From positions 62,001 to 126,000 of the IMG/VR virus record IMGVR_UViG_3300025121_000282: a stretch of DNA of 64,000 bases, one strand, 5' to 3'. Below are positions 1 through 64,000 of this stretch, in pieces. The notes under the pieces are model-generated. The model was given only the letters and a program-made list of their open reading frames with translations, did not search any database and had not been told where the DNA came from. The translations under genes and the position numbers were made by a program. Numbering within the stretch: position 1 is the first letter of the stretch; each line of letters opens with the position of its first letter.

Positions 1-55
1 AGTTATACGTGTGTAAGTAACACTGTACCATAATGTCTTACTGATAGAGTACAAA

Positions 56-487
56 ATGCCTCCCGTCTTTGTGTATTTGACCCTTTTTGGGTTGGCAATC
101 TTTTTGCTTATGCTGATTGCCATATTTTGGCCCAAGTATGTGTCTGCTAACCCAACTAAAATACTGCCTACAGTGGTGTGTGTTACCAAGGGTCATACGT
201 GGCACGAGGGGGATGATACCCCGCACACCTTAGCAGGGGCCAAAAATAGTGGCTTTCATTGGTGTACATTTACATGGAGATGCAAGCGGTGTGGTGTCTG
301 CACAGAGCCTGGAGACTCACCTCCGCCCAACTTTACTTGGGACCACACCTGGGTAAATCCTATGGACGAGCCATCATGGTTTGACGGTCGTCCAGGTGAT
401 TGTGCAAACATTTATCGTAAACGTCAAGACAAAATAAAAGAAATTAAAATGGCCTGGGCGCGGCAGGAGCAAGACAATGTGGTATAA
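56..487 (+). CDS. hypothetical membrane-anchored Cys/His-rich protein
   Basis: 143 aa ORF with N-terminal hydrophobic helix; first gene of a tightly packed + strand run. Confidence 0.6.
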   Translation: MPPVFVYLTLFGLAIFLLMLIAIFWPKYVSANPTKILPTVVCVTKGHTWHEGDDTPHTLAGAKNSGFHWCTFTWRCKRCGVCTEPGDSPPPNFTWDHTWVNPMDEPSWFDGRPGDCANIYRKRQDKIKEIKMAWARQEQDNVV

Positions 488-719
488 CAATGACCCTAGG
501 CACGTGGTTGGTAAGCGAGCCACTGTCATTGTGTGGTGTCCTCCTGACGTAGTGTTTACGGCCTATGTTGAAACTAAGAATACTTATTGGGTTGACGTGA
601 GGAATCATCCGTCAAATACCATGGCTTCTAATGGTATCGGGGACAACTGGCCCGAGGGTTGGTTGTGGACTTGGCTCCCAACCCCTTCAAAAGCTGTTAT
701 GAACGAGGAGAAGTGCTGA
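477..719 (+). CDS. hypothetical protein
   Basis: 80 aa ORF overlapping the upstream stop. Confidence 0.55.
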   Translation: MWYNNDPRHVVGKRATVIVWCPPDVVFTAYVETKNTYWVDVRNHPSNTMASNGIGDNWPEGWLWTWLPTPSKAVMNEEKC

Positions 720-720
720 A

Positions 721-1698
721 ATGGGTGGTAATTTCTGGAAGCTGGACAGAATGGCACGTGTTGCCTACTTAGACATAGAGGACGACCTGAGGCGATACCT
801 GGACGAAGCAGCCCCGGGTCAATACAGAATTCCGGAGTATTGTGGGGACAAAGCTACCTTTGGAGACTTGGACGTACTACTGTCCTCGAATGTTTTAGTC
901 AAAAACCCACAATTTTATGATACCCTGCATCGCGATCTGGGCATCACCCAGTTTGATAGTCTGCACACCGGGCATACCACAGTCTATCGTGGGTTGCAGG
1001 TAGACTTCTTTATTGTGTCTCCCGATAACCTCAAGTCCTCGTATAATTTCATGTCATACGGAGAGTTGGGTAACATTATCGGTAGAATGGTCAAGAGATT
1101 TGACTGTAAGTGGGGTGGAGACGGCCTTACTTTCATCTTCAGATGGGGAGACCATTTCAAGAGAGAAGTTAATCTTACTAAAAACTTCGAAATAGTATGT
1201 GAATGCTTTTGTTTGAACTATGACATTTGGTCTAAGGGGTTCGCAACCCAGAGAGACTCGTTTATTTGGGCCACCAATTCTATGTGGTTCCGGTCTGAAC
1301 CATACTTTAGAGAAGACGGCCCCGTAGCCAACAGAATTAAGACCCGTACAGGCATGATAGACTTTGTAGCCTTCGTCAAGTCAAACTTTGGCCCCAACTC
1401 GGGAGCTAAAACAGACGACCCCATTGGACACTTGGAAAAGTACTTCCCTGGGTCAAACCTAAGAGAGAAAATAAGTAAATTCGAGGCTCAGGTAAAGACC
1501 ATAGAAGCAGTTTCTGCCAAGTTCAATGGCAGATACATCATGGGACTCAGACCGGGACTTGCCGGGAAAGAATTGGGAGACTTTATCAGTAAGTTTAAGG
1601 CATCTAAAGAGAACTTTGAGGAGTGGGTCATAGGGAATGACCAACCCACAATTGATAGTGCCGTACTCGGATTTGTCCCCAATCGGAGCGAATTGTAA
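721..1698 (+). CDS. Pol-beta-superfamily nucleotidyltransferase-like protein
   Basis: hG[DS]hDh motif (TFGDLDVLL) plus downstream QVDFF third acidic residue. Confidence 0.65.
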   Translation: MGGNFWKLDRMARVAYLDIEDDLRRYLDEAAPGQYRIPEYCGDKATFGDLDVLLSSNVLVKNPQFYDTLHRDLGITQFDSLHTGHTTVYRGLQVDFFIVSPDNLKSSYNFMSYGELGNIIGRMVKRFDCKWGGDGLTFIFRWGDHFKREVNLTKNFEIVCECFCLNYDIWSKGFATQRDSFIWATNSMWFRSEPYFREDGPVANRIKTRTGMIDFVAFVKSNFGPNSGAKTDDPIGHLEKYFPGSNLREKISKFEAQVKTIEAVSAKFNGRYIMGLRPGLAGKELGDFISKFKASKENFEEWVIGNDQPTIDSAVLGFVPNRSEL

Positions 1699-2169
1699 AT
1701 GAGTGATGACAAGATCCACATTCGGAAAAGTAGCTTTGCGGATACCCGTACATGCGATTACACACAGGTGTCGGAGGCCCAACTTTTAGAGGCTTCCAGA
1801 CAGCACATAAACGACATTGGCCTTGCTATGCGCTTTTTTAGAAGCCTGATTCTAAGAGCCATGCAAGTTCATGACTTTGATAAATTCACGGATATCAAGT
1901 CTTTCCATGAGGATTTTCTCACCGGGTTCAAGCAAACTGGGTGGTGGGACCGGCACAGACGTGTAAATCGTCACCATCTTTTGGTGGCAGACGGTGTGCC
2001 AGAGGACGTTAACCTAATCGATGTGCTAGACCTTATAGCAGATTGTGTCATGGCAGGTATGGGTCGTTCAGGTCAGGTTAGAGAGTTTAACATTGGCCCA
2101 GAGGTTCTGATGACCGCGTACAAAAACACGGTAGAGTTGCTGAAAAATCAGGTTGTGGTGGACGAATGA
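1699..2169 (+). CDS. HD-like phosphohydrolase (DUF5662-like)
   Basis: HDFDKF, NRHH and DLIADC motifs. Confidence 0.5.
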   Translation: MSDDKIHIRKSSFADTRTCDYTQVSEAQLLEASRQHINDIGLAMRFFRSLILRAMQVHDFDKFTDIKSFHEDFLTGFKQTGWWDRHRRVNRHHLLVADGVPEDVNLIDVLDLIADCVMAGMGRSGQVREFNIGPEVLMTAYKNTVELLKNQVVVDE

Positions 2170-2696
2170 CATCTACTACTAAACTACTGGATGCTTTGTC
2201 GTGGGCTAACAATCAACTTGCCTGGGCTAGTGTTGGTATTGATGACAAGGCCAAGTGTCATATAAGAGTTCTAACCGACTTCGCCTGCGAAACTCTTAAG
2301 AAGCAGGAAGGCCTTAAAACTGAGACTCGTCTGACAACGACAGACCCCAGGGCCGCATGTCTGGGAATTGACGTTAAAATGCACACCCTTAAAGATGCTA
2401 TTATGAGCATGGCATCTAGAATGCCTCCTGGTTTGGCCGATCACTTTGTAAGACTGTTGACAGACTTTTATGAGAGTTGTTTCCATACTCACATCGCACT
2501 CCCACTATGTGTGGCTAAGAGTATTCTGAACAGAATGTGGGTCACTTCTGAGCCTCCGGAATCCTGTCCGGAATGTGGAGAGTATAGAGCACCCGGAGAC
2601 ACCATTCAAACCCATTATTTGCATTGTGCCGGGTGTACAATCGGCCAACTAGAAGAAGCCATTTTGAAAGCGGAATTTGATGGTGCCTCGCGGTAG
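2166..2696 (+). CDS. hypothetical protein with C-terminal Cys cluster
   Basis: 176 aa ORF, ATGA overlap with upstream gene, CPEC and HCAGC motifs. Confidence 0.55.
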   Translation: MTSTTKLLDALSWANNQLAWASVGIDDKAKCHIRVLTDFACETLKKQEGLKTETRLTTTDPRAACLGIDVKMHTLKDAIMSMASRMPPGLADHFVRLLTDFYESCFHTHIALPLCVAKSILNRMWVTSEPPESCPECGEYRAPGDTIQTHYLHCAGCTIGQLEEAILKAEFDGASR

Positions 2697-3798
2697 TCGC
2701 TATAAGAGGTGGACCGACCAGGAGAATGAGGTACTGCGTTCGTTTTTGTTAGGTCCTGACGCCGATTGTAAGCCATACTCGCATCTACTTTCTTCGTTGC
2801 TTCCAGGTAGATCGGGCCAAGACATCCGCAACGGTCTGAACATACTTAGGCGCAAGCTTAATAATTTGTGTGCTGGTGGGTGTGGAAACAAGGTCTCAAC
2901 TGGTGGCACGCAATGTGACCAATGCAAACAGCACGATAGGACAGCACGAGTTGTTAGACTCGCTCAAGGGCGCTGTGGGAACTGTGGCATTGAGTTGGAC
3001 GACGCTTCTTCTACCACTTTGTGTACTCGTTGTAGGGAGTACCACTCCAAATATAATACTACCTGTTTCAAACCCAAAACTGCAACTGGCCACCCATCTG
3101 ATGTGCCAGGAATTAGGATGTTTGGTTGGCCCCGGTGTGGGTCTGCTAAGTTTGTGGCAAGGTTTTTGTCGAAAACAAACAGGCCAGTGGTAGACTTGTG
3201 TGGTGGCACCGCTGAATTTCTGAGACTTTTCTCAGTGTTTTCGGGCGGCCCCCACAGCATACACGCCTACTATGACATAAACCCTGTAATACACAACACC
3301 ATGGACCACATTATAAATGGTGCAGAACTGTTACACCGCACGCTGTTGGATATCACACAGTCTAAAACATCAAAGAAAAACATCAAACTAATAAGAAAAT
3401 CGCTAGGGGGTATACCACTTTTTTGTGCGTCTGCCATAGATGTTTTGAAACATAATCACCATCCTGACAACACTGTGTATGTATGCGACCCACCATGGCC
3501 CGGCATTATCTCAGATGTTTTAAAGCCATATGACACCATGGACTACGAGAAGTTGTTTGGGTTGTTGTCAAATCTACCGAAAAATCAGGACTTTGTACTG
3601 TCCCTGGGTGCAGAAAGACTGGCACTTAAGTATGCCTCACGTTGGCTTAAAGGTACTAGACTGTTTAGGCTGAGGACCACGTACATAGGCTCTCAGTCAG
3701 TTATAGCCATGACACCAAGAATGGTAGAGTTGTCTGGCCTAGAAGGCTCCAACAGAGAAGTAATTTTAAGTAACCTGGGGATTTACAATGAGCCATAA
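2677..3798 (+). CDS. N6-adenine DNA methyltransferase-like protein (Dam/D12-like) with N-terminal Myb-like and Zn-finger region
   Basis: Motif I-like VDLCGGTAEF; catalytic VYVCDPPW; N-terminal RWTDQENEVL and several CxxC pairs. Confidence 0.6.
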   Translation: MMVPRGSRYKRWTDQENEVLRSFLLGPDADCKPYSHLLSSLLPGRSGQDIRNGLNILRRKLNNLCAGGCGNKVSTGGTQCDQCKQHDRTARVVRLAQGRCGNCGIELDDASSTTLCTRCREYHSKYNTTCFKPKTATGHPSDVPGIRMFGWPRCGSAKFVARFLSKTNRPVVDLCGGTAEFLRLFSVFSGGPHSIHAYYDINPVIHNTMDHIINGAELLHRTLLDITQSKTSKKNIKLIRKSLGGIPLFCASAIDVLKHNHHPDNTVYVCDPPWPGIISDVLKPYDTMDYEKLFGLLSNLPKNQDFVLSLGAERLALKYASRWLKGTRLFRLRTTYIGSQSVIAMTPRMVELSGLEGSNREVILSNLGIYNEP

Positions 3799-4129
3799 CC
3801 TAAACCTGAATGAGTTGCAGGGCTTGATTTTGTCTGGAATGAACGCTAGGCAACGCTCTACTACTCTAGATCAGCGCATCAAGTTTCTGTATTCAGAAGT
3901 AGGAGAACTGTCCCGACATGCTCTGGAAATGGACGGGTGTTATGGCCCACTGGCTCAGTCTAATGCCAAAAGTAAAACAATAGCCGAAATATATGATATT
4001 ATGTGGAACTCGTTGGTGTTATTACATCAGCTTGGAGTGGACGACCCTGCCCAAGGTATGACAGGTCTGGTGGACAAAAATTCAAATAGGTCCTGGCCCG
4101 ATGATGACCTAGCTAAGCCTGGAACTTGA
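3788..4129 (+). CDS. MazG-like NTP pyrophosphohydrolase
   Basis: SEVGELS and EIYD acidic motifs in an all-alpha 113 aa protein. Confidence 0.6.
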   Translation: MSHNLNLNELQGLILSGMNARQRSTTLDQRIKFLYSEVGELSRHALEMDGCYGPLAQSNAKSKTIAEIYDIMWNSLVLLHQLGVDDPAQGMTGLVDKNSNRSWPDDDLAKPGT

Positions 4130-4156
4130 GCATCTTTTAATCCGGGATGCTGTGTT

Positions 4157-4576
4157 ATGGCACAAAATCTCAACAAACTCATTGAAGAATTCTTAGAGCT
4201 AATAGTACCTGACATGGACATCAACTCGCCTGAAAGCGTAAGCGGCAAGTGTGATGGAGTATCCAGCGACTTACACTACTTTCTTAAGAGTAGGGGCGTA
4301 GAATCTTCCTTAATACAAGGGATAGGGTTGAAACCGCCTCTGGGCAAAAATGCCTCTAAAAATTTACTTGGTTTTTTAGGCACGACCCCATCGCATCAGA
4401 AATACTTTTGCCACGTGGTAGTTAAAGTAGGGGCGCAGGTAATAGACCTGACGGGTGCACAATTCGGTATAGGGACGTCAACTGTAATGTCCCTGTCCCA
4501 ATTCAAGTCATACTGGAACAGGGTCAAGTCATTTCAACCCTGGATGTTGTCGGATGGACTAAGGTCGCTGTTGTAG
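4157..4576 (+). CDS. transglutaminase/papain-like fold protein (putative Cys-His-Asp triad)
   Basis: GKCDGVS, CHVVVKVG and IDLTGAQF motifs. Confidence 0.4.
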   Translation: MAQNLNKLIEEFLELIVPDMDINSPESVSGKCDGVSSDLHYFLKSRGVESSLIQGIGLKPPLGKNASKNLLGFLGTTPSHQKYFCHVVVKVGAQVIDLTGAQFGIGTSTVMSLSQFKSYWNRVKSFQPWMLSDGLRSLL

Positions 4577-4578
4577 CC

Positions 4579-5007
4579 TCACCCCTCTTTTAGCCCGCCC
4601 TGGCCATCCCAAACCCAAAGTTTGCCGTTGTGGTTTGATTCTTGAAATACGAATTGTTTTGCTACCTCTTTCCCGGCTATCTCTTCTAAGTATTTCCACC
4701 ACACAGTCCTAACGATCTCGTGTGGCGAACCAGGGAGAGTGTTTTTAACCTCTACTCCATTCATTTTGCGAGTAGTGTCCAACTCATCATAGTAAACTAA
4801 TGTTTTTCCATTTTTACCAACCAAACGATACTTTCTCTCTTTGTAGTCAATCAAAATGTTGCTGTCCCATTCTGGTTCTTCAACATTTCCGCCAATAGAT
4901 ACAATACTGTAACTGATTGTTGAGTCTAATTTGAACCAAGTTAGTAATTTCCCGGCGTAAGATATTTTGTTAATTACAACCGACCTCAGTTTTGCAGACA
5001 GATTCAT
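4579..5007 (-). CDS. hypothetical protein
   Basis: 142 aa ORF convergent with the upstream run. Confidence 0.55.
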   Translation of the reverse strand: MNLSAKLRSVVINKISYAGKLLTWFKLDSTISYSIVSIGGNVEEPEWDSNILIDYKERKYRLVGKNGKTLVYYDELDTTRKMNGVEVKNTLPGSPHEIVRTVWWKYLEEIAGKEVAKQFVFQESNHNGKLWVWDGQGGLKEG

Positions 5008-5112
5008 TTGTTTAGCCCCTATGCGAGTGTGATTCTCTTGTCTTATAAAATGTCAAGAACAGATCATGTAGAATTAGACTGTACACCTAACGTGGACCGA
5101 GGGTAATACACC

Positions 5113-5910
5113 TTGAAGCAAAAGCACCTTGATATTCGAATCGAACAGTGTTTGATTCTCAGTAGAGCATCGAATTGCCCTAGGAGGAAATTTGGGGCTC
5201 TTCTTTTAGACCCTGTGAGGAATGTCGTACTGATGGATGGTTACAATGGGGCTGCCAGGGGTGGCGGCGAGTTGTGTGGCGGCCATTTCTGTGAGCGAAA
5301 CGGTCTAAAAAGAACAGACTTTGAGTACAAGAAGGTGCGTCGCACTCAGTGGGTGGGTGGGACACCGGGAGCAATTGGGGGCTCTCACCCAGTTGATGAA
5401 CATCGGGTGGCGATCACCATTAATGGTGTTTTAGCCCACGAAATTCCGTACAACCCACAACTTGAGACAATTCTGTCTCAGCTGCCTGAAGTCAATCTGA
5501 CTGACGACCCCCTCAGACGGCTATCCGTGGAAGAGATGGCTGAGTATATAAGTCGCTCTTCTCAAAAACTTATTACAGTTGAGCAAAAAGCTGAGGCCTG
5601 GATTGAGACGATGCTCGCCAAACATCCAGGCGTAGTTTCAGGCACTCACATGGAAAAAGGCTGTCACCACGCTGAGATGAATGTTATCTGTAATTGCGCT
5701 GCTTCTGGGGTAAAAACGGATGGTGCATGGATTATAATTACGGGAGAGCCCTGCTCCCTGTGCTCCAAGTTGATACACCATGCCGGTATAACCAAGGTGA
5801 TTGTTATTGATGGCGGTTATGTTGGCGAGAATGGTTTGGAATACTTAGAAAAGAACGGTATTGCAGTAGAAAAAGTGACTGGCCCTGTAGACCCCAGGGC
5901 TACTACATAA
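5113..5910 (+). CDS. dCMP deaminase with large internal insertion
   Basis: SNCPRRKFGA, GYNG, HAE and PCSLC motifs; TTG start. Confidence 0.85.
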   Translation: MKQKHLDIRIEQCLILSRASNCPRRKFGALLLDPVRNVVLMDGYNGAARGGGELCGGHFCERNGLKRTDFEYKKVRRTQWVGGTPGAIGGSHPVDEHRVAITINGVLAHEIPYNPQLETILSQLPEVNLTDDPLRRLSVEEMAEYISRSSQKLITVEQKAEAWIETMLAKHPGVVSGTHMEKGCHHAEMNVICNCAASGVKTDGAWIIITGEPCSLCSKLIHHAGITKVIVIDGGYVGENGLEYLEKNGIAVEKVTGPVDPRATT

Positions 5911-5911
5911 A

Positions 5912-6253
5912 TTACAACAGAGGGAGTCTCTCGTTTATTTTATCTTCTAATTCAAACCTGCCTTTGAGTGATGCAAAATAGGTACTGTACCTACTACCTT
6001 TGAGGTCTGTTAGTCTTACAGGCCACACCCACTTTCCCACCATAAAATTAAACTCGCGTCTGTGTGGGTCATCTGTTATTTTTAAGGAGTACCCGGGGTT
6101 TTGTTTGAGAACACTCTGAACAGTGAGGATCACCTTATGTATTACATCACACTCAAGGTGTCTCCGTTTGTTTGCATCAAATTGCTCTGCCTCAGGCCGC
6201 ACACTTATTGGTGTTTCAAATCGGGTGACAGTTGCAAATTCTAAATCGTGCAT
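5912..6253 (-). CDS. hypothetical protein
   Basis: 113 aa ORF filling the gap between + genes. Confidence 0.5.
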   Translation of the reverse strand: MHDLEFATVTRFETPISVRPEAEQFDANKRRHLECDVIHKVILTVQSVLKQNPGYSLKITDDPHRREFNFMVGKWVWPVRLTDLKGSRYSTYFASLKGRFELEDKINERLPLL

Positions 6254-6300
6254 CGGTATCTCCTTTGTGTTAAAGTCATTTTACACAGTTGGGGGTATAA

Positions 6301-6555
6301 ATGGAATCTATTAAGAAGGTTTGGCCATACATAAAAGATGGCATTATCCTCATTTTGATACCAGTCATTGTTTGGGTAATGAACGTAAACACCAACAATG
6401 CTGTTATAAAAGTAGAACTGGACCAACTAAAAGAACAGGTAGCTGCTTCTAAAACCACCTCAGACCAGTTGGTCTCATTGAGACTGGAATTCGCTGGTGT
6501 AAAGAAGGACATAGAACAAGCATTAAAGAAACTTGATAAGCTTACAGGCCAATAA
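6301..6555 (+). CDS. small membrane protein with coiled coil
   Basis: One TM helix (GIILILIPVIVWVM) followed by heptad-rich region. Confidence 0.6.
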   Translation: MESIKKVWPYIKDGIILILIPVIVWVMNVNTNNAVIKVELDQLKEQVAASKTTSDQLVSLRLEFAGVKKDIEQALKKLDKLTGQ

Positions 6556-6556
6556 C

Positions 6557-6838
6557 ATGAAAAAATTACTTTTAGTTGTGTTACTGTTGTTTGCAGCCAC
6601 TAGTCTTGGACAGAATGAGCCAGAAAAGACTATTACTGCAGAGCAGGTACAGAAATTCCGGGAGCAGGTACAGCAAGAACTTGGTTACCCAGTCAAAGAC
6701 TTGAATGCCAAACTTGATGTTCTGATCAAAAAACGTGGACTTTCAGATAAAACCACAGACAACGATTCCATGGCCTTGATTCGACCCGATGTTTTCATGG
6801 CCCCGTCTGCTCCCGCGTCTGCAACATCTCTGAAATAG
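6557..6838 (+). CDS. hypothetical secreted protein
   Basis: Signal peptide MKKLLLVVLLLFAATSLG; ATG at 6557. Confidence 0.6.
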   Translation: MKKLLLVVLLLFAATSLGQNEPEKTITAEQVQKFREQVQQELGYPVKDLNAKLDVLIKKRGLSDKTTDNDSMALIRPDVFMAPSAPASATSLK

Positions 6839-6899
6839 CAATTAACAAGAATCGAACCTGGGTGAAAAAGGGTACAACAACCCAGGAGATGTATTCATT

Positions 6900-7631
6900 A
6901 TGAGCCTCGATTCCTTCCCTTTTGCCATTGACTCCTCTCTCCCTTGGCGCCAGACGGTGGACCAGTTGGTCCAAGCGCTGATCCAGGCAGAGCACCCCTT
7001 CTCGTCGGGTGAGATTGCTCGTTTGATCCGAACCAGGGAGCCTTCCGTGGTGTTCTCCGCTCGTGGTGTCGGGCATTACCTTCGGGATGCATACACCAGC
7101 GGAACCATGCCCGTGTACCCCTCCGTGGGCGCTGTGGTCCAGGTGGACCGATACACGGGTGATGGACATCTGGTCTTTGTGTATGGGCCCGACCTCAATG
7201 CGGCGGGTATGCACCCCTTTGAGGTGGATGTTCCGTTGTACCAGGACCCGAATGCCCCTGTCACCACTTCTACGGTGGCGTCTGCCCAGCCCGCACCGGC
7301 TCCGGTCAAGCACCGGGCTCCGCCTCTTGCCGAGGATGAAGCGCGGGTGAACAATGACGGAACCATCTCTGTTTCCAATCTGGCTGTGGCCAAGCTGAAT
7401 GTTGCCCCTGGTGACGCAGTCTTTTTGGAGTACCACAACAGCGATTCGGAGGTCCGCATTTTCGCTGCCTCTCAGGGTATCGCCAGCATCCCGTATCGAC
7501 TCAACAAGGATCGCACTCGCCTCACTTTTAAGCCTGTGGGCAGGCACACGGGCCTTGTCGCTCAGCGAGTGATCAAGGTTGACATCTCCAGTGCAGCCTC
7601 CTTCCTTCTCTCTATCGACCTCAACCAGTAG
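6900..7631 (+). CDS. putative transcription regulator (N-terminal HTH-like, C-terminal AbrB/SpoVT-like)
   Basis: FSSGEIARLIR helix; ARVNNDGTISVSNLAVAKLNVAPGDAV resembles AbrB; GC-rich codons. Confidence 0.45.
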   Translation: MSLDSFPFAIDSSLPWRQTVDQLVQALIQAEHPFSSGEIARLIRTREPSVVFSARGVGHYLRDAYTSGTMPVYPSVGAVVQVDRYTGDGHLVFVYGPDLNAAGMHPFEVDVPLYQDPNAPVTTSTVASAQPAPAPVKHRAPPLAEDEARVNNDGTISVSNLAVAKLNVAPGDAVFLEYHNSDSEVRIFAASQGIASIPYRLNKDRTRLTFKPVGRHTGLVAQRVIKVDISSAASFLLSIDLNQ

Positions 7632-7641
7632 GACACTAGTT

Positions 7642-8046
7642 GTGGAACACATTCGCCGCAGTCCTAATCGGTACGCCGTCACGCCTTCGTGCTGCGAGCC
7701 GGCTCGGACTAGGATGACCGTGGTTCTGTATCAAGCACCCGACCGAGAGACAGGGGATAGCGCGGGGGTTGTGCCTCAGTGGTTCATCCACGATGCGGAC
7801 TCTTACTATGGCATCTTCACCATCGACGAGAAGGGAACGCGGATTGATTGGCACTCCGTACCTGTCTCTTTCTGCCCCTACTGCGGCATGAAGCTCCCTA
7901 CTCCGGTGAAGACGACCCCGCTCTTGTCTCCTATCCGCAAGGTCACGGATGGTGGGTATTACTGCGACACTTGTGGGGAACGGTTGATGTGCTGCCATTG
8001 CTGGCCCGAACTTGTAGGTTGGAGACTAGAACGACCCATCCCTTAA
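7642..8046 (+). CDS. hypothetical Cys-rich (Zn-binding) protein
   Basis: CPYCG and CDTCG motifs; start uncertain (GTG 7642 or ATG 7714). Confidence 0.55.
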   Translation: MEHIRRSPNRYAVTPSCCEPARTRMTVVLYQAPDRETGDSAGVVPQWFIHDADSYYGIFTIDEKGTRIDWHSVPVSFCPYCGMKLPTPVKTTPLLSPIRKVTDGGYYCDTCGERLMCCHCWPELVGWRLERPIP

Positions 8047-8071
8047 CAGTTATAGAAAATGGGCATAAACT

Positions 8072-8812
8072 TTGAACTCTAATCTAATCAATGATGCCGT
8101 CAAGGCCCTCAAGTCCGGTCCTGTCATTATCTCTACTGGTGCTGGAGTCTCAGCTGAGAGTGGTATTCCCACCTTCCGTGGGTCACCAGACTCTCTGTGG
8201 CAAGGTTACAAACCTGAAGACCTTGCCACACCTGAAGCATTTGAGAAGAATCCTCAGTTGGTCTGGGACTGGTATTACTGGCGTAGGCGACTCATCGCCC
8301 AGGCTCAGCCCAACCCTGGCCACCACTCTTTGACAGAAATGGCCCTTCGTCACACAGACGAGTTCACACTACTCACACAAAATGTGGACGGATTGCACCA
8401 ACGAGCGGGGTACGCCTACCCGATTGAAATGCACGGCTCCATTTGGACCACCAAGTGCAGGACGTGTGGATGTGTTTCTAAGGATGAGGCACTGTCTGGT
8501 ACCACCGTGCCTAAATGTGTAGCCTGTGGGTCTCTGACAGGTCCAGGTGTGGTGTGGTTTGGTGAAGAAGTGCATGATGGCTTTTTCCGTGTTCTTTCGT
8601 CGATTACTCCTAAACATACCATTCTGATTGTCGGTACATCTGGAAATGTGTTTCCAGCCAATCAGATCGCCAGTGTAGCTAAAGCCCATGGCGCCACCAC
8701 GATCTGTGTAAACACCGATTCGGCTATGGGGCCCGCAATCGACATTCCTCTGATTGGGAAAAGTGGAGACATCCTTCCGCTGATTGTAGAGAACTGGGAC
8801 GGGGTCGTTTAA
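8072..8812 (+). CDS. cobB: Sir2/CobB-family NAD-dependent deacylase
   Basis: GAGVSAESGIPTFRG, TQNVDGLHQRAG, HGS, Zn CxxC pairs, PGVVWFGE, GTSG; class III YxxR. Confidence 0.92.
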   Translation: MNSNLINDAVKALKSGPVIISTGAGVSAESGIPTFRGSPDSLWQGYKPEDLATPEAFEKNPQLVWDWYYWRRRLIAQAQPNPGHHSLTEMALRHTDEFTLLTQNVDGLHQRAGYAYPIEMHGSIWTTKCRTCGCVSKDEALSGTTVPKCVACGSLTGPGVVWFGEEVHDGFFRVLSSITPKHTILIVGTSGNVFPANQIASVAKAHGATTICVNTDSAMGPAIDIPLIGKSGDILPLIVENWDGVV

Positions 8813-8908
8813 TGGACGAATACTTCAGGGAAAGATTGAAAGAGGCTGCTTTACTGGGGCCTCTTTTCAAACAATTCCTCTTTCCAGAGACTGCAGGACG
8901 TCACACTG

Positions 8909-9118
8909 ATGGCAAGAGCCAAGTTAGAACCACTACCATTTGTAAACGACGGAGAGTGCGGTCAATACTCTACCTTTGTAAGGACTGAGGACGGTAAAGC
9001 ACACGATTTGGGTAGAGGTCAACGCCCACCCATACACGACCATGAGCGTGACAAGGTTGGTACCTGCCCTGAGTGCCGCATCGTAGACGCTTTCACTGCT
9101 AGATACTTAAACAGCTAG
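8909..9118 (+). CDS. hypothetical protein
   Basis: 69 aa ORF with CPEC. Confidence 0.4.
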   Translation: MARAKLEPLPFVNDGECGQYSTFVRTEDGKAHDLGRGQRPPIHDHERDKVGTCPECRIVDAFTARYLNS

Positions 9119-9126
9119 CCAGATAG

Positions 9127-10092
9127 GTGACTCTAGGCCTGTACAATGAGAGTACTGTCACAGGATCAGAATCGCTGGCGGGTTTACAAAATGACTGGGA
9201 TGGAATAACTATGGAATCGGATCTCACGTGGATCTCTTTAGATTATGTAGTCAGGCTTAATCCCCGTGTCAGTGTGACTAATGATCGTGGTCGCACCATT
9301 ACTTTGACCAAGCCCCTGCATCAATCTCTTTCAGGGCCTTACATTACACAGTACGATACTATTACAATCTCAAAACTCAGTACAACAATTGACAGGATAA
9401 CAGTCGATTACCCCAACACTGAGTATGGCAGGCAGCTATTTGCACACGACATAGAAAGGTGGCTAACCCCCCGCAGCTTAGCCCGATTTGAGGAGGAACT
9501 GTTTGAATGTCTCCTCAAAAAAGGATGGGAGAGGGTCCACCACTATAGGGGTATCACCACTGTAAAGGGGTATGGTAAGACTCTTCCTTTGCGTATGGAT
9601 GTCCGTAGTGTTGGTACCCCTACAGTGACAATTGTCACTGACCGGTTGGATGTTGTGTATGCTGTTTACGACTCTAGTAAACTGGCCAACGAAATAGCTG
9701 ATGTACTGGATCAACACTGGCGTCCTGACGTGCAAGAAAGAATCACGGAAAAAATTAACACTATGGTCAGGGACAGTCTGAAAGGTTTCATTGGGGAACC
9801 TATTACTGCTAGTGCTATGCGCGCCATGCAGAAACAAGTGACTGACACCCTGTTTAAGTCGGTGGACCAAAACCCCTGTAAAGAGATAGCTCTTACAGAC
9901 TTCAGGGGTGGATTTAGGGACTCTGCAAGAAATTTGCAGGCATTTAAACAGATGTGGGCAGAGTACGCCGCTTATCAGTTTGAACCTGTCAAGGAATACA
10001 CAACACCTGACTGGGTGATTACCCCCAAAGACCGCCAAAACACTAGGTACTTTGGGACGGACATCTTCTCATACTATGACGATGACTTGTAA
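9127..10092 (+). CDS. hypothetical protein
   Basis: 321 aa ORF. Confidence 0.65.
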   Translation: MTLGLYNESTVTGSESLAGLQNDWDGITMESDLTWISLDYVVRLNPRVSVTNDRGRTITLTKPLHQSLSGPYITQYDTITISKLSTTIDRITVDYPNTEYGRQLFAHDIERWLTPRSLARFEEELFECLLKKGWERVHHYRGITTVKGYGKTLPLRMDVRSVGTPTVTIVTDRLDVVYAVYDSSKLANEIADVLDQHWRPDVQERITEKINTMVRDSLKGFIGEPITASAMRAMQKQVTDTLFKSVDQNPCKEIALTDFRGGFRDSARNLQAFKQMWAEYAAYQFEPVKEYTTPDWVITPKDRQNTRYFGTDIFSYYDDDL

Positions 10093-10100
10093 AATTGTGA

Positions 10101-10463
10101 ATGGACAGATCTGAACAACTGCTATCCCTAGACCGCAAAATAGCTTCCAGTCTTTTCAACAAAAAACCTTGCACCTCATACTTGCTCTCCCCATACCCAG
10201 GTGGTGTGCATGTAGTACACAGCATGGTTGATGGCTGTTCACCCGATTGCATTTTGAACATTAACAACTCGTGGCCCCCGCCTTATTCATCCGATATCTC
10301 GGTCGCATGGGAACTGGTAGAGAAGTATCAGTTGTCTATACTGAGGTCTGACAACGGTTGGATAATCGAGTCTAAAGAGATGGGTATAAGTATGGAACGG
10401 GAGTCTGTGCCTTTGGCTATTAGTTTAGTGTCCTGGCTGATTCACTCTGCGGCTGAGAAATAG
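10101..10463 (+). CDS. phage ABA-sandwich (BC1872-like) domain protein
   Basis: PPYSSDISVAWELVEK motif and C-terminal PLAISLV. Confidence 0.55.
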   Translation: MDRSEQLLSLDRKIASSLFNKKPCTSYLLSPYPGGVHVVHSMVDGCSPDCILNINNSWPPPYSSDISVAWELVEKYQLSILRSDNGWIIESKEMGISMERESVPLAISLVSWLIHSAAEK

Positions 10464-11178
10464 GGTCAAGTGGCATCCCGCTAACTTCTTGCAGCAGGCT
10501 CCAGGCCCCATTAAAATTGTCATTTTTTAGAAATTTTTCCATCTCAGCTATTTGTGTGGGACTTGCCTTTTCCCAAAATACCACAAATTCTTGAAAGCCC
10601 AGATTACTCGGGCTTTGAGCGGATGATCGCATCTCTTTGGTCTTTTCTGATATGTGCTTTAAGGCAACATGTACCGCTTTGTTTTTTGCGCTTTTGTTTA
10701 TTGCTAAGTCGACTAGAGTATCCCCATACCACAATTGCACATTGTTGATGGTCCATCTAAACGCTGGTAACACATAACTGGAGTCCAGTCTTGAATTCAA
10801 CCCTTCCAGATACGTTACGAACATGTGTGGATGATACGCCAGGGGGGATTTGTCCATTACGCTGAAACCAGCAATGAGTAAATCATACACTAAATTCGTT
10901 CTGAGCGGTGAGAAATCATAACTGGAAGTAATAGACTGCCACACTATCGTTCTATTATTGTGCGGGTCGTTGATGTATTCTACTTGTTCGGTCTGCAGGG
11001 TTACCGACCCACCTACTTCGGATATTTTGTTTTGGCAGATGTCCGTAAGCTCGTTTAGCCTCTCGGTAGGCACACTACCGATGTACAACAAAGTGACATG
11101 TGGCCTCGAATCACCCGATTGACCGGATACTGCGTCTGGTAAAACAATTGATAGGCTCACGTTTGTATTGTTTGACAT
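10420..11178 (-). CDS. 2H phosphoesterase (LigT / 2'-5' RNA ligase-like)
   Basis: Two HxT-like motifs: PHVTLLY and YHPHMFV. Confidence 0.7.
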   Translation of the reverse strand: MSNNTNVSLSIVLPDAVSGQSGDSRPHVTLLYIGSVPTERLNELTDICQNKISEVGGSVTLQTEQVEYINDPHNNRTIVWQSITSSYDFSPLRTNLVYDLLIAGFSVMDKSPLAYHPHMFVTYLEGLNSRLDSSYVLPAFRWTINNVQLWYGDTLVDLAINKSAKNKAVHVALKHISEKTKEMRSSAQSPSNLGFQEFVVFWEKASPTQIAEMEKFLKNDNFNGAWSLLQEVSGMPLDPISQPQSESARTLN

Positions 11179-11239
11179 GTGACTTAGTTACCTCTTAAGT
11201 GATAAACTACCATAGAACAGCCACCGAATTGCAACTACA

Positions 11240-11788
11240 ATGCACACACTAGTACTAGGTGTGGATTTCATGCCTATCAACATAATACCGTGGCAAGCAG
11301 CAATTACTAAGCTGTTTCAGAATCGGGTTACAGTTCTCAGTTCTTACGACCGTGAGGTACGGTCTTTACATATGGCCATCCAGATCCCAGCGGTTGTGTT
11401 ATCGCGCGGCCGTAGAAATAAGAAGCGCAGAAGTCACCCTAACCGTAAAAATGTACTTGCCCGTGACGGGTACATGTGTCAGTACATGGGGTGCAAAACT
11501 AAAATACTTTCATCTGGTGTGATGCCATTTTCCAGTTTGACTATGGACCATGTAGTACCTCTATGTAAAGGTGGCAAAACAGTCTGGGTGAATTGCATTA
11601 CTGCGTGTTTCGCTTGTAACCAGATGAAGGGATGTTTGACACTGGAAGAATCAGGAATGGTGCTTAAGCGTAAACCGCGAGAACCAAGTTTTGTGGAACA
11701 AATTAGAATGATGTCTCCGTTCCCCACCATACCAGAAGTATGGCAACCATACCTTAATTTTTGCAATGAGAAGGGTACAGCTGCTTGA
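11240..11788 (+). CDS. HNH endonuclease (McrA/HNH_5-like)
   Basis: RDGYMCQY, TMDHVVP and NCITACFACNQMKG motifs. Confidence 0.85.
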   Translation: MHTLVLGVDFMPINIIPWQAAITKLFQNRVTVLSSYDREVRSLHMAIQIPAVVLSRGRRNKKRRSHPNRKNVLARDGYMCQYMGCKTKILSSGVMPFSSLTMDHVVPLCKGGKTVWVNCITACFACNQMKGCLTLEESGMVLKRKPREPSFVEQIRMMSPFPTIPEVWQPYLNFCNEKGTAA

Positions 11789-12141
11789 AGTACATATTTA
11801 GATTTGAGATAGAAGGTGGCATCGAATTTGGCATCGAAATCGACGGGGTGGGGGTCATACACAACGGAGTGCTGTCGGCCCACGATGTATATACGGACAA
11901 AGAGATCGCTGACCAAGCCCTTGATGTAATGCGTTTGCCACCTAATTTAGGCGGCATGGGTGCTAAGGTGGTCATGTCGCTTTTAGACCCCAAGGCACCA
12001 TTCAGACCTGGGAATGCCACAGATTTCAAGGACTTTGTAGCGAGAGTAAATGCCCGTAAAGAACACGGGATGAGAATTCGCAAAATATTTGATGGGGAAT
12101 TGGAAGTGCGCGAAATCCAGGATAACCGCGATAAACACTAG
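11785..12141 (+). CDS. hypothetical protein
   Basis: 118 aa ORF overlapping the HNH stop. Confidence 0.55.
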   Translation: MKYIFRFEIEGGIEFGIEIDGVGVIHNGVLSAHDVYTDKEIADQALDVMRLPPNLGGMGAKVVMSLLDPKAPFRPGNATDFKDFVARVNARKEHGMRIRKIFDGELEVREIQDNRDKH

Positions 12142-12186
12142 CCTATTTGTATTGTGGTTATGGCCACAAACACAAATAGGTGACAA

Positions 12187-12711
12187 ATGGTAACTTTAAT
12201 CATTGGGTGTATGTTTGCTGGTAAAACAGATACACTCCACACAAAATTAAACAGAGACTGCTTTGGTAAAAGAAGTGTGTACCTCACTACTAAAGACACT
12301 AGACATGGTGGTGATTCAGTTACGCATTCTGGCACTCCGGTAAGCGACAAAGTGATTTTGGTATCGTTGGAATGGCTGGTAGATAATGCCCACTTGTTAA
12401 ATAACACCACCGTGGGCATAGACGAAATTCAATTTATAGACACCACAGTGCTGATTCCTCTGATTCGTAAACTATCAACAAAAAATAGAGTGTTTCTGGC
12501 TGGGTTGGACCAAGACTATCTTGGTGAGTCATTTGAAACATCAATACGGGCTGTATCCGAGTCAGACAAAATTATTCGATGTAAGGCTTGCTGCGATAAG
12601 TGCGGCGCTGATGCCATCAGGACTCACAGAATCACAGATTCCACAGACCGGATTCTTGAGGGAGCTAAGGAATCCTACATACCCCTGTGCAAAGAGTGTA
12701 GAGGATTTTAA
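12187..12711 (+). CDS. tdk: thymidine kinase (type II)
   Basis: GCMFAGKT P-loop, GIDEIQF, AGLDQDY, Zn-lasso CDKC and CKEC. Confidence 0.92.
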   Translation: MVTLIIGCMFAGKTDTLHTKLNRDCFGKRSVYLTTKDTRHGGDSVTHSGTPVSDKVILVSLEWLVDNAHLLNNTTVGIDEIQFIDTTVLIPLIRKLSTKNRVFLAGLDQDYLGESFETSIRAVSESDKIIRCKACCDKCGADAIRTHRITDSTDRILEGAKESYIPLCKECRGF

Positions 12712-12752
12712 TAGCTGAAAATGCAGTCACCACACAAGGTTGTTGGGATAGA

Positions 12753-13781
12753 TTGATGGAAAAAATTAGCCACTCAGAACGCACTCTTGGCATTGTGTAT
12801 GGGACGGCTGTTTTCGATGCAATAGGAAAACAGGTCGAAGGGGTGAAGAATATAACTACACCCGTCACCGGTTACGGCCCGTACCAGGGTTCTTATGACC
12901 AACTAAAAAACTTGGCGCCAAATGAGTGGACAGATGATACCATACTCACTATAGCCACTGCTCTGGGGCTGGTTCGGGCTGGTTTCATGTCTATTGGATA
13001 TCAAACCAACGAATTAATCAGGGCATACAACAGGTACCCTGACAAAGGAATGGGTACTAGTACCAAGTTATCCATTCAGAAACTGGAAAAGGGAGTTGAG
13101 TGGGACCAAGCAGCTAAAGCAGGTGGTGGCACGGGTGTAGGCAACGGGGTGTGTATGAAAACTGCCATTATTGCTGCCTGGGCAACACGGGGTGACAGTT
13201 GTTTAGACCTGAAAACTGTGCTGGATTTTACTGAAAAAGTCGGTAGACTTACCCACCACGACCCTAGAGGCTATTTGCCCGGGGTGTATATGACTTGGTT
13301 AACTTATAAGTTAATGACGGGGTGCGAGGGCTCAAACAAACTTATACTAACACATGGCACCTATCCGGACAGATTGTTTAGAGAGCTAGTAGAATTTGCT
13401 TCAAACCAAGATAACATACACTACAGGGCTTCTAGTTTATCAGACTCTGTACACCTAAAGCTCCAGCTGGCCTACGACCTACCCGAACAAACAACAATAT
13501 TTGAAGCAGCCAGGATTCTGGGTACCAGTTGTTATGCCCCAGAGTCATTCTCATTTGTAATTTGGTGCTTCTTTCGGCATGTTCTGAACAGTACCAATCC
13601 TACACAGGCTATCCTAGATGCCATCAACTGCGGTGGCGACACAGACAGTGTAGGAGCTATGCTGGGAGCACTATACGGAGCATACGCAGGGCGTGCATGG
13701 ATACCTGCTGAGTTCCGTAATAAAGTGCACCGGACCAAACACTTATACTCTGTTGCTATACAGGTTTCTACTGCTCCTTAA
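12753..13781 (+). CDS. ADP-ribosylglycohydrolase (DraG/ARH family)
   Basis: FDAIG, WTDDT, GNGVCMK, THH and GGDTDSVGAMLGALYGA motifs. Confidence 0.9.
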   Translation: MMEKISHSERTLGIVYGTAVFDAIGKQVEGVKNITTPVTGYGPYQGSYDQLKNLAPNEWTDDTILTIATALGLVRAGFMSIGYQTNELIRAYNRYPDKGMGTSTKLSIQKLEKGVEWDQAAKAGGGTGVGNGVCMKTAIIAAWATRGDSCLDLKTVLDFTEKVGRLTHHDPRGYLPGVYMTWLTYKLMTGCEGSNKLILTHGTYPDRLFRELVEFASNQDNIHYRASSLSDSVHLKLQLAYDLPEQTTIFEAARILGTSCYAPESFSFVIWCFFRHVLNSTNPTQAILDAINCGGDTDSVGAMLGALYGAYAGRAWIPAEFRNKVHRTKHLYSVAIQVSTAP

Positions 13782-13786
13782 CCCTT

Positions 13787-14725
13787 TTGTTTGCTTTTGT
13801 TCATATGGAAAAGACAGCAATGAGAGTTAAGAAGTTTTATATGCGGGCGCCAGCTTCTCGGCGTAAGGCTAAGTTTTATAAGCGTAGGTGGCGCAGAGGC
13901 CGGGGCCATGTTATGGAGGTCAGAGGCCGAGTACGGAGACGATACCGTCCCCAGCGGTACAAAATCTTCCATGTCCGCCATCGTCGGTCTGACCTGGATA
14001 ACACTCTGGTCATGGCATCCCGAGTTGCTGCCGAATTTATAACCAAAGAGTTCCCATACAGTTGGTCCCCCGTAGAAGTAGAACCATCAGAGCATCCAGA
14101 CTTCGTGGGATACGTGGACTTTCAGGGTTTGGACATCGACCTTGAGAATCTGGCGGGCGATGTACGGTCAGGCGTAGACCCTCAAGGCAACTCATGGGAA
14201 GCCGAAACCATAGCTCATTATGGGGAAATACGTGGCACTGAGGGTGTTGATGGGGATTTGCTGGATGTGTATGTTGGCCCTAACCACGACTCCCCGACAG
14301 TGGTCGTAATCCATCAGCACACACCCGACACTGGCAAATACGACGAAGATAAGGTGATGGTGGGATGGGACTCAGTTGACCACGCTGTTCAGGCGTACAA
14401 GACCCAGTACAAGAAGCCCGGGTTTTACGTTGGGCTCCACACGGCCATCAACATAGGCCAATTCTGGCGTTGGGTAAATGACGTTAGAAACAAGGGGCAG
14501 AGGATAACTGATGACTCAGCCACGCAAAACACCTCCGAGGATGAGGTACCCGTCTGTGGCTGTGGGTATCCGATGGACTCGTGCCGGTGTGCCCTGGGAT
14601 GGGCCTGTCCGGCCTGTGGTGCCCACGGACTGGATGAGGCGGGCCAGCGTACGGTATCTGACAGGACCCGCTCTGAAGAGGCCCTAGAAGACATGGAGAG
14701 AGCCAGGGCCTCTCATAAGTATTAG
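13787..14725 (+). CDS. phage inorganic-pyrophosphatase-like (InPase) domain protein with Arg-rich N-terminus
   Basis: HYGEIRGTEGVDGDLLDVYVG and YDEDKVMVG motifs. Confidence 0.7.
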   Translation: MFAFVHMEKTAMRVKKFYMRAPASRRKAKFYKRRWRRGRGHVMEVRGRVRRRYRPQRYKIFHVRHRRSDLDNTLVMASRVAAEFITKEFPYSWSPVEVEPSEHPDFVGYVDFQGLDIDLENLAGDVRSGVDPQGNSWEAETIAHYGEIRGTEGVDGDLLDVYVGPNHDSPTVVVIHQHTPDTGKYDEDKVMVGWDSVDHAVQAYKTQYKKPGFYVGLHTAINIGQFWRWVNDVRNKGQRITDDSATQNTSEDEVPVCGCGYPMDSCRCALGWACPACGAHGLDEAGQRTVSDRTRSEEALEDMERARASHKY

Positions 14726-15654
14726 CAGTCCTCAGGCTCGTCGTAGGGAAGGTCTACACCAAAACATCTACCATCCTCTTTCCTCTTCTCCCACTTGTGG
14801 TCAATAACTTTCTCTACACCTAGTTTGTACACTCTGCCATCTAGTGCGATGTAAGTACCCGTTTGCATTTCCAGAGGTGAACTGCCTGTGTGCTCTGTTT
14901 TAGACTGAGGCTTGTACCCAATTGCTCTGTCCAGTTCAGCCATCATGTCACCAATTGGTGTCCCCTTTGGCAGCTTGAAAAATGTCATAAGTTTGGACAC
15001 CAAAGCGTCATATTCTTCTACGCGATTTTCCATAAAATAGGAGGTACTATTATTACAGTCTAGGTTCCCGGTAATTACCACGTCCTTCCAATCAGACGTC
15101 TCGTTGGGGTAGTAATAGGGGTAATCCCTCCTAATGAGTACTTTAATCTCCCGATCAGTTACCACATCAGTCACAACGCCGCCATAGCTGTCTTCACCGT
15201 TCTCTACGCGCCAGTACTCTTCTTTTTCACAGTATGAGACAGCATCCCCAAGTTGGGGTGCTTTCCCATTCAGGTACCCATACTTTTGATTGCGGTACAC
15301 ATAGTCCACTATAAACTTGCGCGCTAGACCGTCTACAGTTACAGCACCTGTGGCTTGGCAGTGTGTGGGACTCTTCACAACTATTCCTACAGGAGTATCC
15401 CCGTTTTCATATTTTCTCAATTTGGACTCAATGGGTGATATGCCAACTATATCACCCGGTGCCACACTCCCTGCATCAAAGTGCATCAACTCACCTATTG
15501 TCCCTGTGTACGCATCAGGTAGGACAACAATTTTACTTTTGTCCTTGTTTTCTAAGGCGTACCTTAGTGCTATTTCCAAATCGTCGACATCAGTCTCTTT
15601 TAAATCCCAGGCTTGCATCCCGACCCACATACTGCGCTCTAATTTGTTGTTCAT
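14722..15654 (-). CDS. hypothetical protein
   Basis: 310 aa ORF. Confidence 0.65.
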   Translation of the reverse strand: MNNKLERSMWVGMQAWDLKETDVDDLEIALRYALENKDKSKIVVLPDAYTGTIGELMHFDAGSVAPGDIVGISPIESKLRKYENGDTPVGIVVKSPTHCQATGAVTVDGLARKFIVDYVYRNQKYGYLNGKAPQLGDAVSYCEKEEYWRVENGEDSYGGVVTDVVTDREIKVLIRRDYPYYYPNETSDWKDVVITGNLDCNNSTSYFMENRVEEYDALVSKLMTFFKLPKGTPIGDMMAELDRAIGYKPQSKTEHTGSSPLEMQTGTYIALDGRVYKLGVEKVIDHKWEKRKEDGRCFGVDLPYDEPEDC

Positions 15655-15926
15655 CTTTGATCCAGTCTACTCAGTTTAACCATGTTGGCGGTGGCATACG
15701 CGTGTTCATTTCTAGCGTCGGCATACCGCTCACTCTGGTATTCTTTGTCTTTGATAATTAAATCTGGAAGTTGGGCCGCGTAGGCTAGTGCGGTGGGGTG
15801 GTCTATGAGACAAATGTCTCTTCGGGCTACTTCATAGTCTTTTAGAAGACCCCAGATCTCCTCGTCGGTTAAAGACTCAAATACCCACTGGTCAGTACCA
15901 TCGCTCGTCAGCCACCAATTAGCCAT
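15651..15926 (-). CDS. hypothetical protein
   Basis: 91 aa ORF, ATGA-coupled to the downstream gene. Confidence 0.55.
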   Translation of the reverse strand: MANWWLTSDGTDQWVFESLTDEEIWGLLKDYEVARRDICLIDHPTALAYAAQLPDLIIKDKEYQSERYADARNEHAYATANMVKLSRLDQR

Positions 15927-16024
15927 TTTGGTTATGATCCTTTGTGTTTATTGTACACCCAGGATTAAAACGCTAAATACAGCTGTGGGCAGGTACCGTT
16001 TCCAGTCCTGCCCACAGCGCGGTA

Positions 16025-17146
16025 TTACTCGGCAGCAGCGTCATCCCCAGTATCCGGGGTGGGCTCGGAGGCGATGATCTGCTCGATGTCCTCGCCACGA
16101 GCCACCCGGGCAAACACCTCGAAAGCGTTCCGGCGAACCTTGGCCGACACATTCCAGTGATTGGCAATGAACCGGGTGTCCTCATCACGACCGTACTGGT
16201 GGGTCAGGTAGTAAGTGACACCGTTGTAAAGGCCCCACGCCGTACCCTCAGCAGTCTCGTGACCGGGGGACGTGCTCGTCAGTTCCATGACCGCGTCCCG
16301 CCACTCCGTGGCTTTGGCAGCAGAACCACCACCAGCGGGGTCAGGACGGAGGAAATTGAGAAGCAGCTTGGCATTCTCTTCCGTGACGGGCGTCGCCGCC
16401 ATGGCTTGGTACACCTCCACCACGTTGTCGAACCGCTGGTGAATCTTCACCACATGCTCCGACAGGAACTTAAGGGCCTCTCGCATCTTCCGGGTGTGGG
16501 GAATACCGATGTTCCGCTCGGAATTCTCCTTCAGCGCGGCATTCAGCGTGTTCTGACACACCACCCGAGTGCCGGTGGGCTTGAAGAACACGCTGGACGA
16601 GCCGTCGTGGGCCGTGCCAAGAAGAAGGTAAAGCTCCACCTCATCACCGGGGACCACCAGTTTGGTGCTGTTCACCACCTTCGCCATGATGCACACCCGG
16701 CGCCCATCCTGGAGGGCGATGGCCGTCTCATACCGGATCAGCCCGGCCTCGACCGCAGGCTCGAAGAAGGCGAAGGCCTCTTCGTTTTGGAGGACCTCGT
16801 AGCGGCTGGTGACCGGGCCCCAAAGGGGGTGGGAATAGCTAGGTCCTTCGTGGACCGCCATCCCATCCTCTGCCTCATTGGCTTCTTCGTCCGCCTGCGC
16901 CGGGTCGATTTCGTCCGTACGCATGACCCAATACTTGTCGTCGGCAGGAAGGAAGGACACCTCGCCATCAGCATTCATGACGTTGGCACCGGCCTGGATC
17001 TTGGTCAGACCCCACCCGCCCAACCGAGAGGCCTGCATCATCCGTGCGCCATCAGTGCACTCCTCATCGGTGAGAGGCACGCCCTTACCATGCCACGGGA
17101 CACCACCAGAAATCGCATAGGCCATAGTCTTGACTGCGTCAGCCAT
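16025..17146 (-). CDS. DUF932 family phage/plasmid-like protein (TIGR03299-like)
   Basis: PWHGKG, YEVLQNEEAFAFF, ETAIALQDGRRV, AHDGSS, RVVCQNTL, GTAWGLYNGVT; likely ATG at 17146; GC-rich. Confidence 0.85.
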   Translation of the reverse strand: MADAVKTMAYAISGGVPWHGKGVPLTDEECTDGARMMQASRLGGWGLTKIQAGANVMNADGEVSFLPADDKYWVMRTDEIDPAQADEEANEAEDGMAVHEGPSYSHPLWGPVTSRYEVLQNEEAFAFFEPAVEAGLIRYETAIALQDGRRVCIMAKVVNSTKLVVPGDEVELYLLLGTAHDGSSSVFFKPTGTRVVCQNTLNAALKENSERNIGIPHTRKMREALKFLSEHVVKIHQRFDNVVEVYQAMAATPVTEENAKLLLNFLRPDPAGGGSAAKATEWRDAVMELTSTSPGHETAEGTAWGLYNGVTYYLTHQYGRDEDTRFIANHWNVSAKVRRNAFEVFARVARGEDIEQIIASEPTPDTGDDAAAE

Positions 17147-17241
17147 TTTTGAGTTCCTCCTTGTTTTTAATTGCTGTCTCTTCCTGGGTCCTTCATCCAC
17201 AGAGAGACAGAGTCAATCCTGTATTTGTATAATTTTCAGTT

Positions 17242-17643
17242 ATGAGACTCGCAATAATTGGTAGCAGAACCTTTGATGACTTAACACTGATGACCACCGT
17301 CATCCGTGGCTTCTTAAATTCCAAACACAGAATAGACATGTTGGTCTCTGGCGGTGCCAGGGGTGCTGATTCGTTGGCAGAGATGGTGGCTAAAGAGCTT
17401 GACATTCCTATAAATGTGTACGAAGTAACTCCTGAAGACTGGAGTAAATATGGAAAGTCTGCCGGTCACAGGAGAAACATTAAAATCGAAGAGAACTCCG
17501 ACGCTGTGCTAGCCTTTTGCAGTGGGAAATTTGGAAGCACGCCCGGGACCAAAAACTGCGTAGACAAATTTCTAAAATCTAAGAAGCCTGTGGTTATAAT
17601 TGAGCATTATTCTAACAACACTCACAAAATATACAAACTATGA
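17242..17643 (+). CDS. SLOG-family (DUF2493/YspA-like) protein
   Basis: IIGSRTF, VSGGARGAD, KSAGHRRN and TPGTKN motifs. Confidence 0.8.
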   Translation: MRLAIIGSRTFDDLTLMTTVIRGFLNSKHRIDMLVSGGARGADSLAEMVAKELDIPINVYEVTPEDWSKYGKSAGHRRNIKIEENSDAVLAFCSGKFGSTPGTKNCVDKFLKSKKPVVIIEHYSNNTHKIYKL

Positions 17644-17829
17644 CTTGCTTGCACTGCTGCAACGCGTGGGCGCTGTAGAACACTCTTCGCATAATAGTGT
17701 GTCTTGCAGGTTCTCTACCAGCTTAGACGCTGCTTGTGTGCTCATTATGCCGTATGCACTTTTGCTCTTACACATTAGGCACATCCACACAACTATAAAT
17801 CCATTTGTTCTTCTATCAATTAATGTCAT
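17638..17829 (-). CDS. hypothetical Zn-ribbon protein
   Basis: CLMC and CEEC motifs. Confidence 0.4.
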   Translation of the reverse strand: MTLIDRRTNGFIVVWMCLMCKSKSAYGIMSTQAASKLVENLQDTLLCEECSTAPTRCSSASKS

Positions 17830-18082
17830 GACATGCTATTTCCGGTCTTGTGTATTCTAGGTCAGGGAGCAACACGTCCCCATGTGTAACTAGCCGCACC
17901 ATTTCACGAGGGTTTGACACCATAGGGGACAGTAAAGAGGACGATATGGTTGTTGTAACGCCGTTTATGTCTTTTGTGTATAACTCGATAGTTGATACTG
18001 AACCACTTACACTTGTTACTTTACAAACACCAGCATCTAGAAGGCCTACTGGGCAAAGATACCACCTGCCTATTGTTGCCAT
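17816..18082 (-). CDS. hypothetical protein
   Basis: 88 aa ORF. Confidence 0.5.
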   Translation of the reverse strand: MATIGRWYLCPVGLLDAGVCKVTSVSGSVSTIELYTKDINGVTTTISSSLLSPMVSNPREMVRLVTHGDVLLPDLEYTRPEIACHDIN

Positions 18083-18131
18083 GTGTATTCTCCATTGCTA
18101 CTGTACAATATGCTTGTAGACATGGTATTGC

Positions 18132-18458
18132 TTAGTCAATCAGGTCTATATTGAGTTGGACTAAATTGAGACTCTCGGGTTCAGCTCCCATTTGTGCTGC
18201 TAACACCAACGCCGACTCTATGCTCAACCTTTGGGATTTGTTATTGGGCTTAGCTTTATCGGAGTGTATTGCGCTCCATACCCTAGGCCCTCTTCTACAC
18301 AACAAAACACCATTTCCAACGCTTATAACAACTGCGTTCCTTACAATGTGAATAAGCTGCGTGTTTTGTTTTTCCAAAAATTGAATCGTGGATATTATGT
18401 TTTCCAGCGTCTCTTTTTGGATAGTAACTGTCGGTGGTGTGTCCATTGATTGAAACAC
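18132..18458 (-). CDS. hypothetical protein
   Basis: 108 aa ORF. Confidence 0.5.
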   Translation of the reverse strand: MFQSMDTPPTVTIQKETLENIISTIQFLEKQNTQLIHIVRNAVVISVGNGVLLCRRGPRVWSAIHSDKAKPNNKSQRLSIESALVLAAQMGAEPESLNLVQLNIDLID

Positions 18459-18479
18459 TTTAAAGAACGGTTATTAAAA

Positions 18480-19145
18480 ATGTCACTACCTACGGTTGAA
18501 TTGTGGACAGATGGGTCTGTTTATCCAAACCCTGGTGGACCGGGGGGATGGGCTTGCTTGATGCGATATTACAAGTCTAATGCTGGAACTTATCAGACCA
18601 AGACATTTGGTGGCGGGCTATTCTCTACAACCAATAACAGGGCAGAACTTACGGCTGTTTTAGAGGGTATCAGAAGAATACTTATGCCCTGTGTTGTGCA
18701 TTTATACTCAGACTCCGAAGTTACAGTACGGTGTTTGACTGGAAAGTACGGGAAGAATAGCAATACAGACCTGTGGGATGAATTGGATTCTGTCATTAAA
18801 GAAAAGAAGCACCAAATAGTGGCTAGGCACATGTTGGCGCACCTCAAAGCCCCTAACGACCGGTTGAGGGCTATGGCAGAAGAATACGGTTTGAATCCAT
18901 CAGAGATGATCCAATACAACGCCGCCTGTGACAGTTTGGCCAATCAGCACAGGATTGATACGTTGAAATCTATTTCTGGGGTGGTATTGATGGAAGATGA
19001 CGAAACTGTGGTTTGTGAGAACTGCAAACAGTACCATTTCAGCAAAGATACTACGTACTGTGAGCCATCTAAGTTGGTTTACACCCACAGGAGGAATGTT
19101 AAACTGAAGAGAGAGGTGGACTCTTTTCACTCGCCGGGAGCTTGA
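18480..19145 (+). CDS. rnhA: ribonuclease HI
   Basis: WTDGS...NPGGPGGW, TTNNRAELTAV, SDSE, C-terminal ACDSLA catalytic Asp. Confidence 0.88.
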   Translation: MSLPTVELWTDGSVYPNPGGPGGWACLMRYYKSNAGTYQTKTFGGGLFSTTNNRAELTAVLEGIRRILMPCVVHLYSDSEVTVRCLTGKYGKNSNTDLWDELDSVIKEKKHQIVARHMLAHLKAPNDRLRAMAEEYGLNPSEMIQYNAACDSLANQHRIDTLKSISGVVLMEDDETVVCENCKQYHFSKDTTYCEPSKLVYTHRRNVKLKREVDSFHSPGA

Positions 19146-19492
19146 GACTTTTCTACGCCGCAAAATTCTTTAGCGCGAGCGATCTCTTCCGGGTCACCGC
19201 TGCCCAGGGCGTGGCCAGCCAACACACCTCGCAGAAGATTCCAAGAAGCTTGCTGTGCATCCTTGGTCCGCTCACCGCTCTCAGCCCACACACCCTGCTC
19301 GAACGCTTTGGCCAAGCTAAGTCGTAGATTTGTTTCGAATTGGTCCCAATCGAAATTTTGGCTCAAAAGTGGCCCAAGTTGACCCTTTACAATATACCGA
19401 AGCAAACCTACGGACTCTTCCATGCTCTTATTTTTAAGCCGCATGCCGTCAAAGTAACTGGTGGTGAGACGGTCGAATTCTGTGTCGTGCAT
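19127..19492 (-). CDS. hypothetical protein
   Basis: 121 aa ORF. Confidence 0.55.
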   Translation of the reverse strand: MHDTEFDRLTTSYFDGMRLKNKSMEESVGLLRYIVKGQLGPLLSQNFDWDQFETNLRLSLAKAFEQGVWAESGERTKDAQQASWNLLRGVLAGHALGSGDPEEIARAKEFCGVEKSQAPGE

Positions 19493-19544
19493 GGCTATTC
19501 CAACTCCTTCCCTATAATTACTTATTGCTTATGGTGCGTCAATA

Positions 19545-19940
19545 CTACCTTTTGTGGGTCTCTATAATGAGCCCTGCCAATGAGAATCTCCACCCAGTTC
19601 TTTTATTTGCAATTCCATAAAATTGAGGCAAAATGCTAAATGGGGAGCGGTCGTCGTAACCCCAACCGATAAAAGTCTGTCTTTTTAATTTTGTGCTGTG
19701 TTGGTTGTACTGGTAAACTACCAAACCAAGGTAGGTTTCGTCTTTGTCCCAATTTTTTGTTTCTATGTGCACGCGAGTGGTTAGATACTCCGACAGTACC
19801 CCCACTAATGTAGCTAATGCGAAGTAGTAAATTATCCTACCCATACATTCCCATCTTGCACTCTGAACAGTAATTTTCGTAGCAATGAATGTCTCCGAAC
19901 AGTTTACCTCTGGACTTGACCAAGGCGTCTGCAGCAGCAC
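19545..19940 (-). CDS. hypothetical membrane protein
   Basis: ORF with hydrophobic segment; start probably MGRII. Confidence 0.45.
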   Translation of the reverse strand: MLLQTPWSSPEVNCSETFIATKITVQSARWECMGRIIYYFALATLVGVLSEYLTTRVHIETKNWDKDETYLGLVVYQYNQHSTKLKRQTFIGWGYDDRSPFSILPQFYGIANKRTGWRFSLAGLIIETHKR

Positions 19941-20166
19941 AATCGGTGTGCCTGTTGCAACTGTTTACTATTTCTGTTATGGGCTGTTGGCGGAGATGTC
20001 TAAATACTTCGTTACGAATGAATACTGGCACGCATGCTGCTTCGTTAATGTTGAACCTTACTGTAATAGTAAGTTCATTTGCGTCCCTTGTTGACTCCAG
20101 TATCTTTACCATCACCGAAGACTGTTCTAAATGCGTTAAAGTTGTTGTCATTGCCGTAGATAGCAA
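19837..20166 (-). CDS. hypothetical protein
   Basis: 109 aa ORF. Confidence 0.45.
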   Translation of the reverse strand: MLSTAMTTTLTHLEQSSVMVKILESTRDANELTITVRFNINEAACVPVFIRNEVFRHLRQQPITEIVNSCNRHTDCAAADALVKSRGKLFGDIHCYENYCSECKMGMYG

Positions 20167-20827
20167 AGATAACTTTTTTTATAGAACCGCTATGACTTGA
20201 AATCGCCTTCTTAAAAGCAAGTGCCACAGACTTTGGATTGTTACCAAAAACACCACATCCCCACGCCCCGAGGACCAGTGTGTCAGTGCTCATGGCCACC
20301 GCTGCATCGATGATGTGCACAGCACGCCTCTCTAGTACCGTCCCGGGCCTGCACCGGGCTATCCTGGTATTAGGTGCTGGGTAGGTGATGACACTCACCT
20401 GCATGGGCGGCGTAGGCTGGTATTGCCCGTCTTTTATAAATGTAATCTCTGGGCTAACAATCATCCAGTCCAGGTACTCTGGCGGAGCATTTGGTGCTCT
20501 ATTCGATTGATAGAGAGACGGGTGGGCTTCCAGATGAAGCAGCAAGTCAGAGCACAAGCACAGGTCCTCTTCCTGAGCTTGTACCCCATTTCTTGCCCCA
20601 CCACCAGGACGTGTGCCTGACGCAAAATTTAGAATGGTGGTCTTATCAGTACAGCCTAAAATGGCATCCTGGGTCTTCTCTGAAGTCACCTCAATAATCG
20701 GCGACCCAGGATTGGTGGGTAGATCACAACCCGTGTAGTCCATGATGGTAGAGTTAGTAGAGTAGTGCTCACTGGACACTTTACTGAGTGTGTCCTGGAG
20801 AATAGCAATGCGGTCTGCTTTTGACAT
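20075..20827 (-). CDS. bacterial-type poly(ADP-ribose) glycohydrolase macrodomain (TIGR02452/DUF2263)
   Basis: NFAS...PGGG...AQEE signature; LVLGAWGCGVFGN. Confidence 0.9.
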   Translation of the reverse strand: MSKADRIAILQDTLSKVSSEHYSTNSTIMDYTGCDLPTNPGSPIIEVTSEKTQDAILGCTDKTTILNFASGTRPGGGARNGVQAQEEDLCLCSDLLLHLEAHPSLYQSNRAPNAPPEYLDWMIVSPEITFIKDGQYQPTPPMQVSVITYPAPNTRIARCRPGTVLERRAVHIIDAAVAMSTDTLVLGAWGCGVFGNNPKSVALAFKKAISSHSGSIKKVIFAIYGNDNNFNAFRTVFGDGKDTGVNKGRK

Positions 20828-20879
20828 TATGGTACCTCTGATATAAATTCAGACCTACATATAGGTAGTTAATTGGTTA

Positions 20880-21284
20880 TCAGATACCTTTAGGTCGGGC
20901 CGGGACTTTTCGAGGTTGCAGATCCAGTAAGTACGACTCTTGAGGCTGATCATCAAACCGGACTGCGATAGAACGGCGGCGCAGTACCTCTGCATGTCGG
21001 ACGAGGCGTAGTGCTGGTTCAATTGTTTTTGCTGCGAGCGCCCCACGATCAACTTGGTCTGCTAGATCGAGAAGAACTTTTCGTTGGTCTTGTACTATTT
21101 TTCTACGAACCCACCAAAGGGAACGCGTGTTATCTAGAACAAGAACGGGAATTGTACCAACAACAATTCCCGCTGCGAAAGCAGCGAAAGTGGCCAGCGG
21201 TTCCAGCCCGTAGGCAGCAAAGATTATAATTGGTCCTACGACTAAACCAATCGTAAAACTGGCCCAGATATAAATGGCTGTCAT
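20880..21284 (-). CDS. hypothetical membrane protein
   Basis: Two N-terminal TM helices. Confidence 0.55.
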   Translation of the reverse strand: MTAIYIWASFTIGLVVGPIIIFAAYGLEPLATFAAFAAGIVVGTIPVLVLDNTRSLWWVRRKIVQDQRKVLLDLADQVDRGALAAKTIEPALRLVRHAEVLRRRSIAVRFDDQPQESYLLDLQPRKVPARPKGI

Positions 21285-21638
21285 TTATATCTGCCTGTAA
21301 CTTATAACGTCATTGTCAAGAGCGGCTTCGGCAGCTTTGATGGTATAAGGCCACACACCGTCGTTGGAAGAATGTGGGCGTGCTAAGCTGAGCAGATTGT
21401 GTAGGGCCTCACAAACTTCCAAAGCCCACTTTTCCAGGGCCTGGGTATGCTCTTTGCCACCCTCGGCGCGAGCAATAGCCACATCACGCTCGCAGCGCAA
21501 CTCTACGCTCTGTTCCATTAGCCTGCAAATAGCAGTGTTTTCTTCGGCAAGTTTGGCGTTGGCCGCGTCAAGCTGTTCTTTAAGAGACTCATTCTCTTGT
21601 CTCATAGCATTAACAACATCGTCAGGCAGTGTGTGCAT
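21285..21638 (-). CDS. hypothetical coiled-coil protein
   Basis: 117 aa ORF. Confidence 0.55.
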   Translation of the reverse strand: MHTLPDDVVNAMRQENESLKEQLDAANAKLAEENTAICRLMEQSVELRCERDVAIARAEGGKEHTQALEKWALEVCEALHNLLSLARPHSSNDGVWPYTIKAAEAALDNDVISYRQI

Positions 21639-21820
21639 TTTGTATCCTCTTCAGTCTAAAATTCCCGGCCCACCAGCTGACTTACGTTGGATTTATCAGG
21701 ATCAGGTCCCTATCCAACTGCCGACTTCCTATTATCTCACCTGATGAGCAAGGTCGTCGCCTCTGACTACCGGGCTTGAAACCGTACCATCCTCTAACAA
21801 GGAGTGGTTCAGTAACAAGG

Positions 21821-22261
21821 TTATTGGACCAGAGCTAGTGCTTTCCATCTAGGCATTGATTTAGTTTCGACGCGGGCATAGTGGCAAAGTGATTTTACCT
21901 TCACTGCAGCTTCCGCGTAAGTCCAGAATGGGCCGCTGTCATGACGATAGTACCTGCCTTCTGTATCGCCAATGAGCGCATTGTAAATGATAGTCTCTTC
22001 CAGTGCGTAGGCATAACAGGCAAGCCGGTAAATCATTTGAGAGTACTCCAGTGCCGAGGGAGACATGGAATTTGCTATAGGGAACTGATGCCACTCCATG
22101 CCAAGGGGCATCCTAGACTGCGCCTCATCAAACGGTATACCGGCAGCCCACCGTGTAAATGCGTCCATATCTTTGCAAGTACCGCCGCAATCGGCTATTC
22201 GGCCCAAAACAACAATACTTGCAATGTCACGTGAATTAAGCATAAGTTTGAGACCGATCAA
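21821..22261 (-). CDS. hypothetical protein
   Basis: 146 aa ORF. Confidence 0.55.
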   Translation of the reverse strand: MIGLKLMLNSRDIASIVVLGRIADCGGTCKDMDAFTRWAAGIPFDEAQSRMPLGMEWHQFPIANSMSPSALEYSQMIYRLACYAYALEETIIYNALIGDTEGRYYRHDSGPFWTYAEAAVKVKSLCHYARVETKSMPRWKALALVQ

Positions 22262-22556
22262 TACCGCGAACTAGTATTATGGCACCAAACCCGTCACAGC
22301 AGGGGCACGCTTCTTTCATAGGCTCGCAGTGTTGTTCACCCGTAAAAGACTTTAAACTTGTTACAATGCGCTTGCCATCACACCACGGACAGGGTGCAGA
22401 TAGGATTCTATTCAAGATTCTATCTAGGATTCCAGTTTCAGTTATGCAGTCTTCTAGGGGTACATTACTGAACCCCTCTTTTCCAAATTCCTGCTGTATC
22501 AATGCGCCCAGATTCTTACCAGTTAGTTTATTGGGTATCATCTGTAGTTTATCCAT
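22236..22556 (-). CDS. hypothetical protein with DnaJ-type CxxCxGxG Zn finger
   Basis: CPWCDG and CPCCDGFG motifs. Confidence 0.55.
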   Translation of the reverse strand: MDKLQMIPNKLTGKNLGALIQQEFGKEGFSNVPLEDCITETGILDRILNRILSAPCPWCDGKRIVTSLKSFTGEQHCEPMKEACPCCDGFGAIILVRGIDRSQTYA

Positions 22557-22993
22557 GGTTTCAATTCACCGGTTTCCAGGTTCTTTTCCATTTCGGCTAC
22601 AATGCGAGTTTCGCCATGTTTGGTCCAGTACCCGAAACAAACATAATAATCTGACCATTTGTACTGTCCACGAACCCACCCCGTCACATACTGGTTTTCT
22701 GGGTCGGTTAGGTCAAATAATGGAAAAGCCACACGACGAACTGGGAGAAAACATTTAGTTTTGGCCTTTTCAAACTCTTCCATCTCAAACTTGTACCAAC
22801 TGAGCACAAGGTCCAGAGGAATACCTATAGGCTCAAGTACTTTTTCAAACTTGCGCGGGACTACAGAAAGGGCTGTTTGGATGACCCTGGAACAGGACTC
22901 ACAGTGTACATCATTGTGGAGGTTGGAGTTGGAATAACTATTTAAAGAGTATACTGTCTTACAATGCTGACAACGATGCTGTGTAATTCTCAT
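22538..22993 (-). CDS. hypothetical protein
   Basis: 151 aa ORF, N-terminal CQHC and CESC. Confidence 0.6.
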   Translation of the reverse strand: MRITQHRCQHCKTVYSLNSYSNSNLHNDVHCESCSRVIQTALSVVPRKFEKVLEPIGIPLDLVLSWYKFEMEEFEKAKTKCFLPVRRVAFPLFDLTDPENQYVTGWVRGQYKWSDYYVCFGYWTKHGETRIVAEMEKNLETGELKPWINYR

Positions 22994-23004
22994 CTTCTAA
23001 TTCC

Positions 23005-23198
23005 TTTAAAGAGTTGCTGGCTAGGACCACCATTCCTACTTTTCACCGGAGCTAGCGGTGCTGCTTTTCGTGGAAGTACTTCCTAAACACACCAACCTTG
23101 CTCACGAGTGGAACTGCGTGTTCCGGAGACAATCCGGTATGTTTAGTAGCTCGAAGTACCACACTTATGACAGCATTGGTGTCCAGCAACTCTTTAAA
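23005..23198. ncRNA. candidate structured RNA (16-bp closing stem)
   Basis: Perfect inverted repeat tttaaagagttgctgg (23005-23020) / ccagcaactctttaaa (23183-23198) in an intergenic gap. Confidence 0.35.
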
Positions 23199-23228
23199 AG
23201 AACCAGTCAGAAGTACATTATACAACAA

Positions 23229-23507
23229 TCATTTAGGCGGGCTAGTAAATCCCGCTTTTACCATTTGGACCAAACGATCTCCAGTGGACTCGTCTCCGTA
23301 CCTGACCCCAATTTGCCTGACATCTTCTAGTCTGGGCGAGGTGAGCAGGTTTGCACGTTCACAATAACTCTCGATCTCAGCACCAAGCAGAGCCATCAAT
23401 TCTAGAAACATGCCCTCATCCATGGTGACCGTAGGCCTGATGTTGGCAGGGACCATACCAACAGTTTCAGATGCCGAAAAACTGACAAGACTGTTGGTTC
23501 TCTTCAT
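23229..23507 (-). CDS. hypothetical protein
   Basis: 92 aa ORF. Confidence 0.5.
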   Translation of the reverse strand: MKRTNSLVSFSASETVGMVPANIRPTVTMDEGMFLELMALLGAEIESYCERANLLTSPRLEDVRQIGVRYGDESTGDRLVQMVKAGFTSPPK

Positions 23508-24067
23508 TTCGTTAAGTTCAACTTATTCAAGCCACGGGCATTGTAGAACACGTTTTGGGGCTTAGGACTGGCACCTGACGCATACTTATTTAGACCATGT
23601 CCGTGTTTGGCACCTGTCAGTCCAACTTCCACTTCTTGAACAATTTCTCTAATGGTTCGTTTGTCCTCAAACAAGAAAACTGTCACCCGCCAATGAAAAC
23701 TGTCTGAGGTGACATCTCCGGTGGTAACACGGAGCGCAGACGGACGACAAGACTGAATCATGTTCAACGCATATTGGTCCCAGGGCCGACCTGTCAATTC
23801 GGTGAGCACTTTAACCGAGGTGTAACCAGTTCTGTCAGACCTTTTAAACGGATGCCCATGGTGATTAAGGTACTGGTCGGCTGCATCAGTTGAAGACAGA
23901 ACCTCGGCATCGTAGTCTGGGGTCTGATCATCGATGCCGCGCTCGTACACCATAAAACCGATTTTGTTGGTGTTCGGGTCGTCTGGCGTTACAATAGTGA
24001 TTCTAGATTCAGGCATCCCATCACACTCTTCACAGGGAGAGGTACTGCAACTATGCTTATCATGCAC
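23504..24067 (-). CDS. hypothetical protein
   Basis: 187 aa ORF. Confidence 0.6.
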   Translation of the reverse strand: MHDKHSCSTSPCEECDGMPESRITIVTPDDPNTNKIGFMVYERGIDDQTPDYDAEVLSSTDAADQYLNHHGHPFKRSDRTGYTSVKVLTELTGRPWDQYALNMIQSCRPSALRVTTGDVTSDSFHWRVTVFLFEDKRTIREIVQEVEVGLTGAKHGHGLNKYASGASPKPQNVFYNARGLNKLNLTK

Positions 24068-24080
24068 TGTAAACTCTTGC

Positions 24081-24581
24081 TTATGGGATCAGGTTTTTGA
24101 CTCTACAAACCATATTCTCAGGTCCGTTACCCTCGGATTCTTTCCAACTAGCATCACACATTCCGCCTTGAGCATTAATGTGACCAACTACAAATCTGGA
24201 CCCGTCGCCCATCTCTACGACATGGCCAGCTTTGATTAAACACAAAAATGACAACACGTCTATGTGGTTTCCTGGTGTGTAGTCCTTTGCTGTAGGACCC
24301 TCGACCCACCCGTCATCATCATCCCAGTCCAGTTGGGTTGATGTTTTTACTCCGTCAAGAATGCGTGACGACAGACAGTGGTCACACCTACCAAACATAG
24401 AATTGACATGACCGACTAACAGCTTCTCACCATGGTCCAGTTCCAGTAACAAACCGGGTGAAAGCTCGTTGTCATGTATCATCTGTCCCAGTGTTTTCAA
24501 AGAGTTTCCCTCAATAGTGATGTGGTCACCCGAATGTCGAAGAAGTTGCGGCTGGATGTTATTTCCACTTCCGTGGAACAC
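24081..24581 (-). CDS. hypothetical protein with internal domain duplication
   Basis: LVGHVNSMFGRCD / VVGHINAQGGMCD repeat. Confidence 0.55.
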   Translation of the reverse strand: MFHGSGNNIQPQLLRHSGDHITIEGNSLKTLGQMIHDNELSPGLLLELDHGEKLLVGHVNSMFGRCDHCLSSRILDGVKTSTQLDWDDDDGWVEGPTAKDYTPGNHIDVLSFLCLIKAGHVVEMGDGSRFVVGHINAQGGMCDASWKESEGNGPENMVCRVKNLIP

Positions 24582-24646
24582 CTTTATTCTCCTTCTTTAG
24601 AAGGGAAATGTAAGCGTCAGCCACATCGCTCTTTTCACAAATTAAG

Positions 24647-24968
24647 TGCCCGGTGAGGGAGTCGGACCCTCACGCTCTTGCGAGCGGCGGATTTTCTTCG
24701 CTCTACGAATTTCTTCGCTCTCCATTTTACTGGAGATTTGTGCGCTGGACTTTGTCTTCACCCGTTCTGGGTGGTCGCCGTTAAGTCTCTACACCTTCCT
24801 CCTTGTCAGGGAGGCTTGGCTCGGCGTTGTCTCGCTTCTTTTGAAGGAAGCAGGGAGTTCACCGAATTTGACGACATTCACTCTAGCCATTCCTGGCTAG
24901 GTGCTCAAATTGGATGTAGTCTCCATCCTACTTAAGTCCGCTGCGTCTACCGGTTTCGCCAACCGGGC
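24647..24968 (-). tRNA. trnL: tRNA-Leu(UAA), interrupted by group I intron
   Basis: Exons 24934-24968 and 24647-24695 join into a class II cloverleaf, anticodon loop CU-UAA-AA; no encoded CCA. Confidence 0.93.
24696..24933 (-). ncRNA. group I intron (IC3-like), 238 nt, in tRNA-Leu(UAA) after U34
   Basis: P/Q/R/S-like blocks AAATTCGGTGAA, CCGAGCCAAG, GAAGGTGTAGAGACT, AAAGTCCA; 5' exon ends in U, intron ends in G. Confidence 0.93.
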
Positions 24969-25063
24969 ACAATTTCAATGGTCATCACCTCGTAGGATTA
25001 TTCATTCTATACATCACGTGGTTAATCGCTGTTTGAGGTATAGAATTGAAAAGAAACCCGCAG

Positions 25064-25282
25064 TCAGTCACTTGTCAACCGACTGCGGGGGTGGAGGTGT
25101 TTTGCTCGTTGGAGCCAACTCCCTGCCGTTTGTTTGACCCTCGTCTTAGGGTCAATAACTGTGTGGGGTTCAGACTGGCAGCGCTTTTCAGTGCCCTTTG
25201 CCATAGCTTCTAAAATTGCTTGGCGCTGGACCGGGTCGGCTAGCATTTCCTTGATTTTAATATGCTTCTCTTCGTTTGTCAT
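25064..25282 (-). CDS. hypothetical protein
   Basis: ATG at 25282 overlaps the upstream TGA. Confidence 0.45.
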   Translation of the reverse strand: MTNEEKHIKIKEMLADPVQRQAILEAMAKGTEKRCQSEPHTVIDPKTRVKQTAGSWLQRAKHLHPRSRLTSD

Positions 25283-25794
25283 TTCCGCCTCACCCATACT
25301 TTTCGCTCTGGGAGGTTGAAAACAGGCTCTGGTGCCCCCACACTGAGGTGATTTTTGGTCAACCAACCACAAACGTGATCACGGTGCTGTTTCAAAGCCT
25401 TCCTTAGAAAAGCCTTTCTGCAGCCTTTCCACGGTTTGGCACTCTCCAGCGCTCGTTGAAACGATACAAACACACCATCGTCCTCGTCGTAAATGGCGTG
25501 TCCAGCTAGAGGTTCGTCTGCCCAGTACCAGCTGTTTACAACCACCCACTCATCCAGGTTCTCAGGCGGAATAGCAATGGTGTCGGTGGGCTCGTATTCC
25601 CCACCAATAGCGAACCATCTGGACTTTTCCTTTGGATTATTTTTATTGGACAGGATAAGCACTATCTCGTGCACGTTTACAGGTGTGACGAAAGACCAGT
25701 GGTTCCATGCACTGAAAACTGCATACACCTCTTGCCCTAAAGTGACAAAGGGGCCTGTGAAAAAAGGGTTTATATCAATACCATGGTACTTCAT
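25279..25794 (-). CDS. hypothetical protein
   Basis: 171 aa ORF. Confidence 0.6.
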   Translation of the reverse strand: MKYHGIDINPFFTGPFVTLGQEVYAVFSAWNHWSFVTPVNVHEIVLILSNKNNPKEKSRWFAIGGEYEPTDTIAIPPENLDEWVVVNSWYWADEPLAGHAIYDEDDGVFVSFQRALESAKPWKGCRKAFLRKALKQHRDHVCGWLTKNHLSVGAPEPVFNLPERKVWVRRK

Positions 25795-25822
25795 GCAGTA
25801 CTTCTATTATAACCCATCTGTG

Positions 25823-26212
25823 TTAATAACCCATCCCGCCACACTCTGGGCAGGCTGGTATCTTTTCGTTTGGCCCTATTCCACTTCCACCGCAGGACAC
25901 ACACCCCGGACAAGTTAGAGCCTTTAGAATCCAGTCCTCTGGCAATCCAAGCCTGATGGATGCTCTGTGTATGTCAAAATCTCCATGGACGATGTTGGAA
26001 TCTAGATGAAGCATAGAGTCCACAATAGACTTAGCCTCTTCTACAATTTTTATAGACTCGTGTGTCTTAGGTAGGCTAGGGTCATTAATCTGACGCAGTA
26101 ATAATTGGGACCTGAAAATCTGATATGCCGTAGGTCGATCACCAACACAGGATCTTAATGACCTTAATTCTTTTAGTCTATTTTCTAAGTCTATTGTGGG
26201 CATTGCAAACAA
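25823..26212 (-). CDS. hypothetical protein with C-terminal CxxCxGxG Zn finger
   Basis: CVSCGGSG and CPECGGMG motifs. Confidence 0.55.
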   Translation of the reverse strand: MFAMPTIDLENRLKELRSLRSCVGDRPTAYQIFRSQLLLRQINDPSLPKTHESIKIVEEAKSIVDSMLHLDSNIVHGDFDIHRASIRLGLPEDWILKALTCPGCVSCGGSGIGPNEKIPACPECGGMGY

Positions 26213-26247
26213 CCTCTGTGTGGGAGGCTGTCAATCAAAGAACTATT

Positions 26248-26784
26248 TCAGGTCCAAGTTTCCGTACAGTACCAGCAACTCGTGTCGATAGCCTCTGACG
26301 CTTTGGCGGCCCACTCTTTGAGTGTCATCGTCAGTATCTCGTCTGGTATGATTTTGTACCGATCGTCAAAAGCCATGTCCCGGGCGACCATGAATAATGG
26401 CTCGATTTGAGCCCAAGGATTGGACAACGAATAACTCTTGTATTTCAATTCTGGATCTGGGTCTGTTTGGATGGCCTGTATTAATTCTGCAAATGTATAG
26501 GTTCTTATTTCATCGGAACCAGATAAACTAGACCAATGCTCGCTTTTGTCTAGTATGAATTCAATAGACTCGCACAGGCCCCCTAGTGTAGTGCTACAAT
26601 CAGTGCCGTATGCACCTTCAATGCGGTCTTCCCAATCCGGCTCGTCAGTTATTGGTGTGACGAATTCGCCCCCGTAGGCGTAAGCACAGGAATTGGTAAC
26701 ATAAGGTAAAATCCAGTCGATGTAGACCTGTTTTAGCTCCCTGTCCTTGACTCTTACCCACCCTATGCCTCCGTCTGCGCCCAT
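26248..26784 (-). CDS. hypothetical protein
   Basis: 178 aa ORF. Confidence 0.6.
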   Translation of the reverse strand: MGADGGIGWVRVKDRELKQVYIDWILPYVTNSCAYAYGGEFVTPITDEPDWEDRIEGAYGTDCSTTLGGLCESIEFILDKSEHWSSLSGSDEIRTYTFAELIQAIQTDPDPELKYKSYSLSNPWAQIEPLFMVARDMAFDDRYKIIPDEILTMTLKEWAAKASEAIDTSCWYCTETWT

Positions 26785-26975
26785 GACTCACTCTCAGCCT
26801 GTTTGTGTGTTACAAATGCTTCGGAGTACGGTTCTATTCCGAGTTTGTACATGCCCTTCAAAAATGTGTAGTGGCCGGTGTATACCCTGTTCTCTACAAA
26901 CTTTTCTCCGTAGTGTGAACATAAGTCTTTGTAAAGCTCTATGTCCTCAGCAATGGCATCTATGATAGAACCCAT
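26763..26975 (-). CDS. hypothetical protein
   Basis: 70 aa ORF. Confidence 0.5.
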   Translation of the reverse strand: MGSIIDAIAEDIELYKDLCSHYGEKFVENRVYTGHYTFLKGMYKLGIEPYSEAFVTHKQAESESWAQTEA

Positions 26976-26978
26976 GTT

Positions 26979-27260
26979 TTATGTCACCTTATTGTTGAAA
27001 CGCAAGGCGACCGCCCGAGCGGTTTCCCATAAGCTTTCTGGACTCCACGTCGGAGCCCACCCCAAGGCGCCAGCAGCCGCACCGAGGACGACCACCAACG
27101 GGATAGATGCAGCACGCTGAGCAGCGACGACTGGACGGCCACGCATCAGATTGAGGGCCGCGTCACCGGTCGTGATGGCCCCCCAGAAGACGGCACCAGA
27201 GACGGCACCACAGGCCTGGGTGCACCTGAGCGAGCGATATGGACGGTTTACACCACTCAC
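26979..27260 (-). CDS. small hydrophobic membrane protein
   Basis: Gly/Ala-rich TM segments; GC-rich codons. Confidence 0.5.
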   Translation of the reverse strand: MSGVNRPYRSLRCTQACGAVSGAVFWGAITTGDAALNLMRGRPVVAAQRAASIPLVVVLGAAAGALGWAPTWSPESLWETARAVALRFNNKVT

Positions 27261-27562
27261 GACTCGCCCTCGGAATGTACCCTGGACTCTGGGAATTGAT
27301 TGTTGCCGGAGTCAAAGATCCATATGGCTATCCCTTTAGCGAAACACGTGGCCGTAAGCGCGTCAGTGTCAGGCTCAAATTTGGCGGTATATACAACCCT
27401 GGGGTACTCTGACCACGGAGCCACCATTTCTTTAGGCATATACGACAACTCATACCCGTCAAGTTCTCCAATAATTTTTATTACGTCGTTAACCCGTTCC
27501 GGGTCGAGTACGTAGATGCGACCATAACCTTTGTAGGTGAGAGAGCAATTACCTCTTCCCAT
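27257..27562 (-). CDS. hypothetical protein
   Basis: 101 aa ORF. Confidence 0.55.
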   Translation of the reverse strand: MGRGNCSLTYKGYGRIYVLDPERVNDVIKIIGELDGYELSYMPKEMVAPWSEYPRVVYTAKFEPDTDALTATCFAKGIAIWIFDSGNNQFPESRVHSEGES

Positions 27563-27573
27563 TTTATTTACTC

Positions 27574-27876
27574 CTAGTTTGAAGTGGACAACGCAAAGTA
27601 TGCAGTCGACCCGTTAGATAGCGGGATTACAAATGCCCTGCCACCACCACTAGCCTCTTTTAGCACAGACACGACCGCTTCCGAGTCCATGAACACACCC
27701 TGGACTATACGCGTGTTCCTGCTGTCCGCAATTAGTCCCCCATTAGGACTCAAAATTTGTGATGGGCGTACCACGCGAACTATGGTGCCTGCATCGTCGG
27801 CACAATAAAACATCGCTTGGTCAGACCCCTCACACACCACATGGTCCCTGTAAATTGTGAGAATGAGATCGCGCAT
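27574..27876 (-). CDS. hypothetical protein
   Basis: 100 aa ORF. Confidence 0.55.
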   Translation of the reverse strand: MRDLILTIYRDHVVCEGSDQAMFYCADDAGTIVRVVRPSQILSPNGGLIADSRNTRIVQGVFMDSEAVVSVLKEASGGGRAFVIPLSNGSTAYFALSTSN

Positions 27877-28367
27877 TACTTTATCTCCGCGTGGTACTGA
27901 TCGTTATCTGTGCTCAAAATGTAAATTTTGTTCGTTGGTACTGATTCGCTCACTGAAACAAGGCTGCCCCACACGTGCAATTTGGCCCCCTGTTTCAATA
28001 GACTGTGTATAACAACCGGTTCCGCAATTAGTCCGAAGTCCATTTCTCCAAGCGTGCTTGGGTGTACTACCAAATTCTCGACTTCCCCGCCACACGCTTC
28101 CACTGCTGTGTATATATCTGCTATAGTTGATGACACGACGGGCTTGAACACTGTAACAATAGGTGTAGAATCGACCCTAAAATAGTTAGCCATTTCATGA
28201 ACATTTAAAGAATCTACTGTTGCAGTGGACTCTTGTGGTACCTCTGAAGTTGGCTCATCAGGTAGCATTTCAAGTATAGTGTCCACAAGCAATTTCATTA
28301 ATTCATCAGCGCTAATGGCGCCACTTAACTGCCTTAAAAACTCAGACTTTGTCATTTCAAATTGCAC
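27876..28367 (-). CDS. hypothetical protein; C-terminal half resembles HK97-fold capsid A-domain segment
   Basis: IADIYTAVE...NLVVHPSTLGEM...HVWGSLVSVSESVPTNKIYIL pattern. Confidence 0.4.
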   Translation of the reverse strand: MQFEMTKSEFLRQLSGAISADELMKLLVDTILEMLPDEPTSEVPQESTATVDSLNVHEMANYFRVDSTPIVTVFKPVVSSTIADIYTAVEACGGEVENLVVHPSTLGEMDFGLIAEPVVIHSLLKQGAKLHVWGSLVSVSESVPTNKIYILSTDNDQYHAEIK

Positions 28368-28374
28368 CCCAACT

Positions 28375-28449
28375 TGGTGACCCTAACGGGATTTGAACCC
28401 GTGTTCCCGGCTTGAAAGGCCAGTTTCCTAACCGCTGGAAGATAGGGCC
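28375..28449 (-). tRNA. trnE: tRNA-Glu(UUC)
   Basis: Cloverleaf, loop CU-UUC-AA, T-loop UUCAAAU, encoded CCA. Confidence 0.93.
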
Positions 28450-28454
28450 AAAAC

Positions 28455-28544
28455 TGGCGGAGAGGGTGGGAATCGAACCCACGGTAGATTTTACTCTACG
28501 ACGGTTTTCAAGACCGCAGCCTTAGGCCGCTCAGCCACCTCTCC
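28455..28544 (-). tRNA. trnS: tRNA-Ser(UGA)
   Basis: Class II cloverleaf, loop CU-UGA-AA, long variable arm, G73, encoded CCA. Confidence 0.93.
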
Positions 28545-28550
28545 ATTGTT

Positions 28551-28766
28551 TTATACTCTGAATTTAGACATGACCTCGGGTGTTACACCTTCGGCTAGTC
28601 TCTTGTCTAACTCAGGCAAACCAGTTAACAATCTGTTTGTTTTACCAGTACCAGAGCAGGCTCTACATCTACCAGTGACAACAACAGGTTTGCCATCATT
28701 GTCATCGTCAAGTGCAGAACACTCTCCAGTACCTTTACAGCAGGAACACTCTACAAGTTTTGGCAT
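28551..28766 (-). CDS. small DnaJ-type Zn-finger protein
   Basis: CSCCKGTG and CRACSGTG motifs. Confidence 0.6.
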   Translation of the reverse strand: MPKLVECSCCKGTGECSALDDDNDGKPVVVTGRCRACSGTGKTNRLLTGLPELDKRLAEGVTPEVMSKFRV

Positions 28767-28769
28767 GGC

Positions 28770-29039
28770 CTAATACCCAAGGACTAATAGGTCCCGGCGT
28801 CGTGTCTCTTTGTCTGTCTCGGACTCCGGATACTTTGAAAGAATAGTGTGTAACACCATAACTATATTTCCACAGGCCCATGAGTACCGCACAGTTAGGT
28901 CGAGTAGGTTTCTGAGCAAAAGAAGTGGGTCGCCTAGTTCAGGATCGAATTTTTGACACAGCTTGCGGCCTTGTGGGTCCATAAATGTGTCAGATTTCAT
29001 GTCACCAATAAGGGCGATAAGGTCTTTTAGGTCTTGCAT
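28770..29039 (-). CDS. hypothetical protein
   Basis: 89 aa ORF. Confidence 0.55.
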   Translation of the reverse strand: MQDLKDLIALIGDMKSDTFMDPQGRKLCQKFDPELGDPLLLLRNLLDLTVRYSWACGNIVMVLHTILSKYPESETDKETRRRDLLVLGY

Positions 29040-29040
29040 G

Positions 29041-29688
29041 CTAGACCCCTTTGGTAAACAGAGTTTCTACTTTGTAAGACGGGAGAAATGGGTGGTCCTC
29101 ATGCCAGACAGTAATCAGTTGAACGGCGTGATATTTTAAGCTGTCAGAGAAATCACTGGTGCTGTAACCACACCTACTGTCTAGTGCCTTTTTGTATGCA
29201 TCCATGCTCATTTGATGTGTCATCACAACGGCTGTTTCCGTCTCTTCGGCAAGCTTCCTAGCTTTTTCGCAATCGTAGTTTGCACCACAGTCGATAGCAA
29301 TGATGCTAGGCCCGTCGTAAGCCTTGGCCAATGTCTCAATGTCTGCAGGGTTATCAGCCACTATCACATGGACTGCGTCAGATGGGAAGTCGGCCCTGAC
29401 TATCTCGTAAAATTTCGCTTCGTACGAATGTAACTGCCAAGTGTACATACTTTTATAATCTAGACAGTCGATTATACCAAGTTCTCGTCTTTTATCCTCA
29501 AACTTCGGATGGCCGCTGTGGATTGTGATGAGTTTGTTCATTACCTGTCTTGCAGGCATTTCCGTAAACAGCACCACCGACTGGCCGCAAACTATCTTTT
29601 TGTACAACTCGCTCAGTAAATAGCTGCTCCTGCCGTGGCCTGCGAACCCGGCAATTACAGTCACCATTCCGTTGAGTAAAAGCATCAA
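29041..29688 (-). CDS. degenerate DnaB-C/RecA-like P-loop protein
   Basis: GMVTVIAGFAGHGRSS (Walker A K to R), LFTEMPARQV, IIAID. Confidence 0.5.
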   Translation of the reverse strand: MMLLLNGMVTVIAGFAGHGRSSYLLSELYKKIVCGQSVVLFTEMPARQVMNKLITIHSGHPKFEDKRRELGIIDCLDYKSMYTWQLHSYEAKFYEIVRADFPSDAVHVIVADNPADIETLAKAYDGPSIIAIDCGANYDCEKARKLAEETETAVVMTHQMSMDAYKKALDSRCGYSTSDFSDSLKYHAVQLITVWHEDHPFLPSYKVETLFTKGV

Positions 29689-29918
29689 ATTAGTCCTTTA
29701 TGGTGCATCGTTTCGGCAAGTGTGTACGCACAAATTTCACTATTGACACAGGCAATTCTAAGATTCGTACCTATATAAACATCGCCTACAATCGGTAGAT
29801 TGTCAAATAACACACCATCAGGACAGACTACCCTTGTCTCACTTATGATAGCGAATCGCCACGGTAGGTTGTTCTGCTCTTCGGCAGTTAGTATAAGTAC
29901 AGCCTCCAACTTGGGCAA
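29685..29918 (-). CDS. hypothetical protein
   Basis: 77 aa ORF, TTG start uncertain. Confidence 0.4.
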   Translation of the reverse strand: MPKLEAVLILTAEEQNNLPWRFAIISETRVVCPDGVLFDNLPIVGDVYIGTNLRIACVNSEICAYTLAETMHHKGLI

Positions 29919-30168
29919 GGTGGTCAGGCTTTGTGGTGTCTAACACTATGTCTGTTTTCAATTAGTACCTCAAAAGAAATGGTTGCATTGTGCCTGAGGG
30001 CTTTCGAGGCCCACGCTGACCTGTTACGTTTGGCTGTTCAGAGCATACCAGTATTGCAATTATACACAAGGCGGGTTAATCTGTACTCCAAGTTTGAATG
30101 GCCATTGTTGCAGAGTACTGTAGGCAGCCCTAACACTAATTCTTTTATGTTACTTCGTACACAAGAAT

Positions 30169-31590
30169 TTGAAAGCAAGAAGCACTATTCCCGAATCTTC
30201 AACTAATCCTGGCAAACTCCAGGCACTCAGTAATCTGTATCAGGAATATTTGAAGTACATGGAAGTTTGTGTGGGGTTGATGATTAAAGACAAGGTATTT
30301 AGTCTAAAGCCCTCAGAAAGAATGTTGTACTTTCCAAATTCCAGCACATTGACTGTGAATATAAAAGCCAGTTGTCAAATGCAGTCAATACAACTGGTTA
30401 ACAGTTGGGTAGCTGGTGTTTATGTTAGAATTTTAAGGAAGTATATCGGAAAGCAAAAATTTATTGATTCAGAAGCTAAACAACTTTATACGATCGGAAA
30501 ATATCGTCTTACTCATGGTGGTAAATTTGGAAATGCTGAGGTTTCCCAAAAATTAGTTGACCTTTATTGGTCTTGGGTTTGGAATCCCGAAATTGTGGGC
30601 AATCCTCCAAGAATCACTTACAAAATCCCAATGAGGATGACAGAGCACACGGTTGTTGTTGAACCACCAAAAAACACCGTTCATTTTAATGGTTTGTGGT
30701 TAAAGTTTTCTTCCCTGGTTTCAAAACAGCGGATTTCAATTCCCCTCAAAGTCACACCACACCTCCATCGGTTTGTTGGTTTGGCAAACATTGCTCTTAC
30801 AGTTTATGTCAGAAAGACGCGCATTGGGTGGCAGTTTCTCTTTACTGACAAATCTGAGGAACCCACTTTTGATGGTTCAGTGGGTAAGGTTGGAATAGAC
30901 GTTGGTTTAAATACTTTAGCTGCTACCAGCAGTGGAGAACTACATGGGTATAAATTTAAAAAGAAATTTGAGTATTTAAAAAAGAGGGTACAAGACGCAA
31001 GAGCAAATCGCCAAAGACAGGGTTTAAAGGATGACTCTTTAAAACTTTGGAAACTAGAACAACGCTTAAGTGGTCAGATCAAAACGGCTGTTGGTTCCAT
31101 TGCTAATAAACTTGTCAAGAAATATAAAGACCACACATTTGTCGTTGAAGATCTTGACCTCTCAGGATGTAAGGGTTCAAAGCGTTTTGCCTACAAAGCT
31201 CTTCAAAGCTCTTTAGCCCGAAAGGCTGTGATCGAGAAAATAAATCCGGCCTACACTTCTCAACAATGTCCAAGTTGCGGGTGCATTGATAAAAATAACA
31301 GAAACGGGATAAAATTTTCTTGTAAATCATGTGGTCGAAAAGCTCATGCCGATTTTGTTGGCGGGTTCAATATTCTCAGACGTTCTGAGAATAAAAATAT
31401 TGGGCTGAAAACGTCACCAAAAGAAGCAAAGGTAATTTTGAGAGAGCGATACCTTAGAAATAGGAACAGTTCCTCAAAACTCCCTGGTCGTAAGACCAAA
31501 ATAAAGCGCGCTTGTACGGACAAGCCAGAGACTCACTACGGAGAAATGCCGCAAAGTCTCAAATCAGGCTCAACTGAAAAGTTAACCTGA
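30169..31590 (+). mobile_element. tnpB: TnpB (IS200/IS605/IS607-family RNA-guided nuclease), no transposase in window
   Basis: RuvC-I GIDVG, RuvC-II VEDL, NPAYTSQQCPSCG...CKSCG, RuvC-III HAD; antisense to neighbours. Confidence 0.88.
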
Positions 31591-31630
31591 ATTCCACCGC
31601 TGTCTCCCGCTTCAGCAAGGCACATTGCAA

Positions 31631-32113
31631 TCAAACTGCCCCAAGAGACCTGATACGATTTCTAATTTCTGTTAGAATTTCGCCTAACCAGTTGGTTCCT
31701 CGCCATGTACTGCGACTATGGGCTCTAGAGTCAGATGCTTTTAAACCGATACCCCACAAACAATCGGTCGCACTGGCTTCTACTATTGTTTTGTTGCCTG
31801 TAGCCAGCAGTTCTGTTTTGAGGTCTTCGTTCTGTGTGTACTTGGCCCAAGAGCCTTTCCACACAATTTGTTTGGCCTTGGCTTTCCAAACACTATCGTT
31901 AAAGCCCCTCACAGCCTTTCCGAGGCGTTGGTGCTCAGCGGGGTCACTTGTACCCATTATTCTTTCCTCAATACCCATGTCGCCAAACAGACGGGCTTTC
32001 TCGGCCATCATGTACTGCTCAGCACAACAGTAGGCTACACCACCAATCACAAATGGACTTGGCGCCCACTGACTGAAATTGCTGCCCCAAAAGAAATGGA
32101 ATTCCTCTGACAT
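31631..32113 (-). CDS. NADAR family protein (YbiA/DUF1768)
   Basis: FSQW, AEQYMMAEKARLFGD, IVEAS...WGIG and WRGTNWLG motifs. Confidence 0.92.
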   Translation of the reverse strand: MSEEFHFFWGSNFSQWAPSPFVIGGVAYCCAEQYMMAEKARLFGDMGIEERIMGTSDPAEHQRLGKAVRGFNDSVWKAKAKQIVWKGSWAKYTQNEDLKTELLATGNKTIVEASATDCLWGIGLKASDSRAHSRSTWRGTNWLGEILTEIRNRIRSLGAV

Positions 32114-32362
32114 TTTGAGTACCCTGCAGTTGTTACCTTAAGATTTGTAATTCGTAACTCTGGTAGACCCATGTGTTGTGCTAAATGTGGGTATGTAGCC
32201 CATGTCCAAGTCTGCCACATCTGTGCTGTTAGTTCATTCCCAAAAGATGCCTTGATCAGTAAGATCAACGACCCGTCCAACTTGATTGTGTTGTGTTCAA
32301 ATCACCATTGGGAACTCGACCATGGATTGTTGCGACTAGAAGACTGCACTGGCGGTCTCTGA
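32111..32362 (+). pseudogene. 5'-truncated HNH endonuclease (paralog of 39537-40062)
   Basis: CAKCGY...HVQVCH...INDPSNLIVLCSNHHWELD; frame closed by TGA at 32108-32110; 3' end overlaps a tRNA. Confidence 0.7.
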
Positions 32363-32426
32363 GGGATTCGAACCCCCGTAGGCCCTTTAGGGGAGGGCTG
32401 CCTGATCCTGGCTAGGCTAAGAGACC
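32350..32426 (-). tRNA. atypical tRNA, probably Arg(CCU)-derived, 6-nt anticodon loop
   Basis: Acceptor GGUCUCU/AGAGACC, G73+CCA, D-loop GGA (A20), stem GCCCU/AGGGC closing CCCUAA. Confidence 0.7.
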
Positions 32427-32464
32427 ATGCTACACAAGTGTTGTCTTGTTACTTTACACTGTCA

Positions 32465-32893
32465 TCACCCGGGAACCATGAAGAACTTCCGCTTGTGGTT
32501 TTTCCAGCGGAACCGGAAATCGGTCGTCACACCGAACCGCTGACGGATGTACCAGCCGATGGCACCCTCGGTACCGCTTTTGGTCACCCAAGGCTGATTG
32601 ACGACAATCGTGGGAACGTTGGGGTCATCCCCATCCTCGATGGGGAAGGGCATGCAGAAGTCCCAATTGTAATCAGGAAGTTTGGGTTCTTCATAGCCAT
32701 AATACTCAGCATTAGACCCAAAAATCTCACGGTCACGGTCCACACTAGTCATCGAAATCAGCGTGGGGGCCAGACGGATGATTTTACGCCGAAGCTTAAA
32801 CATCACCCAGGTATCAGACCAGAGCACACCATAACTAGGGTCATACTGGAGACCCTCATGGTTGGACAGCAGGACAGATTTCTTGCTAGACAT
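32465..32893 (-). CDS. hypothetical protein
   Basis: 142 aa ORF. Confidence 0.55.
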   Translation of the reverse strand: MSSKKSVLLSNHEGLQYDPSYGVLWSDTWVMFKLRRKIIRLAPTLISMTSVDRDREIFGSNAEYYGYEEPKLPDYNWDFCMPFPIEDGDDPNVPTIVVNQPWVTKSGTEGAIGWYIRQRFGVTTDFRFRWKNHKRKFFMVPG

Positions 32894-32986
32894 TTAACAG
32901 ATCCTTTTTGTGGTTAAAGTACTAACAAGATAGCCTCCTCTCTAAGAATTGACTGTGTCAAAAATTGGTCTAATTACAAACATTGC

Positions 32987-33063
32987 TGGCTGGGGTACGA
33001 GGATTTGAACCTCGGTCCTCCGCTTCAAAGGCGGGTATCCTGGGCCAGCTAGATGATACCCCA
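32987..33063 (-). tRNA. trnQ: tRNA-Gln(UUG)
   Basis: U1-A72 acceptor, loop CU-UUG-AA, G73, encoded CCA. Confidence 0.92.
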
Positions 33064-33229
33064 CTATCTCAAAGGTTGCCTGGGTCTCACTACTGCTCGA
33101 AGTTCACCTTGTGAGGCTAAAATCGGTCACAGCCAAGTCTGGTGGCCAGCCCAAGCACAACATCAACACGTTGCCTAGCACGTTGTTTAAAGCCCCATAC
33201 AGCCCGATTGCTGTATGGCTCGCTCCTTA

Positions 33230-33427
33230 CTAGGTCGGGAGCTTAGAGTCGGGTTCCACAGGCTCACCGGTGACGGGATTCACTTCAGTGACCGTATCAG
33301 AATTCTTACCCACCATTTCAATGATAGCCGGGCTATCGGTGGCCATCCACCCTGTACAGCGTCGGTTCTGTTCGTCCCTGTACTTTATTCGCCACGGTCT
33401 GTTGGGCTTAATTTCTTGCGAGTCCAT
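33230..33427 (-). CDS. hypothetical protein
   Basis: 65 aa ORF. Confidence 0.45.
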   Translation of the reverse strand: MDSQEIKPNRPWRIKYRDEQNRRCTGWMATDSPAIIEMVGKNSDTVTEVNPVTGEPVEPDSKLPT

Positions 33428-33478
33428 GGGTTGTCACATCCTCAGTTGGTACTATTATTACACAGAGAGTTTGGCAGG

Positions 33479-34027
33479 TCAATCTGCCGCTGTTTGAATT
33501 TCTTTTATACTGACGTTTCCTACAAACAACCGCTCAATACCAACGTGTTTTACAGCCGTCACCGTTATGTGCAGTCCTTCTGGATGCAACACCTCATTAA
33601 CTCGGTCCAACAATTCCTCATTGGCTAGCTTGAGTGGTGCTGCATCCATTGGGTAGTCTCTAATAGTCAGAGCGTGCATAAACCAAAAGGGCAAAGCCCC
33701 GAAATCCTCTGGTTGAAGTCCGTCTGCAGACCAGTACTGCTTAGCATAAGCAAATAATTTACAGTCATGTAATTGACTTTGACTGCCAACTTCGTTGTAA
33801 ACATTAGCAACAACATAACTATCTACATGTTTTGGCTTTCCATAGAATACCACACTCTCAATCTTGTCCCCTGGGAAAATTGCATGACTATCGTGTAAAA
33901 CAAAGAAATGCTTGCTATAAAGTAATTTTGAGATAGCCTCACGTTGTGACAGGGTGGCAACCTCTGGACCATGGATGACTAATTCTGATGTTTTAGGGTG
34001 TATACCGATCCAGGCAAACGGCTCCAT
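33479..34027 (-). CDS. hypothetical protein
   Basis: 182 aa ORF. Confidence 0.6.
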   Translation of the reverse strand: MEPFAWIGIHPKTSELVIHGPEVATLSQREAISKLLYSKHFFVLHDSHAIFPGDKIESVVFYGKPKHVDSYVVANVYNEVGSQSQLHDCKLFAYAKQYWSADGLQPEDFGALPFWFMHALTIRDYPMDAAPLKLANEELLDRVNEVLHPEGLHITVTAVKHVGIERLFVGNVSIKEIQTAAD

Positions 34028-34030
34028 TAC

Positions 34031-34621
34031 CTACTCCACCACAATGTAGTCTTCGAGACTTGTAATCTCTTCTTTGGTTACAGCATCCGTGAAGAAACCA
34101 TCCAGGCCATGTGCCCAGGGCTTATTGGTCTCAGGGTCTATAATGGCCGCCCTGTCAATCCACATGGACGCCCCCGTACCACTCTCTATGGTAGGTAGGG
34201 CCCCACGAGCTTTGCCCATTCTGAAAGAACTCTCAGTGAAAGTGGCACCCCAGCCTATGGCTTTAAATGGTTTCACAATTCTCAGCGACAGTTGATGGGG
34301 ACTACGCTCGTGGTCGTGTCCGCACGAGTAGCAGTGCTCTAGGGGTGGAAGGTCTTTTAGGTCTGCTGTGCTGAACAACACTCTCAACTTAGCCAAAAAT
34401 CTGAGTGCCTCTGGGTCGGTGATGGACTCCAGAATAGTCTTTGCTACTGGATAGTTATGGCCAAATATAACATTTCGGTCAATAAATTCCGCACCCCGCA
34501 AAGCAATTGCTGGTAGCAGAACGTCCTGCCACTCCTCAAATGAGGATTCCTCGTACGGTATGTTTTGGAATAGGCGCCTTAGGCCCAGAATTTCTTTCTC
34601 ACTTAGTACAAGCATCTTCAA
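34031..34621 (-). CDS. hypothetical protein
   Basis: 196 aa ORF. Confidence 0.6.
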   Translation of the reverse strand: MKMLVLSEKEILGLRRLFQNIPYEESSFEEWQDVLLPAIALRGAEFIDRNVIFGHNYPVAKTILESITDPEALRFLAKLRVLFSTADLKDLPPLEHCYSCGHDHERSPHQLSLRIVKPFKAIGWGATFTESSFRMGKARGALPTIESGTGASMWIDRAAIIDPETNKPWAHGLDGFFTDAVTKEEITSLEDYIVVE

Positions 34622-34971
34622 TTACCTGTAGGTCCGAGAATGTTGCCACCGAAATCAAGATCAACCTTGGGGCCAAACAACTTGATTCTGCTCTCTTCAG
34701 CGGAGATCAGTTTTTGCGCTTCATGCACGTCAGTAATGCCCAGTTGTTGCCAGGGAGCCGACCACTCCCGGCTCTCCATGTTTTCTACAGTGTCAGGGGT
34801 GACGTAGACCCACACATGGGTTTTGAGGTTGATCCATCCGACGTAGTTGTAGCTGTCTAAACTGCCAATCGAATTGTTTGTGATGGGTTTGCCTACACGG
34901 CCTGAATACGGGCCAGCCGTTTTGGCCGCTTCGATCATACTAAATACAGATTTTGCTTCTAGTTTAAACAT
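34618..34971 (-). CDS. hypothetical protein
   Basis: 117 aa ORF. Confidence 0.55.
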   Translation of the reverse strand: MFKLEAKSVFSMIEAAKTAGPYSGRVGKPITNNSIGSLDSYNYVGWINLKTHVWVYVTPDTVENMESREWSAPWQQLGITDVHEAQKLISAEESRIKLFGPKVDLDFGGNILGPTGN

Positions 34972-34996
34972 GGGCCTTATACCTTAGTTATGAAAA

Positions 34997-35183
34997 TTGT
35001 TGCAGGCAGGGTTGGGCTTATTCAGGGGTACCCGGTTAAAGGCAGAGCCGAGAAGTTTGCTTGACCTACTACGCCCAGGGGCCGTGTGCTTGTCACCCTG
35101 GCGTCAATGTTCCAGAACCAACTCACAGCAAGCACATGTGACACGGCGCTAGTGCTGACCCACAAATTGGTCCTCTGCAACAA
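34997..35183 (-). ncRNA. candidate structured RNA (~185 nt rod)
   Basis: Terminal ttgttgcag/ctgcaacaa stem, nested internal complementarities, ORF-free gap. Confidence 0.35.
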
Positions 35184-35187
35184 AATC

Positions 35188-35415
35188 TTATTCTGCTATG
35201 TACTCGTCCGTGTTTATATTTGGACACTCCGTAAGGTGCCTGTTCAGCGAACGGGTGCCTGATTCAGTAGGACGGTAAGAGCCATTCTCTCTATTTTTAC
35301 GAACCCACCCCGCATTACATAGTTGTGTAGCCAAGGCATGGTTGACTCTGTAAGAATAAACGGGTGCGTTGTGAATAATAAACCAGAGTTCGCCATACAT
35401 ATTTGTTCTTAACAT
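35188..35415 (-). CDS. small winged-helix-like protein (paralog of 37171-37455)
   Basis: QLCNAGWVRKNRENGSYRPTESG. Confidence 0.55.
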   Translation of the reverse strand: MLRTNMYGELWFIIHNAPVYSYRVNHALATQLCNAGWVRKNRENGSYRPTESGTRSLNRHLTECPNINTDEYIAE

Positions 35416-35421
35416 ATAGAG

Positions 35422-35763
35422 TTACTCCTTGGCAGAAACAAAATTGACCATCACATTGTTGTTCTGAATGCCAAACACAATGCCCTCCATAAACTTGTTG
35501 TAATCGGTATTGTGGAGCATCATAAACGTACCTATGTTAGTGTGTACCAGAATCCCATCGGTCTTGTCTCTAACAGCGCCCAAGAAATCGGCGACAACAG
35601 TCTGCTTCCGACTGTCAGGTCCCTTACTCATTGTCTCAAATTGAATTAGCACTTTGACTACTGCCTCGTTATTGGGTGTGGTACATGGGCTGTAACTACC
35701 GTAGCAGTCAGCGGCGCTACTCCACTCTGACGACGGGTCACTCTGGCACCCATCGTCAGACAA
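35422..35763 (-). CDS. hypothetical protein
   Basis: 113 aa ORF. Confidence 0.5.
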   Translation of the reverse strand: MSDDGCQSDPSSEWSSAADCYGSYSPCTTPNNEAVVKVLIQFETMSKGPDSRKQTVVADFLGAVRDKTDGILVHTNIGTFMMLHNTDYNKFMEGIVFGIQNNNVMVNFVSAKE

Positions 35764-35854
35764 TCCGTGTTACGGTACCCACACCATAATCCGTGTCGTA
35801 TTACTGCGGGTCAACTACTGCGGAAGGTCTGAAGCCTGATTAACCACAATGCCG

Positions 35855-36346
35855 TCAGGCAGAGGAAAAGTAGTCACTGTAATCTTTTTCCTCAAAGTAC
35901 TGAGGTTCTGCCTTTTTGGTCAGAGGATTCAACATGAGAACCCAGGTGGCGTCAGCGGACGCAGGGCTGAACAACCCATTGGGGTCAGCCTGAGGCAGAA
36001 TGGCATACCCCTGGTTTAAGTTTTCTGCCGCAATCTTCTCAGGGTTCGTGAACTGGGTTGCAGCAGGGATACCAAATCCCAAAGACTTGCCAACCAGGAT
36101 GAACTTGCCGAGCATGGGACTGAAAACATAGGTATATGTAGTCAGCCCTTCCTGGTCCCGGAGTTCAAAAAGGGTCTTGACGATTTTCCGCTCACGGAAA
36201 TTTTTGATCCCAGGCATACCCACCTGGGATGTGCCTTCGGAGAGGATCTTTTCTTGCTGCTGTCTCTGACGGACGTCACTTGAAACCTCTTCACGAGGAC
36301 AACCAACAAGAGAAAGGCCTGCAGACAAAATCAGAAAACGCTTCAT
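35855..36346 (-). CDS. phage lipoprotein; possible frameshift near the C-terminus
   Basis: Lipobox LSLVGC; an alternate frame after the A5 run reads KITVTTFPLP. Confidence 0.65.
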   Translation of the reverse strand: MKRFLILSAGLSLVGCPREEVSSDVRQRQQQEKILSEGTSQVGMPGIKNFRERKIVKTLFELRDQEGLTTYTYVFSPMLGKFILVGKSLGFGIPAATQFTNPEKIAAENLNQGYAILPQADPNGLFSPASADATWVLMLNPLTKKAEPQYFEEKDYSDYFSSA

Positions 36347-36360
36347 GGGCTACTATTCCC

Positions 36361-36663
36361 TTAGTTACGAAGATTGAGGACAAAAGAGGCTAGATCGGGG
36401 GGCATGGCATCATGGGGAACAGTGTCCGCACGACGAATCATTTCTGAACGGAGAAGAGCCTTGTGGTCAGGGTCGGCAGAAGACGCATATGACATCTGCA
36501 TGTTCCTGATTTCTGATATAACCCCGTCCTGGAAAGCTTGAGAGTTCTTGAACACCTCTCTCCGGGTGTCTTCTTCTGCAGCCCCGAAGAGCTTAAAGGA
36601 CACCAGACCCAGGCCTCTTGCCCCAAAGGCAAGGAGGGCCAGTACGAGTAACGCAACTACCAC
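36361..36663 (-). CDS. membrane-anchored protein upstream of the lipoprotein
   Basis: N-terminal TM; RREVFKNSQAFQDG. Confidence 0.6.
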   Translation of the reverse strand: MVVALLVLALLAFGARGLGLVSFKLFGAAEEDTRREVFKNSQAFQDGVISEIRNMQMSYASSADPDHKALLRSEMIRRADTVPHDAMPPDLASFVLNLRN

Positions 36664-36715
36664 AACTATGAGCCAGTTGTAGGCCTCTTTGCGGTCTTCT
36701 CGTCACTGCTCAGTA

Positions 36716-37156
36716 TTAGACATTTTGCAGTTCGCTTTCTACAGTTTTAACCGACCACTTTTGCACACGTATTGTAATCCCAAATGGTGATTGGGTGATT
36801 TCACTTTTTGCGTTTATGTGTAATTCTTTCAGCGACTTGTTGATGGCATGAACAAGTACTTCGAATGGCCCAAGCCTTATGTTTTCCAGTTGAAGTTTAC
36901 TAATAAATGTAGTAGTCTCTTCCACTTCCTTTACAGGGAATTCGTGAAACTTGACCCCTCCAATAATTACAGCACCATCCACCTGAGTTGCAGAATTCCA
37001 GCTTGTAATCCTGGTTTCTACCTCTGGAATACTTTCCAGTCGTAGACGTATTTTGACATTGCTGATGCCAAGTGCATTCCACGGTGGGAACAACGTGAGT
37101 GTGGTCCCTGCCAGCGTGCCGACACTCTCATTACCTATGTATACTTCTGCATTCAT
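36716..37156 (-). CDS. hypothetical protein
   Basis: 146 aa ORF. Confidence 0.55.
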   Translation of the reverse strand: MNAEVYIGNESVGTLAGTTLTLFPPWNALGISNVKIRLRLESIPEVETRITSWNSATQVDGAVIIGGVKFHEFPVKEVEETTTFISKLQLENIRLGPFEVLVHAINKSLKELHINAKSEITQSPFGITIRVQKWSVKTVESELQNV

Positions 37157-37170
37157 TGCAGTACTCCCAA

Positions 37171-37455
37171 TTAGTCTATGTGTTTTGGCAATGACGGAAT
37201 TATATCTGACAATCTGAATATAGTAGGGTCAGACAAGTGTAGGTTTGCCCGATTCCAGTCTTCCAATTCATTTAGCTTGCGTATGCCTAACTCAGTAGGA
37301 CGATAAGAGCCGCTAATTCTGTTTTTGTGGACCAGTCCTGCCAAGCACAGTTGGTGGGCCACACCCTGGTAATACAACCCCCACACAGGAGCAGTATGGA
37401 CAATATGACGAAGTACCTGATGGTAGTACCTATAGTGTTTTATTTCGCGTTTCAA
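37171..37455 (-). CDS. small winged-helix-like protein (paralog of 35188-35415)
   Basis: QLCLAGLVHKNRISGSYRPTELG. Confidence 0.55.
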   Translation of the reverse strand: MKREIKHYRYYHQVLRHIVHTAPVWGLYYQGVAHQLCLAGLVHKNRISGSYRPTELGIRKLNELEDWNRANLHLSDPTIFRLSDIIPSLPKHID

Positions 37456-37662
37456 TTAGATGCCCCCAAATAGTAGCATTGGACTATGTGCTGGGCACCT
37501 GTCCGCATTTACCAAGTCTCCGAATATGTTATGCTCACAGAAGCATAGGGGTGTGCAACAGGTTGGATTGTGACATGGCTCAGGTTTGCCATCCTCTTTA
37601 ATTAAAAGAGGGAGACTACAAATTAGACATCTGGGCATGCTGCCTCGATTGTAATAAGCCAT
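37456..37662 (-). CDS. small Cys-rich protein
   Basis: CLIC, CHNPTCC and CFCEH motifs. Confidence 0.4.
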   Translation of the reverse strand: MAYYNRGSMPRCLICSLPLLIKEDGKPEPCHNPTCCTPLCFCEHNIFGDLVNADRCPAHSPMLLFGGI

Positions 37663-37686
37663 TGAAAGAAACCACCTGGAGAAAAA

Positions 37687-37769
37687 TGGAGCCGGGTGTG
37701 GGATTCGAACCCACGGTGTGGGATTCCGCCTTACAAGGGCGGTGCCGTCGACCGCTTGGCTAACCCGGC
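37687..37769 (-). tRNA. trnT: tRNA-Thr(UGU) with expanded variable region
   Basis: G1-C72/C2-G71, loop CU-UGU-AA, U73, CCA; 11-nt variable region. Confidence 0.85.
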
Positions 37770-37794
37770 AGAAACACAATTGTACATGGCAATT

Positions 37795-37965
37795 GGAAAT
37801 GCTGATTTTGAAGGCCCCAGGACTTCCACCTGGACACCACTTTTGATCGTGGCTGCTAGCGCAGACTCTAGAATCTGCGGCCAGTGTTGGGCACCGCTTA
37901 ATGACCACTTGGCGGGGCACAGAGCACCGGTCTTACAATAGGCCTTCAAAATCAGCACTTCTCCA
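37795..37965 (-). ncRNA. candidate multibranch ncRNA (~170 nt)
   Basis: 16-bp perfect stem 37801-37816/37941-37956 enclosing several hairpins. Confidence 0.5.
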
Positions 37966-37998
37966 GTGCCCAGGCGTTACAAAGTGTCCGTACTTTCC

Positions 37999-38519
37999 GG
38001 ACTGTCACCCCTTCCTCAAGCAAGCTGCCTTGTAGGTGCATACTTGAGAATTTGGTCAGGCCCAGAGTTGGAACCTGTGACTCAAACAGCTAGCTAGGCC
38101 GTTAAAGTCAAGTACCCAATGGCGAAGCACATGCCATCAGGAGGGTGTGGAACCTGCTGTGCTAACAGGGCAGAGAACCGGGTCTGCGGACCGGTTCACA
38201 ATAGCCACTCATTTGAGCCTTAGGCTTTCGCCACGTAGTCCTGCCGGAAAGTCTCATGGGAAATGGCATCCCACTTTTCATCGTAGGTTGAAGTCCACGG
38301 CTTTGTCTTCCGATGCACCTTTTAGTGCTGAGGGCGGGTGACTCCCTTTCGGTCGTAAAAACCGAATCTTGCCAACACCAACATGGTTATTGCAACCCGC
38401 CCGAACACCCCATGCGGGGCTCAAATGCAGGGTGCTCTGCTATCAACCACTAAGCAGATTCCTGTGAGCGGAGTAGGCCTTTTAGTTGCCTAGTCCCGGC
38501 TTTTATACGGGACAGTCCC
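37999..38519 (-). ncRNA. candidate large structured ncRNA (~520 nt)
   Basis: Terminal gggactgtc/gacagtccc pairing, about ten short internal hairpins, no credible ORF. Confidence 0.5.
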
Positions 38520-38527
38520 TAGGGGAA

Positions 38528-38992
38528 CTAAACCTTTGCAGTTCTGGCGCGCTTGAAACCTAGCAGGCTGATTTGATTGATCCTGGCCTTGTAAAGCACG
38601 CCACCACTCTCGCCACGAGCTTCCAGGAAAGCAATACCGGTGGCGACACTTTCAATCAGGGCATCCAATTCTATGTTCGATAAATGATCAGCCCGGTCAA
38701 ACCTTTCCCAGGCTTTTTTGACGCTTTGATTGCTGATCATCTGCTTGGGGTTGGACACCTCAGCACGAATCAAATCATTGGTTTCCATAGTTCTTGTGTC
38801 ATTGCAATGTGAGAAGGCGTCTATTCGCTCCCTCAAGATCTCGCTGTACGCAGTCATATGGGTTATTTGGAGTACAATCCGCGCCCGTTCGTGTTCCTTG
38901 AGTTTGGAGAATATTTCATCGTTGATGAGAAAGGACAACTTGGCGATCCTTTTGTCTAGTTGTTCCTTCTCGTCCAAAATCTTCTCTATCAT
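38528..38992 (-). CDS. crAss001_48-like N-terminal domain fused to a repeated phage domain
   Basis: EKEQLDKRIAKL...QITHMTAYSEILRERI; C-terminal half similar to 40361-40582. Confidence 0.6.
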   Translation of the reverse strand: MIEKILDEKEQLDKRIAKLSFLINDEIFSKLKEHERARIVLQITHMTAYSEILRERIDAFSHCNDTRTMETNDLIRAEVSNPKQMISNQSVKKAWERFDRADHLSNIELDALIESVATGIAFLEARGESGGVLYKARINQISLLGFKRARTAKV

Positions 38993-39037
38993 CTGGGACT
39001 CCGTGGATATAAAAACCTAGACCTCAGGGGGCTGTAT

Positions 39038-39295
39038 TCAGACCTTCTCCATAGGCTCTACACCCCATCTACACTCCCCGTTCCCACTTTTTGATCTCAG
39101 TGAGAGTGTGGAAACCAACACCGGCTTGTCTTTCAGTGCGGCCAACTTGACTGCATGCTGAAAGCGAGCCATGAAGGGGGTGCTGTCATCCACCAGTTCC
39201 ACCTCAAACCCTGCGGCCTTTAAAGCCTCATTGATAATCAGGGCTATGGTGGTTTTACCCTCACCGGCCTCGCCTGAAATCTGTACCTTAAGCAT
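39038..39295 (-). CDS. small P-loop-containing protein
   Basis: ISGEAGEGKTT. Confidence 0.55.
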   Translation of the reverse strand: MLKVQISGEAGEGKTTIALIINEALKAAGFEVELVDDSTPFMARFQHAVKLAALKDKPVLVSTLSLRSKSGNGECRWGVEPMEKV

Positions 39296-39536
39296 CTGGA
39301 ACTCTTTCGAAAAACGATGGTTAGTGGGCTGAACTAGGAGACATCAACAGCCCCGTAGGAAGCACTCCTCAGTTTTAAAAAGGCGCGTTACGACAAGTTG
39401 GCACTCCAAGATGCGTACGCATTTGAAAACTAACCTGTCTTCCCTTTTGAAAAAGCACACCAGGAGGGACTCGAATAGAGTGGTAATCTTTTTACAGTTC
39501 ACTCTATTCAACCCCTATCAGCTTGTGGACCTGGAA

Positions 39537-40062
39537 ATGAAACTCACTAATTGTACTAACTGTGGTGACTCCACCACAAATCCAAGATTTTGTTCTAACT
39601 CGTGTTCGGCATCATGGGGCAACAAACTAAAGCCCCCATGTCCCAATGAAGAAGAAATGTAAACGTTGTGAAGTTATTATTCCCAGCAGAATAACTTATT
39701 GCACCAAATGTCAAGACCACTTTAAATCAAATACTAAGCGATGGAAAAACGAAACACTGGGTACACTACAGGCACGCCGAGTGTATCAGTCCAACTCACA
39801 AATTCGAGATGATGCTCGTGTGGTAGTGGACAAGCAGGGGTGGGTCAAATGCTGTGCGGTGTGTGAGTACTCTTTACACGTGCAAGTGTGTCACGTTAAA
39901 GCCATCAAAGACCACACGCCAGACACTATTATCTCGGCGATAAATGACCCATCCAACCTGATTTTGTTGTGTTCCAACCACCACTGGGAATTTGACCATG
40001 GCCTCTTGGACATTAAAGAAATTCGTGCTAGGCAGGGATCGAACCTGCGACCACTCGCTTAG
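39537..40062 (+). pseudogene. HNH endonuclease with N-terminal Zn finger, frameshifted at a C5 run (~39633)
   Basis: MKLTNCTNCG...FCSNSCS in one frame, then KKKCKRC...HVQVCH...NLILLCSNHHWEFD; 3' end overlaps tRNA-Arg. Confidence 0.75.
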
Positions 40063-40311
40063 CTTACCACTATAACTTTCGTTACTCTCTTGTGGAGATT
40101 TGTGGCCTGGACTTTGTCTTCACCCGTTCTGGGTGGCCCCCGTCAAGTCTCTACACCTTTTCCCGTTTAATAGGGAACTTGGCTCGGCGTTGTCTCGCTT
40201 CTTTTGAAGGAAGCAGGGAGTTCACCGAATTTGAGGGCATTCACACTAGACATTCCTATCTAGGTGCTCCTATTTCAAAGGCGAGCGCTCTATCCGCTGA
40301 GCTACTAGCAC
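40024..40311 (-). tRNA. trnR: tRNA-Arg(UCU), interrupted by group I intron
   Basis: Exons 40278-40311 and 40024-40062 give loop CU-UCU-AA; A20, G73; no CCA. Confidence 0.9.
40063..40277 (-). ncRNA. group I intron (IC3-like), 215 nt, in tRNA-Arg(UCU) after U34
   Basis: Same P/Q/R/S blocks as the Leu intron; terminal G; covarying P3. Confidence 0.9.
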
Positions 40312-40360
40312 ACAAAATCAATTTGAAAATAGTTACTAGGGAACAAAAGAAAGTTGAGTG

Positions 40361-40582
40361 TTACTCAAGTGGGTTTGGACGGATGGGTCCATCAGGGTCA
40401 TCATTAGTCCATCTAATTCTAGTCCTAAGGGCCTTTAGGTCTAATAAGGTCCTTTGGTCGGATTCGGCCTTATACAAAACACCACCCGTCTCACCCCGCG
40501 CTGATAGGAAAGTAACACCAGAATTGATACTGTCGATCAACTGATTGAGTTCAATGTCAGACAGGTCACCCCCCATGGTCAT
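40361..40582 (-). CDS. hypothetical protein (paralog of the 38528-38992 C-terminal domain)
   Basis: LSDIELNQLIDSINSGVTFLSARGETGGVLYKA. Confidence 0.6.
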   Translation of the reverse strand: MTMGGDLSDIELNQLIDSINSGVTFLSARGETGGVLYKAESDQRTLLDLKALRTRIRWTNDDPDGPIRPNPLE

Positions 40583-40772
40583 ACCTCAGCCATAACTGGT
40601 CTAATTCTGGTGTGGTTTCCATTCTCTGCTCCAAGAATTGAAAAATGGGCTACAAGTGAGTTGACGGTGATGTGACTATCGACCATCGAGCCGCGGCCTT
40701 ACCACAAGTAGGCCACACCGTGGGGACCGGGAGGCTTATACCTGCTTGTAACCCAAACTTTGATGAAAATTG

Positions 40773-40846
40773 TAGCCGCTGAGGGACTCGGACCCCCGAC
40801 ATCCTCCGTGTAGGGGAGGCACTCTAACCAACTGAGTTAAGCGGCC
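40773..40846 (-). tRNA. trnV: tRNA-Val(UAC), atypical C33
   Basis: Cloverleaf, loop CC-UAC-AC, T-loop UCCGAGU, A73, no CCA. Confidence 0.85.
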
Positions 40847-40853
40847 ACAGAAA

Positions 40854-41507
40854 CTATGTTTGAAGAATCTTGTCCCAACGCTCTGCTGCGTCTGGGGAAA
40901 TGGTTATTGCGTTCTTATACAAAGATGTTTCTTGCCAAGACCAAATATAACATGTGTCTGTGTACAAATCGTATGCAATAATAAAATCGAATTCATGGGA
41001 TTGGTATCTTTTACCCGGTTGTATCAGCTTGGTTTTGGCTAGAACTCTTGGGGCATGGATCAATCTAATAGCTGGCTGACCATGTCCCTTGTCTGACCTA
41101 GCAGTTTTAACTTGTACTTTCCATAGCTTATTAGTTTGGGGTAGGAACATTATTATGTCCACAGTGGCACAATCAAACACTGACTTGTATGTCTCAATAC
41201 CTCTAGCCAAAGCCCGCGCCATAACTGCACACTCTGACAAGCTTCCAATGTCACGACTAGTTAATTTAGCTCGGTCGATCGATTGGTGGAGCCAAGATTC
41301 CGTCCCACGTTCTTTTTTATTGCTGATTGTATGTGGGATGTGTTTGCTTTTTATCTCAGTTTCAGTGAGTGGGTGGTCTCTCAATAGTGCACTAAGTGCT
41401 CCCTTGGAAACCCCAGTCAGGCCCCTAATCTCATTAAGGGACCTACGTTCATCAGTCCTAAGACGCAGGCACTCGGCTCTAAGACTCTCATCTAAACGTG
41501 TAGCCAT
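40854..41507 (-). CDS. free-standing PD-(D/E)XK endonuclease (I-Ssp6803I/PDDEXK_5-like) with N-terminal HTH
   Basis: GSLSECAVMARAL...VDII...KVQVKT; N-terminal RSLNEIRGLTGVSKGALSALL. Confidence 0.75.
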   Translation of the reverse strand: MATRLDESLRAECLRLRTDERRSLNEIRGLTGVSKGALSALLRDHPLTETEIKSKHIPHTISNKKERGTESWLHQSIDRAKLTSRDIGSLSECAVMARALARGIETYKSVFDCATVDIIMFLPQTNKLWKVQVKTARSDKGHGQPAIRLIHAPRVLAKTKLIQPGKRYQSHEFDFIIAYDLYTDTCYIWSWQETSLYKNAITISPDAAERWDKILQT

Positions 41508-41521
41508 GTGAACCCTCGTAG

Positions 41522-41563
41522 TAGTTCACATGAACTATAACACAAGTATTGACACTTGCACAA
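41522..41563 (-). promoter_or_regulatory. putative sigma70-like promoter with overlapping palindromic operator
   Basis: TTGTGC-18 bp-TATAGT with TGn extension; TAGTTCA-CA-TGAACTA palindrome at 41522-41537. Confidence 0.35.
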
Positions 41564-41669
41564 TTAAGTATCCCTATTGGGTTGTCAAAGACACCATTTT
41601 GCGTTTGAGCTTAATAAGACCGCTAGTGAGGCCCTTGAAAATCAGTGTGTAAGAGTGTAGGAACAGTCG

Positions 41670-41972
41670 TGCGCCCACCTGGACTTGAACCAGGAACCGT
41701 GGCGTTATGCAATCCACTTCGGCTTTCGCCGCTCTTCCGTTGCTGAAAGATTTGTGGTCTGGACTATCCCTTAACCGTGTTCCTTTATCGGAATTTAGGT
41801 TCTCCGTGTCTAGTCTCTACACCTTCCCTTTGCTTAAAGGGCTTGGCTCGGGATTGGCATCAGCATAACCTGTTAAGCGTTCCCCGAATTTACGGAGTTG
41901 TCACGCAAAAGTTTCCTTTTGCGCAGCCCTTAAACTCAAGCACCCCGCTCTGACCATTTGAGCTATGGGCGC
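41670..41972 (-). tRNA. tRNA(CAU), elongator Met or Ile2, interrupted by group I intron
   Basis: Exons 41939-41972 and 41670-41709; loop CU-CAU-AA; G1-C72 paired; no initiator GGG/CCC. Confidence 0.88.
41710..41938 (-). ncRNA. group I intron (IC3-like), 229 nt, after U33 of tRNA(CAU)
   Basis: AAATTCGGGGAA, CCCGAGCCAAG, GAAGGTGTAGAGACT, GATAGTCCA; P3 CTCCGT/ACGGAG; terminal G. Confidence 0.9.
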
Positions 41973-42207
41973 AAAAGTCCCTACACTCTTACACACCTGA
42001 TTTTTCACAGATCCCAATCAATTATTTAGGGAGTGGCACCACCCCGGTGTCAGGATTTCAGCAATGTTAGAACCGGGTCATTATAGCTGAACCTGTAGTG
42101 CGGGCCAGTTATAACCCTGTCACCTGCGTCAGTCCGAGGGGGTCAGGAACTCCTGGAGCAGCATTTCGCCCGGATTGACAAGAATTCGGTTCTTCGGGAG
42201 CATCGTT

Positions 42208-42504
42208 TCACCCATCGGCCTGGAACACCTTGATGTGTTCCAATTGCTCCGATGACACGTCCCGTTGGACTTCCAGGTCAAAGCGGGTCTGCAGGCTCAT
42301 CCAGAACTCAGCCGTCGTTCCGAAGAACTTAGCCAGACGCAAGGCCGTGTCCGCCGTGGTGCCACGTTTGCCGTGGACGATCTCGTTGATCCTCACAGGC
42401 GGCACACCAATGTCCTTGGAGAGCCTGTACTGGCTGATGGCCAGGGGCTTCAGGAAATCCTCATCGAGGACCTCACCAGGATGAATCGGATCAAGCCTAT
42501 CCAT
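42208..42504 (-). CDS. higA: HigA-family antitoxin (XRE HTH)
   Basis: PIHPGEVLDEDFLKPL...RINEIVHGKRG...ALRLAKFFGTTAEFWMSLQ. Confidence 0.92.
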   Translation of the reverse strand: MDRLDPIHPGEVLDEDFLKPLAISQYRLSKDIGVPPVRINEIVHGKRGTTADTALRLAKFFGTTAEFWMSLQTRFDLEVQRDVSSEQLEHIKVFQADG

Positions 42505-42534
42505 GGTTCATCTCCTGAACGCAGAGCGTGCGGG

Positions 42535-42680
42535 TCACGAGTGGTAGTCCACGAGTTCAAGGTCCTCCACCCCGTCGTTCCACACGAAGCAGAACCTCCC
42601 CTGGTCGTTGATGCGGACGCTATACTGACCGGCCCGATCCCCTTGAGGGCTTCGAGTCGGTTCCCCGGAAGGGCCCTAAC
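42535..42680 (-). pseudogene. higB: HigB toxin remnant (5'-truncated, frameshifted)
   Basis: PGNRLEALKG / DRAGQYSVRINDQGRFCFVWNDG...ELVDYH across a 1-nt shift. Confidence 0.85.
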
Positions 42681-42744
42681 TGGAGATGGGCCATTTCTTG
42701 CTTCTATCTATTTCACCCACCACTTGGTCCAGTCAATCAGTGAT

Positions 42745-43230
42745 TCACACCCAAAGAAATCCGGATGCAGTCCAATCTCTACATAGTGCCCCATCGCGCT
42801 TAGGCCACACCTCAATTGCCGAAGTTTTGAGATTGAACGTTACTGAACCAGCCAACATATCTTGGTATCCGTTGGGGAATTCAACAGCAAGGTTCACCAC
42901 TCTCCTAAACTCTTGATGGGTTCCAGGATAGACTATGGCATGAACCCCATTACCCACAAACTTGAGCTTGAACCATTGTGTTTCCCACAATAGGTTGGCC
43001 CACTCAGATTCCACCTCAAATAGGTGGTCTTTTAGATAACTCCTAAGTGGGTTTAGCACACTGGCTGAGACCTTACCCTCCGGTTCGAAAACCCTCTTAC
43101 CTTTGTTTTCGAGCCACACCTTGTGATGAACGTTCTTAGGTGCCACCACCTGAAGGTGCATTCGTGGGTCCTCACGTGTGTAAAACCCCCAGTCCAGGCC
43201 ATTCGGCGTGTCTCGCACTATTGTAGGCAT
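42745..43230 (-). CDS. possible DUF4160-DUF2442 (toxin-antitoxin) fusion protein
   Basis: MPTIVR...FYTREDPRMHLQV...KVWLE N-terminal half; FPNG...IEVWP..D C-terminal half. Confidence 0.45.
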   Translation of the reverse strand: MPTIVRDTPNGLDWGFYTREDPRMHLQVVAPKNVHHKVWLENKGKRVFEPEGKVSASVLNPLRSYLKDHLFEVESEWANLLWETQWFKLKFVGNGVHAIVYPGTHQEFRRVVNLAVEFPNGYQDMLAGSVTFNLKTSAIEVWPKRDGALCRDWTASGFLWV

Positions 43231-43529
43231 TGCCACCACAGTACGTAACACAGCTGACACTTTGTCGGTCATCGGACTGCACCTTGGGGTCTTTGTGAGA
43301 AATTGTCTGGGGCTTTCAGTGGGGCATCCCTCAGACTTTATCTTGTCCCACTATCAGACCAGCAGCGAGTGGCGACCCTGGTCACGTTCAATTTAAGCCA
43401 CCATCACCAAGTCTTTGCTTGGAGTCATCATGAGGCATTTGCTAGCAAGCTTCTGACGGGCTTTCCTCATGAGCCAGAATTGAAAGCAGACGTTTGGCAC
43501 TTGGTCTGCAAGCAAGCCCTAGAACGCTA

Positions 43530-43920
43530 AGTGACTAGACCTAGCGGACGCCACAACTTCTTGATGGTGTGTCATTACACCAACCCTCCATCAAGAAGTT
43601 GAAGGCGGATGCGCTCAACCTGAATTGAGACGAGTTGCGATTGGGCATCTCTCGCACCCGCAATCTTTAGATGGCCGCTGATGAGGTCAACAGCTTCCTC
43701 TTTAGACTCCACTTTTAAGGAGTGGAGTCAGTGCCGTCAGCCCGGCTTTTGAGTACTGGTTGTGAACCTGGGAGGGAAACCAGTACTCGCGGTGTGACTG
43801 GTGTGGAATCGGATACCACCCTTGTCTTCGCTACTCGTCCCAGGGTAGTTTATGGCCACCCTGCTCTCACCGAGTTCCGTTACAGGACCCACCACAGGCC
43901 CTGATCGAAATTGTAGTCTC
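43530..43920. ncRNA. candidate large structured ncRNA with kissing-loop potential
   Basis: Perfect 14-, 9- and 11-bp hairpins; loop cctggga complementary to loop tcccagg. Confidence 0.45.
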
Positions 43921-44164
43921 TAGCACTTAGCTCTTCACTAACGTGGGAACTGTGCTGCGGTTACAATGCCGTTATGGACTCTCAACCCGAGACTATAAGT
44001 TGAGCACCCTGGCCTTATAACATCGTTACTCAAAAGACCAGCAAAGGTAACGAAGTCCTCCTTGTCACGGGAGGCGTCAAGAATTGATTGAGAAGGAGCC
44101 AATCGACGAGACCACTCTACAATCACCGTGGTCTACAGGATTATTACACAGACCAGATGCCCCG

Positions 44165-45517
44165 TCAATTGGGTTTGAATTGAGCCATTCGCCATGATAT
44201 GGCCGCTGAAAAACAGCGCTCTTGCATGACGGCAGGGGTGCATGGCCCTTGGGACACCACTTCGTCCATTACTGACTGCGCCACTCCGCAGAGAATTCGA
44301 GCGCCCATCTTCATGCGCCCATCTTCATTCAGGTCACCAAATTCTACGACACCATCGATGCGACCAGGGCGAGTGGGATGCCACACCCCATCTATTAGCT
44401 GAGACCCTAACGCGGGGTCCAATATTTCTGCATGATTTGAGGTTATAAACAGTAGTATGCCAGACGATTCCTGTACCCCGTCTATACAATTCAATAAGCA
44501 GTCGAAGGTTACTGTGTCTTTATGCTTGTCTGCATTTACATTCCGCCGGCCATCAAACACAGAATCCAGATCTTCAAACAGAGCGATAGCTGGAGTGCTG
44601 TTGACAACTCCGGTCCAGGCTCGGTTTAATTCGCCATTTGACATGGAAGCTAAATCGAACATGAATATAGGCATCTTCAATTCCATGGCCACCGCTCTGA
44701 CAAAACTCGTTTTACCTGTTCCAGGAGGCCCTTGCAGCAAATATCCCCGTCGCCAAGGTACTGCTCTTTCGCGGAACCAGTCTTTGGAGGTTCTCCAGAA
44801 ATGAATCTCTTCTAGGGCTTGAGACGCTGTGGGTGACATCACCAAATTGGCTACGGTTCTTGCGGTCTTGGGAATGATGTCCTCTAGCGAGTATCCTATG
44901 ATGATAGTAGACGACCACTTGGAATGAATTGTTTCAAATTCCACTTCGTCTATAGTCTTCGTCGCACCAGGGCTATTTGAGTCATTTTTGTCATTTTGGC
45001 TTCCATAGCCAAAACATCGGATTACTCTGAACCTGTTGGAATTGACCGAGGCCCCTTCGTCTGCAAAACAATCTAGTGTCTCTTTTAAAATTTTGGGTAG
45101 GTTTAGTGTGCCTCTGATGTACCGTATTCTGGTTTTGGTTTCTGATGAACTACTAGGGGGGCCTTTGCCAGATCCAGTTACGGTATTGGATAAAAACACT
45201 GGTTGCCACCACTTGAGCCAAAATATCTGGTTCCCCTCACCCAGGTCTAGAGTGGCAACATACTGTTCTCTATCTCTAGAATGCACCCGTAAGTGCACAG
45301 CGCCGTACACCCGGTCTCCAAATGGGCTTCGCTTTGCGTGCGCCCTTAGGTACCCAGCTATGCTGCTTTTGACTTGGTGGTGAGATAGGTAATCAGTTGC
45401 GATCACATGTGAAAACAACCGATACACAAAGTCTCTCATTTTGGAAGAGACGGTGGTGGCTAGACCAGCAGCAATTAAGTACACCCAAGGCGGCACAGAC
45501 TCAAACAACTCAATCAT
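44165..45517 (-). CDS. BCS1-like AAA+ ATPase with N-terminal membrane anchor
   Basis: RRGYLLQGPPGTGKTS, LFEDLD, LLNCIDG, TSNH...LDPAL...RPGRID. Confidence 0.85.
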   Translation of the reverse strand: MIELFESVPPWVYLIAAGLATTVSSKMRDFVYRLFSHVIATDYLSHHQVKSSIAGYLRAHAKRSPFGDRVYGAVHLRVHSRDREQYVATLDLGEGNQIFWLKWWQPVFLSNTVTGSGKGPPSSSSETKTRIRYIRGTLNLPKILKETLDCFADEGASVNSNRFRVIRCFGYGSQNDKNDSNSPGATKTIDEVEFETIHSKWSSTIIIGYSLEDIIPKTARTVANLVMSPTASQALEEIHFWRTSKDWFRERAVPWRRGYLLQGPPGTGKTSFVRAVAMELKMPIFMFDLASMSNGELNRAWTGVVNSTPAIALFEDLDSVFDGRRNVNADKHKDTVTFDCLLNCIDGVQESSGILLFITSNHAEILDPALGSQLIDGVWHPTRPGRIDGVVEFGDLNEDGRMKMGARILCGVAQSVMDEVVSQGPCTPAVMQERCFSAAISWRMAQFKPN

Positions 45518-45845
45518 TTTTAATTCCTACCGTGCGCTCCCACTCTTCTGTAGCCAGGACGTTCCGAAAGTATGCTTCGTAGGTAGACGGTTGTACTAGC
45601 GTATTCTGGTCTACACTTGTCATGTTGCCTGTCAGCGACACGCCATACACTCTATTCAAGTTGAGTTTGTGGTACTTCACCGAACTGTCGGATAGACGTA
45701 GGTAGGCATTGGTACCGGTCCTTTTGATGAACCAGCCCCCGTACGGAATTTCTCTAGCAGGGATTAGAACCTGGACCACGGGTTTAGTCCCCGTTCGCAA
45801 GGGTCGTATGCGAGGCAGGACTATTGGGAGTGTTCGGGTCACCAA
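45510..45845 (-). CDS. hypothetical protein
   Basis: 111 aa ORF. Confidence 0.5.
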   Translation of the reverse strand: MVTRTLPIVLPRIRPLRTGTKPVVQVLIPAREIPYGGWFIKRTGTNAYLRLSDSSVKYHKLNLNRVYGVSLTGNMTSVDQNTLVQPSTYEAYFRNVLATEEWERTVGIKND

Positions 45846-46200
45846 ACGCTTTACTGATCAAGTCGTGAATTGCAACACCCGGTTCCACCCATTCTTGGGT
45901 AACCCGCAACATGAAGGCATAAGCGTGGACAGGCCACCCTGCCTCTTCTAGTGTACCGAGGTTTTTGTCTAATAGAGCCTGAAGGTGTGTGGGACTACAG
46001 ACATACACAGCCCCTGACAAAATTTTGCACACGTCCTGTGCCGCAATCTCTATAAGATACCCCAGGTCTTCACACTCTTTGACCACGCTTTCTATTCTTC
46101 GACTACAAAGGTGTGTGATAGTGTGCTGAGGTACATACCCCATCGGCTTCGCGGGGCCCAATCGCAAAATGTCGTTAAGAATGTAGCCATACTCAGCCAT
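45784..46200 (-). CDS. hypothetical protein
   Basis: 138 aa ORF. Confidence 0.55.
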   Translation of the reverse strand: MAEYGYILNDILRLGPAKPMGYVPQHTITHLCSRRIESVVKECEDLGYLIEIAAQDVCKILSGAVYVCSPTHLQALLDKNLGTLEEAGWPVHAYAFMLRVTQEWVEPGVAIHDLISKAFGDPNTPNSPASHTTLANGD

Positions 46201-46262
46201 TTCCTGCTCCTATCAAGATGTCCAGCCCGCAACCGAACAATCATTGGTAATTGGGTTCGTGG

Positions 46263-47852
46263 TCAGTCCCATCGGTCCAGTTTGTAGTCTGTGGCAATAT
46301 TACCAACCCAAACACGCAGGACTACGTTCCACGTACCACTCTTCTGACAAATGAGTCCCGATGCAGACTGGTCCTCAGTCCCTTCCATCTTGCTCGACTT
46401 GGAGTGGGCCTCCATAACCGACCTGATTTCGCGATACTCTGCCTTCAGAATCTCAGGGAACAGGCACGACCCCGCATCATGGGTGTCTTTCGCCCCCTCC
46501 AGGACAAAAAGGACCCCGGCCCCCTGGTGTTCCATGCCGCCGTTCCACATTGATGGCTGCAGAGTCACTGCTGAAACTGTACGGAAAGAACCTGCACTCA
46601 GTAACCACTGGTGGGCCGGCGACCCAGACGTGTACTGATACCACGCAACAGGATTCCGCTTCTCAGGCGTATCCCACTGCAGAATGGGAGGCGCATCGAA
46701 GTTCACAGCCGTTGTCAGCGCAGCAAAAGAGCCGTGCCCAGGCACCAGCAATTCGATTTTCCCCGCCTTGTGCAAGACGGTACTCTCGAATTTCACCCAA
46801 GTGATCGGTTTTGCAGGTGCACCGGTCACAACACTTTGAACAGAGGTGTCCTTGGCTTTCAGATGTCCAAACACCCCAGAACCGTTCTTAGTCTCTGACT
46901 TGGGCGTGGGTCGCCAAAGAGCCTGAATCTCTTCGAGTCGAGCATAGCGACGGGCCAATGCACCAGCGGACTGAAGCTGCTCAACGATTTTTTCAGCAGC
47001 CGCGATGTTACCCGCCTTGGGCGGAGCCTGAGGCCGCTGGTATTGATCGGGCTGCATCTTGTCTGCAAACCGTTTGGCCGCAGTGCTGAAAGGTACGCCA
47101 TTGGCTACGTCCACCAGCAAGGTTCCAACCATTGAGGTACGCGGGTGACAGAATCCTGACGGAGCCGTGGCAATTGCCAGCCACACCACATTCTCCTTCA
47201 GCAACTTGCCCTTAGCCTGACTCCGAGCCACATGTAGGTCATGTAGCCACTTGGCGGGACCAAGTACTTTCTCGCTGCGGTACAACTGCTCCGCTTCCAG
47301 CAGGGCCAGAACCTTTTCAACAAGCGGCTGTTTGAACTCGTCCAGTGCACGGCTGACGTTCTGGAAGTCCTGTTTCTTCTCAGCCATCACTTGTTCGGCA
47401 TTGAGCGTCGGGTGCTTGAAAATCGTCTTAGGTACAACCGAGAAGTGAGTCCACGGCCCAGTTTTGGGTACGCCCCACTCAGGCTCCGACGACAGAAATA
47501 CACCGGTGACATACGCTTTCCGCACAGCTTGGGCCATGGCCTCATCTGTGTCCGCGTACACCGTGCTACCACCCCACATGACCGGATGTGTACGACCGTC
47601 CGGACCGATGGTGACCAATCCGCCGAATCGCTCGATAAATCTGCGACAACAATTGCAGGCGTGGGCCTGCCGCTCAACCGGGTCTTTGAATGAGTTCAGG
47701 TATGTCTCATACAGATTTGACACGCTAGTGGTGAACACGGGCGCGCTCATCGAGTTAAGGTTGTAGTGGTTCTTAACCCGCTCCAAGAACCAGTTATAAT
47801 GTTCGTCTGGCGTATGCGAAGTGGTGGTCACAGCAACGGTGGAAACAGTCAT
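46263..47852 (-). CDS. conserved-looking hypothetical protein (529 aa)
   Basis: Long GC-rich ORF; HACNCCRRF and CFHPRT-like motifs. Confidence 0.75.
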   Translation of the reverse strand: MTVSTVAVTTTSHTPDEHYNWFLERVKNHYNLNSMSAPVFTTSVSNLYETYLNSFKDPVERQAHACNCCRRFIERFGGLVTIGPDGRTHPVMWGGSTVYADTDEAMAQAVRKAYVTGVFLSSEPEWGVPKTGPWTHFSVVPKTIFKHPTLNAEQVMAEKKQDFQNVSRALDEFKQPLVEKVLALLEAEQLYRSEKVLGPAKWLHDLHVARSQAKGKLLKENVVWLAIATAPSGFCHPRTSMVGTLLVDVANGVPFSTAAKRFADKMQPDQYQRPQAPPKAGNIAAAEKIVEQLQSAGALARRYARLEEIQALWRPTPKSETKNGSGVFGHLKAKDTSVQSVVTGAPAKPITWVKFESTVLHKAGKIELLVPGHGSFAALTTAVNFDAPPILQWDTPEKRNPVAWYQYTSGSPAHQWLLSAGSFRTVSAVTLQPSMWNGGMEHQGAGVLFVLEGAKDTHDAGSCLFPEILKAEYREIRSVMEAHSKSSKMEGTEDQSASGLICQKSGTWNVVLRVWVGNIATDYKLDRWD

Positions 47853-47911
47853 GTTGGATACTTTCTACGTAATGTCTGGGTATAATTACCCAATGGTAAA
47901 TCACTGGTCAA

Positions 47912-48145
47912 TCATAACTTGGTATTACAGGGGCCGCCTGTCTCTACAAATTTATGACTATGTTCTCTGAACCAGTACCCAGGTTCTGTGGAATATACAT
48001 CCACATTTTTTCTTTTAGTGCCCATGGCCAAATTCAGGGTAAACTGGGCCTCTGTTTTGGTACAGGGCACCACCGAGACTACCGTCCATCCCCCAATGGC
48101 TTTGTTAAGCTTGTCAGTGTTGGCGCCAGTGTTATAAAGAGCCAT
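47912..48145 (-). CDS. hypothetical protein
   Basis: 77 aa ORF. Confidence 0.45.
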   Translation of the reverse strand: MALYNTGANTDKLNKAIGGWTVVSVVPCTKTEAQFTLNLAMGTKRKNVDVYSTEPGYWFREHSHKFVETGGPCNTKL

Positions 48146-48151
48146 CTTTAG

Positions 48152-48460
48152 TTACTCCTTATTTAGAAATTTCCCCAAGAACACATACAATTTTTCAGCT
48201 TCTTTTTTACCTAGAATGGTGCAGTCCCAATGACCGTACCTCGATTGATGACCAAACACGTATTTGGTGGCCATCACAACCCGTTTATACCACGGATTGC
48301 ACGGGTTCAGTTGTACACTTGTGTAACAGCACTCTTCGGGCTCCCCCTCTTCGGGCTCGAACTGCACAAACTGCAAAATGTGTTCTGTGCTGCTGCACTC
48401 ACACACCACATGTAAAGTTGTGATGAAATCTTGTGGAGACATTTTAGTGGACAATCCCAA
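48152..48460 (-). CDS. hypothetical protein
   Basis: 102 aa ORF, CECSSTEH. Confidence 0.55.
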   Translation of the reverse strand: MGLSTKMSPQDFITTLHVVCECSSTEHILQFVQFEPEEGEPEECCYTSVQLNPCNPWYKRVVMATKYVFGHQSRYGHWDCTILGKKEAEKLYVFLGKFLNKE

Positions 48461-48809
48461 TTCAGTCTGGTGGGTTTATGTGATTCAAAGTCTGGTAGAA
48501 CGGAGAGGGAAACGCGGTAATCCCCTCCCCGGCTTCTATTATGTTGGGTCAACCACTGATCCTACAAGAAGAATACGTCAGCATAACGGCCTCAAGAAGG
48601 GAGGCGGGAAGTATACCTTCAAGGCCCGTCCTTGGGTTCCCCGCGCCCTCTACGGTCCGTATTGCAACAGGAGTGAGGCCCTAAGGGCAGAGATGGCTCT
48701 CAAGCACAACAAAAGGGGTGTGGAAAGAATCAAGTGGTCCATTAATGACCACCATTTGTGCAGAGGCTTGGGACCCGATGACCCCTGGGTCACTTCTTCA
48801 AAACCCTGA
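48423..48809 (+). CDS. GIY-YIG nuclease (SLX1-like)
   Basis: WVYVIQ...YYVGSTTDPTRRIRQHNG...GGGKYT...EALRAE; start uncertain. Confidence 0.85.
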   Translation: MKSCGDILVDNPNSVWWVYVIQSLVERRGKRGNPLPGFYYVGSTTDPTRRIRQHNGLKKGGGKYTFKARPWVPRALYGPYCNRSEALRAEMALKHNKRGVERIKWSINDHHLCRGLGPDDPWVTSSKP

Positions 48810-49094
48810 TCACACCTTTGGGTGTGGTTCTATTTTATTTAATAAATCGGGATACGTTGACTCGGTTACTTCCAAGTCATACTTATTTTGCAGTTCCAGC
48901 CAGTATTCTGCTGGTACTTTGAGAAACTTGGACAAACGTAGAGCCACCTTAGCGGTCATGGGGCTCATCCCATTAACTATTCGCCATGCCTGTCTGTCTG
49001 ATATTTTGATATGTTGAGCTAGCAAATACTCCGTCAAGTCCAGAGGCTTCAAAAATTGTTGTCTCAACACAGTACCAGGATGCGGGTTATTCAT
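48810..49094 (-). CDS. higA: orphan HigA-family antitoxin
   Basis: PHPGTVLRQQFLKPL...IVNGMSPMTAKVALRLSK...AEYWLELQNKYDL. Confidence 0.85.
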   Translation of the reverse strand: MNNPHPGTVLRQQFLKPLDLTEYLLAQHIKISDRQAWRIVNGMSPMTAKVALRLSKFLKVPAEYWLELQNKYDLEVTESTYPDLLNKIEPHPKV

Positions 49095-49593
49095 ACTCCA
49101 CCGTAATTTTTATAGTCTTCTCACCGGGCAATTTTATTCTTGTAATGTGCTTGTCTACATGTTCGGTACCCAAGCCGCCAGCGCCCCAATGAGAACCTAC
49201 TGCGCCAATTTCGGGTCCGTATGAGTGTGGTGGCACCAAATAGGCAGCTTGGCACATTATGTTGGAAGCCAGATAGTGTGTTAATGGTCTATCCGAGTCC
49301 CGTTTTGCAGCGGTGTTCCACTCTTCAAATGACCTACCGACAATCTTCTGAACTTCCTGGTCATTGGGGTTTAGCCTAGAAATATCAGTTGTTACCCTGT
49401 GCAAAGAGACACTTCCACCCTCTTTTGGTGGTGTTGGAAAGTCCTTGCTCAGTTCAACGGATTTTGTGTCCCAGTTATAAACAACCCAAAATGTTAACTG
49501 TCTCTCTTGCATTTGTACCACCTCTATACCATTATACAGAGGATTCTTTTTTATGTGTCGGAAGGGATATAAAAAATTTGGACCCCCTGTCAA
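49087..49593 (-). CDS. hypothetical protein
   Basis: 168 aa ORF; start uncertain. Confidence 0.5.
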   Translation of the reverse strand: MTGGPNFLYPFRHIKKNPLYNGIEVVQMQERQLTFWVVYNWDTKSVELSKDFPTPPKEGGSVSLHRVTTDISRLNPNDQEVQKIVGRSFEEWNTAAKRDSDRPLTHYLASNIMCQAAYLVPPHSYGPEIGAVGSHWGAGGLGTEHVDKHITRIKLPGEKTIKITVEYE

Positions 49594-51064
49594 CTTCTGA
49601 TTCCAATCTTATGGTGCCACCAAGTCTCTCTATTATCATTTTGGTCAAGTACAGCCCAACACCAGTACCTGGAAATTCTGTGGTCAGTCTCTCAAATAAC
49701 AAAAACAACTTTTTGTGATACACAGGGTCTATGCCCACCCCGTTATCTTCTACTACCACAACAGGTGCAAAACTTTGTGGGTCGGCGATGACATGTATTT
49801 TTACCATTTTTACAATACTTTTGTTAAATTTGAGACCGTTATCTATGAGATTGTTGAAGGCCTCTGTTAAAAGTGTTTGATCTCCCAACACCATAGGAAG
49901 GTCTGAACTTATTTTTATGTAACAATCTGAGGCTTCTCTACAGTACGCCAGCCTCATAGGCCTGAGTATGGTGTTCAGGTCTACTGGAAGCGCCTTCATA
50001 TTTTTTAATTTTCGTATGTCAGACACCTTGTGGAGACCATCTATTATGTCGGATAGCAGTACTGCATCTTGTTTTATGTCCGTAATGTACTCTTGCATCC
50101 CATCTGGAAGTTTAAAGTCTTCCTCTATTATCTGCGCAGCACCCAAGATGCTGCGAGGCGGACTTCTTAATTGGTGTGCTGCCACATTAGCAAAACCAGA
50201 TAAAGCAACATTCGCCTGTTCTAGCTCGTGTATGGTGTTTTTTAGGTGTTCTTGTTGTTTGACAAACTCAGTCAGGTTCGTTGCGCTCATGTACATACCC
50301 CCGGATTGGCGGTCCCGGGTTATACTCCACAATAAGTGTACCCTGTTACCATTGGCTGTTCGTGTTTTTGCTTTTGCTCTTGTTATTTTTGTAAAACTGT
50401 CCACCTCCTCTTCCTCAAATTCTTCCTCAAATTCTTCCTCAAATTCTATCCATTCTTTCCACGGTCTACTTGTCAATTCTAGTTCTGACCGCCCCAATAG
50501 CTGTTGGAGGCCCTTACTTACAAAAGACCATTTCTCAAGATCAGTGGGTCGAGTCGTGGCAACCAACTCTAGCCCCACTAATAACCAGTACTTGAGGTCT
50601 ATGTCCCTTTTGTGGTGTTCGCTTATATCCCTTGCTGTAGCATATACCTGAGTTCCATCAGACGCAGCCGTCCATTCCAGGTATACTTCTGCCTTGTCTT
50701 TTCGTATGTATCTGTTTACAAATCCCATCGTGTGGTGGTCTATATTTTGTAGCGCAACAGCTTCTTTTATAGTCTTCTCTCTGTCTTGTGGGTGTACAAA
50801 GTTAATAAGTGGTTTTGACTTGAGTTCCTCTAATGAGTACCCAATAGTTTTAACCCACCCTTTAGACAAAAATGTGAACACACCATTTGAGACGGTGCAA
50901 TGCAAATCACTAGAACTGTTAAACCATTTGTCCAGTAGTTCTTTTTGATTTTTGTACTCTAAAGATTTTTTGTAATATTCTGTTTTTTTAAGCCAAAAAA
51001 GAAAATACGGTAATACCAACAAAAATAGCAACACCCAGTCATGGAACTCTAATTCTTGAATCAT
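49532..51064 (-). CDS. membrane-anchored PAS-domain sensor histidine kinase
   Basis: TM helix, PAS (LGYSLEEL...VHPQDRE), H-box AAHQLRSP, N-box NLIDNGLKF, DNGVGI, GTGVGL. Confidence 0.9.
   Translation of the reverse strand: MIQELEFHDWVLLFLLVLPYFLFWLKKTEYYKKSLEYKNQKELLDKWFNSSSDLHCTVSNGVFTFLSKGWVKTIGYSLEELKSKPLINFVHPQDREKTIKEAVALQNIDHHTMGFVNRYIRKDKAEVYLEWTAASDGTQVYATARDISEHHKRDIDLKYWLLVGLELVATTRPTDLEKWSFVSKGLQQLLGRSELELTSRPWKEWIEFEEEFEEEFEEEEVDSFTKITRAKAKTRTANGNRVHLLWSITRDRQSGGMYMSATNLTEFVKQQEHLKNTIHELEQANVALSGFANVAAHQLRSPPRSILGAAQIIEEDFKLPDGMQEYITDIKQDAVLLSDIIDGLHKVSDIRKLKNMKALPVDLNTILRPMRLAYCREASDCYIKISSDLPMVLGDQTLLTEAFNNLIDNGLKFNKSIVKMVKIHVIADPQSFAPVVVVEDNGVGIDPVYHKKLFLLFERLTTEFPGTGVGLYLTKMIIERLGGTIRLESEVDRGSKFFISLPTHKKESSV
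50409..50446. repeat. 12-bp tandem repeat (about 3 copies) encoding EFEE in the kinase linker
   Basis: (tcttcctcaaat)n gives EFEEEFEEEFEEEE. Confidence 0.8.
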
Positions 51065-51498
51065 GACCTTGGCAAAAAAGCATGGTCTATCCAGAATGTA
51101 CCCAGTGCGTGTATCACATCCTCAAACTCTTTGGGGTCTATTGGTTTTCTTAGATATGCATTTGACCCTGCTGCGTGGGCCTCGTCTACGTCTGAGTCAC
51201 TAGACGACGTAGTAAACACTATAACTGGTATTTTTATTAGAAGTGGGGATGCTCTCATTTCTCTCAATACCTCTATACCATTCTTTAAAGGAAGCATCCA
51301 ATCCAACAAAATCAAATCCGGACGTTCAACGCCGGAATACACATTTCTTTGAAACAAGTAATCCAGTGCTGACACTCCGTCCTCCACTACATCAACCGGA
51401 ATGTGTCCCCACCCTAATTTGTTCAGTGCTCGGATAACTTGTCTGGCATCCTGCTTTCGGTCTTCTACTAAAAGCAAGTGATGGGGTGTTTTTCTCAT
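51061..51498 (-). CDS. single-domain response regulator (Rcp1/CheY-like receiver)
   Basis: LLVED, PDLILLDW, NGIEVL, FTTSS, YLRKP; ATG at 51498 overlaps the upstream TGA. Confidence 0.9.
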   Translation of the reverse strand: MRKTPHHLLLVEDRKQDARQVIRALNKLGWGHIPVDVVEDGVSALDYLFQRNVYSGVERPDLILLDWMLPLKNGIEVLREMRASPLLIKIPVIVFTTSSSDSDVDEAHAAGSNAYLRKPIDPKEFEDVIHALGTFWIDHAFLPRS

Positions 51499-52013
51499 TT
51501 GCCCACCACCCCTATAATATCGGCTAAACTTATCCCTGCGATTTTCATCACTATAGCCGCAAACAACAGTGACACAGCTAATACTATGTACCTCCCACCA
51601 ACATTCCACACGGCTTGAGCACCCAGTACTACTAAACTCCGTTCTTGCTTTCTTTCCCCCAGTTCAGACCGAATAATCTCTTGTATCAGTGCCCTTTCTT
51701 CTTTGCCTGCGTCTGCATTTGTCTCTTTGCGGTCTTTTCTCTCTTCTCCTAGTAACTCGAAAATTCGGGCTAATTCATTTCGTCTGGTGACCTCTGCACC
51801 TTCTGACATCAATTTTAATTCTGAGATTGAGCGGTCCAGGTTATCCAGTTTAGCCACTATATTGGTTGTAGCTTCTCGCAGCGTCTGTCTATTAACGACA
51901 GACTCGTTTTGGTAAGAGCTTATAGTTGCGGTTATGGTGGCCATAACCTCTGTGCTTTTTACCAACACAGATAACACCGCATTTGTTGATGGTGAGCTGG
52001 GGTCTTCTGACAC
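51495..52013 (-). CDS. coiled-coil protein with C-terminal TM helix
   Basis: Heptad-rich body, hydrophobic C-terminus; ATGA-coupled to the response regulator. Confidence 0.65.
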   Translation of the reverse strand: MSEDPSSPSTNAVLSVLVKSTEVMATITATISSYQNESVVNRQTLREATTNIVAKLDNLDRSISELKLMSEGAEVTRRNELARIFELLGEERKDRKETNADAGKEERALIQEIIRSELGERKQERSLVVLGAQAVWNVGGRYIVLAVSLLFAAIVMKIAGISLADIIGVVGK

Positions 52014-52024
52014 GGGTCTCTCAC

Positions 52025-52069
52025 TAGTTCAGGTGTGGTTTGCCGGTCGAGGCAGTCACACCTGAACTA
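52025..52069. promoter_or_regulatory. 13-bp inverted repeat immediately upstream of the two-component operon
   Basis: tagttcaggtgtg / cacacctgaacta with inner tgcc/ggca stem. Confidence 0.4.
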
Positions 52070-52155
52070 TAATAGAACCCTTAACGTAGGATGGGGCTGT
52101 ACGGAACAAAGAAAGGGGGCCTATAATAAGAGGGATTGTTTTGACGGCGGCCGGT

Positions 52156-52494
52156 CTACTTATCGCATTTGCCGCATGGGGGAGGACACCGGACGTGACT
52201 AGCAAACTCCGTCCAACTTATACTATATGGGACCACAGCAACATAGCTGGGGTCTTTCAAACCTTTTTCCAGTTCTGTTTTAACAGAATCGACCTCTTGC
52301 TTTTGTGCTTTAATCCCTCCGGGTTTAAACACGCTGATAACAGCACCCACAGGGACCTCAACCCAGTGTAAAGCAGACCCCACCACCACAATGTGTTCAG
52401 GGTCGCCCTTGGCTTTTTCCAGTTCCGACTTGATGTGTGCCAGTTCAATGGGGTCGGCTTCGGGGGCACACCAGACAATGGTACTATTCCGCAT
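52156..52494 (-). CDS. hypothetical protein with internal duplication
   Basis: IKSELEKAKGDPEHIVVV / VKTELEKGLKDPSYVAVV. Confidence 0.55.
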   Translation of the reverse strand: MRNSTIVWCAPEADPIELAHIKSELEKAKGDPEHIVVVGSALHWVEVPVGAVISVFKPGGIKAQKQEVDSVKTELEKGLKDPSYVAVVPYSISWTEFASHVRCPPPCGKCDK

Positions 52495-52503
52495 CTATTT
52501 AAC

Positions 52504-52731
52504 TCAATCCTCTGTGGTTTCGGGTTTCAGCTTGGCTTTGACTGACAGACCCAAGGTTGTGAGTCTGTACCAGAAGTTTGGCATCCCGTCGACGGTGCTT
52601 TCAAGTGGGCGGGCCTCAATGAGACCCATTCTTTCCGCTTCATCTGTTGTGGGTCCAGCCAAAAAACTCGGCATTACGTCACCGGATTGGTCGGTAGTAC
52701 GAATGAGGTCCTCAATATTAGTTGTTTTCAA
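52504..52731 (-). CDS. hypothetical winged-helix-like protein
   Basis: AERMGLIE...WYRLTTLG. Confidence 0.45.
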   Translation of the reverse strand: MKTTNIEDLIRTTDQSGDVMPSFLAGPTTDEAERMGLIEARPLESTVDGMPNFWYRLTTLGLSVKAKLKPETTED

Positions 52732-53086
52732 GTTCTACACATTCCTTAGAAGATTCAGGCCACGCATATACGTTATAGGGTAAAAACTGCGGAAGGTGGT
52801 ATACTACTTCCACGTCCAGGTCAGGTATGTGTGTCACAAACTTGGAATTTAACTGTTCACAAGCCACAGTTGCCACACCACTGTCTCCAGTGGCCTCTTC
52901 CGTAGCAATCCACATTCCGTCGTGACTACCCTCACCGCGGACCTCGTTATTTTGGTCCAAAGTAATAAACACATCCCCTGCCTTAATGTCTCCCATATCA
53001 ACTACGTTCCATTCCAGGCGTAAAACCCTGGCCATGGGGTTGTTGGCGTTGTGAGGTCTAGGAGAATTGACGACGTTGATTTTCAT
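52718..53086 (-). CDS. hypothetical protein
   Basis: 122 aa ORF. Confidence 0.55.
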   Translation of the reverse strand: MKINVVNSPRPHNANNPMARVLRLEWNVVDMGDIKAGDVFITLDQNNEVRGEGSHDGMWIATEEATGDSGVATVACEQLNSKFVTHIPDLDVEVVYHLPQFLPYNVYAWPESSKECVELENN

Positions 53087-53099
53087 TGATTTTCCTGTC

Positions 53100-53550
53100 T
53101 AAAACTAAAGAAGGGTGCTAACCTAGGGCGTGTATCTGTTGGCGTGGAGGCTTCTGCCTGGGTATAACCCGACTGACCAGACACGAAGACGGGAAGGTGT
53201 TCCTACTGGTTGCGGGGTTGGACCCGTTCCTCTTTGTGCAGTTTTAAGGCTGACTCGCTTGGCCACCACTGCTTGTCCGATAGGTTTTAGCCCAAGGACG
53301 TTTTCCTGCGAGTCTTCGTACTGCCAACCTCCAAAACCCAGTTGTGTGGCATACTAGTGCCAGATTGTACTGGGGGTTTAGAATTAGAGGGCCGGGGCAG
53401 GATTCTCACCTGCCGGATTCTCACCGACTCAAGAACGTTTCCTTCTCTTCCCACAAGTGGAAGAGAGTATTGCTCACAACTAACGTTCTTTGCAGCAATT
53501 CCCAGGTGTCATCACCCCGAGACTGTCTCCCGCTCCAGTATTATTCTACA
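53100..53550 (-). ncRNA. candidate structured RNA with tandem T-loop-like hairpins
   Basis: Intergenic gap with many stems; CGG-UGAGAAU-CCG and GCAGG-UGAGAAU-CCUGC in tandem. Confidence 0.45.
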
Positions 53551-53576
53551 ACGAGCAGCCGTTGTTAATGGCTTGT

Positions 53577-53813
53577 TTATGAGTGGCGCCCGCTGTCACA
53601 CTTTTCTCTTTTGAAAGAATCCGCACCACAGATGTGACAGAATCGATTCCAATTTGGCATTTTGAATTTATATTTGCGTCCGGACGGGTCTCTTGCAGTG
53701 ACCATGCTTTTTCCTACTTCTCTCCTATAATAGAAGGTACTTATAGCAAACGCACCGCCCGCCAATCCTACAAGAAAAGAGCATGATGCTACATAGACCA
53801 TTACAGCAGTCAT
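53577..53813 (-). CDS. small membrane protein with Cys motif
   Basis: N-terminal TM; CHICG. Confidence 0.5.
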   Translation of the reverse strand: MTAVMVYVASCSFLVGLAGGAFAISTFYYRREVGKSMVTARDPSGRKYKFKMPNWNRFCHICGADSFKREKCDSGRHS

Positions 53814-54583
53814 ACTATCTCCAGGTTGGACCCCATCTTGTCTATGATCTGCTGGAAAGTGAGGTCACACAACTCGTCCTTCCAGTCTCCCACAAAGTAT
53901 AACTTTCTAGAACCCCGTACAACACCAAAAAGAATTGGGTCTTTCAAGGCTTCCCGGTCTTTCTTGAGGGTGCCTCGATTTTCGGGGTCATAGTGCAGCA
54001 CCACATAATTGTCGAACAACTTCAATTCATCGCACTTTACTTTTGCTTCTACTGCTTCGTTGGGTATAGGTCTTACAAAATTTTTGATCCAGTCCAGACA
54101 CAGGGCCCTGTCGGCCACAGCCGTAAATTGCAGTAATTGCTTCTCAGAAATATACTTCTTCATCCCCAAAGCAAAAAGAGTATTTTCAAACTTACGTACT
54201 TCAGACTCTTCGTCTATACTATCCACTAGAGAGGTCTGCCCCGCCAAAACAGCCCTCCCCCTCAATTCCAAGACTTTATTTTCCCTATCCTCGAAGATTT
54301 TGAGTTCTTCTGGATTTAGTAAAATCTGTTCGAAAATCTGTTTGATTTTGACAGGAGGTGTAATCTTCTCCTTTCTATAAAAAAGTCGTTTGTACCACGG
54401 TGGCCTTGGTATCGAACCATTTTCTACAGAAAAACTCCCCACAGAAATAAACGTATCTCTGATGTTTATAGTGTCCAAAGATTTCTGGACAAAATTCTTG
54501 GGTAGAGAGAGGTCCACCTCAAATCGATTGAAAATTATAAGAGAATCAGGCGGGTTAGGTACACCTAGCGTGGAGATCGGCAT
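53810..54583 (-). CDS. hypothetical phage protein
   Basis: ATG at 54583 overlaps the upstream TAA; DPILFG...LYFVGDW. Confidence 0.65.
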   Translation of the reverse strand: MPISTLGVPNPPDSLIIFNRFEVDLSLPKNFVQKSLDTINIRDTFISVGSFSVENGSIPRPPWYKRLFYRKEKITPPVKIKQIFEQILLNPEELKIFEDRENKVLELRGRAVLAGQTSLVDSIDEESEVRKFENTLFALGMKKYISEKQLLQFTAVADRALCLDWIKNFVRPIPNEAVEAKVKCDELKLFDNYVVLHYDPENRGTLKKDREALKDPILFGVVRGSRKLYFVGDWKDELCDLTFQQIIDKMGSNLEIV

Positions 54584-54837
54584 TACTGTCTCTTTTTTGC
54601 TCTGCCATTGGGGCAAATACACGGTCCTTGAACTGTGACCCGCTGATGCCCAGGAGGAAGACCGCATGGAGGAAATGGTGTGATTACAGCTAGGTACCCT
54701 GTGTTGCCGCACAAGCCGCACAGAGGAGTTGGAATGTGTGGTGTTGCATTGTTGATGCACACCATTACAATGAACTCTTCCCACAAATTAGATGCGTCGC
54801 CCATAAAATCATCCCGCTTCCTCGAAGCTATTTTCAA
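54583..54837 (-). CDS. hypothetical Cys-rich protein
   Basis: CGLCGNTG and CICPNG motifs. Confidence 0.5.
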   Translation of the reverse strand: MKIASRKRDDFMGDASNLWEEFIVMVCINNATPHIPTPLCGLCGNTGYLAVITPFPPCGLPPGHQRVTVQGPCICPNGRAKKRQ

Positions 54838-55101
54838 TCACATGTTGGGGACGTCGAAAATAGCTTCTCCGTACACCTCGTTTTGCTCGTCTGCGTAGTT
54901 GTCATTATACAGATTCCTCCCGCCTGTCACTGCGTTGTAGTCATGACACGAAGTGCGGGACGGGGTTACTCTGTCTAGCGCTGCAACTTGCTTCTCGGTT
55001 AGAAACCCGTGCCGCCTATAATAGTTATTACACCCTGCCACAAACTCGTTACCCGGGTCTGAATCGCCGGCTCTTTTTAGAGCGTACCTAAACTTATTCA
55101 T
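54838..55101 (-). CDS. hypothetical protein
   Basis: 87 aa ORF. Confidence 0.5.
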   Translation of the reverse strand: MNKFRYALKRAGDSDPGNEFVAGCNNYYRRHGFLTEKQVAALDRVTPSRTSCHDYNAVTGGRNLYNDNYADEQNEVYGEAIFDVPNM

Positions 55102-55457
55102 TGGACATATCCAAATATTTTAGCTTTTGTAATTTCTACGAAATCATGCCCAAGCCATTCAGCTAGTGTTATGTCTCCCTGATGTTCTCTTCTGTACCCA
55201 AAAGAGGGGGTGTCGCTGGATTTCTCGATTTCCACAGCCCTATTCATGGCCGCAATTTCTTCCGGTGACTTAGCGGGGTAGTCATCTTGGGTGTACCTCC
55301 TTACAAAGGTGGCGCCCTTGGTGGACAACACCCATTGCAAAGCCCCCAGTAGTGACAACGATTTTTCTTTAGCTATGACACCAATTACTACTTCCAGTTC
55401 TTCACTATTATTTATTGTTGCAGAGTAACAGTTGGTGTCAAGAAAGAAAGGTTGCAC
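55098..55457 (-). CDS. hypothetical protein
   Basis: 119 aa ORF. Confidence 0.5.
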   Translation of the reverse strand: MQPFFLDTNCYSATINNSEELEVVIGVIAKEKSLSLLGALQWVLSTKGATFVRRYTQDDYPAKSPEEIAAMNRAVEIEKSSDTPSFGYRREHQGDITLAEWLGHDFVEITKAKIFGYVQ

Positions 55458-55460
55458 TTT

Positions 55461-56492
55461 TTAGTTCCTTACGTCCAGTATCTTCTTAACAAGTGCAGCC
55501 TTACCACCCGGAATCTTGGATGCACCGGTTATGTGGAGACCAAAGGATGCGTACTTTCGGAGGTCTTCCAGACTGGATTCCATCAACTTGGCTTCGTTGT
55601 ATTTGTCCATATAAGACCAAGTTTTATCCCCATCAAGAGACTTCGTGGTACTTGGCTTTTCTGGCTTGGCTTTTTTGGTATCGGTCTTTGCAGACTCCTT
55701 CTCGGCCGGAGCGACCTTTTTTGGAGGCGTGGTTTCCTTTACGGGAGTTCTGACCCCCAAGTCCTCTGACTTTATGGTAGTGGAGGGTAAGGGTGCCCCG
55801 TGTACCCCTAGAACCTCGTAGCTGCAAACCCGCATTTTTTGCATACTGCAGTCTTTGGGGATGCAAACCACATCAGCAGGGTCAATTCTGCAGACAACGA
55901 TTTTACTGGAGACCTGCCCAAAGTCCCTGGCGTACTTGAGACTGCCTATGTGCAAACCCTCATGACATGCGACGTCTGGGTCATCAGAAATCTTATTTCT
56001 GGGGAAAGTGGGCTTCTCTCCAGGTTTGTTCAGTATGGTGCCAGAGTGGTGGTCCATCCAGTCGTTTCGTACTGACTTGTAGGCAATGACGAAGCCACTC
56101 TCGTCGATCGGGATCTGGTCATGTTCCATAAACCCATACAACTGCTTCACAGACCGCCATGACGGATTCAACTGTAGACGCTCCCAAAATTTGATCCAAG
56201 GCCACGGGTCTTCGTTTCTCCCTGCCATGGACATGATTCTTTTGGAAAGCTTTGGGTCTATAACTTCACCCTTAAAAAGTATGCTACCATCCACCACCTT
56301 GAACTGGCCATTGGCCCAACTCTCTATAGTTTTGGCTGGTGTCAAACAACTAGGGACTAAATTCCACTCTTCGTTGACTAAATGGGTGCATAACTTCTTG
56401 TAGTTGGGGGCGGACGAACTTACAACGGTAGCCTTACCATCTACAACCACTGTAACCGACCCCGGGGTCATGCTATATGTAATATTCGACAT
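55461..56492 (-). CDS. rIIB: RIIB-like protein
   Basis: FWERLQLNPS...QLYGFM...AYKSVR...DDPDVACHEGLH; directly downstream of rIIA. Confidence 0.85.
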   Translation of the reverse strand: MSNITYSMTPGSVTVVVDGKATVVSSSAPNYKKLCTHLVNEEWNLVPSCLTPAKTIESWANGQFKVVDGSILFKGEVIDPKLSKRIMSMAGRNEDPWPWIKFWERLQLNPSWRSVKQLYGFMEHDQIPIDESGFVIAYKSVRNDWMDHHSGTILNKPGEKPTFPRNKISDDPDVACHEGLHIGSLKYARDFGQVSSKIVVCRIDPADVVCIPKDCSMQKMRVCSYEVLGVHGAPLPSTTIKSEDLGVRTPVKETTPPKKVAPAEKESAKTDTKKAKPEKPSTTKSLDGDKTWSYMDKYNEAKLMESSLEDLRKYASFGLHITGASKIPGGKAALVKKILDVRN

Positions 56493-58596
56493 TTTCTGAT
56501 CCTATTTCTGTTAGCGAATCAATGAGTTTGATGTACTCAACAGCACAGTTTACGAGTTCCTGTTCCCCATCAGAGAAGATGCTGAACCCACCCTTATGTA
56601 GTTTGTGTAACATCGGATACTTTTTCATTGTATCTATAATACCTATTGGTGGAACCACCGTTTTGTCGTTTATAATGCCTCTTATATGCTCCACCAGTGG
56701 GGCTAGAGTTTCGTTCTTATTTATTGTTCTCTCTAGTTGTGTGTACTCGCGGACAACTAGGTACAGTGGGTGCGCTCTGCCTAATAGTTTGGCAAAACGT
56801 TTCTCAATAGATGCTGGGTAGTGCCTAACATTGTGTGGTAGACTGTCTTTGGTGCTTTTTACTCTAGCCATATCATTGTACAAACTGCCCAGGTTCATGG
56901 CAGTCATGGTCTCTTTGGCCCACTCTACCCTCCAGTCTCTATAATGTTTTCCGATACAATCAATACCGGACACTGGTTTCTTTTCGGTTGTTTTGTACCC
57001 ATACACACCGGGCATTTTTAACCCAATACTCTTCATAATGCTGGCGTCGTCTCTATACATACGAATAAAATCGAGACCACACACTTCGAATTTGTCCAGT
57101 ATTACAAACACGTCATTTTTTGACGGGATACGCGTAACAATTTCCCACGAGTCGGAGAATTTGTCACCACGTACACCCGGGTTATACTCAAAACACCTAG
57201 CCCTATAAACCGGGTTGATTGGCCCACATCGTACTTTACCACTCTTGGTACGGACGGTGGTATACGTGTTCTCTTTAGCCCACAAAACTGTAGAAATGTC
57301 AGTTATGGGAACGCCGTCTAAGTTTGCCTCTTTGACGTACTTGTCTAATTCCTCTCTTAAGACTTTAAAATCAACCGGGTCAGGTGCAATTGGGGTGACT
57401 ATGCAGGCATAATCGCCCAGCCCATAACCTTTTATAGACTTAACCTCATTTTTTATGTAGAGAGTTGTACGAGTGTCTACTATGACACTCTGAGAGTTGT
57501 TTTGGATATTCGATATGGTGAACGTCTTAGGCTTGTTTGCCTCAGTGTACAAGGGAACACTTTGAATAGTCCACTTCTGGTACTGTTTGGACAGTCTTAT
57601 GCCAAACCCTTTGCATGTGGTGGACACTTCTAAACGTCTGTGAAAATTGCTGTTGTCAGAACTGGACACTAGTGTTATAAGTGACTCGATGTAGTGTTCG
57701 TACATCTGCCTTATTTTGCTTACTACGGCCTTTATGGTGTAGTCTGAATACCTCAGTTCTTCTCTGCTTGTGGCAGTTTGTACCTCTCCAATGTCAAAGT
57801 ACAACACCCCGCACAATTTTCTTAGACTGCCATATAACTCTTCGTCCTGTAACAGACTTTCAATCTGGTTTAAATCCAGCTTGTACGGAATGGGTCCCAT
57901 TACGGCTGTCCACCCCGTAGAATGATCATTTTTGTCTAAGTATCCATACGGAGTGCCGATGCTAAATTTTCTCAGTTCAGGAATTATAATATTGATGTCA
58001 GGCAGCGGTTTGAAATACTTAAATAACTTAACAGCCCTGGCCTCGAAGTGCTCAATGTCTTTGGGTTTGACTGGCATCTGTACCTCAATGCCAGTCTCGT
58101 CTCCGCATGGCTCTTCGTGTAACTTTTGCATGATGCCAGCATTGGACTCATCCAATACCGCTGAATAAATTTTCTTAAAACCACCATGCCACGATGTAAC
58201 TGTGAACGAATCGGAGTACGCAAATGCTGATTTTGCACCGATGCCATAGTTTCCAGCTTCGTTATTGGTCTCTCTCTTGGTGCTGTCGCCGTACTGAGTA
58301 TAAGTATATAACACCACTTCTTCAGACATGCCAGGGCCCCAGTCCCTGATCATGAGGGTGGGGTTCAAAGGTGTAGGCAGGGTTACCCTAATAGGCAAAT
58401 CATCTTTGCCTATAGACCTGTGAGCGTCCCAGGCATTGGTTGAGTACTCCCGCAGTGGGGCTAGAATTTTATCAGTATAAAGAGTATCGCGTAGAATGGT
58501 CATAATGTGGGTTTCGGCGGCCTTACTTATGCCGAATACACTTACACTGGTAACACCAGACGTGACCAGTGTGCGGTCCTCTACTTCAGTCTTCAT
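56473..58596 (-). CDS. rIIA: RIIA-like protein (N-terminal GHKL/Hsp90-like ATPase)
   Basis: LREYSTNAWDAH, RDWGPGMS, STKR...GNYGIGAKSAFAYSDSFTV. Confidence 0.9.
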   Translation of the reverse strand: MKTEVEDRTLVTSGVTSVSVFGISKAAETHIMTILRDTLYTDKILAPLREYSTNAWDAHRSIGKDDLPIRVTLPTPLNPTLMIRDWGPGMSEEVVLYTYTQYGDSTKRETNNEAGNYGIGAKSAFAYSDSFTVTSWHGGFKKIYSAVLDESNAGIMQKLHEEPCGDETGIEVQMPVKPKDIEHFEARAVKLFKYFKPLPDINIIIPELRKFSIGTPYGYLDKNDHSTGWTAVMGPIPYKLDLNQIESLLQDEELYGSLRKLCGVLYFDIGEVQTATSREELRYSDYTIKAVVSKIRQMYEHYIESLITLVSSSDNSNFHRRLEVSTTCKGFGIRLSKQYQKWTIQSVPLYTEANKPKTFTISNIQNNSQSVIVDTRTTLYIKNEVKSIKGYGLGDYACIVTPIAPDPVDFKVLREELDKYVKEANLDGVPITDISTVLWAKENTYTTVRTKSGKVRCGPINPVYRARCFEYNPGVRGDKFSDSWEIVTRIPSKNDVFVILDKFEVCGLDFIRMYRDDASIMKSIGLKMPGVYGYKTTEKKPVSGIDCIGKHYRDWRVEWAKETMTAMNLGSLYNDMARVKSTKDSLPHNVRHYPASIEKRFAKLLGRAHPLYLVVREYTQLERTINKNETLAPLVEHIRGIINDKTVVPPIGIIDTMKKYPMLHKLHKGGFSIFSDGEQELVNCAVEYIKLIDSLTEIGSENVEYYI

Positions 58597-58655
58597 TGCT
58601 TGCCTAGTGCCAGAATTGTGTTACTGAGATAACCTTGTGTACCCACCCAACTCCG

Positions 58656-58856
58656 TCAATCTAATTTGACAGAATCCAGATAACCGTACCTATTGTCAAA
58701 CCAATCTTTAAATTCTGCTGACGAAACCAAGGCTCTCTCAGGTAGAATGTCGTACTGTTGTAAGCAATACTCATCCCATCTTAGATTCATCCAAGTCTCG
58801 AAACTAGACCCTGGACTGCCCAGCTTTTTCCATGCCTCAAGTGCATTCACGGCCAT
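58656..58856 (-). CDS. hypothetical protein
   Basis: 66 aa ORF. Confidence 0.45.
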   Translation of the reverse strand: MAVNALEAWKKLGSPGSSFETWMNLRWDEYCLQQYDILPERALVSSAEFKDWFDNRYGYLDSVKLD

Positions 58857-59326
58857 AACACCTCCAATCCTTCAAGCAATAAAGTCAAACTCCGGGTCTC
58901 GTCTGCCGGTTGCCACACAGCCTTGAACCCAGCCTCTGTTAGTCTTTTGACCATGACAGGGCCTCCGATGTGATTAGAGGTATGCACCCAAACCTTAGTA
59001 TTTGCACCCAACCTTATAATTTGTTCTACTGTGTCTCTGCCTGTGGGACATCCGCAGTGGGGGTTTAACATGTTTAGCCCGTGTGCCCGGTCCGTGTTAG
59101 GACACTCTAGGCTCACAATTAGACCACCTTTCAAATCTCCAGCCTCTTCCCAGACACACATGTCATGGTCAAGGCACACTAAGTCTGCATCCCAAATGTC
59201 TTGGTCCCTAACCTGATTTGGACATTTAAAATGGGTAATGTCTACATTTTGAATATCAAATTGGCTAAACAGACTGGTAATCCAGTTGTGCCGGTTATCC
59301 CAGTCGTCTATTACCACTACTCTCAT
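58847..59326 (-). CDS. cyclic-phosphate-processing receiver-like domain protein
   Basis: VVIDD...R, VCLDHDM, TGRD, VWVHTSN..G...M pattern. Confidence 0.6.
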   Translation of the reverse strand: MRVVVIDDWDNRHNWITSLFSQFDIQNVDITHFKCPNQVRDQDIWDADLVCLDHDMCVWEEAGDLKGGLIVSLECPNTDRAHGLNMLNPHCGCPTGRDTVEQIIRLGANTKVWVHTSNHIGGPVMVKRLTEAGFKAVWQPADETRSLTLLLEGLEVLWP

Positions 59327-59334
59327 TTGGGTAC

Positions 59335-59700
59335 CTATTTGATATCTGTGGCTATTATTTTTACGCTCTCAAATGGCTGCTGTGAGATTGTTATTACTAA
59401 CAAACCATTTGAAACTGTAGCCTTAAAAGACGGATTTGAACACCCGCTAAGAACGAACTCTTTGGACGAAAATAGTCCACTTTTTACTGTTTTGGTGTCA
59501 ACTCTAATGCTGACCCCATCAAAATCGATGTTCAGGTCTTTGGCCGTCATACCAGGGACAGCTATTTCAAGTGTTACTGTTTTCCCAGTAATGGGAACAG
59601 TGTTCTTGTCATTATTGGGTGGAGCCTTGAAAAAATCAGGAAAATCTTTTACAAAACTCTTGCGAAACTCCTTGAAAATCTCGTCCACCATACTAGACAT
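59335..59700 (-). CDS. small heat-shock (Hsp20/alpha-crystallin-like) protein
   Basis: LEIAVPGMTAKDLNI and ATVSNGLLVITI motifs. Confidence 0.7.
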   Translation of the reverse strand: MSSMVDEIFKEFRKSFVKDFPDFFKAPPNNDKNTVPITGKTVTLEIAVPGMTAKDLNIDFDGVSIRVDTKTVKSGLFSSKEFVLSGCSNPSFKATVSNGLLVITISQQPFESVKIIATDIK

Positions 59701-59956
59701 TGCTAGGTGCTGCCTTCTTATTGTGAATGGCAGGTTTTACAGAGTCGCGGAAGATGGGGATTCCGCGCTGCCGGGACTTGGTATTCTCAAGGTAGGCCAT
59801 GACGAGAGCACCGAATGGCGTCTTGTCATCAATTGCTAGGCCCTTTGATGTCTGAAGCACCTGAGACCGCTTGTTCCTGCGTAGGGCCTTTCGTAGGGCC
59901 TTCATGCGCTTGTTAAGGATCTTTCTCTTGGATTCTGGGCTGAGTTCGGTGTTCAT
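59693..59956 (-). CDS. basic hypothetical protein
   Basis: 87 aa, Lys/Arg-rich. Confidence 0.5.
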   Translation of the reverse strand: MNTELSPESKRKILNKRMKALRKALRRNKRSQVLQTSKGLAIDDKTPFGALVMAYLENTKSRQRGIPIFRDSVKPAIHNKKAAPSNV

Positions 59957-60000
59957 TTTGTTTCCTCTTAGTTAGAAATAGTCTCTACTGGACTACGCAA

Positions 60001-60489
60001 TTATTTTACAGGCAAGTTTGGAGGTATAGTAGCTACCAGTTTTTCTGGCATGTTCATGTACGAGATAATGCATTCCTCCCCTTTACTGGAGACAATTGCC
60101 ATTTTGGCTTCGGGGTCTTTGAATGGCATGTGTTCGTCACACCCAGTATTCCAACCCGCATCTAGCAAAGCTTGCCACAAATCATAACTGCCATCTGCTA
60201 TACCGCTGGCATACTCGCGAATGTCGTGTTCCATTTGTTCTGGGTCGACTTCGTTTGTGTGCGTTTCCCGTGACTTTCCGCATTTGTTGCAATAAGTTGC
60301 ACCCGCGGGTGCGTCAAACGAGTGGCCTTTAAGCACACTTGAGAGTTGGTATGTCGCAAACACATTGTGTATGCTTTCGATAGCTTCTGTAACTGTGGCG
60401 AACCCCGCTCTGTGATACAGAATCAACGTCGAGTTGAAACACCCCTCTGCATATCCCATCTGTAGCAACACAAAATTAACTCTAGACAT
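60001..60489 (-). CDS. hypothetical protein
   Basis: 162 aa ORF, CNKCG. Confidence 0.55.
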   Translation of the reverse strand: MSRVNFVLLQMGYAEGCFNSTLILYHRAGFATVTEAIESIHNVFATYQLSSVLKGHSFDAPAGATYCNKCGKSRETHTNEVDPEQMEHDIREYASGIADGSYDLWQALLDAGWNTGCDEHMPFKDPEAKMAIVSSKGEECIISYMNMPEKLVATIPPNLPVK

Positions 60490-60778
60490 TCTCTTTCTTT
60501 CTTCTGGGAATTGGAGGTTTTTCCCCCGGTAGGAGAATACGCTCGTCGAATTTGGCCATGCCTATGCAATTACACATACCATACCCGGTGGCCATTACAA
60601 TACCGGATCGTTCATTAATGGCTACAAGTAAATCTTCTTCCATGACGTAAAATTTGAAAGAAGATACTTCTAAACCAAGTTCCTCAATTCCTCGTTCCAA
60701 TTTGTTGGTAAACACCCCAACACTACCAGGAAGGGTAAATTTACTTTTCTGTTCAAGTGCATCTTCTAGTGTTAACAT
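60482..60778 (-). CDS. hypothetical protein
   Basis: 98 aa ORF. Confidence 0.5.
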   Translation of the reverse strand: MLTLEDALEQKSKFTLPGSVGVFTNKLERGIEELGLEVSSFKFYVMEEDLLVAINERSGIVMATGYGMCNCIGMAKFDERILLPGEKPPIPRRKKENV

Positions 60779-61323
60779 TACTTTGGTATCGCTCTGCCCA
60801 ATGAGTCCCCCTCATACGATAGGGCTTTTGACACATCGGCGATCATCATACTGACAATTACGTTGTCGCACACCTCGTCAAGGACGCCGGCTCTGTACTC
60901 CTCTGTACTCAGTCCTTGAGCAGTGAGAGCTTCTTCTAATTCTTTAGCTTCATCTTTTAACATATTGAAACACTGAATAGGGGTATAGTGGGTCCACCCA
61001 CCTTTGTATTCGAGAAGGCGGATCTTTGCCTCTGCGGCTAAGGCTAGTGCCAGTAATGATGGCCTGATGTTTAATGAACGCAAATCAGCAGTAAATGTAT
61101 TCCCTGTGGGGATCAGATTCTCAGCTTTATATACCGCACAGGACGGGGCACAATCATCTGTGATGTGCGTTCCACATGACGGACACAAAGTGGGGTTGTT
61201 TTTGTTAATAATCTGTACTAGGTCAAAGATAGTAGACTCTAACTCCACCTCTCGCCTTTTGATCCGCATCAGTTCTCTTTTAAATTCCTCAGACCGAGCT
61301 TTTAAATCCTCTATAGACCTCAA
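60778..61323 (-). CDS. protein with C-terminal MazG-like (dNTP pyrophosphohydrolase-like) domain
   Basis: KGGW...LKDEAKELEEAL...LDEVCD. Confidence 0.5.
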   Translation of the reverse strand: MRSIEDLKARSEEFKRELMRIKRREVELESTIFDLVQIINKNNPTLCPSCGTHITDDCAPSCAVYKAENLIPTGNTFTADLRSLNIRPSLLALALAAEAKIRLLEYKGGWTHYTPIQCFNMLKDEAKELEEALTAQGLSTEEYRAGVLDEVCDNVIVSMMIADVSKALSYEGDSLGRAIPK

Positions 61324-61388
61324 TGGAATACTCTCGTCTGTATTGTGTTGGTACCAATGTTATACAACAAAAGGGTAGGTGCACTTAG

Positions 61389-61643
61389 ATGGAATTGACT
61401 GAGGAAGAAGTGAAAAATATACTACTCTCTTTGACACACATATCCAAAGAGATGTATAAAGCCATACTAACAAACCCAAAACATACCCCCGCCAATGGAG
61501 AGCACAATGTGCTTGTTCCTGTAAATGGCCTAAAAATTTTGGCAGACAATCTCAGTGCCCTGTGTACACAATTACAAATGAAAAATGGCGCATCTGAAAC
61601 CCATGACACGTCTACCCCTCCTCCGGGGACAACCTTAAACTAG
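61389..61643 (+). CDS. hypothetical protein
   Basis: 84 aa ORF. Confidence 0.45.
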   Translation: MELTEEEVKNILLSLTHISKEMYKAILTNPKHTPANGEHNVLVPVNGLKILADNLSALCTQLQMKNGASETHDTSTPPPGTTLN

Positions 61644-61746
61644 GGGCCCGCATTTGTTTGTGCGGACAGAGGTGAGTCCACATAGAGCCGTCTGGTTGCA
61701 GACGAGGCTCGCGTGTCCGAAATTGAATTATTTGTTTTGTGATTGG

Positions 61747-61962
61747 CTAGGTCTGGGGTTGGGATATGTGGTGTGCAGGGAGCCACTCTTGGCGGGGACA
61801 CCAGGGCTGGTGGGTGTGATTTAAGTCATACGGTGGGCGGATGTGTCTGCCACATACAACACACTCGTCGCACCGACACCCACCATTTGTTCGCATGCCC
61901 GTCTTTGATACAGCATACCGGCACGAATTGTCTCCGCAGTCAGGCTGAAGGCTTGCTGCCAT
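61747..61962 (-). CDS. small Cys-rich protein
   Basis: CGDNSC...GMRTNGGCRC. Confidence 0.5.
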   Translation of the reverse strand: MAASLQPDCGDNSCRYAVSKTGMRTNGGCRCDECVVCGRHIRPPYDLNHTHQPWCPRQEWLPAHHISQPQT

Positions 61963-62158
61963 CTAGGCCACCGTCCGCAAGTGGTTTGTCGTATGTTACC
62001 ACGACTTTTGAGTTTCTAGACAAGTTTTTGCCCGCGCTGTCGCGGACGAAATGCAGGTGTATTGTGGCCTCCGGAGGTATTTCTGTGTACTTACTCCTGA
62101 GTATTTCCTTGACCTCGTTTAAGTCAAAGTACAGTTCCACAATTATTTTACGTCTCAT
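61940..62158 (-). CDS. hypothetical protein
   Basis: 72 aa ORF. Confidence 0.45.
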   Translation of the reverse strand: MRRKIIVELYFDLNEVKEILRSKYTEIPPEATIHLHFVRDSAGKNLSRNSKVVVTYDKPLADGGLDGSKPSA

Positions 62159-62215
62159 TTTGATGGGTTGGTCCCACGAGTGTCTCCCCCGGTAAGACCG
62201 GGTTTGAGAAGGCCA

Positions 62216-63142
62216 TCAGTCATCCAGGCCATACTGACCGGGGAAGTGGCGAGCCTCCATGGTGATCCCGTCCACCGAGATCTGCTTGAAGTTACCCTCC
62301 TTAAGGATGTACTCGCGGAACTTGCCAGTGGGAAGCAAGGCTCGAACCACCTCGGCCGCCGCGCTGACCATGGTGCGATAACCGCGAACCTCGAAGGGGG
62401 TGTTGGACTTGGTCGTCACCGTCTTCGAAGCCACGAAGCCGTAAATGCGGGCAGTCCCCTCGGTCTTGTTGTACTTGAATCCGAGGATGGGTTCTCCATC
62501 ATTTCCGAGCAACTGCTCGTAATGAGCCTCACGGGCATCGATGGAGGCCGAACGAGCCCGCTCCCCGGTCTTCTCCGCCAGAATGTCCGCAATTGCGGCG
62601 GCATAATCAGCGGCCGTGATTGCAAGGCCTTTCCCGACCAGAGAAAAGGCTTTTTTGACCACATTCTCATTGAGACCCAGGGACTCGATGGACACGTTGT
62701 TCTGCTTCTCCAAGGCAATCGTCAGACCTGCCAGTTCCGTGAGCAACTTGGCGTCACGGGCCTTGGCCTTTTCGTAGTTGATGTGAGTGGCCAGAACGAG
62801 ATCCATGACCTCGCCCGTAGCAAGGACACCCGCCTCCACGAAGGCGCGGATTTCCGCTTCATCCTTTCCCGTAGGGTCAAGATAGCGGCAGAAATCGTTG
62901 AAATCGTCCTCCGCCTTGGGGTCATGGGCACCCTTGGGGTCGTTGAAGGTGGGGGTTCCGCCGTCACGTTTGGCCACAAGAGCCTTGGTGATGATGTCCA
63001 CTCGCCCCTTGGAGCTTGCTCGGGCGGCCCACTTGTTCTTGGGCTGGGCCTGATACCCACGGATGCCCACGAACTTTGCCTTGGAATCCAGAGCCGCGAA
63101 CACGGCCAGACCCAACTTGGTGACACCCTGATCAGTACTCAT
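62216..63142 (-). CDS. hypothetical protein (308 aa)
   Basis: GC3-biased long ORF; the overlapping + ORF is a shadow. Confidence 0.7.
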   Translation of the reverse strand: MSTDQGVTKLGLAVFAALDSKAKFVGIRGYQAQPKNKWAARASSKGRVDIITKALVAKRDGGTPTFNDPKGAHDPKAEDDFNDFCRYLDPTGKDEAEIRAFVEAGVLATGEVMDLVLATHINYEKAKARDAKLLTELAGLTIALEKQNNVSIESLGLNENVVKKAFSLVGKGLAITAADYAAAIADILAEKTGERARSASIDAREAHYEQLLGNDGEPILGFKYNKTEGTARIYGFVASKTVTTKSNTPFEVRGYRTMVSAAAEVVRALLPTGKFREYILKEGNFKQISVDGITMEARHFPGQYGLDD

Positions 63143-63208
63143 TGTTTTTAGTCTCCCTGATTGTTGATTACTAGCGGCTACACACTCTTCGACCCGAGTC
63201 GTAGTCGG

Positions 63209-63997
63209 TTAATCTGCCGATTTGTCAGTGGTACTGCTAAACATCTTCCTGGTTTCTTCCACACGCCATTCCTTAAAACCCGGAGCAAGAGCGTCGAGGT
63301 AGTCCTCAGCATTGACCTGTCTGGCGTTCCACCTAATGTTTTCCAAGACACGCGGTTCCAATTTCCACAGCAGTCTGACGTTCTCTTGGTTTTGACACCC
63401 CAACGAGGTTACCCAGTATTCTCTGTTCACACGTTTGACAGTAAACGGATAACTCTTGGTGGAAATTACTCGAATACCCGGGTCCCTGTTGGTGTTCCCG
63501 TGCCACAACGGGTTCTTATACTTACACCATCCGGGGATGCCGTAGCGGTTCCACCACAAAGACTTGGCAGGCTTGTAATCAAAGTCCGCCAAATCAAGTA
63601 CTTCTGGGTCTTTCGCTTCGTGACCTGGGAATCCCATTTTAAAGACCCCCAACAATTGGTCATTTTGGTTGTAGACCGAGTCCACGTAGTCCCATTCGTT
63701 GCAGTCATTGAAAATGATTACTCTCCACCCGTTTGAGGCTTTGTACTCGACATTGCCCGCAAATACGAATTGAGGTTCTGTGTCAGAAGTGAGGGTGATG
63801 TAACCAGTCTCAATGAGCTTGAAAAAATCCAGAATCTTAGATTTCATGACTTTTGTGTTTGTCCTATAACCACAAACAGGTAGGGAAGCGCGGTCATAAG
63901 TGGGAAAACCCTCACACTTGTGTACAACCTCATCACATTGCCAATCTGGTTCAGCCCTGCAGACCACACACCAACCATCTGGAGTACTGTGTGCCAT
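63209..63997 (-). CDS. hypothetical protein
   Basis: 262 aa ORF. Confidence 0.6.
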   Translation of the reverse strand: MAHSTPDGWCVVCRAEPDWQCDEVVHKCEGFPTYDRASLPVCGYRTNTKVMKSKILDFFKLIETGYITLTSDTEPQFVFAGNVEYKASNGWRVIIFNDCNEWDYVDSVYNQNDQLLGVFKMGFPGHEAKDPEVLDLADFDYKPAKSLWWNRYGIPGWCKYKNPLWHGNTNRDPGIRVISTKSYPFTVKRVNREYWVTSLGCQNQENVRLLWKLEPRVLENIRWNARQVNAEDYLDALAPGFKEWRVEETRKMFSSTTDKSAD

Positions 63998-64000
63998 TCT

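What the first reader, a model, noticed from the sequence alone, without database searches (positions are those of the whole stretch)
24647..41972. Phage tRNA cluster with three anticodon-loop group I introns and homing endonucleases outside them
Seen: tRNA-Leu(UAA), tRNA-Arg(UCU) and tRNA(CAU) each carry a 215-238 nt ORF-less intron with IC3-type P/Q/R/S blocks, a 5' exon ending in U and a terminal G. Two of the three have a free-standing homing-type endonuclease immediately adjacent. Known: bacterial tRNA group I introns are classically single events in cellular genomes (cyanobacterial Leu-UAA and fMet, Agrobacterium Arg-CCU, Azoarcus Ile-CAU), and well-studied phage introns mostly sit in DNA-metabolism genes. 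Inference: this phage runs an intron-gated tRNA supply. The precursors have no anticodon loop until they self-splice, which could shield them from host anticodon nucleases, while adjacent nucleases spread the alleles.
Basis: partly seen in the sequence, partly recalled or inferred. Interest (0 to 1): 0.9.

Follow-up and report, generated by a model that had tools for sequence, protein, structure and literature searches.

The report
Self-splicing introns in phage tRNA genes
Three transfer-RNA genes of a very large groundwater phage are each interrupted by a small self-splicing group I intron and flanked by mobile nuclease genes, which looks like selfish DNA colonising phage tRNA clusters; my survey suggests this is common in phages but goes unannotated.

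Summary
tRNA-Leu(UAA), tRNA-Arg(UCU) and a tRNA(CAU) on the minus strand each carry an ORF-less group I intron of 238, 215 and 229 nt in the anticodon loop. Each has U-1, a terminal G and an IC3-type core. Rfam scores are 35-45 bits, below the gathering score of 50, with E-values of 3e-8 to 3e-5. Each intron forms 41-43 of the 43 consensus pairs of a 42-intron alignment.

The contig is a phage of at least 315 kb (rIIA/rIIB genes, IMG/VR entry).

An HNH_2 gene overlaps the Arg 3' exon in antisense. An I-Ssp6803I-like PD-(D/E)XK gene follows tRNA(CAU). Relatives of both nucleases sit in other phage tRNA clusters. The trio of tRNA-Arg(UCU), intron and HNH_2 recurs in three IMG/VR contigs. The Arg module replaced most of an older intron-less tRNA-Arg, whose 3' stub remains. 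The Leu and Arg introns are recent paralogs (88% identical core).

The arrangement is not rare. At least 62 IMG/VR loci carry such split tRNAs, as does cultured Klebsiella phage Muenster, where it is unannotated.

The best reading is selfish introns plus free-standing homing endonucleases. Shielding from anticodon nucleases has no support.

The parts
24934..24968 (-). tRNA-Leu(UAA) 5' exon, ends CUU (U34)
24696..24933 (-). Group I (IC3-type) intron, 238 nt, inserted between U34 and A35 (setting Leu.3Ug). It has an extended P1 hairpin, GNRA loops on P2 and P9a, and a terminal G.
   Evidence: Rfam 45.1 bits; 42 of 43 consensus pairs
24647..24695 (-). tRNA-Leu(UAA) 3' exon; no encoded CCA
40278..40311 (-). 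tRNA-Arg(UCU) 5' exon, ends CUU (U34)
40063..40277 (-). Group I (IC3-type) intron, 215 nt, inserted between U34 and C35 (Arg-UCU.3Ug). The guide sequence UAG-GAG can pair with CUU of the 5' exon (P1) and CUA of the 3' exon (P10). It is a paralog of the Leu intron.
   Evidence: Rfam 35.0 bits; 43 of 43 consensus pairs; 83% identity over 211 nt and 88% over 178 nt to the Leu intron
40024..40062 (-). tRNA-Arg(UCU) 3' exon, wholly overlapped in antisense by the end of the HNH ORF
39646..40062 (+). Free-standing HNH_2 endonuclease gene (138 aa) with an N-terminal Cys4 finger. It converges on tRNA-Arg. Its TAG stop is the complement of CUA at the start of the exon.
   Evidence: Pfam PF13391 E 5.6e-10; PHROG HNH hits; homologs beside tRNA genes in other phage contigs
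39450..39475 (-). Stub of the 3' end (T loop to acceptor strand) of an older, different tRNA-Arg(UCU) gene. Its intact, intron-less form is in relative L186.
   Evidence: 17 of 17 exact; the adjoining 55 nt downstream, 39453-39399, are 100% identical to L186
40361..40582 (-). 73-aa ORF of unknown function inside the roughly 1.16-kb segment (about 40632-39476) that is absent from relative L186
41939..41972 (-). tRNA(CAU) 5' exon, ends CU (U33)
41710..41938 (-). Group I (IC3-type) intron, 229 nt, inserted between U33 and C34 (setting 2Ug, the site of the classical cyanobacterial tRNA-fMet intron)
   Evidence: Rfam 40.9 bits; 41 of 43 consensus pairs
41670..41709 (-). tRNA(CAU) 3' exon. G1-C72 is paired, so this is not an initiator. 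C4-G69 and C5-G68 suggest tRNA-Ile2 (an inference from memory).
40854..41507 (-). Free-standing PD-(D/E)XK endonuclease gene (217 aa) of the I-Ssp6803I family with an N-terminal HTH-like region. It lies 162 nt downstream of tRNA(CAU) and 7 nt upstream of tRNA-Val.
   Evidence: Pfam PF11645 37 bits, cut-off 26.1; family profile hits PDB 2ost at E 1.1e-9; PF11645 is the ssp6803i family (PMC3424549)
41645..41664 (.). Arm of a 20-nt inverted repeat that brackets the whole split tRNA(CAU) gene. The partner arm is 41977-41996. A similar repeat, judged by eye, brackets the gene at the corresponding position in L186.
41977..41996 (.). Second arm of the inverted repeat around tRNA(CAU)
28375..40846 (-). 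Six uninterrupted tRNA genes of the same cluster: Glu-UUC 28375-28449, Ser-UGA 28455-28544, Arg-CCU 32350-32426, Gln-UUG 32987-33063, Thr-UGU 37687-37769, Val-UAC 40772-40846

Best explanation
The window comes from a groundwater phage of at least 315 kb. Its tRNA cluster has been colonised by selfish elements of two kinds: compact, ORF-less IC3 group I introns, and free-standing homing-type endonuclease genes.

RNA level (inferred from structure, not assayed). The three precursors must self-splice by the usual two transesterifications, started by guanosine, to give tRNA-Leu(UAA), tRNA-Arg(UCU) and tRNA(CAU). These tRNAs read codons that the phage uses heavily.

DNA level (inferred). The introns have no nuclease of their own and depend on neighbouring nucleases, an arrangement known as collaborative homing. 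The endonuclease cuts intron-less tRNA alleles of co-infecting relatives. Repair then copies the nuclease gene together with the adjacent intron-bearing tRNA. The intron splits the recognition site, which protects the carrier genome.

Shown by comparison:
- The module of intron-bearing tRNA-Arg plus HNH replaced most of an earlier intron-less tRNA-Arg gene.
- The same trio recurs in other phages.
- The Leu and Arg introns are recent copies of one another. One intron has therefore moved between two different tRNA genes that share C32-U33-U34, keeping the GAG part of its guide sequence and changing the part that can pair with the 3' exon.
For: Anatomy and splice sites.

Ribozyme core:
- Rfam full-length matches, E 3e-8 to 3e-5.
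- RNAalifold on 42 related introns recovers P2, P3, P4, P5, P6, P8 and P9. 33 of 43 pairs show compensatory changes.
- The window introns form 42, 43 and 41 of the 43 pairs.
- The Leu and Arg paralogs differ by compensatory changes in P2, P3, P6 and P9a.

Phage origin:
- RIIA at E 4e-95 and RIIB at E 5e-63.
- dCMP deaminase, RNase H and Sir2 PHROGs.
- Identical proteins on IMG/VR contig 3300025121_000282 of 314,886 bp, and on contigs of up to 341 kb.

Nucleases:
- Family assignments.
- All four found relatives of the PD-(D/E)XK protein lie in the same groundwater dataset or in other metagenomes, and every one I placed on a contig sits in a tRNA cluster.
- HNH_2 relatives lie in tRNA clusters, one converging on a tRNA-Arg gene.
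- The only three HNH_2 ORFs flanking IMG/VR split tRNAs all lie 48-49 nt downstream of intron-bearing tRNA-Arg(UCU) genes. They are 33-40% identical to the window's HNH, and the tRNA exons are 84-86% identical.

Replacement scar.

Paralogy of the Leu and Arg introns.

Codon demand: AGA is 27% of Arg codons, AUA 32% of Ile, UUA plus UUG 36% of Leu.
Against: - Splicing and endonuclease activity are inferred, not measured.
- Rfam scores are below the curated gathering score.
- No exact intron-less allele of any of the three tRNAs was found. The intron-less tRNA-Arg in L186 has different exons (about 63% identity, my count from the alignment). Homing into an empty site is therefore not directly seen.
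- The stub points to illegitimate or T-loop-mediated recombination rather than clean gene conversion.
- Relatives of both nucleases also sit beside uninterrupted tRNAs, so nuclease and intron need not depend on each other.
- No nuclease gene was recognised beside the Leu intron.
- My control for nuclease enrichment compared distant ORFs, not ORFs beside uninterrupted phage tRNAs.
Confidence: 0.75

Rival explanations
1. One reading: adaptive gating. The phage keeps these tRNAs as intron-bearing precursors that lack an anticodon loop, so that host anticodon nucleases cannot cut them, and splicing releases usable tRNA.
For: The introns sit exactly at positions 33/34 or 34/35, where several anticodon nucleases cut (my own knowledge). 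Another phage that carries a relative of the PD-(D/E)XK nuclease encodes RtcB and RtcA RNA-repair enzymes next to its tRNA cluster, which shows that tRNA damage matters to such phages. The three tRNAs serve heavily used codons.
Against: Only spliced tRNA is functional, and it has an ordinary loop, so any protection ends at the moment of use. Self-splicing is probably fast and unregulated. The insertion sites follow ribozyme rules: every '3Ug' intron in the survey uses CUU at positions 32-34 paired to GAG. The same intron family is common in bacteria, which have no such need. The association with mobile nucleases and the replacement scar point to selfish spread. Six tRNAs of the same cluster have no intron.
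Confidence: 0.07
2. Passive capture. The phage picked up intron-bearing tRNA genes whole from a bacterial host. The introns are immobile passengers and the adjacent nucleases are unrelated residents of the tRNA cluster.
For: IC3 introns at Leu-UAA, Arg-CCU, Leu-CAA and Lys-UUU are widespread in Proteobacteria, Bacteroidota and Chloroflexi (Williams 2020). Free-standing nucleases are common in phage tRNA clusters whether or not introns are present.
Against: The Leu and Arg introns are each other's closest relatives by far (83-88% against at most 73% to anything else). That points to duplication within the phage lineage rather than two separate captures. No Arg(UCU) setting appeared in the bacterial sample, while six appeared in viral contigs. 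The trio of tRNA-Arg(UCU), intron and HNH_2 is conserved across divergent phage contigs.
Confidence: 0.13
3. Dead genes. The interrupted tRNAs are pseudogenes and the introns are decaying relics that no longer splice.
For: Rfam scores are below gathering. P10 for the CAU intron is weak (by eye). tRNA(CAU) has a G27-A43 mismatch.
Against: 41-43 of 43 consensus pairs are intact. The paralogs differ by compensatory rather than disruptive changes. U-1, the terminal G, the S element AGUCCAG and the GNRA loops are all kept. The exons fold into canonical cloverleaves. The Leu locus is kept in a strain variant whose 1,844-nt aligned stretch is 97.6% identical. Williams 2020 treated Rfam scores from 18-20 bits as valid for bacterial tRNA introns, because the Rfam seed holds no bacterial sequences.
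Confidence: 0.04
4. The contig is cellular or a plasmid rather than a phage.
For: The window holds a PAS histidine kinase with a response regulator, a TnpB gene and an HTH antitoxin-like gene, and no structural genes. There is no nucleotide match to GenBank phages.
Against: An rIIA/rIIB pair and many PHROG matches. The contig is listed in IMG/VR as a 315-kb viral genome. It shows dense, short, co-oriented genes with scattered tRNAs. There is no match to plasmids.
Confidence: 0.03

Closest known systems
[quoted passage not shown]
   Same: Same insertion site (CUU/AAAA), same IC3 core, no ORF, similar size, P1 formed with CUU.
   Different: Carried by a phage tRNA gene. It has an extra hairpin in P1. 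Its closest relative is not a Leu intron but the Arg(UCU) intron 15 kb away in the same genome.
Synechocystis PCC 6803 tRNA-fMet intron with its internal homing endonuclease I-Ssp6803I (PDB 2ost; Bonocora & Shub 2001; Zhao et al. 2007, cited in PMC3424549 and PMC3984707)
   Same: An intron in a CAU-anticodon tRNA at the same position (after U33, '2Ug'). The nuclease is of the same PD-(D/E)XK family.
   Different: The nuclease gene lies outside the intron, 162 nt downstream of the tRNA. It carries an extra N-terminal HTH-like region of about 80 residues. The tRNA is not an initiator. Its four found relatives sit beside various uninterrupted tRNAs.
Azoarcus tRNA-Ile(CAU) and Agrobacterium tRNA-Arg(CCU) IC3 introns (5Ug settings)
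   Same: Compact IC3 ribozymes of about 200 nt with GNRA loops on P2 and P9, and closely similar Q and R sequences. Bacterial Arg-CCU introns are among the nearest non-phage relatives (70% identity).
   Different: They are inserted after position 36, not 33 or 34. They are cellular, and no associated nuclease is known to me.
Collaborative homing of an ORF-less intron with a free-standing endonuclease (cyanophage S-PM2 psbA intron with F-CphI; T3/phiI-type phages). Recalled from memory, not retrieved here.
   Same: An ORF-less group I intron next to a free-standing nuclease gene in a phage. The proposed logic is that the intron breaks the nuclease's target site.
   Different: The host genes here are tRNAs, not protein genes. 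Target specificity is untested. The module includes the whole small host gene.
Phage T4 SegB, a free-standing homing endonuclease in the T4 tRNA gene cluster (mentioned in PMC13096335; its homing role is from memory)
   Same: A free-standing endonuclease gene embedded in a phage tRNA cluster that promotes inheritance of neighbouring tRNA genes.
   Different: SegB is a GIY-YIG enzyme, and the T4 tRNA genes have no introns.
'Enigmatic' tRNA introns of Lak megaphages and other jumbo phages (Devoto et al. preprint 10.1101/356790; PMC13037316)
   Same: Introns in tRNA genes of very large phages.
   Different: Those introns were not classified; they were tested against Rfam, are called 'enigmatic', and some are said to encode another tRNA. 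The introns here are clear group I ribozymes.

Membership tests
Group I intron, IC3-type of bacterial tRNA anticodon loops | Conserved paired core (P3-P8 with the P4-P6 domain) matching the family model | tested here: met
   RF00028 full-length matches at E 3e-8 to 3e-5. 41-43 of the 43 consensus pairs of a 42-intron alignment are formed, and 33 of those pairs are supported by compensatory changes.
Group I intron, IC3-type of bacterial tRNA anticodon loops | Score at or above Rfam's curated gathering threshold (50 bits) | tested here: not met
   45.1, 40.9 and 35.0 bits. The Rfam seed has no bacterial sequences, and 18-20 bits was used as a working cut-off for tRNA introns by Williams 2020. 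I therefore treat this as a limit of the model, not of the sequences.
Group I intron, IC3-type of bacterial tRNA anticodon loops | 5' exon ends in U that can form a U-G wobble in P1; the intron ends in G (omega G) | tested here: met
   Leu has CUU|AAG pairing with UUUGAG. Arg has CUU|U pairing with GGAG. CAU has GCU|U pairing with GGGC. All three end in G (pairing read by eye).
Group I intron, IC3-type of bacterial tRNA anticodon loops | P7 guanosine-binding helix (R element ..AGAGACU.. pairing with S element ..AGUCC..) | tested here: inconclusive
   Both sequence elements are present in all three. The S element was not part of my search pattern and is nearly invariant in 42 introns. P7 is a pseudoknot and was not modelled.
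Group I intron, IC3-type of bacterial tRNA anticodon loops | Removal restores a canonical tRNA | tested here: met
   ARAGORN calls all three joined-exon sequences.
Group I intron, IC3-type of bacterial tRNA anticodon loops | Self-splicing with guanosine and Mg2+ | not testable with these tools
   Needs in vitro transcription and a splicing assay.
I-Ssp6803I-like PD-(D/E)XK homing endonucleases (Pfam PF11645) | Sequence membership of the family | tested here: met
   PF11645 at 37 bits against a cut-off of 26.1. A profile of the five homologs hits chain 2ost_A at E 1.1e-9 over residues 3-106. PF11645 is the ssp6803i family with structure 2ost in PMC3424549.
I-Ssp6803I-like PD-(D/E)XK homing endonucleases (Pfam PF11645) | Catalytic PD-(D/E)XK residues | tested here: inconclusive
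   E92, F111-D112, D117 and V133 are invariant in the five-sequence alignment. The Q and K that flank V133 in the window's VQVK stretch vary. These positions were not mapped onto the active site of the solved structure.
I-Ssp6803I-like PD-(D/E)XK homing endonucleases (Pfam PF11645) | Encoded inside the group I intron it mobilises | tested here: not met
   The gene is free-standing, downstream of the tRNA. The introns hold no ORF.
I-Ssp6803I-like PD-(D/E)XK homing endonucleases (Pfam PF11645) | Cleaves the intron-less tRNA(CAU) gene at the anticodon region | not testable with these tools
   Needs purified protein and DNA substrates.
Free-standing HNH homing endonuclease | HNH nuclease domain | tested here: met
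   PF13391 at E 5.6e-10. A Cys-rich, His-rich stretch typical of HNH domains is visible in the translation.
Free-standing HNH homing endonuclease | Mobile-gene behaviour: patchy presence at a fixed kind of site in related genomes | tested here: met
   Absent from relative L186 at the same place. Homologs lie beside tRNA genes in other phage contigs, three of them beside intron-bearing tRNA-Arg(UCU).
Collaborative homing (ORF-less intron plus neighbouring endonuclease) | The endonuclease target spans the intron insertion site of the intron-less allele | not testable with these tools
   No cleavage data. No exact intron-less allele was found.
Tailed huge phage | Phage hallmark genes on the contig | tested here: inconclusive
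   rIIA/rIIB and several phage-type nucleotide-metabolism genes, and IMG/VR listing. Capsid, portal and terminase genes lie outside the window and were not examined.

The most novel reading that the evidence does not exclude
The introns are kept because they help the phage, not merely because they are selfish. In this reading, intron-bearing precursors form a pool of tRNA for the rare codons AGA, AUA and UUA that host anticodon nucleases, or nucleases that target tRNA genes, cannot attack. Self-splicing, which depends on GTP and Mg2+, would then meter the release of usable tRNA during infection. That would make this an RNA-level counter-defence built from a ribozyme.
Probability: 0.07. Interest if true: 0.85.

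Novelty: new variant of a known kind. Interest (0 to 1): 0.55.

Why it matters
[quoted passage not shown] Later papers on huge phages mention only unclassified tRNA introns. I found no paper in the held library that describes group I introns in phage tRNA genes; that library omits most subscription journals.

This locus, and the survey it prompted, show four things.

- Classical IC3 ribozymes do live in phage tRNA genes, often in tRNA clusters, and also in cultured jumbo phages of Klebsiella and Escherichia, where the split tRNA is missing from the annotation I checked. Phage tRNA counts are therefore underestimates.
- One intron lineage can hop between different tRNA species that share C32-U33-U34.
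- A tRNA gene, its intron and a nuclease can travel as one module.
- Relatives of I-Ssp6803I, the endonuclease encoded inside the cyanobacterial tRNA-fMet intron, exist as free-standing genes in phage tRNA clusters. This bears on how introns that encode their own endonuclease arise.

The cultured phages also offer a bench system for testing splicing and homing.

Tried and rejected
- Megablast of the region against GenBank phages and against plasmids: no match.
- Rfam at gathering threshold: no intron reported. The E-value mode was needed.
- Exact-junction searches for intron-less alleles of all three tRNAs in IMG/VR: none.
- A scan of JGI metagenomes with the Leu 5' exon: only the same phage and a strain variant whose 1,844-nt aligned stretch is 97.6% identical, both with the intron.
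- Relatives found through the 529-aa DUF8224 protein (L133, L134; 38-42% identity) have no tRNAs nearby, so they gave no synteny.
- The 166-aa ORF downstream of tRNA-Leu, and the ORFs upstream of it, have no Pfam or PHROG match even at lax thresholds. The 166-aa ORF has no relative in IMG/VR beyond the same contig. I could not show a third nuclease.
- A single-sequence search of the PD-(D/E)XK protein against PDB found nothing. A family profile was needed.
- My first splice-site refinement with ARAGORN alone was too permissive. I replaced it with filters for U33, a purine at 37, a 7-nt loop, the stem and the length.
- The region upstream of the nuclease in relative L186 begins like the window's CAU 5' exon and then diverges for about 700 nt. 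I could not resolve it: Rfam finds no intron there and the alignment is uninformative.
- I did not run the pair-count tool with shuffled controls, because it would have needed a long typed structure string.
- The idea that the tRNA set reflects anticodon-nuclease targets was set aside in favour of the ribozyme's CUU/GAG requirement.

Full report
OBSERVATION

ARAGORN and Rfam at default settings see only six uninterrupted tRNA genes, all on the minus strand. With Rfam's E-value threshold, three full-length matches to the group I intron model appear at 24719-24944, 40099-40319 and 41743-41947. Scores are 45.1, 35.0 and 40.9 bits. E-values for the whole window are 3e-8, 3e-5 and 5e-7. Nothing else in the 64 kb matches.

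Reading the flanks and joining them in silico gives three canonical tRNAs.
- Leu(UAA): exons 24968-24934 and 24695-24647, intron 238 nt.
- Arg(UCU): exons 40311-40278 and 40062-40024, intron 215 nt.
- tRNA(CAU): exons 41972-41939 and 41709-41670, intron 229 nt.

Each 5' exon ends in U and each intron ends in G. No sense-strand ORF lies in any intron. In the nomenclature of Williams 2020 the settings are Leu.3Ug, Arg(UCU).3Ug and CAU.2Ug. The first and third are the sites of the classical cyanobacterial Leu and fMet introns.

ARE THEY WORKING RIBOZYMES?

The Rfam scores are below the gathering score of 50. However, the Rfam seed holds no bacterial introns, and 18-20 bits was a usable cut-off for tRNA introns in 81,441 genomes.

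I collected related introns from viral and bacterial collections and mapped their splice sites with a script. The script requires U-1, a terminal G, U33, a purine at 37 and a 7-nt loop.

RNAalifold on 42 of these introns recovers P2, P3, P4, P5, P6, P8 and P9. 33 of 43 pairs show compensatory changes. In P3, no sequence breaks a pair in any of the six columns. The window's introns form 42, 43 and 41 of the 43 pairs.

Read by eye in the sequences:
- P1 pairs CUU (Leu, Arg) or GCU (CAU) of the exon with GAG or GGC of the guide, with a U-G wobble at the splice site.
- In the Arg intron the guide UAG-GAG can align both exons (CUU and CUA).
- L2 and L9a are GNRA tetraloops, as I recall for the compact Azoarcus-type IC3 ribozyme.
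- The S element AGUCCAG was not part of my search pattern and is nearly invariant.

One caveat applies. The Q and R elements are invariant in the alignment by construction, because I selected on them.

THE LEU AND ARG INTRONS ARE RECENT PARALOGS

They are 83% identical over 211 aligned positions and 88% over the 178-nt core. The next-best relative of either is at most 73% identical. They differ in P1 and the P9 tail, and by compensatory changes in P2, P3, P6 and P9a. Both have therefore stayed under selection for structure since one intron lineage came to occupy two different tRNA genes.

All '3Ug' introns in the survey (Leu-UAA, Arg-UCU, Lys-UUU, Gln-UUG, Glu-UUC) sit after C32-U33-U34 and carry GAG in the guide. 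The set of invaded tRNAs thus follows from what P1 needs. This is an inference.

IS IT A PHAGE?

- The window has an rIIA/rIIB pair (E 4e-95 and 5e-63).
- It has phage-type dCMP deaminase, RNase H, Sir2 and other PHROG matches.
- Identical proteins lie on IMG/VR contig 3300025121_000282 (314,886 bp), on a 226-kb groundwater scaffold (PRJNA292723), and on contigs of up to 341 kb.
- The nearest cultured rIIA is only 30-34% identical.
- Structural genes lie outside the window and were not checked.
- The three tRNAs serve well-used codons: AGA is the commonest Arg codon (27%), AUA is 32% of Ile, and UUA plus UUG are 36% of Leu.
- tRNA(CAU) is not an initiator, because G1-C72 is paired. Its C4-G69 and C5-G68 pairs resemble tRNA-Ile2. 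That is a lead from memory, not a test.

THE NUCLEASES

ORF 39646-40062(+) is an HNH_2 protein. Its last 13 codons are the antisense of the whole Arg 3' exon, and its TAG stop is the complement of CUA at the start of that exon.

ORF 40854-41507(-) carries a PF11645 domain (37 bits against a cut-off of 26.1). PF11645 is the family of I-Ssp6803I, the homing endonuclease encoded inside the Synechocystis tRNA-fMet intron. A profile of the protein and its four relatives hits the solved structure 2ost at E 1.1e-9.

The three relatives whose contigs I examined (P0002-P0004) all lie inside tRNA clusters: one beside tRNA-Val, one within a cluster of 13 tRNAs and one within a cluster of 35.

HNH_2 relatives behave likewise. 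One converges on a tRNA-Arg(UCG) gene in a 19-tRNA cluster of a 227-kb contig. Another lies between tRNA-Asn and tRNA-Leu.

Among 89 ORFs within 400 nt of intron-split tRNAs in IMG/VR, the commonest Pfam families are all HNH families:

| Pfam family | ORFs |
|---|---|
| HNH | 6 |
| HNH_2 | 3 |
| HNH_3 | 3 |
| HNH_4 | 1 |
| HNH_5 | 1 |
| SegE GIY-YIG | 1 |
| GIY-YIG | 1 |
| DUF559 | 1 |
| NUMOD3 | 1 |

The counts may overlap within one protein. Among 89 ORFs 2-6 kb away in the same loci, no nuclease family of these types reached two members. That control does not separate 'beside an intron' from 'inside a tRNA cluster'.

The three HNH_2 ORFs in that set all lie 48-49 nt downstream of intron-bearing tRNA-Arg(UCU) genes (L083, L093, L097). 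They are 33-40% identical to the window's HNH. The tRNA exons are 84-86% identical and the introns 67-69%. The trio of tRNA-Arg(UCU), IC3 intron and HNH_2 is therefore an old, recurring module. In the window the nuclease gene is inverted relative to the others.

A REPLACEMENT SCAR

Relative L186 comes from the same groundwater project and has a PD-(D/E)XK protein 60% identical to the window's. Its gene order is nuclease, tRNA-Val, a 248-aa ORF, then an uninterrupted tRNA-Arg(UCU).

The window keeps only the last roughly 24 nt of that tRNA, at 39475-39450 (17 of 17 exact). The adjoining downstream 55 nt (39453-39399) are 100% identical to L186. The segment upstream of L186's tRNA matches window 40757-40633.

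The roughly 1.16 kb in between (about 40632-39476) holds a 73-aa ORF, the intron-bearing tRNA-Arg and the HNH gene. It has thus replaced the 5' two-thirds of an older, different tRNA-Arg gene (about 63% exon identity, my count from the alignment). The breakpoint at the T loop suggests recombination at that conserved sequence rather than clean gene conversion.

At the CAU position L186 has a weak, odd, uninterrupted tRNA-like gene with a CAU loop (31.5 bits). By eye it is bracketed by an inverted repeat similar to the one around the window's gene.

HOW COMMON IS THIS?

62-64 of these lie in split tRNAs:

| Setting | Loci |
|---|---|
| Leu-UAA.3Ug | about 40 |
| Arg-UCU.3Ug | 6 |
| Lys-UUU.3Ug | 3 |
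| CAU.5Ug | 3 |
| CAU.2Ug | 1 |
| Other settings | the rest |

- 40 of the 62 resolved loci have at least one other tRNA nearby, and 14 have five or more.
- Distant ORFs in the same loci include phage hallmark genes, and only one flanking ORF is an integrase.
- One 298-kb contig has two cores (L054, L084). A 543-kb contig has one (L110).
- In GenBank phages, the CAU intron core matches uncultured phage genomes of 595-735 kb. It also matches cultured jumbo phages: Escherichia virus TH47, phage Turkey5, and Klebsiella phages Muenster, KP13-7, RCIP0023 and phiKp_21. No feature is annotated under the match in any of these.
- In Muenster a 104-bit group I intron lies in an unannotated gap of the tRNA cluster, between HNH genes, inside a probable tRNA(CAU) split after U36.
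- The 735-kb phage LR756501 has a split tRNA-Leu(UAA). ARAGORN calls it, but the Rfam scan of that locus at E 0.001 or better listed no intron. Its intron forms 43 of the 43 consensus pairs, and its tail is nearly the same as that of the window's Arg intron.

No locus I fetched had three introns. The loci were short, however, and my pattern was strict.

LITERATURE

- A 2014 review states that all phage introns known then were in protein genes despite many phage tRNA genes.
- The Lak megaphage preprint reports 'enigmatic' tRNA introns as a first, and a 2026 jumbo-phage survey repeats this without classifying them.
- Williams 2020 lists 21 tRNA settings in bacteria. Its table is an image, so I could not check whether Arg(UCU).3Ug is among them.
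- I found no paper in the held library that describes group I introns in phage tRNA genes. The library is incomplete.

VERDICT

The most likely explanation is selfish IC3 introns together with free-standing homing-type nucleases colonising a huge phage's tRNA cluster, with module replacement and tRNA-to-tRNA intron transfer visible in the sequence.

My confidence by part:
- About 0.95 that these are real group I introns.
- About 0.85 that they splice.
- About 0.5-0.6 that the neighbouring nucleases drive their spread.

Noticed in passing
L120 2914-3224 (Klebsiella phage Muenster, MT708547 about 302826-303136): A cultured jumbo phage has a 231-nt group I intron (Rfam 104 bits) inside a probable tRNA(CAU), split after U36. 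It lies in a gap of the annotated tRNA cluster where nothing is annotated. Similar hits occur in Escherichia virus TH47, phage Turkey5, and Klebsiella phages KP13-7, RCIP0023 and phiKp_21.
   Followed up: partly
window 30169-31590 (+) and 31631-32113 (-): A TnpB-like gene (OrfB_IS605 plus a Cas12f-like TNB domain) sits in the middle of the tRNA cluster, next to a NADAR-domain gene.
   Followed up: no
window 49532-51064 (-) and about 51061-51498 (-): A PAS-domain histidine kinase with an adjacent response-regulator gene, which would make a two-component system encoded by a phage.
   Followed up: no
window 48447-48809 (+): A 120-aa GIY-YIG nuclease gene on the strand opposite to its neighbours, probably another free-standing mobile nuclease.
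   Followed up: no
window 8072-8812 (+), 12753-13781 (+), 31631-32113 (-): Sir2-like, ADP-ribosylglycohydrolase and NADAR genes in one window, which suggests an NAD/ADP-ribose counter-defence set.
   Followed up: no
window 41645-41664 and 41977-41996: A 20-nt inverted repeat (95% complementary) brackets the whole split tRNA(CAU) gene. By eye, a similar repeat brackets the gene at the corresponding position in relative L186. It may be a processing stem or a cassette boundary.
   Followed up: partly
L186 120-1000: In the relative, the stretch upstream of the nuclease starts like the window's CAU 5' exon (AGAGCGGGGTGCT is exact) and then runs about 700 nt of unrelated sequence with R-like and S-like motifs. 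It ends at an odd tRNA-like gene with a CAU loop and no clear D arm (Rfam 31.5 bits). Rfam finds no intron there. This is unexplained.
   Followed up: partly
L017, L019, L025, L045, L046, L070, L090, L113 (IMG/VR): Eight viral loci hold intron-split tRNAs with a UAA anticodon loop (CUUAAAA) but only 73-76 nt once spliced. They lack the long variable arm expected of tRNA-Leu, so their identity is unclear.
   Followed up: no
L191 1-3071 and 3754-8307: A metagenomic contig with 35 tRNA genes in 8 kb carries a relative of the PD-(D/E)XK nuclease inside the cluster. Next to the cluster are an intein-containing RtcB ligase and an RtcA cyclase, which together would form a tRNA repair set.
   Followed up: no
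L001-L119 (IMG/VR): 55-57 of the 119 IC3 core matches in viral contigs are not inside a split tRNA that my ARAGORN-based procedure could call or resolve. They may lie in protein genes, in tmRNA, in odd tRNAs or at contig ends.
   Followed up: no
window 37687-37769 (-): tRNA-Thr(UGU) is 83 nt long, with an insertion of about 8 nt in the variable region relative to the tRNA model.
   Followed up: no
window 42208-42504 (-): A 98-aa HTH_3 protein, best matched by a PHROG annotated as 'plasmid antitoxin with HTH domain' (E 4.5e-25), lies just upstream of tRNA(CAU).
   Followed up: no

What the first reader, a model, noticed from the sequence alone, without database searches (positions are those of the whole stretch)
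32111..40311. Two paralogous HNH genes each converge on and overlap the 3' end of an Arg-type tRNA
The HNH genes at 32111-32362 (truncated) and 39537-40062 (frameshifted) share HVQVCH...INDPSNL.LCSNHHWE.D. Both are antisense to the tRNA cluster, and both have stop codons inside a tRNA 3' arm (the Arg(CCU)-like and Arg(UCU) genes). Inference: a tRNA-Arg-targeting family of free-standing homing endonucleases that decays once its allele is fixed.
Basis: partly seen in the sequence, partly recalled or inferred. Interest (0 to 1): 0.6.

Follow-up and report, generated by a model that had tools for sequence, protein, structure and literature searches.

The report
Decayed homing-endonuclease cassettes carrying tRNA-Arg genes
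Two broken copies of a phage "selfish" DNA-cutting gene each sit tail-to-tail against an arginine tRNA gene; comparison with relatives suggests the nuclease travels with its own tRNA-Arg copy and lands inside the resident tRNA-Arg gene, an interesting variant of a known kind of mobile element.

Summary
The window is part of a 315-kb groundwater jumbo phage. It carries exactly two HNH_2 (PF13391) paralogs. One is a 3' fragment (32111-32362). The other is split by a frameshift (39537-39662 and 39646-40062). Both are antisense to the tRNA cluster and both end inside a tRNA-Arg gene: Arg(CCU), and Arg(UCU), which carries a 215-nt group I intron.

In public viral contigs, 40 of 53 relative clusters lie within 150 nt of a tRNA. 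Arg is over-represented (11 of 40, against 9% of local tRNAs), and 10 of those 11 converge on the tRNA 3' end. tRNA(CAU) is an even commoner partner, so the family is not Arg-specific.

The overlapped tRNA looks like cargo, not the target. HNH-free close relatives show that [tRNA-Arg allele + HNH] replaced the resident tRNA-Arg. The resident gene's T-loop-to-3'-end stub remains about 60 nt upstream of the HNH start (window 39455-39475). The same junction, just 5' of T54, recurs in other lineages.

Best reading: decayed free-standing homing-endonuclease cassettes that bring a replacement tRNA. No cleavage has been tested. This is a new variant of a known kind (compare T4/T6 SegB). Interest is moderate.

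The parts
32111..32362 (+). HNH1: 3' fragment of an HNH_2 endonuclease gene. The ATG-started ORF is 32171-32362 (63 aa) and holds only the catalytic core. The N-terminal zinc-knuckle and linker region is missing.
   Evidence: Pfam PF13391, 34.8 bits. Alignment with full-length homologs. Frame translation shows homology back to the upstream stop codon.
32350..32426 (-). tRNA-Arg(CCU) with encoded CCA. All four stems are well formed. The anticodon loop reads CCCCUAA, so C stands at position 33, which is unusual. Its last 13 nt are overlapped by the HNH1 stop region.
   Evidence: ARAGORN. Rfam RF00005, 49.9 bits. Sequence read directly.
39455..39475 (-). Stub of the displaced resident tRNA-Arg(UCU): T-loop, 3' T-stem strand, 3' acceptor strand and discriminator. 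It lies about 60 nt upstream of the HNH2 N-terminal ATG.
   Evidence: 28 of 30 identity to the 3' end of the intact tRNA-Arg(UCU) of the HNH-free relatives L185 and L186. The flank beyond it is 98-100% identical.
39537..39662 (+). HNH2 N-terminal piece: the first zinc knuckle (C..C...NPRFCS.SC), now in a different frame from the rest of the gene.
   Evidence: Alignment to P0003 and P0006. PHROG HNH hit. Frame translations.
39646..40062 (+). HNH2 main ORF (138 aa): second zinc ribbon plus a complete HNH_2 domain. The last 13 codons are antisense to tRNA-Arg(UCU) exon 2.
   Evidence: Pfam PF13391, 39.4 bits. The H, N and HH catalytic columns are conserved.
40024..40062 (-). tRNA-Arg(UCU) exon 2, from C35 to the discriminator.
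   Evidence: Direct reading. ARAGORN -i calls a split tRNA at 40023-40312.
40063..40277 (-). Group I intron (215 nt, no ORF) between U34 and C35. U stands at -1 and the last base is G.
   Evidence: Rfam RF00028, 35 bits, E=8e-6, below the gathering score of 50. 88% identical to the intron copy in tRNA-Leu(UAA).
40278..40311 (-). tRNA-Arg(UCU) exon 1, G1 to U34.
   Evidence: Direct reading: 7 of 7 acceptor pairs and 5 of 5 anticodon-stem pairs form with exon 2.
40854..41507 (-). Context: free-standing PD-(D/E)XK endonuclease gene (PDDEXK_5), immediately downstream of the intron-bearing tRNA(CAU).
   Evidence: Pfam PF11645, 37 bits. A profile of its homologs hits PDB 2ost_A at E=1.1e-9.
41669..41972 (-). 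Context: tRNA(CAU) split after U33 by a 229-nt group I intron (41938-41710).
   Evidence: Rfam RF00028, 40.9 bits. ARAGORN -i. Direct reading.
24646..24968 (-). Context: tRNA-Leu(UAA) with a group I intron at the classical U34/A35 site. This is the near-copy of the Arg(UCU) intron.
   Evidence: ARAGORN -i. Rfam RF00028, 45.1 bits. Alignment.

Best explanation
Both genes are decaying copies of a free-standing HNH_2 homing-endonuclease cassette. The cassette consists of a complete tRNA-Arg gene and, converging on it tail-to-tail, the endonuclease gene.

Proposed mechanism:
1. The enzyme recognises a resident tRNA-Arg gene in an endonuclease-free genome and breaks it near the 5' edge of the T-loop (position 53/54).
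2. Repair from the donor replaces positions 1-53 of the resident tRNA, and some upstream DNA, with the donor's own tRNA-Arg allele plus the endonuclease gene. That allele is presumably not cut.
3. The resident T-loop-to-3'-end piece is left as a dead stub upstream of the endonuclease start.
4. The endonuclease's catalytic core ends within about 30 nt of its own tRNA's 3' end, so the reading frame simply runs on, antisense, into that tRNA until it meets a stop.
5. Because the insertion brings a working tRNA-Arg, it costs the phage little.
6. Once every genome in the population carries the cassette, nothing maintains the nuclease, and it decays by frameshift (HNH2) or truncation (HNH1).

Shown: family membership, the tRNA association, the geometry, presence/absence among relatives, the linked tRNA allele, and the stubs.
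Inferred: the cleavage site, immunity of the carried allele, and the repair route.
For: Family and paralogy:
- HNH_2 domains with intact catalytic columns; only two copies in the genome.
- The family is large: 964 50%-identity clusters at E<=1e-30.

tRNA association in viral contigs:
- 40 of 53 clusters have a tRNA within 150 nt.
- Arg accounts for 11 of 40 against a 9.4% background (p=8.6e-4). Ten of the 11 are convergent.
- The tRNA labels cluster on the protein tree (0 of 500 shuffles as low).
- The HNH core motif ends from 2 nt inside to 29 nt short of the tRNA 3' end. The C-terminal tails are just antisense T-arm and acceptor sequence, read in different frames.

The cassette moves as a unit:
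- L029 shares only the roughly 540-bp HNH + tRNA-Arg(UCU) module with L024, L025 and L032. The flanks are unrelated even by tblastx.

Presence/absence in the L024 lineage:
- 60 of 80 loci have tRNA-Arg(UCU) at the site.
- The HNH_2-bearing loci (L105, L181) carry a different tRNA-Arg allele that replaces the native one. The boundaries are flush with the tRNA.
- That allele also occurs without the HNH_2 gene (L124, L151), which suggests later loss of the nuclease.

The window's own lineage:
- L185 and L186 have an intact, intron-free tRNA-Arg(UCU) and no HNH.
- The window keeps a 28 of 30 identical stub of that tRNA's 3' end at 39455-39475. The flank beyond is 98-100% identical, while the other side is only about 70% identical.

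Recurrent junction:
- An antisense TTCGA stub lies within 110 nt upstream of the first Cys codon in 7 of 10 Arg-convergent genes, against 17% of 541 control ORFs (p=3e-4).
- In L105 the stub matches the native allele's T-loop, not the carried allele's.

Fixation: the broken state is identical in 24 contigs and in 12 runs from 4 studies.

Precedent: the GIY-YIG enzyme SegB sits in phage tRNA arrays and cuts tRNA genes at a T-loop motif (PMC13096335).
Against: - No enzyme of this family was assayed, so target, cut site and immunity are all inferred from scars.
- The family tree is poorly resolved, and neither window copy falls in a supported Arg clade.
- The enrichment tests treat 80%-identity clusters as independent, which they are not fully.
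- Stubs are too short for ARAGORN or Infernal to call. L072, L075 and L022 did not score with the simple motif test.
- The carried tRNAs in the window have canonical T-loops, so the basis of any immunity is not obvious.
- The 138-aa HNH2 ORF is as long as some natural short family members (133-140 aa), so it may not be dead.
- How the first cassette formed is unexplained.
- No stub can be checked for HNH1, because its 5' side is gone.
Confidence: 0.62

Rival explanations
1. The cassette is kept because it benefits the phage. The nuclease drives exchange or amplification of tRNA-Arg alleles, for example alleles resistant to host tRNA-cleaving defences, as SegB does for tRNA-Tyr. It would then be a domesticated tool rather than a purely selfish element. 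This overlaps with the best explanation in mechanism and differs in what maintains the cassette.
For: - Every cassette brings its own, often very different, tRNA-Arg allele.
- SegB-driven tRNA amplification defeats the Septu defence (PMC13096335).
- A paper listed (PMC10264068) reports in its title and abstract that phage tRNAs evade host nucleases through anticodon-loop changes. The window's Arg(CCU) has an odd C33.
Against: - Both window copies are broken, and that state is fixed.
- Most relatives at the same site lack any nuclease (53 of 60).
- The linked allele persists without the nuclease (L124, L151).
- No tandem amplification is seen in the window.
Confidence: 0.18
2. Collaborative homing with the intron. 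HNH2 would target the intron-less anticodon loop of tRNA-Arg(UCU), and the ORF-less group I intron would protect the carrier, as in phage PhiI or in S-PM2 with F-CphI.
For: - HNH2 lies beside an ORF-less group I intron in its partner tRNA.
- An analogous pairing is next door: a PD-(D/E)XK nuclease beside the intron-bearing tRNA(CAU).
Against: - The Arg-associated relatives examined converge on tRNA-Arg genes that ARAGORN calls without an intron.
- HNH1's partner has no intron.
- The insertion scars lie at the T-loop, not the anticodon loop.
- The intron is 88% identical to the tRNA-Leu copy in the same genome, so it looks like a separate, later arrival.
Confidence: 0.06
3. Non-homing insertion. 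The module entered tRNA genes by recombination at the near-universal T-loop sequence, through microhomology or a recombinase, as integrative elements do when they duplicate a tRNA 3' end. The HNH would be a passenger.
For: - A duplicated tRNA 3' end flanking the insert is the classical signature of tRNA-targeting integrative elements.
- The same site hosts four other HNH kinds.
Against: - No integrase or recombinase lies in the 0.5-1.2-kb modules.
- The only constant protein is the nuclease.
- Stubs accompany HNH_2 cassettes but not the other HNH kinds at the same site.
Confidence: 0.08
4. Chance. HNH genes are common in phages and merely accumulate in dispensable, tRNA-rich regions. The overlaps would be a by-product of genome compaction.
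For: - Phage tRNA arrays are known hotspots for several nuclease families.
- Several tRNA types are neighbours of this family.
Against: - Isotype enrichment.
- A fixed convergent geometry, with the core ending within about 30 nt of the tRNA end.
- Linked alleles and positioned stubs.
Confidence: 0.04

Closest known systems
SegB of phages T4/T6 (free-standing GIY-YIG homing endonuclease in the tRNA gene cluster)
   Same: It is a free-standing nuclease gene embedded in a phage tRNA array. It cuts inside tRNA genes at a T-loop-like motif and promotes inheritance or amplification of the neighbouring tRNA genes. Its homologs are widely associated with tRNAs (PMC13096335).
   Different: It has a different catalytic fold (GIY-YIG, not HNH_2). 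It is reported to have no isotype preference, whereas here Arg and CAU tRNAs dominate. No convergent overlap with a carried tRNA, and no resident-tRNA stub, has been described for it.
HNH endonucleases of the phage T5 tRNA region (F-TflI, F-TflII, F-TflIV)
   Same: From my own recollection, not verified here: these are HNH-type site-specific nucleases encoded between tRNA genes of a phage.
   Different: I did not test sequence relatedness, target, or architecture. I know of no reported cassette-with-tRNA structure.
Classical free-standing phage homing endonucleases with a linked resistant target allele (T4 mobE/nrdB, SegF, SegG)
   Same: The nuclease gene sits next to a variant of its target gene. 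It spreads by double-strand-break repair with co-conversion of flanking markers, and is present or absent among relatives (PMC2790892 and PMC2988022, listed).
   Different: Here the linked allele is a whole small RNA gene that overlaps the nuclease ORF, and the invaded allele is left behind as a truncated stub.
tRNA-targeting integrative elements (attP carrying a tRNA 3' end)
   Same: Insertion into a tRNA gene is made harmless by bringing a replacement for the displaced part. A duplicated tRNA 3' segment flanks the insert.
   Different: There is no integrase. The insert is 0.5-1.2 kb and sits in a phage genome. The whole tRNA is replaced, not just its 3' end.
I-Ssp6803I, the PD-(D/E)XK homing endonuclease of the Synechocystis tRNA-fMet intron (for the neighbouring gene 40854-41507)
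   Same: A profile of the window protein's family matches PDB 2ost_A at E=1.1e-9. That 2OST is I-Ssp6803I is my recollection. The window's tRNA(CAU) intron sits after U33, the classical fMet.2Ug site (10.1101/2020.01.27.920355).
   Different: The window gene is outside the intron, free-standing, and has an extra N-terminal region of about 80 aa. The tRNA lacks the bacterial initiator features.

Membership tests
Pfam HNH_2 (PF13391) endonucleases | Domain match above the curated cutoff | tested here: met
   HNH2 scores 39.4 bits and HNH1 34.8 bits against a cutoff of 21.
Pfam HNH_2 (PF13391) endonucleases | Catalytic His, Asn and His-His columns of the beta-beta-alpha-metal motif | tested here: met
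   H83, N104, N111, H112 and H113 are invariant or nearly so across homologs, and are present in both window copies.
Free-standing homing endonuclease genes | Sporadic presence or absence at one site among closely related genomes | tested here: met
   L105 and L181 against 53 nuclease-free loci of the same lineage. The window against L185 and L186.
Free-standing homing endonuclease genes | Mobility independent of the flanks (same module in unrelated contexts) | tested here: met
   L029 shares only the HNH + tRNA module with L024, L025 and L032.
Free-standing homing endonuclease genes | Site-specific cleavage of the nuclease-free allele and resistance of the carrier allele | not testable with these tools
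   Only sequence differences between carried and resident tRNA alleles were seen.
Free-standing homing endonuclease genes | An intact, expressible ORF in this genome | tested here: not met
   HNH1 lacks its N-terminal two-thirds. HNH2 is split by a frameshift, although the 138-aa remainder keeps the catalytic domain.
   11 of 40 adjacent tRNAs are Arg, against 9.4% of local tRNAs.
   tRNA(CAU) is adjacent in 14 of 40 clusters. Ile, Glu, Thr and other tRNAs also occur.
Group I introns (Rfam RF00028), for the insert in tRNA-Arg(UCU) | Covariance-model match at the gathering score | tested here: inconclusive
   35 bits (E=8e-6) against a gathering score of 50. The sister copies score 45.1 and 40.9 bits. 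Williams 2020 accepted tRNA introns from about 18-20 bits.
Group I introns (Rfam RF00028), for the insert in tRNA-Arg(UCU) | U at -1, terminal G, and removal restores a 7-nt anticodon loop and a full cloverleaf | tested here: met
   Read directly from exon 1 and exon 2, by reference. The joined-exon sequence was not sent to any search tool.
Group I introns (Rfam RF00028), for the insert in tRNA-Arg(UCU) | Self-splicing | not testable with these tools
   No RNA runs hold the locus.

The most novel reading that the evidence does not exclude
A widespread class of 'self-complementing' homing cassettes in phages. An HNH_2 nuclease destroys the resident tRNA gene by inserting at the T-loop and, in the same event, delivers a replacement tRNA allele whose 3' end overlaps its own coding end. 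This would make such nucleases a main driver of tRNA allele turnover in phage genomes, possibly including turnover towards defence-resistant alleles. Together with three ORF-less group I introns and an I-Ssp6803I-like nuclease in the same array, it would make phage tRNA clusters a natural system in which several kinds of tRNA-targeting mobile elements interact.
Probability: 0.35. Interest if true: 0.72.

Novelty: new variant of a known kind. Interest (0 to 1): 0.6.

Why it matters
Free-standing nucleases in phage tRNA arrays are known, but how they insert without harming the array, and why particular tRNAs are hit, is poorly described. If the model holds, it gives four things.

1. A concrete, testable target (the T arm of tRNA-Arg, junction at position 53/54) for a family with about a thousand 50%-identity clusters.
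2. An explanation for antisense overlaps between nuclease ORFs and tRNA genes, which annotation pipelines tend to treat as errors.
3. A mechanism for wholesale replacement of phage tRNA alleles. This is relevant to the current work on tRNA-centred phage-host conflicts.
4. Natural before-and-after allele pairs on which to build assays.

The same array also holds group I introns in three phage tRNA genes. A 2014 review stated that this setting was unknown for phages at that time (PMC3984707).

Tried and rejected
- Collaborative homing of HNH2 with the tRNA-Arg intron was my first idea (note 1). I dropped it because relatives converge on intron-less tRNA-Arg genes and the scars lie at the T-loop.
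- I first read a 30-aa tblastn hit in L152 as a decayed HNH_2 remnant. ORF inspection showed a different, double-HNH gene there.
- Searching viral contigs with the neighbouring 154-aa protein (38528-38992) found no relatives.
- Only DNA runs kept as contigs hold the locus, from 4 studies. No RNA was found. No intron-less, HNH-intact or HNH-free variant appeared. Contigs break at the intron because it is repeated. This shows presence only, not absence of rare variants.
- A single-sequence AlphaFold2 model of the PD-(D/E)XK protein was unusable (pLDDT 43.5), so no fold search was run. A sequence profile against the PDB answered the question instead.
- phmmer of the single PD-(D/E)XK protein against the PDB found nothing.
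- ARAGORN at relaxed thresholds and Infernal did not call the short tRNA stubs or the degenerate tRNA-like stretch under the stop codon of P0006 in L003. Those rest on direct alignment and reading.
- ARAGORN's intron-aware calls with very long introns enclosing an HNH gene (L016, L077, L091) were set aside as unreliable.
- The spliced (joined-exon) tRNAs were not sent to any search tool. Exons were examined by reference. One local script displayed loosely cut exon slices side by side in a MAFFT alignment, and nothing in this report rests on it.

Full report
**Setting.** The window is bases 62001-126000 of a 314,886-bp IMG/VR virus record rated complete. The same sequence occurs, almost base for base, in 24 groundwater and soil metagenome contigs and in 12 runs from 4 studies. 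The finding lies in a minus-strand block of small genes and tRNAs. ARAGORN finds six ordinary tRNAs in the window, all on the minus strand. With introns allowed it adds three split tRNAs. Each of the three coincides with a sub-gathering but significant match to the Rfam group I intron model.

**Checking the observation.** Only two HNH_2 genes exist in the genome, and they are paralogs.
- HNH1 (32111-32362) is the last third of such a gene. It holds the catalytic core only and abuts the start of a NADAR gene.
- HNH2 has the family's full architecture: zinc knuckle, second zinc ribbon, then HNH. The first knuckle (39537-39662) is out of frame with the rest (39646-40062). The shift lies between 39631 and 39659.
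- HNH1's stop codon lies 11-13 nt inside tRNA-Arg(CCU) (32350-32426).
- HNH2's partner is a tRNA-Arg(UCU) that ordinary tRNA finders miss because a 215-nt group I intron splits it between U34 and C35. Exon 1 is 40311-40278, the intron 40277-40063, exon 2 40062-40024.
- HNH2 covers the whole of exon 2, and its TAG stop is antisense to C35-U36-A37.

Two details need adding: one partner tRNA carries an intron, and that stop codon sits at the anticodon-loop end of the 3' exon.

**Relatives and their neighbourhoods.**
- A word-indexed protein search gave only seven relatives. Five of the seven lie within 55 nt of a tRNA (Arg, Ile or CAU), and the tails of some were visibly antisense tRNA sequence.
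- A profile search of 1.84 billion cluster representatives shows the family is large: 3968 hits, of which 964 are at E<=1e-30.
- In IMG/VR, 203 loci encode relatives, and I analysed the best 80. After collapsing to 53 clusters at 80% identity, 40 have a tRNA within 150 nt. The adjacent tRNA is tRNA(CAU) in 14 and tRNA-Arg in 11 (UCU 9, CCU 1, UCG 1).
- Arg makes up 9.4% of the 299 tRNAs in the same flanks (binomial p=8.6e-4).
- Ten of the 11 Arg cases are convergent on the tRNA 3' end. In those, the conserved end of the HNH core lies from 2 nt inside to 29 nt short of the tRNA 3' end.
- The variable C-terminal tails are simply the antisense of the T arm and acceptor stem, read in different frames in different genes.
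- The tRNA labels cluster on the protein tree (Arg 9 changes against 12.7 in shuffles; CAU 8 against 14.3; 0 of 500 shuffles as low). The tree itself is weakly resolved.

**The module moves with its tRNA.** L029 shares with L024, L025 and L032 only a roughly 540-bp block that runs from the HNH start to the 5' end of tRNA-Arg(UCU). The 2.3-kb flanks on both sides are unrelated, even by tblastx.

I then sampled the L024 lineage using its neighbouring 234-aa gene, which gave 80 loci.
- Sixty of the 80 carry tRNA-Arg(UCU) at the site, and 53 of those have no nuclease there.
- The two with the HNH_2 gene (L105, L181) carry a completely different tRNA-Arg allele with an unusual UGCAAAU T-loop. This is the same allele seen in L029.
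- Against the nuclease-free L119, the difference is a clean swap of a 95-bp segment holding the native tRNA for a 628-bp segment holding the other allele plus the HNH gene.
- The foreign allele also occurs without the HNH_2 gene (L124, L151). This is what loss of a nuclease after invasion would leave behind.
- Four other HNH kinds, including an HNH_3, abut the same tRNA-Arg 3' end in other members of the lineage. The site is a hotspot.

**Before and after in the window's own lineage.** Homologs of the neighbouring PD-(D/E)XK gene led to short groundwater contigs, L185 and L186.
- They have the same gene order: a tRNA(CAU)-like gene, PD-(D/E)XK, tRNA-Val, then tRNA-Arg(UCU).
- There, tRNA-Arg(UCU) is intact, has no intron, and no HNH follows it.
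- Downstream, their sequence is 98-100% identical to window 39453-39330.
- Directly adjoining that flank, the window keeps a stub (39455-39475) that matches the T-loop, 3' T-stem strand, 3' acceptor strand and discriminator of the L185 tRNA-Arg at 28 of 30 positions. Nothing 5' of T54 is left.
- The stub lies about 60 nt upstream of HNH2's N-terminal ATG.
- On the other side of the cassette the two phages are only about 70% identical, so the cassette sits on a mosaic boundary.

The tRNA-Arg(UCU) that HNH2 overlaps has different acceptor and T stems from the resident type. It therefore came in with the nuclease. The gene that was hit is the stub.

**The same scar elsewhere.**
- In L105 and L181 a T-loop stub of the native allele, not of the carried one, lies 50 nt upstream of the HNH start.
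- L021 keeps a whole T arm plus the 3' acceptor strand.
- L072 keeps an internally deleted tRNA.
- L023, L029, L005 and L003 keep T-loop-like stubs.
- Overall, an antisense TTCGA lies within 110 nt upstream of the first Cys codon in 7 of 10 Arg-convergent genes, against 17% of 541 control ORFs from the same tRNA-rich loci (p=3e-4).
- The other HNH kinds at the same site show no such stub.

**Mechanism proposed.** The nuclease breaks a resident tRNA-Arg gene at about position 53/54. Repair from a cassette-bearing genome copies in the donor's tRNA-Arg allele and the nuclease gene. The resident 3' piece remains as a stub and decays. The nuclease ORF runs into its own tRNA because its core ends at the tRNA boundary. 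After fixation the nuclease decays. What is shown and what is inferred is set out under the best explanation.

The closest documented analogue is SegB of T4/T6. It is a GIY-YIG enzyme in the tRNA cluster that cuts tRNA genes at a T-loop motif and is broadly tRNA-associated, without isotype preference (PMC13096335).

**What the intron adds.** The Arg(UCU) intron is 88% identical to the intron in tRNA-Leu(UAA) 15 kb away. Both sit after a CUU in the anticodon loop, so it probably spread within this genome. It is unrelated to the HNH scar at the T-loop, and relatives lack it. I therefore reject collaborative homing for HNH2.

The neighbouring pair is a better candidate for that arrangement. A tRNA(CAU) carries an intron after U33, which is the classical fMet.2Ug site. 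Just downstream lies a free-standing PD-(D/E)XK gene whose family profile matches PDB 2ost_A at E=1.1e-9.

**Limits.**
- There is no biochemistry and no RNA data.
- Stubs are too short for tRNA finders.
- The statistics are not fully corrected for relatedness.
- The tree does not place the window copies with support.
- HNH2's 138-aa remainder may still be active.
- HNH1's 5' side is deleted, so its scar cannot be examined.
- Joined-exon tRNA sequences were not sent to search tools. Exons were read by reference.

**Verdict.** This is a new variant of a known kind of element, of moderate interest, with unusually clear natural before-and-after alleles for testing.

Noticed in passing
window 24646-24968, 40024-40311, 41669-41972 (all minus strand): Three tRNA genes of one phage (Leu UAA, Arg UCU, CAU) each carry an ORF-less group I intron in the anticodon loop. 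The Leu and Arg copies are 88% identical, which suggests spread within the genome. A 2014 review said no phage tRNA intron was then known (PMC3984707). My later library searches turned up no report of one, which is not proof of novelty.
   Followed up: partly
L023 2995-3186; L005 1494-1807; L026 4481-4764: Further group I intron matches (64, 57 and 46 bits) lie in tRNA-rich stretches of other viral or metagenome contigs that carry this HNH family. Introns in viral tRNA arrays may therefore be recurrent.
   Followed up: no
window 40854-41507 (-); L185 1079-1741; L188 2501-3145: A free-standing PD-(D/E)XK (PDDEXK_5) nuclease gene, related to PDB 2OST, lies just downstream of the intron-bearing tRNA(CAU). 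Its homologs also sit inside tRNA arrays. In L185 the homolog follows an intron-less, low-scoring tRNA(CAU)-like gene.
   Followed up: partly
window 41645-41664 and 41977-41996: A 20-nt inverted repeat (95% complementary) brackets the tRNA(CAU)-plus-intron gene exactly. It could be a long processing stem or the ends of a small mobile unit.
   Followed up: no
window 32350-32426 (-): tRNA-Arg(CCU) has C instead of the near-universal U at position 33 (loop CCCCUAA). Its stems are otherwise perfect and it encodes CCA. It could be drifting towards a pseudogene or could be an altered-loop variant.
   Followed up: no
window 30169-31590, 32111-32362, 39537-40062, 48378-48809 (all plus strand): TnpB (IS605-type), both HNH genes and a GIY-YIG gene are the plus-strand genes that I could assign a family in an otherwise minus-strand block. 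The selfish nuclease genes all run against the local transcription direction.
   Followed up: partly
L105-L184 (lineage of L024), e.g. L127 2327-2824, L109 2436-2840, L152 2243-2821, L110 5419-5940: In one phage lineage of about 230 kb, at least four other HNH kinds (including HNH_3 and a double-HNH gene) occupy the same spot against the tRNA-Arg(UCU) 3' end. Another zinc-knuckle HNH lies between tRNA-Thr and tRNA-Gln. Each Arg-site occupant comes with its own tRNA-Arg allele.
   Followed up: partly
window 39330-39453 against 40633-40757, compared with L185/L186: The HNH2 cassette marks a sharp mosaic boundary. Identity to the relative is 98-100% on one side and about 70% on the other. This fits reports that nuclease genes sit at boundaries of genetic exchange between phages (PMC10448857, title only).
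   Followed up: partly
window 40361-40582 (-) and 38528-38992 (-): A 73-aa ORF just upstream of tRNA-Arg(UCU) is 58% identical to the C-terminal part of the crAss001_48/Sequestin-like protein 1.4 kb away. It is absent from the relative L185, so it may have come in with the cassette.
   Followed up: no
genome C1 284600-284674 (outside the window): A suppressor-type tRNA with anticodon CUA (ARAGORN labels it 'Pyl') is encoded elsewhere in the phage. Similar ones lie near family members in L011, L080 and L084. ORFs in the window read normally under code 11, so I did not assume recoding. HNH2 happens to end in TAG.
   Followed up: no
L003 about 3503-3585 (-): Under the stop region of the homolog P0006 lies a degenerate tRNA-like stretch. 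It has a pairing acceptor stem, a CCU anticodon arm and a T arm, but no proper D arm. No program calls it. An intact tRNA-Arg(UCG) follows about 10 nt beyond it, 55 nt past the HNH stop.
   Followed up: partly
L026 1-285; L057 3404-3771: A ROOL RNA and a tmRNA gene lie in viral contigs close to family members.
   Followed up: no

What the first reader, a model, noticed from the sequence alone, without database searches (positions are those of the whole stretch)
37795..37965. ~170-nt multibranch RNA on a 16-bp stalk between the large RNA and tRNA-Thr
A perfect gctgattttgaaggcc/ggccttcaaaatcagc stem encloses hairpins ccagg/cctgg, ccac/gtgg, gcaga-(c/t)...tctgc and ccgc/gcgg. It may be a separate small RNA or the 3' domain of a ~730-nt transcript processed together with tRNA-Thr.
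Basis: seen in the sequence. Interest (0 to 1): 0.6.

Follow-up and report, generated by a model that had tools for sequence, protein, structure and literature searches.

The report
Stalk-bracketed spacer RNA in phage tRNA island
A 17-21 bp RNA stalk enclosing 124 nt lies between a new, conserved ~550-nt structured RNA and tRNA-Thr in an uncultivated 315-kb groundwater phage; only the stalk is statistically real, it is missing from the one related phage lineage found, and it most likely serves as a cutting or punctuation site in a long RNA precursor rather than as an ornate RNA of its own.

Summary
The inverted repeat is real. It is 17 bp perfect (37800-37816 / 37941-37957) and 21 bp if one G.U pair on the minus strand is counted. 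About 0.01 such repeats are expected by chance in the genome. The four inner hairpins exist, but the 124-nt interior folds no better than shuffled sequence (z = -1.07 on both strands).

The window comes from a 314,886-bp T4-like virus record from groundwater. The element is single-copy, matches no Rfam family, and is not a tRNA. It is identical across independent assemblies that are 99.8-100% alike, so no covariation test was possible.

In the only diverged relatives found (L014, L015), the upstream large RNA is 79% conserved with compensatory changes. Homology stops at 37976, and there a tRNA-Leu(CAA) follows within 2 nt instead of the element. The element is therefore a lineage-specific module, not a conserved 3' domain of the large RNA.

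Two more long stalks lie in the same tRNA island. One brackets a complete intron-containing tRNA 4-5 nt from its ends.

Best reading (about 0.4): a double-stranded RNA processing stalk, RNase III-type, that separates the large RNA from tRNA-Thr. A stand-alone small RNA and a neutral rearrangement scar remain open. The more interesting object is the neighbouring large RNA.

The parts
37941..37961 (-). 5' arm of the stalk in the minus-strand RNA (perfect core 37941-37957)
37796..37816 (-). 3' arm of the stalk (perfect core 37800-37816). The only strain SNP in the element, 37797 A>G, lies in the outermost extension.
37817..37940 (-). 124-nt interior. It has a 10-nt single strand, a long irregular arm (37880-37932), an 8-bp hairpin with a CUAG loop (37860-37879), a hairpin at 37834-37856, and a 5-bp/7-nt-loop hairpin that abuts the stalk (37817-37833). 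Its fold energy is not above chance.
37957..37975 (-). Linker between the conserved end of the large RNA and the stalk. Read from 37975 downward, its first 13 nt match the 5' end of the L014 tRNA-Leu(CAA) at 9 of 13 positions. This is a possible remnant and is weak evidence.
   Evidence: read from the alignment
37770..37795 (-). Linker to tRNA-Thr, with a small CAAUUG/CAAUUG hairpin (37777-37795)
37687..37769 (-). tRNA-Thr(UGU), 83 nt, with an enlarged variable loop and an encoded CCA
37976..38527 (-). Large structured RNA with no Rfam match. It is 79% identical to L014:702-1279. Between the two lineages there are 10 compensatory and 17 one-sided pair-preserving changes. The minus sense is favoured by 31 kcal/mol in RNAalifold.
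41645..41996 (-). Sister stalk I3: 20-nt arms (about 30 bp with a bulge) that bracket a class I tRNA split by a group I intron, lying 4-5 nt from the tRNA ends. The motif CUGAUUUUSAAGG, also found in the stalk of the finding, lies beside its 3' arm.
23001..23202 (-). Sister stalk I2: 20-24 bp enclosing 162 nt in an apparently intergenic gap. Whole element z -7.5; interior z -3.1.

Best explanation
The element is a lineage-specific, stalk-bracketed spacer inside a long minus-strand precursor. The order along that precursor is: sponge-like gene, large RNA, element, tRNA-Thr, small Cys-rich gene. The functional part is the 17-21 bp double-stranded stalk.

Inferred mechanism: once transcribed, the stalk forms a helix about two turns long. 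A host double-strand-specific RNase (RNase III-type) cuts it. The cut sets the 3' end of the large RNA and frees a short 5' leader plus tRNA-Thr for RNase P. It also releases the ~124-150 nt interior as a by-product or minor small RNA. In the sister lineage this punctuation is supplied by a tRNA-Leu that directly abuts the large RNA.

Shown here: the stalk is real and far beyond chance; the element is absent from the sister lineage; the interior fold is not above chance; and there are other long stalks in the same tRNA island, one bracketing a whole tRNA.

Inferred, not shown: transcription of the locus, cleavage of the stalk, and the identity of the nuclease.
For: 1. Stalk statistics. The stalk survives in the minimum-energy fold of the whole 761-nt region.
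2. The interior is not structured beyond chance, so the signal lies in the helix.
3. Homology with L014 and L015 ends at 37976, and a tRNA-Leu starts 2 nt later there. RNase P would define the large RNA's 3' end in that lineage. The window phage lacks that tRNA at this site and has the stalk instead.
4. Three long stalks lie in the 23-42 kb tRNA island. I3 brackets an intron-containing tRNA 4-5 nt from its mature ends, an arrangement like rRNA processing stalks.
5. All three stalks carry their single imperfection as A.C on the + strand, which is G.U on the - strand (read). This fits selection at the RNA level on the minus strand.
6. The helices are 21, 24 and about 30 bp long. All reach the roughly 20 bp that RNase III needs (established knowledge, not tested here).
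7. Every flanking gene and RNA is on the minus strand, and there is no promoter-like site on the minus strand within the RNA region.
Against: There is no expression or end-mapping data; no RNA run holds the locus. No covariation test is possible. The phage encodes no RNase III and the host is unknown. The strain SNP at 37797 gives C.A on the minus strand and G.U on the plus strand, so the outer 4 bp are not strictly kept. A perfect 17-bp repeat could equally be a young DNA-level palindrome. With transition bias, the 3-of-3 G.U orientation has a chance probability of up to about 0.125. The 13-nt motif shared between I1 and I3 could be coincidence (expected about 0.02 exact matches, noticed post hoc).
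Confidence: 0.4

Rival explanations
1. Neutral or recent rearrangement scar. The region between the large RNA and tRNA-Thr is a recombination hot spot visited by homing endonucleases. On this reading the palindrome and its filling are a by-product of cassette replacement, with no function of their own.
For: The element is lineage-specific and has no homolog anywhere. The same interval in L014 holds a different 858-nt filling: tRNA-Leu, a spacer, a tRNA fragment and an HNH gene. The L014 tRNA-Leu/spacer module lies 13 kb away in the window phage. A strain in run X9 has tRNA-Thr replaced by 76 other bases. An HNH gene lies at 39646-40062. The interior fold is at chance level. A possible 9-of-13 remnant of the tRNA-Leu 5' end lies at 37963-37975.
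Against: A 17-bp perfect repeat does not arise by chance. Similar stalks recur around other RNA genes and carry a minus-strand G.U imperfection. The element is invariant across strains that differ elsewhere, although overall divergence is too low (0.04-0.19%) to tell.
Confidence: 0.25
2. A stand-alone functional small RNA of ~130-170 nt whose multibranch fold matters, for example a regulator or a decoy in an anti-defence/tRNA island. It would be released from the precursor like the stable species 1 and 2 RNAs of the T4 tRNA cluster.
For: The whole-element fold has z about -6, and four hairpins radiate from one junction. It sits in a tRNA island of a T4-like phage (rIIA/rIIB), downstream of a Sequestin-family sponge gene. 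The sister stalk I2 has a significantly structured interior (z -3.1).
Against: The interior z is -1.07. There is no Rfam match at E<=10. No homolog exists, so there is no covariation. The element is absent from the sister lineage.
Confidence: 0.2
3. A 3' peripheral domain of the large RNA, giving a ~730-nt mature RNA.
For: It is contiguous with the large RNA, 19 nt from its conserved end. Large phage RNAs such as GOLLD and ROOL have variable regions (paper 10.1101/2024.12.08.627333).
Against: The domain is missing in L014 and L015, while the rest of the RNA is 79% identical. There is no significant complementarity between the interior and the large RNA (z -1.9).
Confidence: 0.07
4. A decayed or derived class II tRNA (tRNA-like pseudogene or decoy). 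On this reading the stalk is an over-long acceptor stem, followed by D-like, anticodon-like, long variable and T-like arms.
For: The arm order and the 5-bp/7-nt hairpin abutting the 3' strand of the stalk resemble a class II tRNA. ARAGORN at a 60% threshold forces a 'tRNA-Leu with a 52-nt intron' onto 37808-37948. The sister lineage has a class II tRNA-Leu at this position.
Against: ARAGORN at default settings finds nothing. The Rfam tRNA model gives no hit at E<=10. A class II tRNA model built here scores tRNA-Thr at 35.4 bits and the element at <=3 bits. There is no significant sequence similarity to any of 14 tRNA sequences (12 tRNAs and the two exons of the intron-containing tRNA). The T-like loop lacks the UUC motif.
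Confidence: 0.05
5. A miniature inverted-repeat transposable element, or a small protein-coding gene.
For: It has 17-bp terminal inverted repeats. ORFs of 75 aa (minus strand) and 81 aa (plus strand) overlap it.
Against: It is single-copy in the 315-kb genome and has no target-site duplication (read). The ORFs run into tRNA-Thr. A search with the overlapping 154-aa ORF 37456-37920 (minus strand) found only the real 68-aa downstream gene.
Confidence: 0.03

Closest known systems
RNase III processing stalks that bracket RNAs in polycistronic precursors (bacterial 16S/23S rRNA stalks, phage T7 early-RNA sites, the T4 tRNA-cluster precursor)
   Same: A helix of about 20 bp or more, formed by sequences flanking an RNA inside a longer transcript next to tRNAs. 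The sister stalk I3 brackets a tRNA a few nt from its ends.
   Different: Cleavage was not shown and the host and its nuclease are unknown. The bracketed 124 nt has no recognisable function. There is no sequence similarity to any known site. This comparison rests on my own knowledge of those systems.
Stable species 1 and species 2 RNAs (rnaC/rnaD) in the phage T4 tRNA gene cluster
   Same: Small non-tRNA RNAs of unknown function that lie among tRNA genes of a T4-like phage and are released by processing of the tRNA precursor.
   Different: blastn of the locus against 50,697 phage records matched only tRNA-Thr, so no homology was detected. The T4 RNAs are not enclosed by a long stalk (my own knowledge, not checked here).
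GOLLD and ROOL large ornate phage RNAs (relevant to the neighbouring large RNA)
   Same: A several-hundred-nt, heavily structured RNA that is phage-encoded and beside tRNA genes (paper 10.1101/2024.12.08.627333).
   Different: The Rfam GOLLD and ROOL models give no match even at E<=10 in the window or in L014. Only two lineages are known. Multimer formation is untested.
tRNA punctuation and the mascRNA-type tRNA-like 3'-end processing of long RNAs
   Same: In L014 and L015 a tRNA that directly abuts the large RNA would set its 3' end through RNase P. The element occupies that position in the window phage.
   Different: The element fails every tRNA test, so a different nuclease would have to act.

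Membership tests
tRNA (Rfam RF00005 / class II tRNA) | Cloverleaf scoring above threshold with a tRNA covariance model or ARAGORN | tested here: not met
   ARAGORN at default settings finds none. Rfam gives no tRNA hit at E<=10 on 201 nt. The class II model R1 scores <=3 bits against 35.4 bits for tRNA-Thr. Only ARAGORN at a 60% threshold forces a model.
RNase III-type processing stalk | A near-perfect double-stranded helix of about 20 bp or more, formed by sequences flanking the excised RNA | tested here: met
   21 bp with one G.U on the minus strand. The helix is kept in the fold of the full 761 nt.
RNase III-type processing stalk | Staggered cleavage within the helix by RNase III in vivo or in vitro | not testable with these tools
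   No RNA run holds the locus. The phage has no RNase III gene. The host is unknown.
GOLLD / ROOL (element as a domain of such an RNA) | Match to the family covariance model | tested here: not met
   There are no hits at E<=10 in window 36500-40000 or in L014:600-2400.
GOLLD / ROOL (element as a domain of such an RNA) | Phage-encoded, next to tRNA genes, with covariation-supported ornate structure | tested here: inconclusive
   The context criterion is met. Covariation is met for the large RNA only. The element itself has no comparative data.
MITE / small transposable element | Multiple copies and a target-site duplication flanking the terminal inverted repeats | tested here: not met
   It is single-copy. 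No direct repeat flanks the arms.
Retron msr-msd RNA | Inverted repeats flanking the ncRNA, with an adjacent reverse transcriptase gene | tested here: not met
   Inverted repeats are present, but none of the nine neighbouring ORFs matches a reverse transcriptase in PHROGs. Downstream lie tRNA-Thr and a 68-aa Cys-rich gene.
Group I intron | Match to RF00028 | tested here: not met
   There is no hit in the element. Three copies nearby do match, at 35-45 bits.

The most novel reading that the evidence does not exclude
The stalk of the finding, together with I2 and I3, may mark a phage-specific system of stalk-bracketed RNA cassettes. In this system helices of 20 bp or more would excise, and perhaps circularise or stabilise, individual RNAs. 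These would include an intron-containing tRNA and at least two unknown small RNAs, cut from a long transcript that also carries a previously undescribed ~550-nt ornate RNA. On this reading the 124-nt interior would be a new small RNA class working with that large RNA.
Probability: 0.15. Interest if true: 0.65.

Novelty: new variant of a known kind. Interest (0 to 1): 0.35.

Why it matters
Taken alone, the element is a modest finding: a probable processing helix with a filler of unproven function. Its value lies in the context it exposes.

An uncultivated 315-kb groundwater phage carries an RNA-dense island. The island holds six tRNAs found by ARAGORN, two more tRNAs split by group I introns, and a third group I intron. 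It also holds three long stalks and a ~550-nt covariation-supported RNA with no Rfam family, all beside an anti-defence sponge-like gene.

If the stalks are cleavage sites, they show how such phages punctuate long RNA precursors where no tRNA is available to do it. The junction after the large RNA is a swap point for cassettes. The large RNA is a candidate new relative, by lifestyle, of GOLLD and ROOL.

Tried and rejected
Homolog searches for the element or the large RNA that found nothing new:
- blastn against 50,697 phage records matched tRNA only.
- Exact-pattern scans of IMG/VR used the stalk, a 20-mer from the large RNA, and the paired CAGGTTCCA motif. None hit.
- A scan of JGI metagenomes returned only the window's own contig.
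- A scan of GTDB genomes returned nothing.
- Whole-record blastn of three IMG/VR relatives found through a neighbouring protein gave nothing below E 0.3.

Protein routes:
- The small Cys-rich protein found only itself.
- A spurious ORF over the large RNA found nothing.
- An exhaustive HMMER search with the 154-aa ORF that spans the element found only the real 68-aa gene.
- The upstream 154-aa protein (window 38528-38992) had no relatives in IMG/VR.
- The 529-aa protein gave only 38-42% relatives.
- Cluster variants of the sponge-like protein gave contigs 99.8-100% identical, which are useless for covariation.

Reads: only DNA contigs were available, with no RNA. One run holds a strain with tRNA-Thr replaced, but its contig stops at 37822.

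Other negative checks:
- Local alignment of the element to the L014 spacer was not above shuffles.
- Alignment to 14 tRNA sequences (12 tRNAs and the two exons of the intron-containing tRNA) gave only a 10-mer, in a different register.
- RNAduplex of the interior against the large RNA or against tRNA-Thr was not significant.
- No large non-coding gap lies beside the tRNAs of the distant relative L002.
- The promoter scan found none on the minus strand in the RNA region.

Full report
**Setting.** The window is bases 62001-126000 of a 314,886-bp virus record. It was recovered repeatedly from groundwater and soil metagenomes in five studies. It encodes rIIA/rIIB-like proteins and other phage families. 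Its closest cultured or IMG/VR relatives share only about 40-56% protein identity.

The finding lies in a gap without credible genes, about 37663-38527. It is flanked on the minus strand by a 154-aa Sequestin-family (PF21825) gene at 38528-38992. That family was recently described as phage sponges for immune signals. On the other side is a 68-aa Cys-rich gene at 37456-37662, which is conserved in a relative. tRNA-Thr(UGU) is at 37687-37769 on the minus strand.

**Observation.** The quoted arms lie at 37801-37816 and 37941-37956. The perfect repeat is 17 bp and extends to 21 bp with one A.C on the plus strand, which is G.U on the minus strand. Shuffled genomes give about 12 perfect repeats of >=12 nt with gaps of 30-700 nt. 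A 17-mer is therefore expected about 0.01 times per genome.

The 171-nt element folds with z -6.2 on the minus strand and -5.75 on the plus strand. When the stalk is removed, the 124-nt interior gives z -1.07 on both strands. A first cut that clipped 2 nt gave -0.6 and -0.8. Only the stalk is a statistically supported feature.

**What it is not.**
- Rfam gives nothing except tRNA-Thr, even at E<=10 on 201 nt.
- It is not a tRNA. ARAGORN at default settings finds nothing. A class II tRNA model built here scores tRNA-Thr at 35.4 bits and the element at <=3 bits. Only ARAGORN at a 60% threshold forces a 'tRNA-Leu with a 52-nt intron'. There is no significant similarity to any of 14 tRNA sequences, namely 12 tRNAs and the two exons of the intron-containing tRNA.
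- It is single-copy in the genome and has no target-site duplication, so it is not a MITE.
- No reverse transcriptase is adjacent.
- ORFs that overlap it run into the tRNA, and public gene calls there are artefacts.

**Comparative evidence.** All strain-level copies are 99.8-100% identical. The single SNP in the element, 37797, lies in the outermost stalk extension.

The only diverged relatives came from Logan contigs L014-L016. They were reached through a 68%-identical homolog of the upstream protein. Synteny runs as follows:
- The sponge-like gene is 71% identical at the nucleotide level.
- The large RNA is 79% identical (window 38533-37976).
- tRNA-Thr and the small gene are 72% identical.
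- The next 2.7 kb are about 78% identical.

Homology stops exactly at 37976. In L014 and L015 a tRNA-Leu(CAA) begins 2 nt later. In L014 it is followed by a 110-nt spacer, a tRNA 5' fragment, an HNH endonuclease ORF and then tRNA-Thr. Nothing in that 858-nt filling aligns with the element above shuffle level. The L014 tRNA-Leu/spacer module is instead related to window 24604-24695, which lies 13 kb away. One strain in run X9 has tRNA-Thr itself replaced by 76 other bases.

The interval after the large RNA is thus a swap point for cassettes. The element is a lineage-specific occupant, not a conserved domain of the large RNA. The first 13 nt after 37976 match the tRNA-Leu 5' end at 9 of 13 positions. 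This hints at replacement of an ancestral tRNA-Leu, but it is weak evidence.

**The large RNA is real.** The 761-nt region folds with z -6.3. RNAalifold on the window, L014 and L015 gives 172 pairs. Between the two lineages there are 10 compensatory and 17 one-sided pair-preserving changes, against 21 disruptions. Slid controls give 0-3 compensatory, 5-12 one-sided and 38-52 disruptions. The minus sense is favoured, -185.7 against -154.4 kcal/mol. No Rfam family, GOLLD and ROOL included, matches it in either lineage. No further homologs were found.

**Other stalks.** Perfect inverted repeats with arms >=15 nt number 7 in the genome against about 0.2 expected. Four of them lie in the window's tRNA island.
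- I3 (41645-41996) brackets a class I tRNA split by a group I intron (RF00028, 40.9 bits, E 6.5e-9). Its arms lie 4 and 5 nt from the tRNA ends, and the helix extends to about 30 bp with a bulge.
- I2 (23001-23202) is a 24-bp stalk around a 162-nt interior that is itself structured (z -3.1).

In I1, I2 and I3 the single imperfection is A.C or C.A on the plus strand, which is G.U on the minus strand (read). The 13-mer CTGATTTTSAAGG occurs only in the arms of I1 and beside the 3' arm of I3.

**Mechanism proposed.** The stalk is a double-stranded RNA processing or punctuation site on a polycistronic minus-strand precursor. Cleavage by a host RNase III-type enzyme would separate the large RNA from tRNA-Thr. 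In the sister lineage, RNase P acting at the abutting tRNA-Leu would do that job.

That a helix of about 20 bp suffices for RNase III is established knowledge, not tested here. The phage has no RNase III gene, and no RNA data exist. I rate this reading at about 0.4. The rivals are a neutral rearrangement scar (0.25), a stand-alone functional small RNA (0.2), a 3' domain of the large RNA (0.07), a tRNA-derived relic (0.05), and a MITE or coding sequence (0.03).

**Verdict.** As an object in its own right the element is of modest interest. The neighbouring large RNA and the recurring stalk-bracketed RNA genes deserve follow-up.

Noticed in passing
window 37976-38527 (-); L014:702-1279; L015:1590-2161: A ~550-nt structured RNA with no Rfam family. 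It is 79% conserved between two phage lineages, with 10 compensatory pair changes, and starts directly after the stop codon of a Sequestin-family gene. It resembles GOLLD and ROOL in lifestyle (phage-encoded, beside tRNAs) but not in sequence. An invariant hairpin loop, UAGCUAG (window 38090-38096), contains a self-complementary 6-mer that could mediate kissing-loop self-association. That last point is speculation.
   Followed up: partly
window 41645-41996 (-): A class I tRNA interrupted by a ~205-nt group I intron (RF00028, 40.9 bits, below the gathering score). ARAGORN misses it, it has no encoded CCA, and it is bracketed by a 20-30 bp stalk 4-5 nt from its ends.
   Followed up: partly
window 24650-24968 (-) and 40099-40319 (-): Two more group I introns (45.1 and 35 bits). 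The first lies in the anticodon loop of a tRNA-Leu(UAA), as in cyanobacteria and plastids. The two introns share a 178-nt stretch at 88% identity (24731-24906 and 40093-40269). The host gene of the second intron was not identified.
   Followed up: partly
window 23001-23202 (-): An apparently intergenic 24-bp stalk enclosing a 162-nt interior that is significantly structured (whole element z -7.5, interior z -3.1). It has no Rfam match and is a better small-RNA candidate than the finding.
   Followed up: partly
window 37456-37920 (-): Public assemblies annotate a 154-aa protein (P0011, 19 contigs) that runs through tRNA-Thr into the element. The real gene is the 68-aa Cys-rich protein at 37456-37662, conserved in L014:2245-2454.
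   Followed up: yes
L014:1476-2169: In the sister lineage a tRNA-like 5' fragment is followed by a 216-aa HNH endonuclease ORF whose 3' end overlaps tRNA-Thr. This looks like a homing-endonuclease insertion in the tRNA array.
   Followed up: no
genome 284600-284674 (outside the window) and window 30169-31590, 53810-54784: ARAGORN calls a tRNA with anticodon CUA, an amber-suppressor type. Two transposase-like ORFs (phrog_506, phrog_10081) lie in the window.
   Followed up: no
L025:2068-2232 (genome 205067-205231) and poly-C/poly-G tracts at L025:612-642 / 1265-1288: Another long inverted repeat (28-nt arms, 89% complementary, 109 nt between them), nested in a 12-nt repeat. It lies in a gap between divergent ORFs, with long homopolymer C and G runs nearby. 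There is no Rfam match.
   Followed up: no
window 37693-37778, run X9: A low-depth strain variant replaces the tRNA-Thr interval (84 nt) with 76 unrelated bases while keeping diverged flanks, including the start of the stalk arm. The contig ends at 37822, so the rest of the element in that strain is unknown.
   Followed up: no
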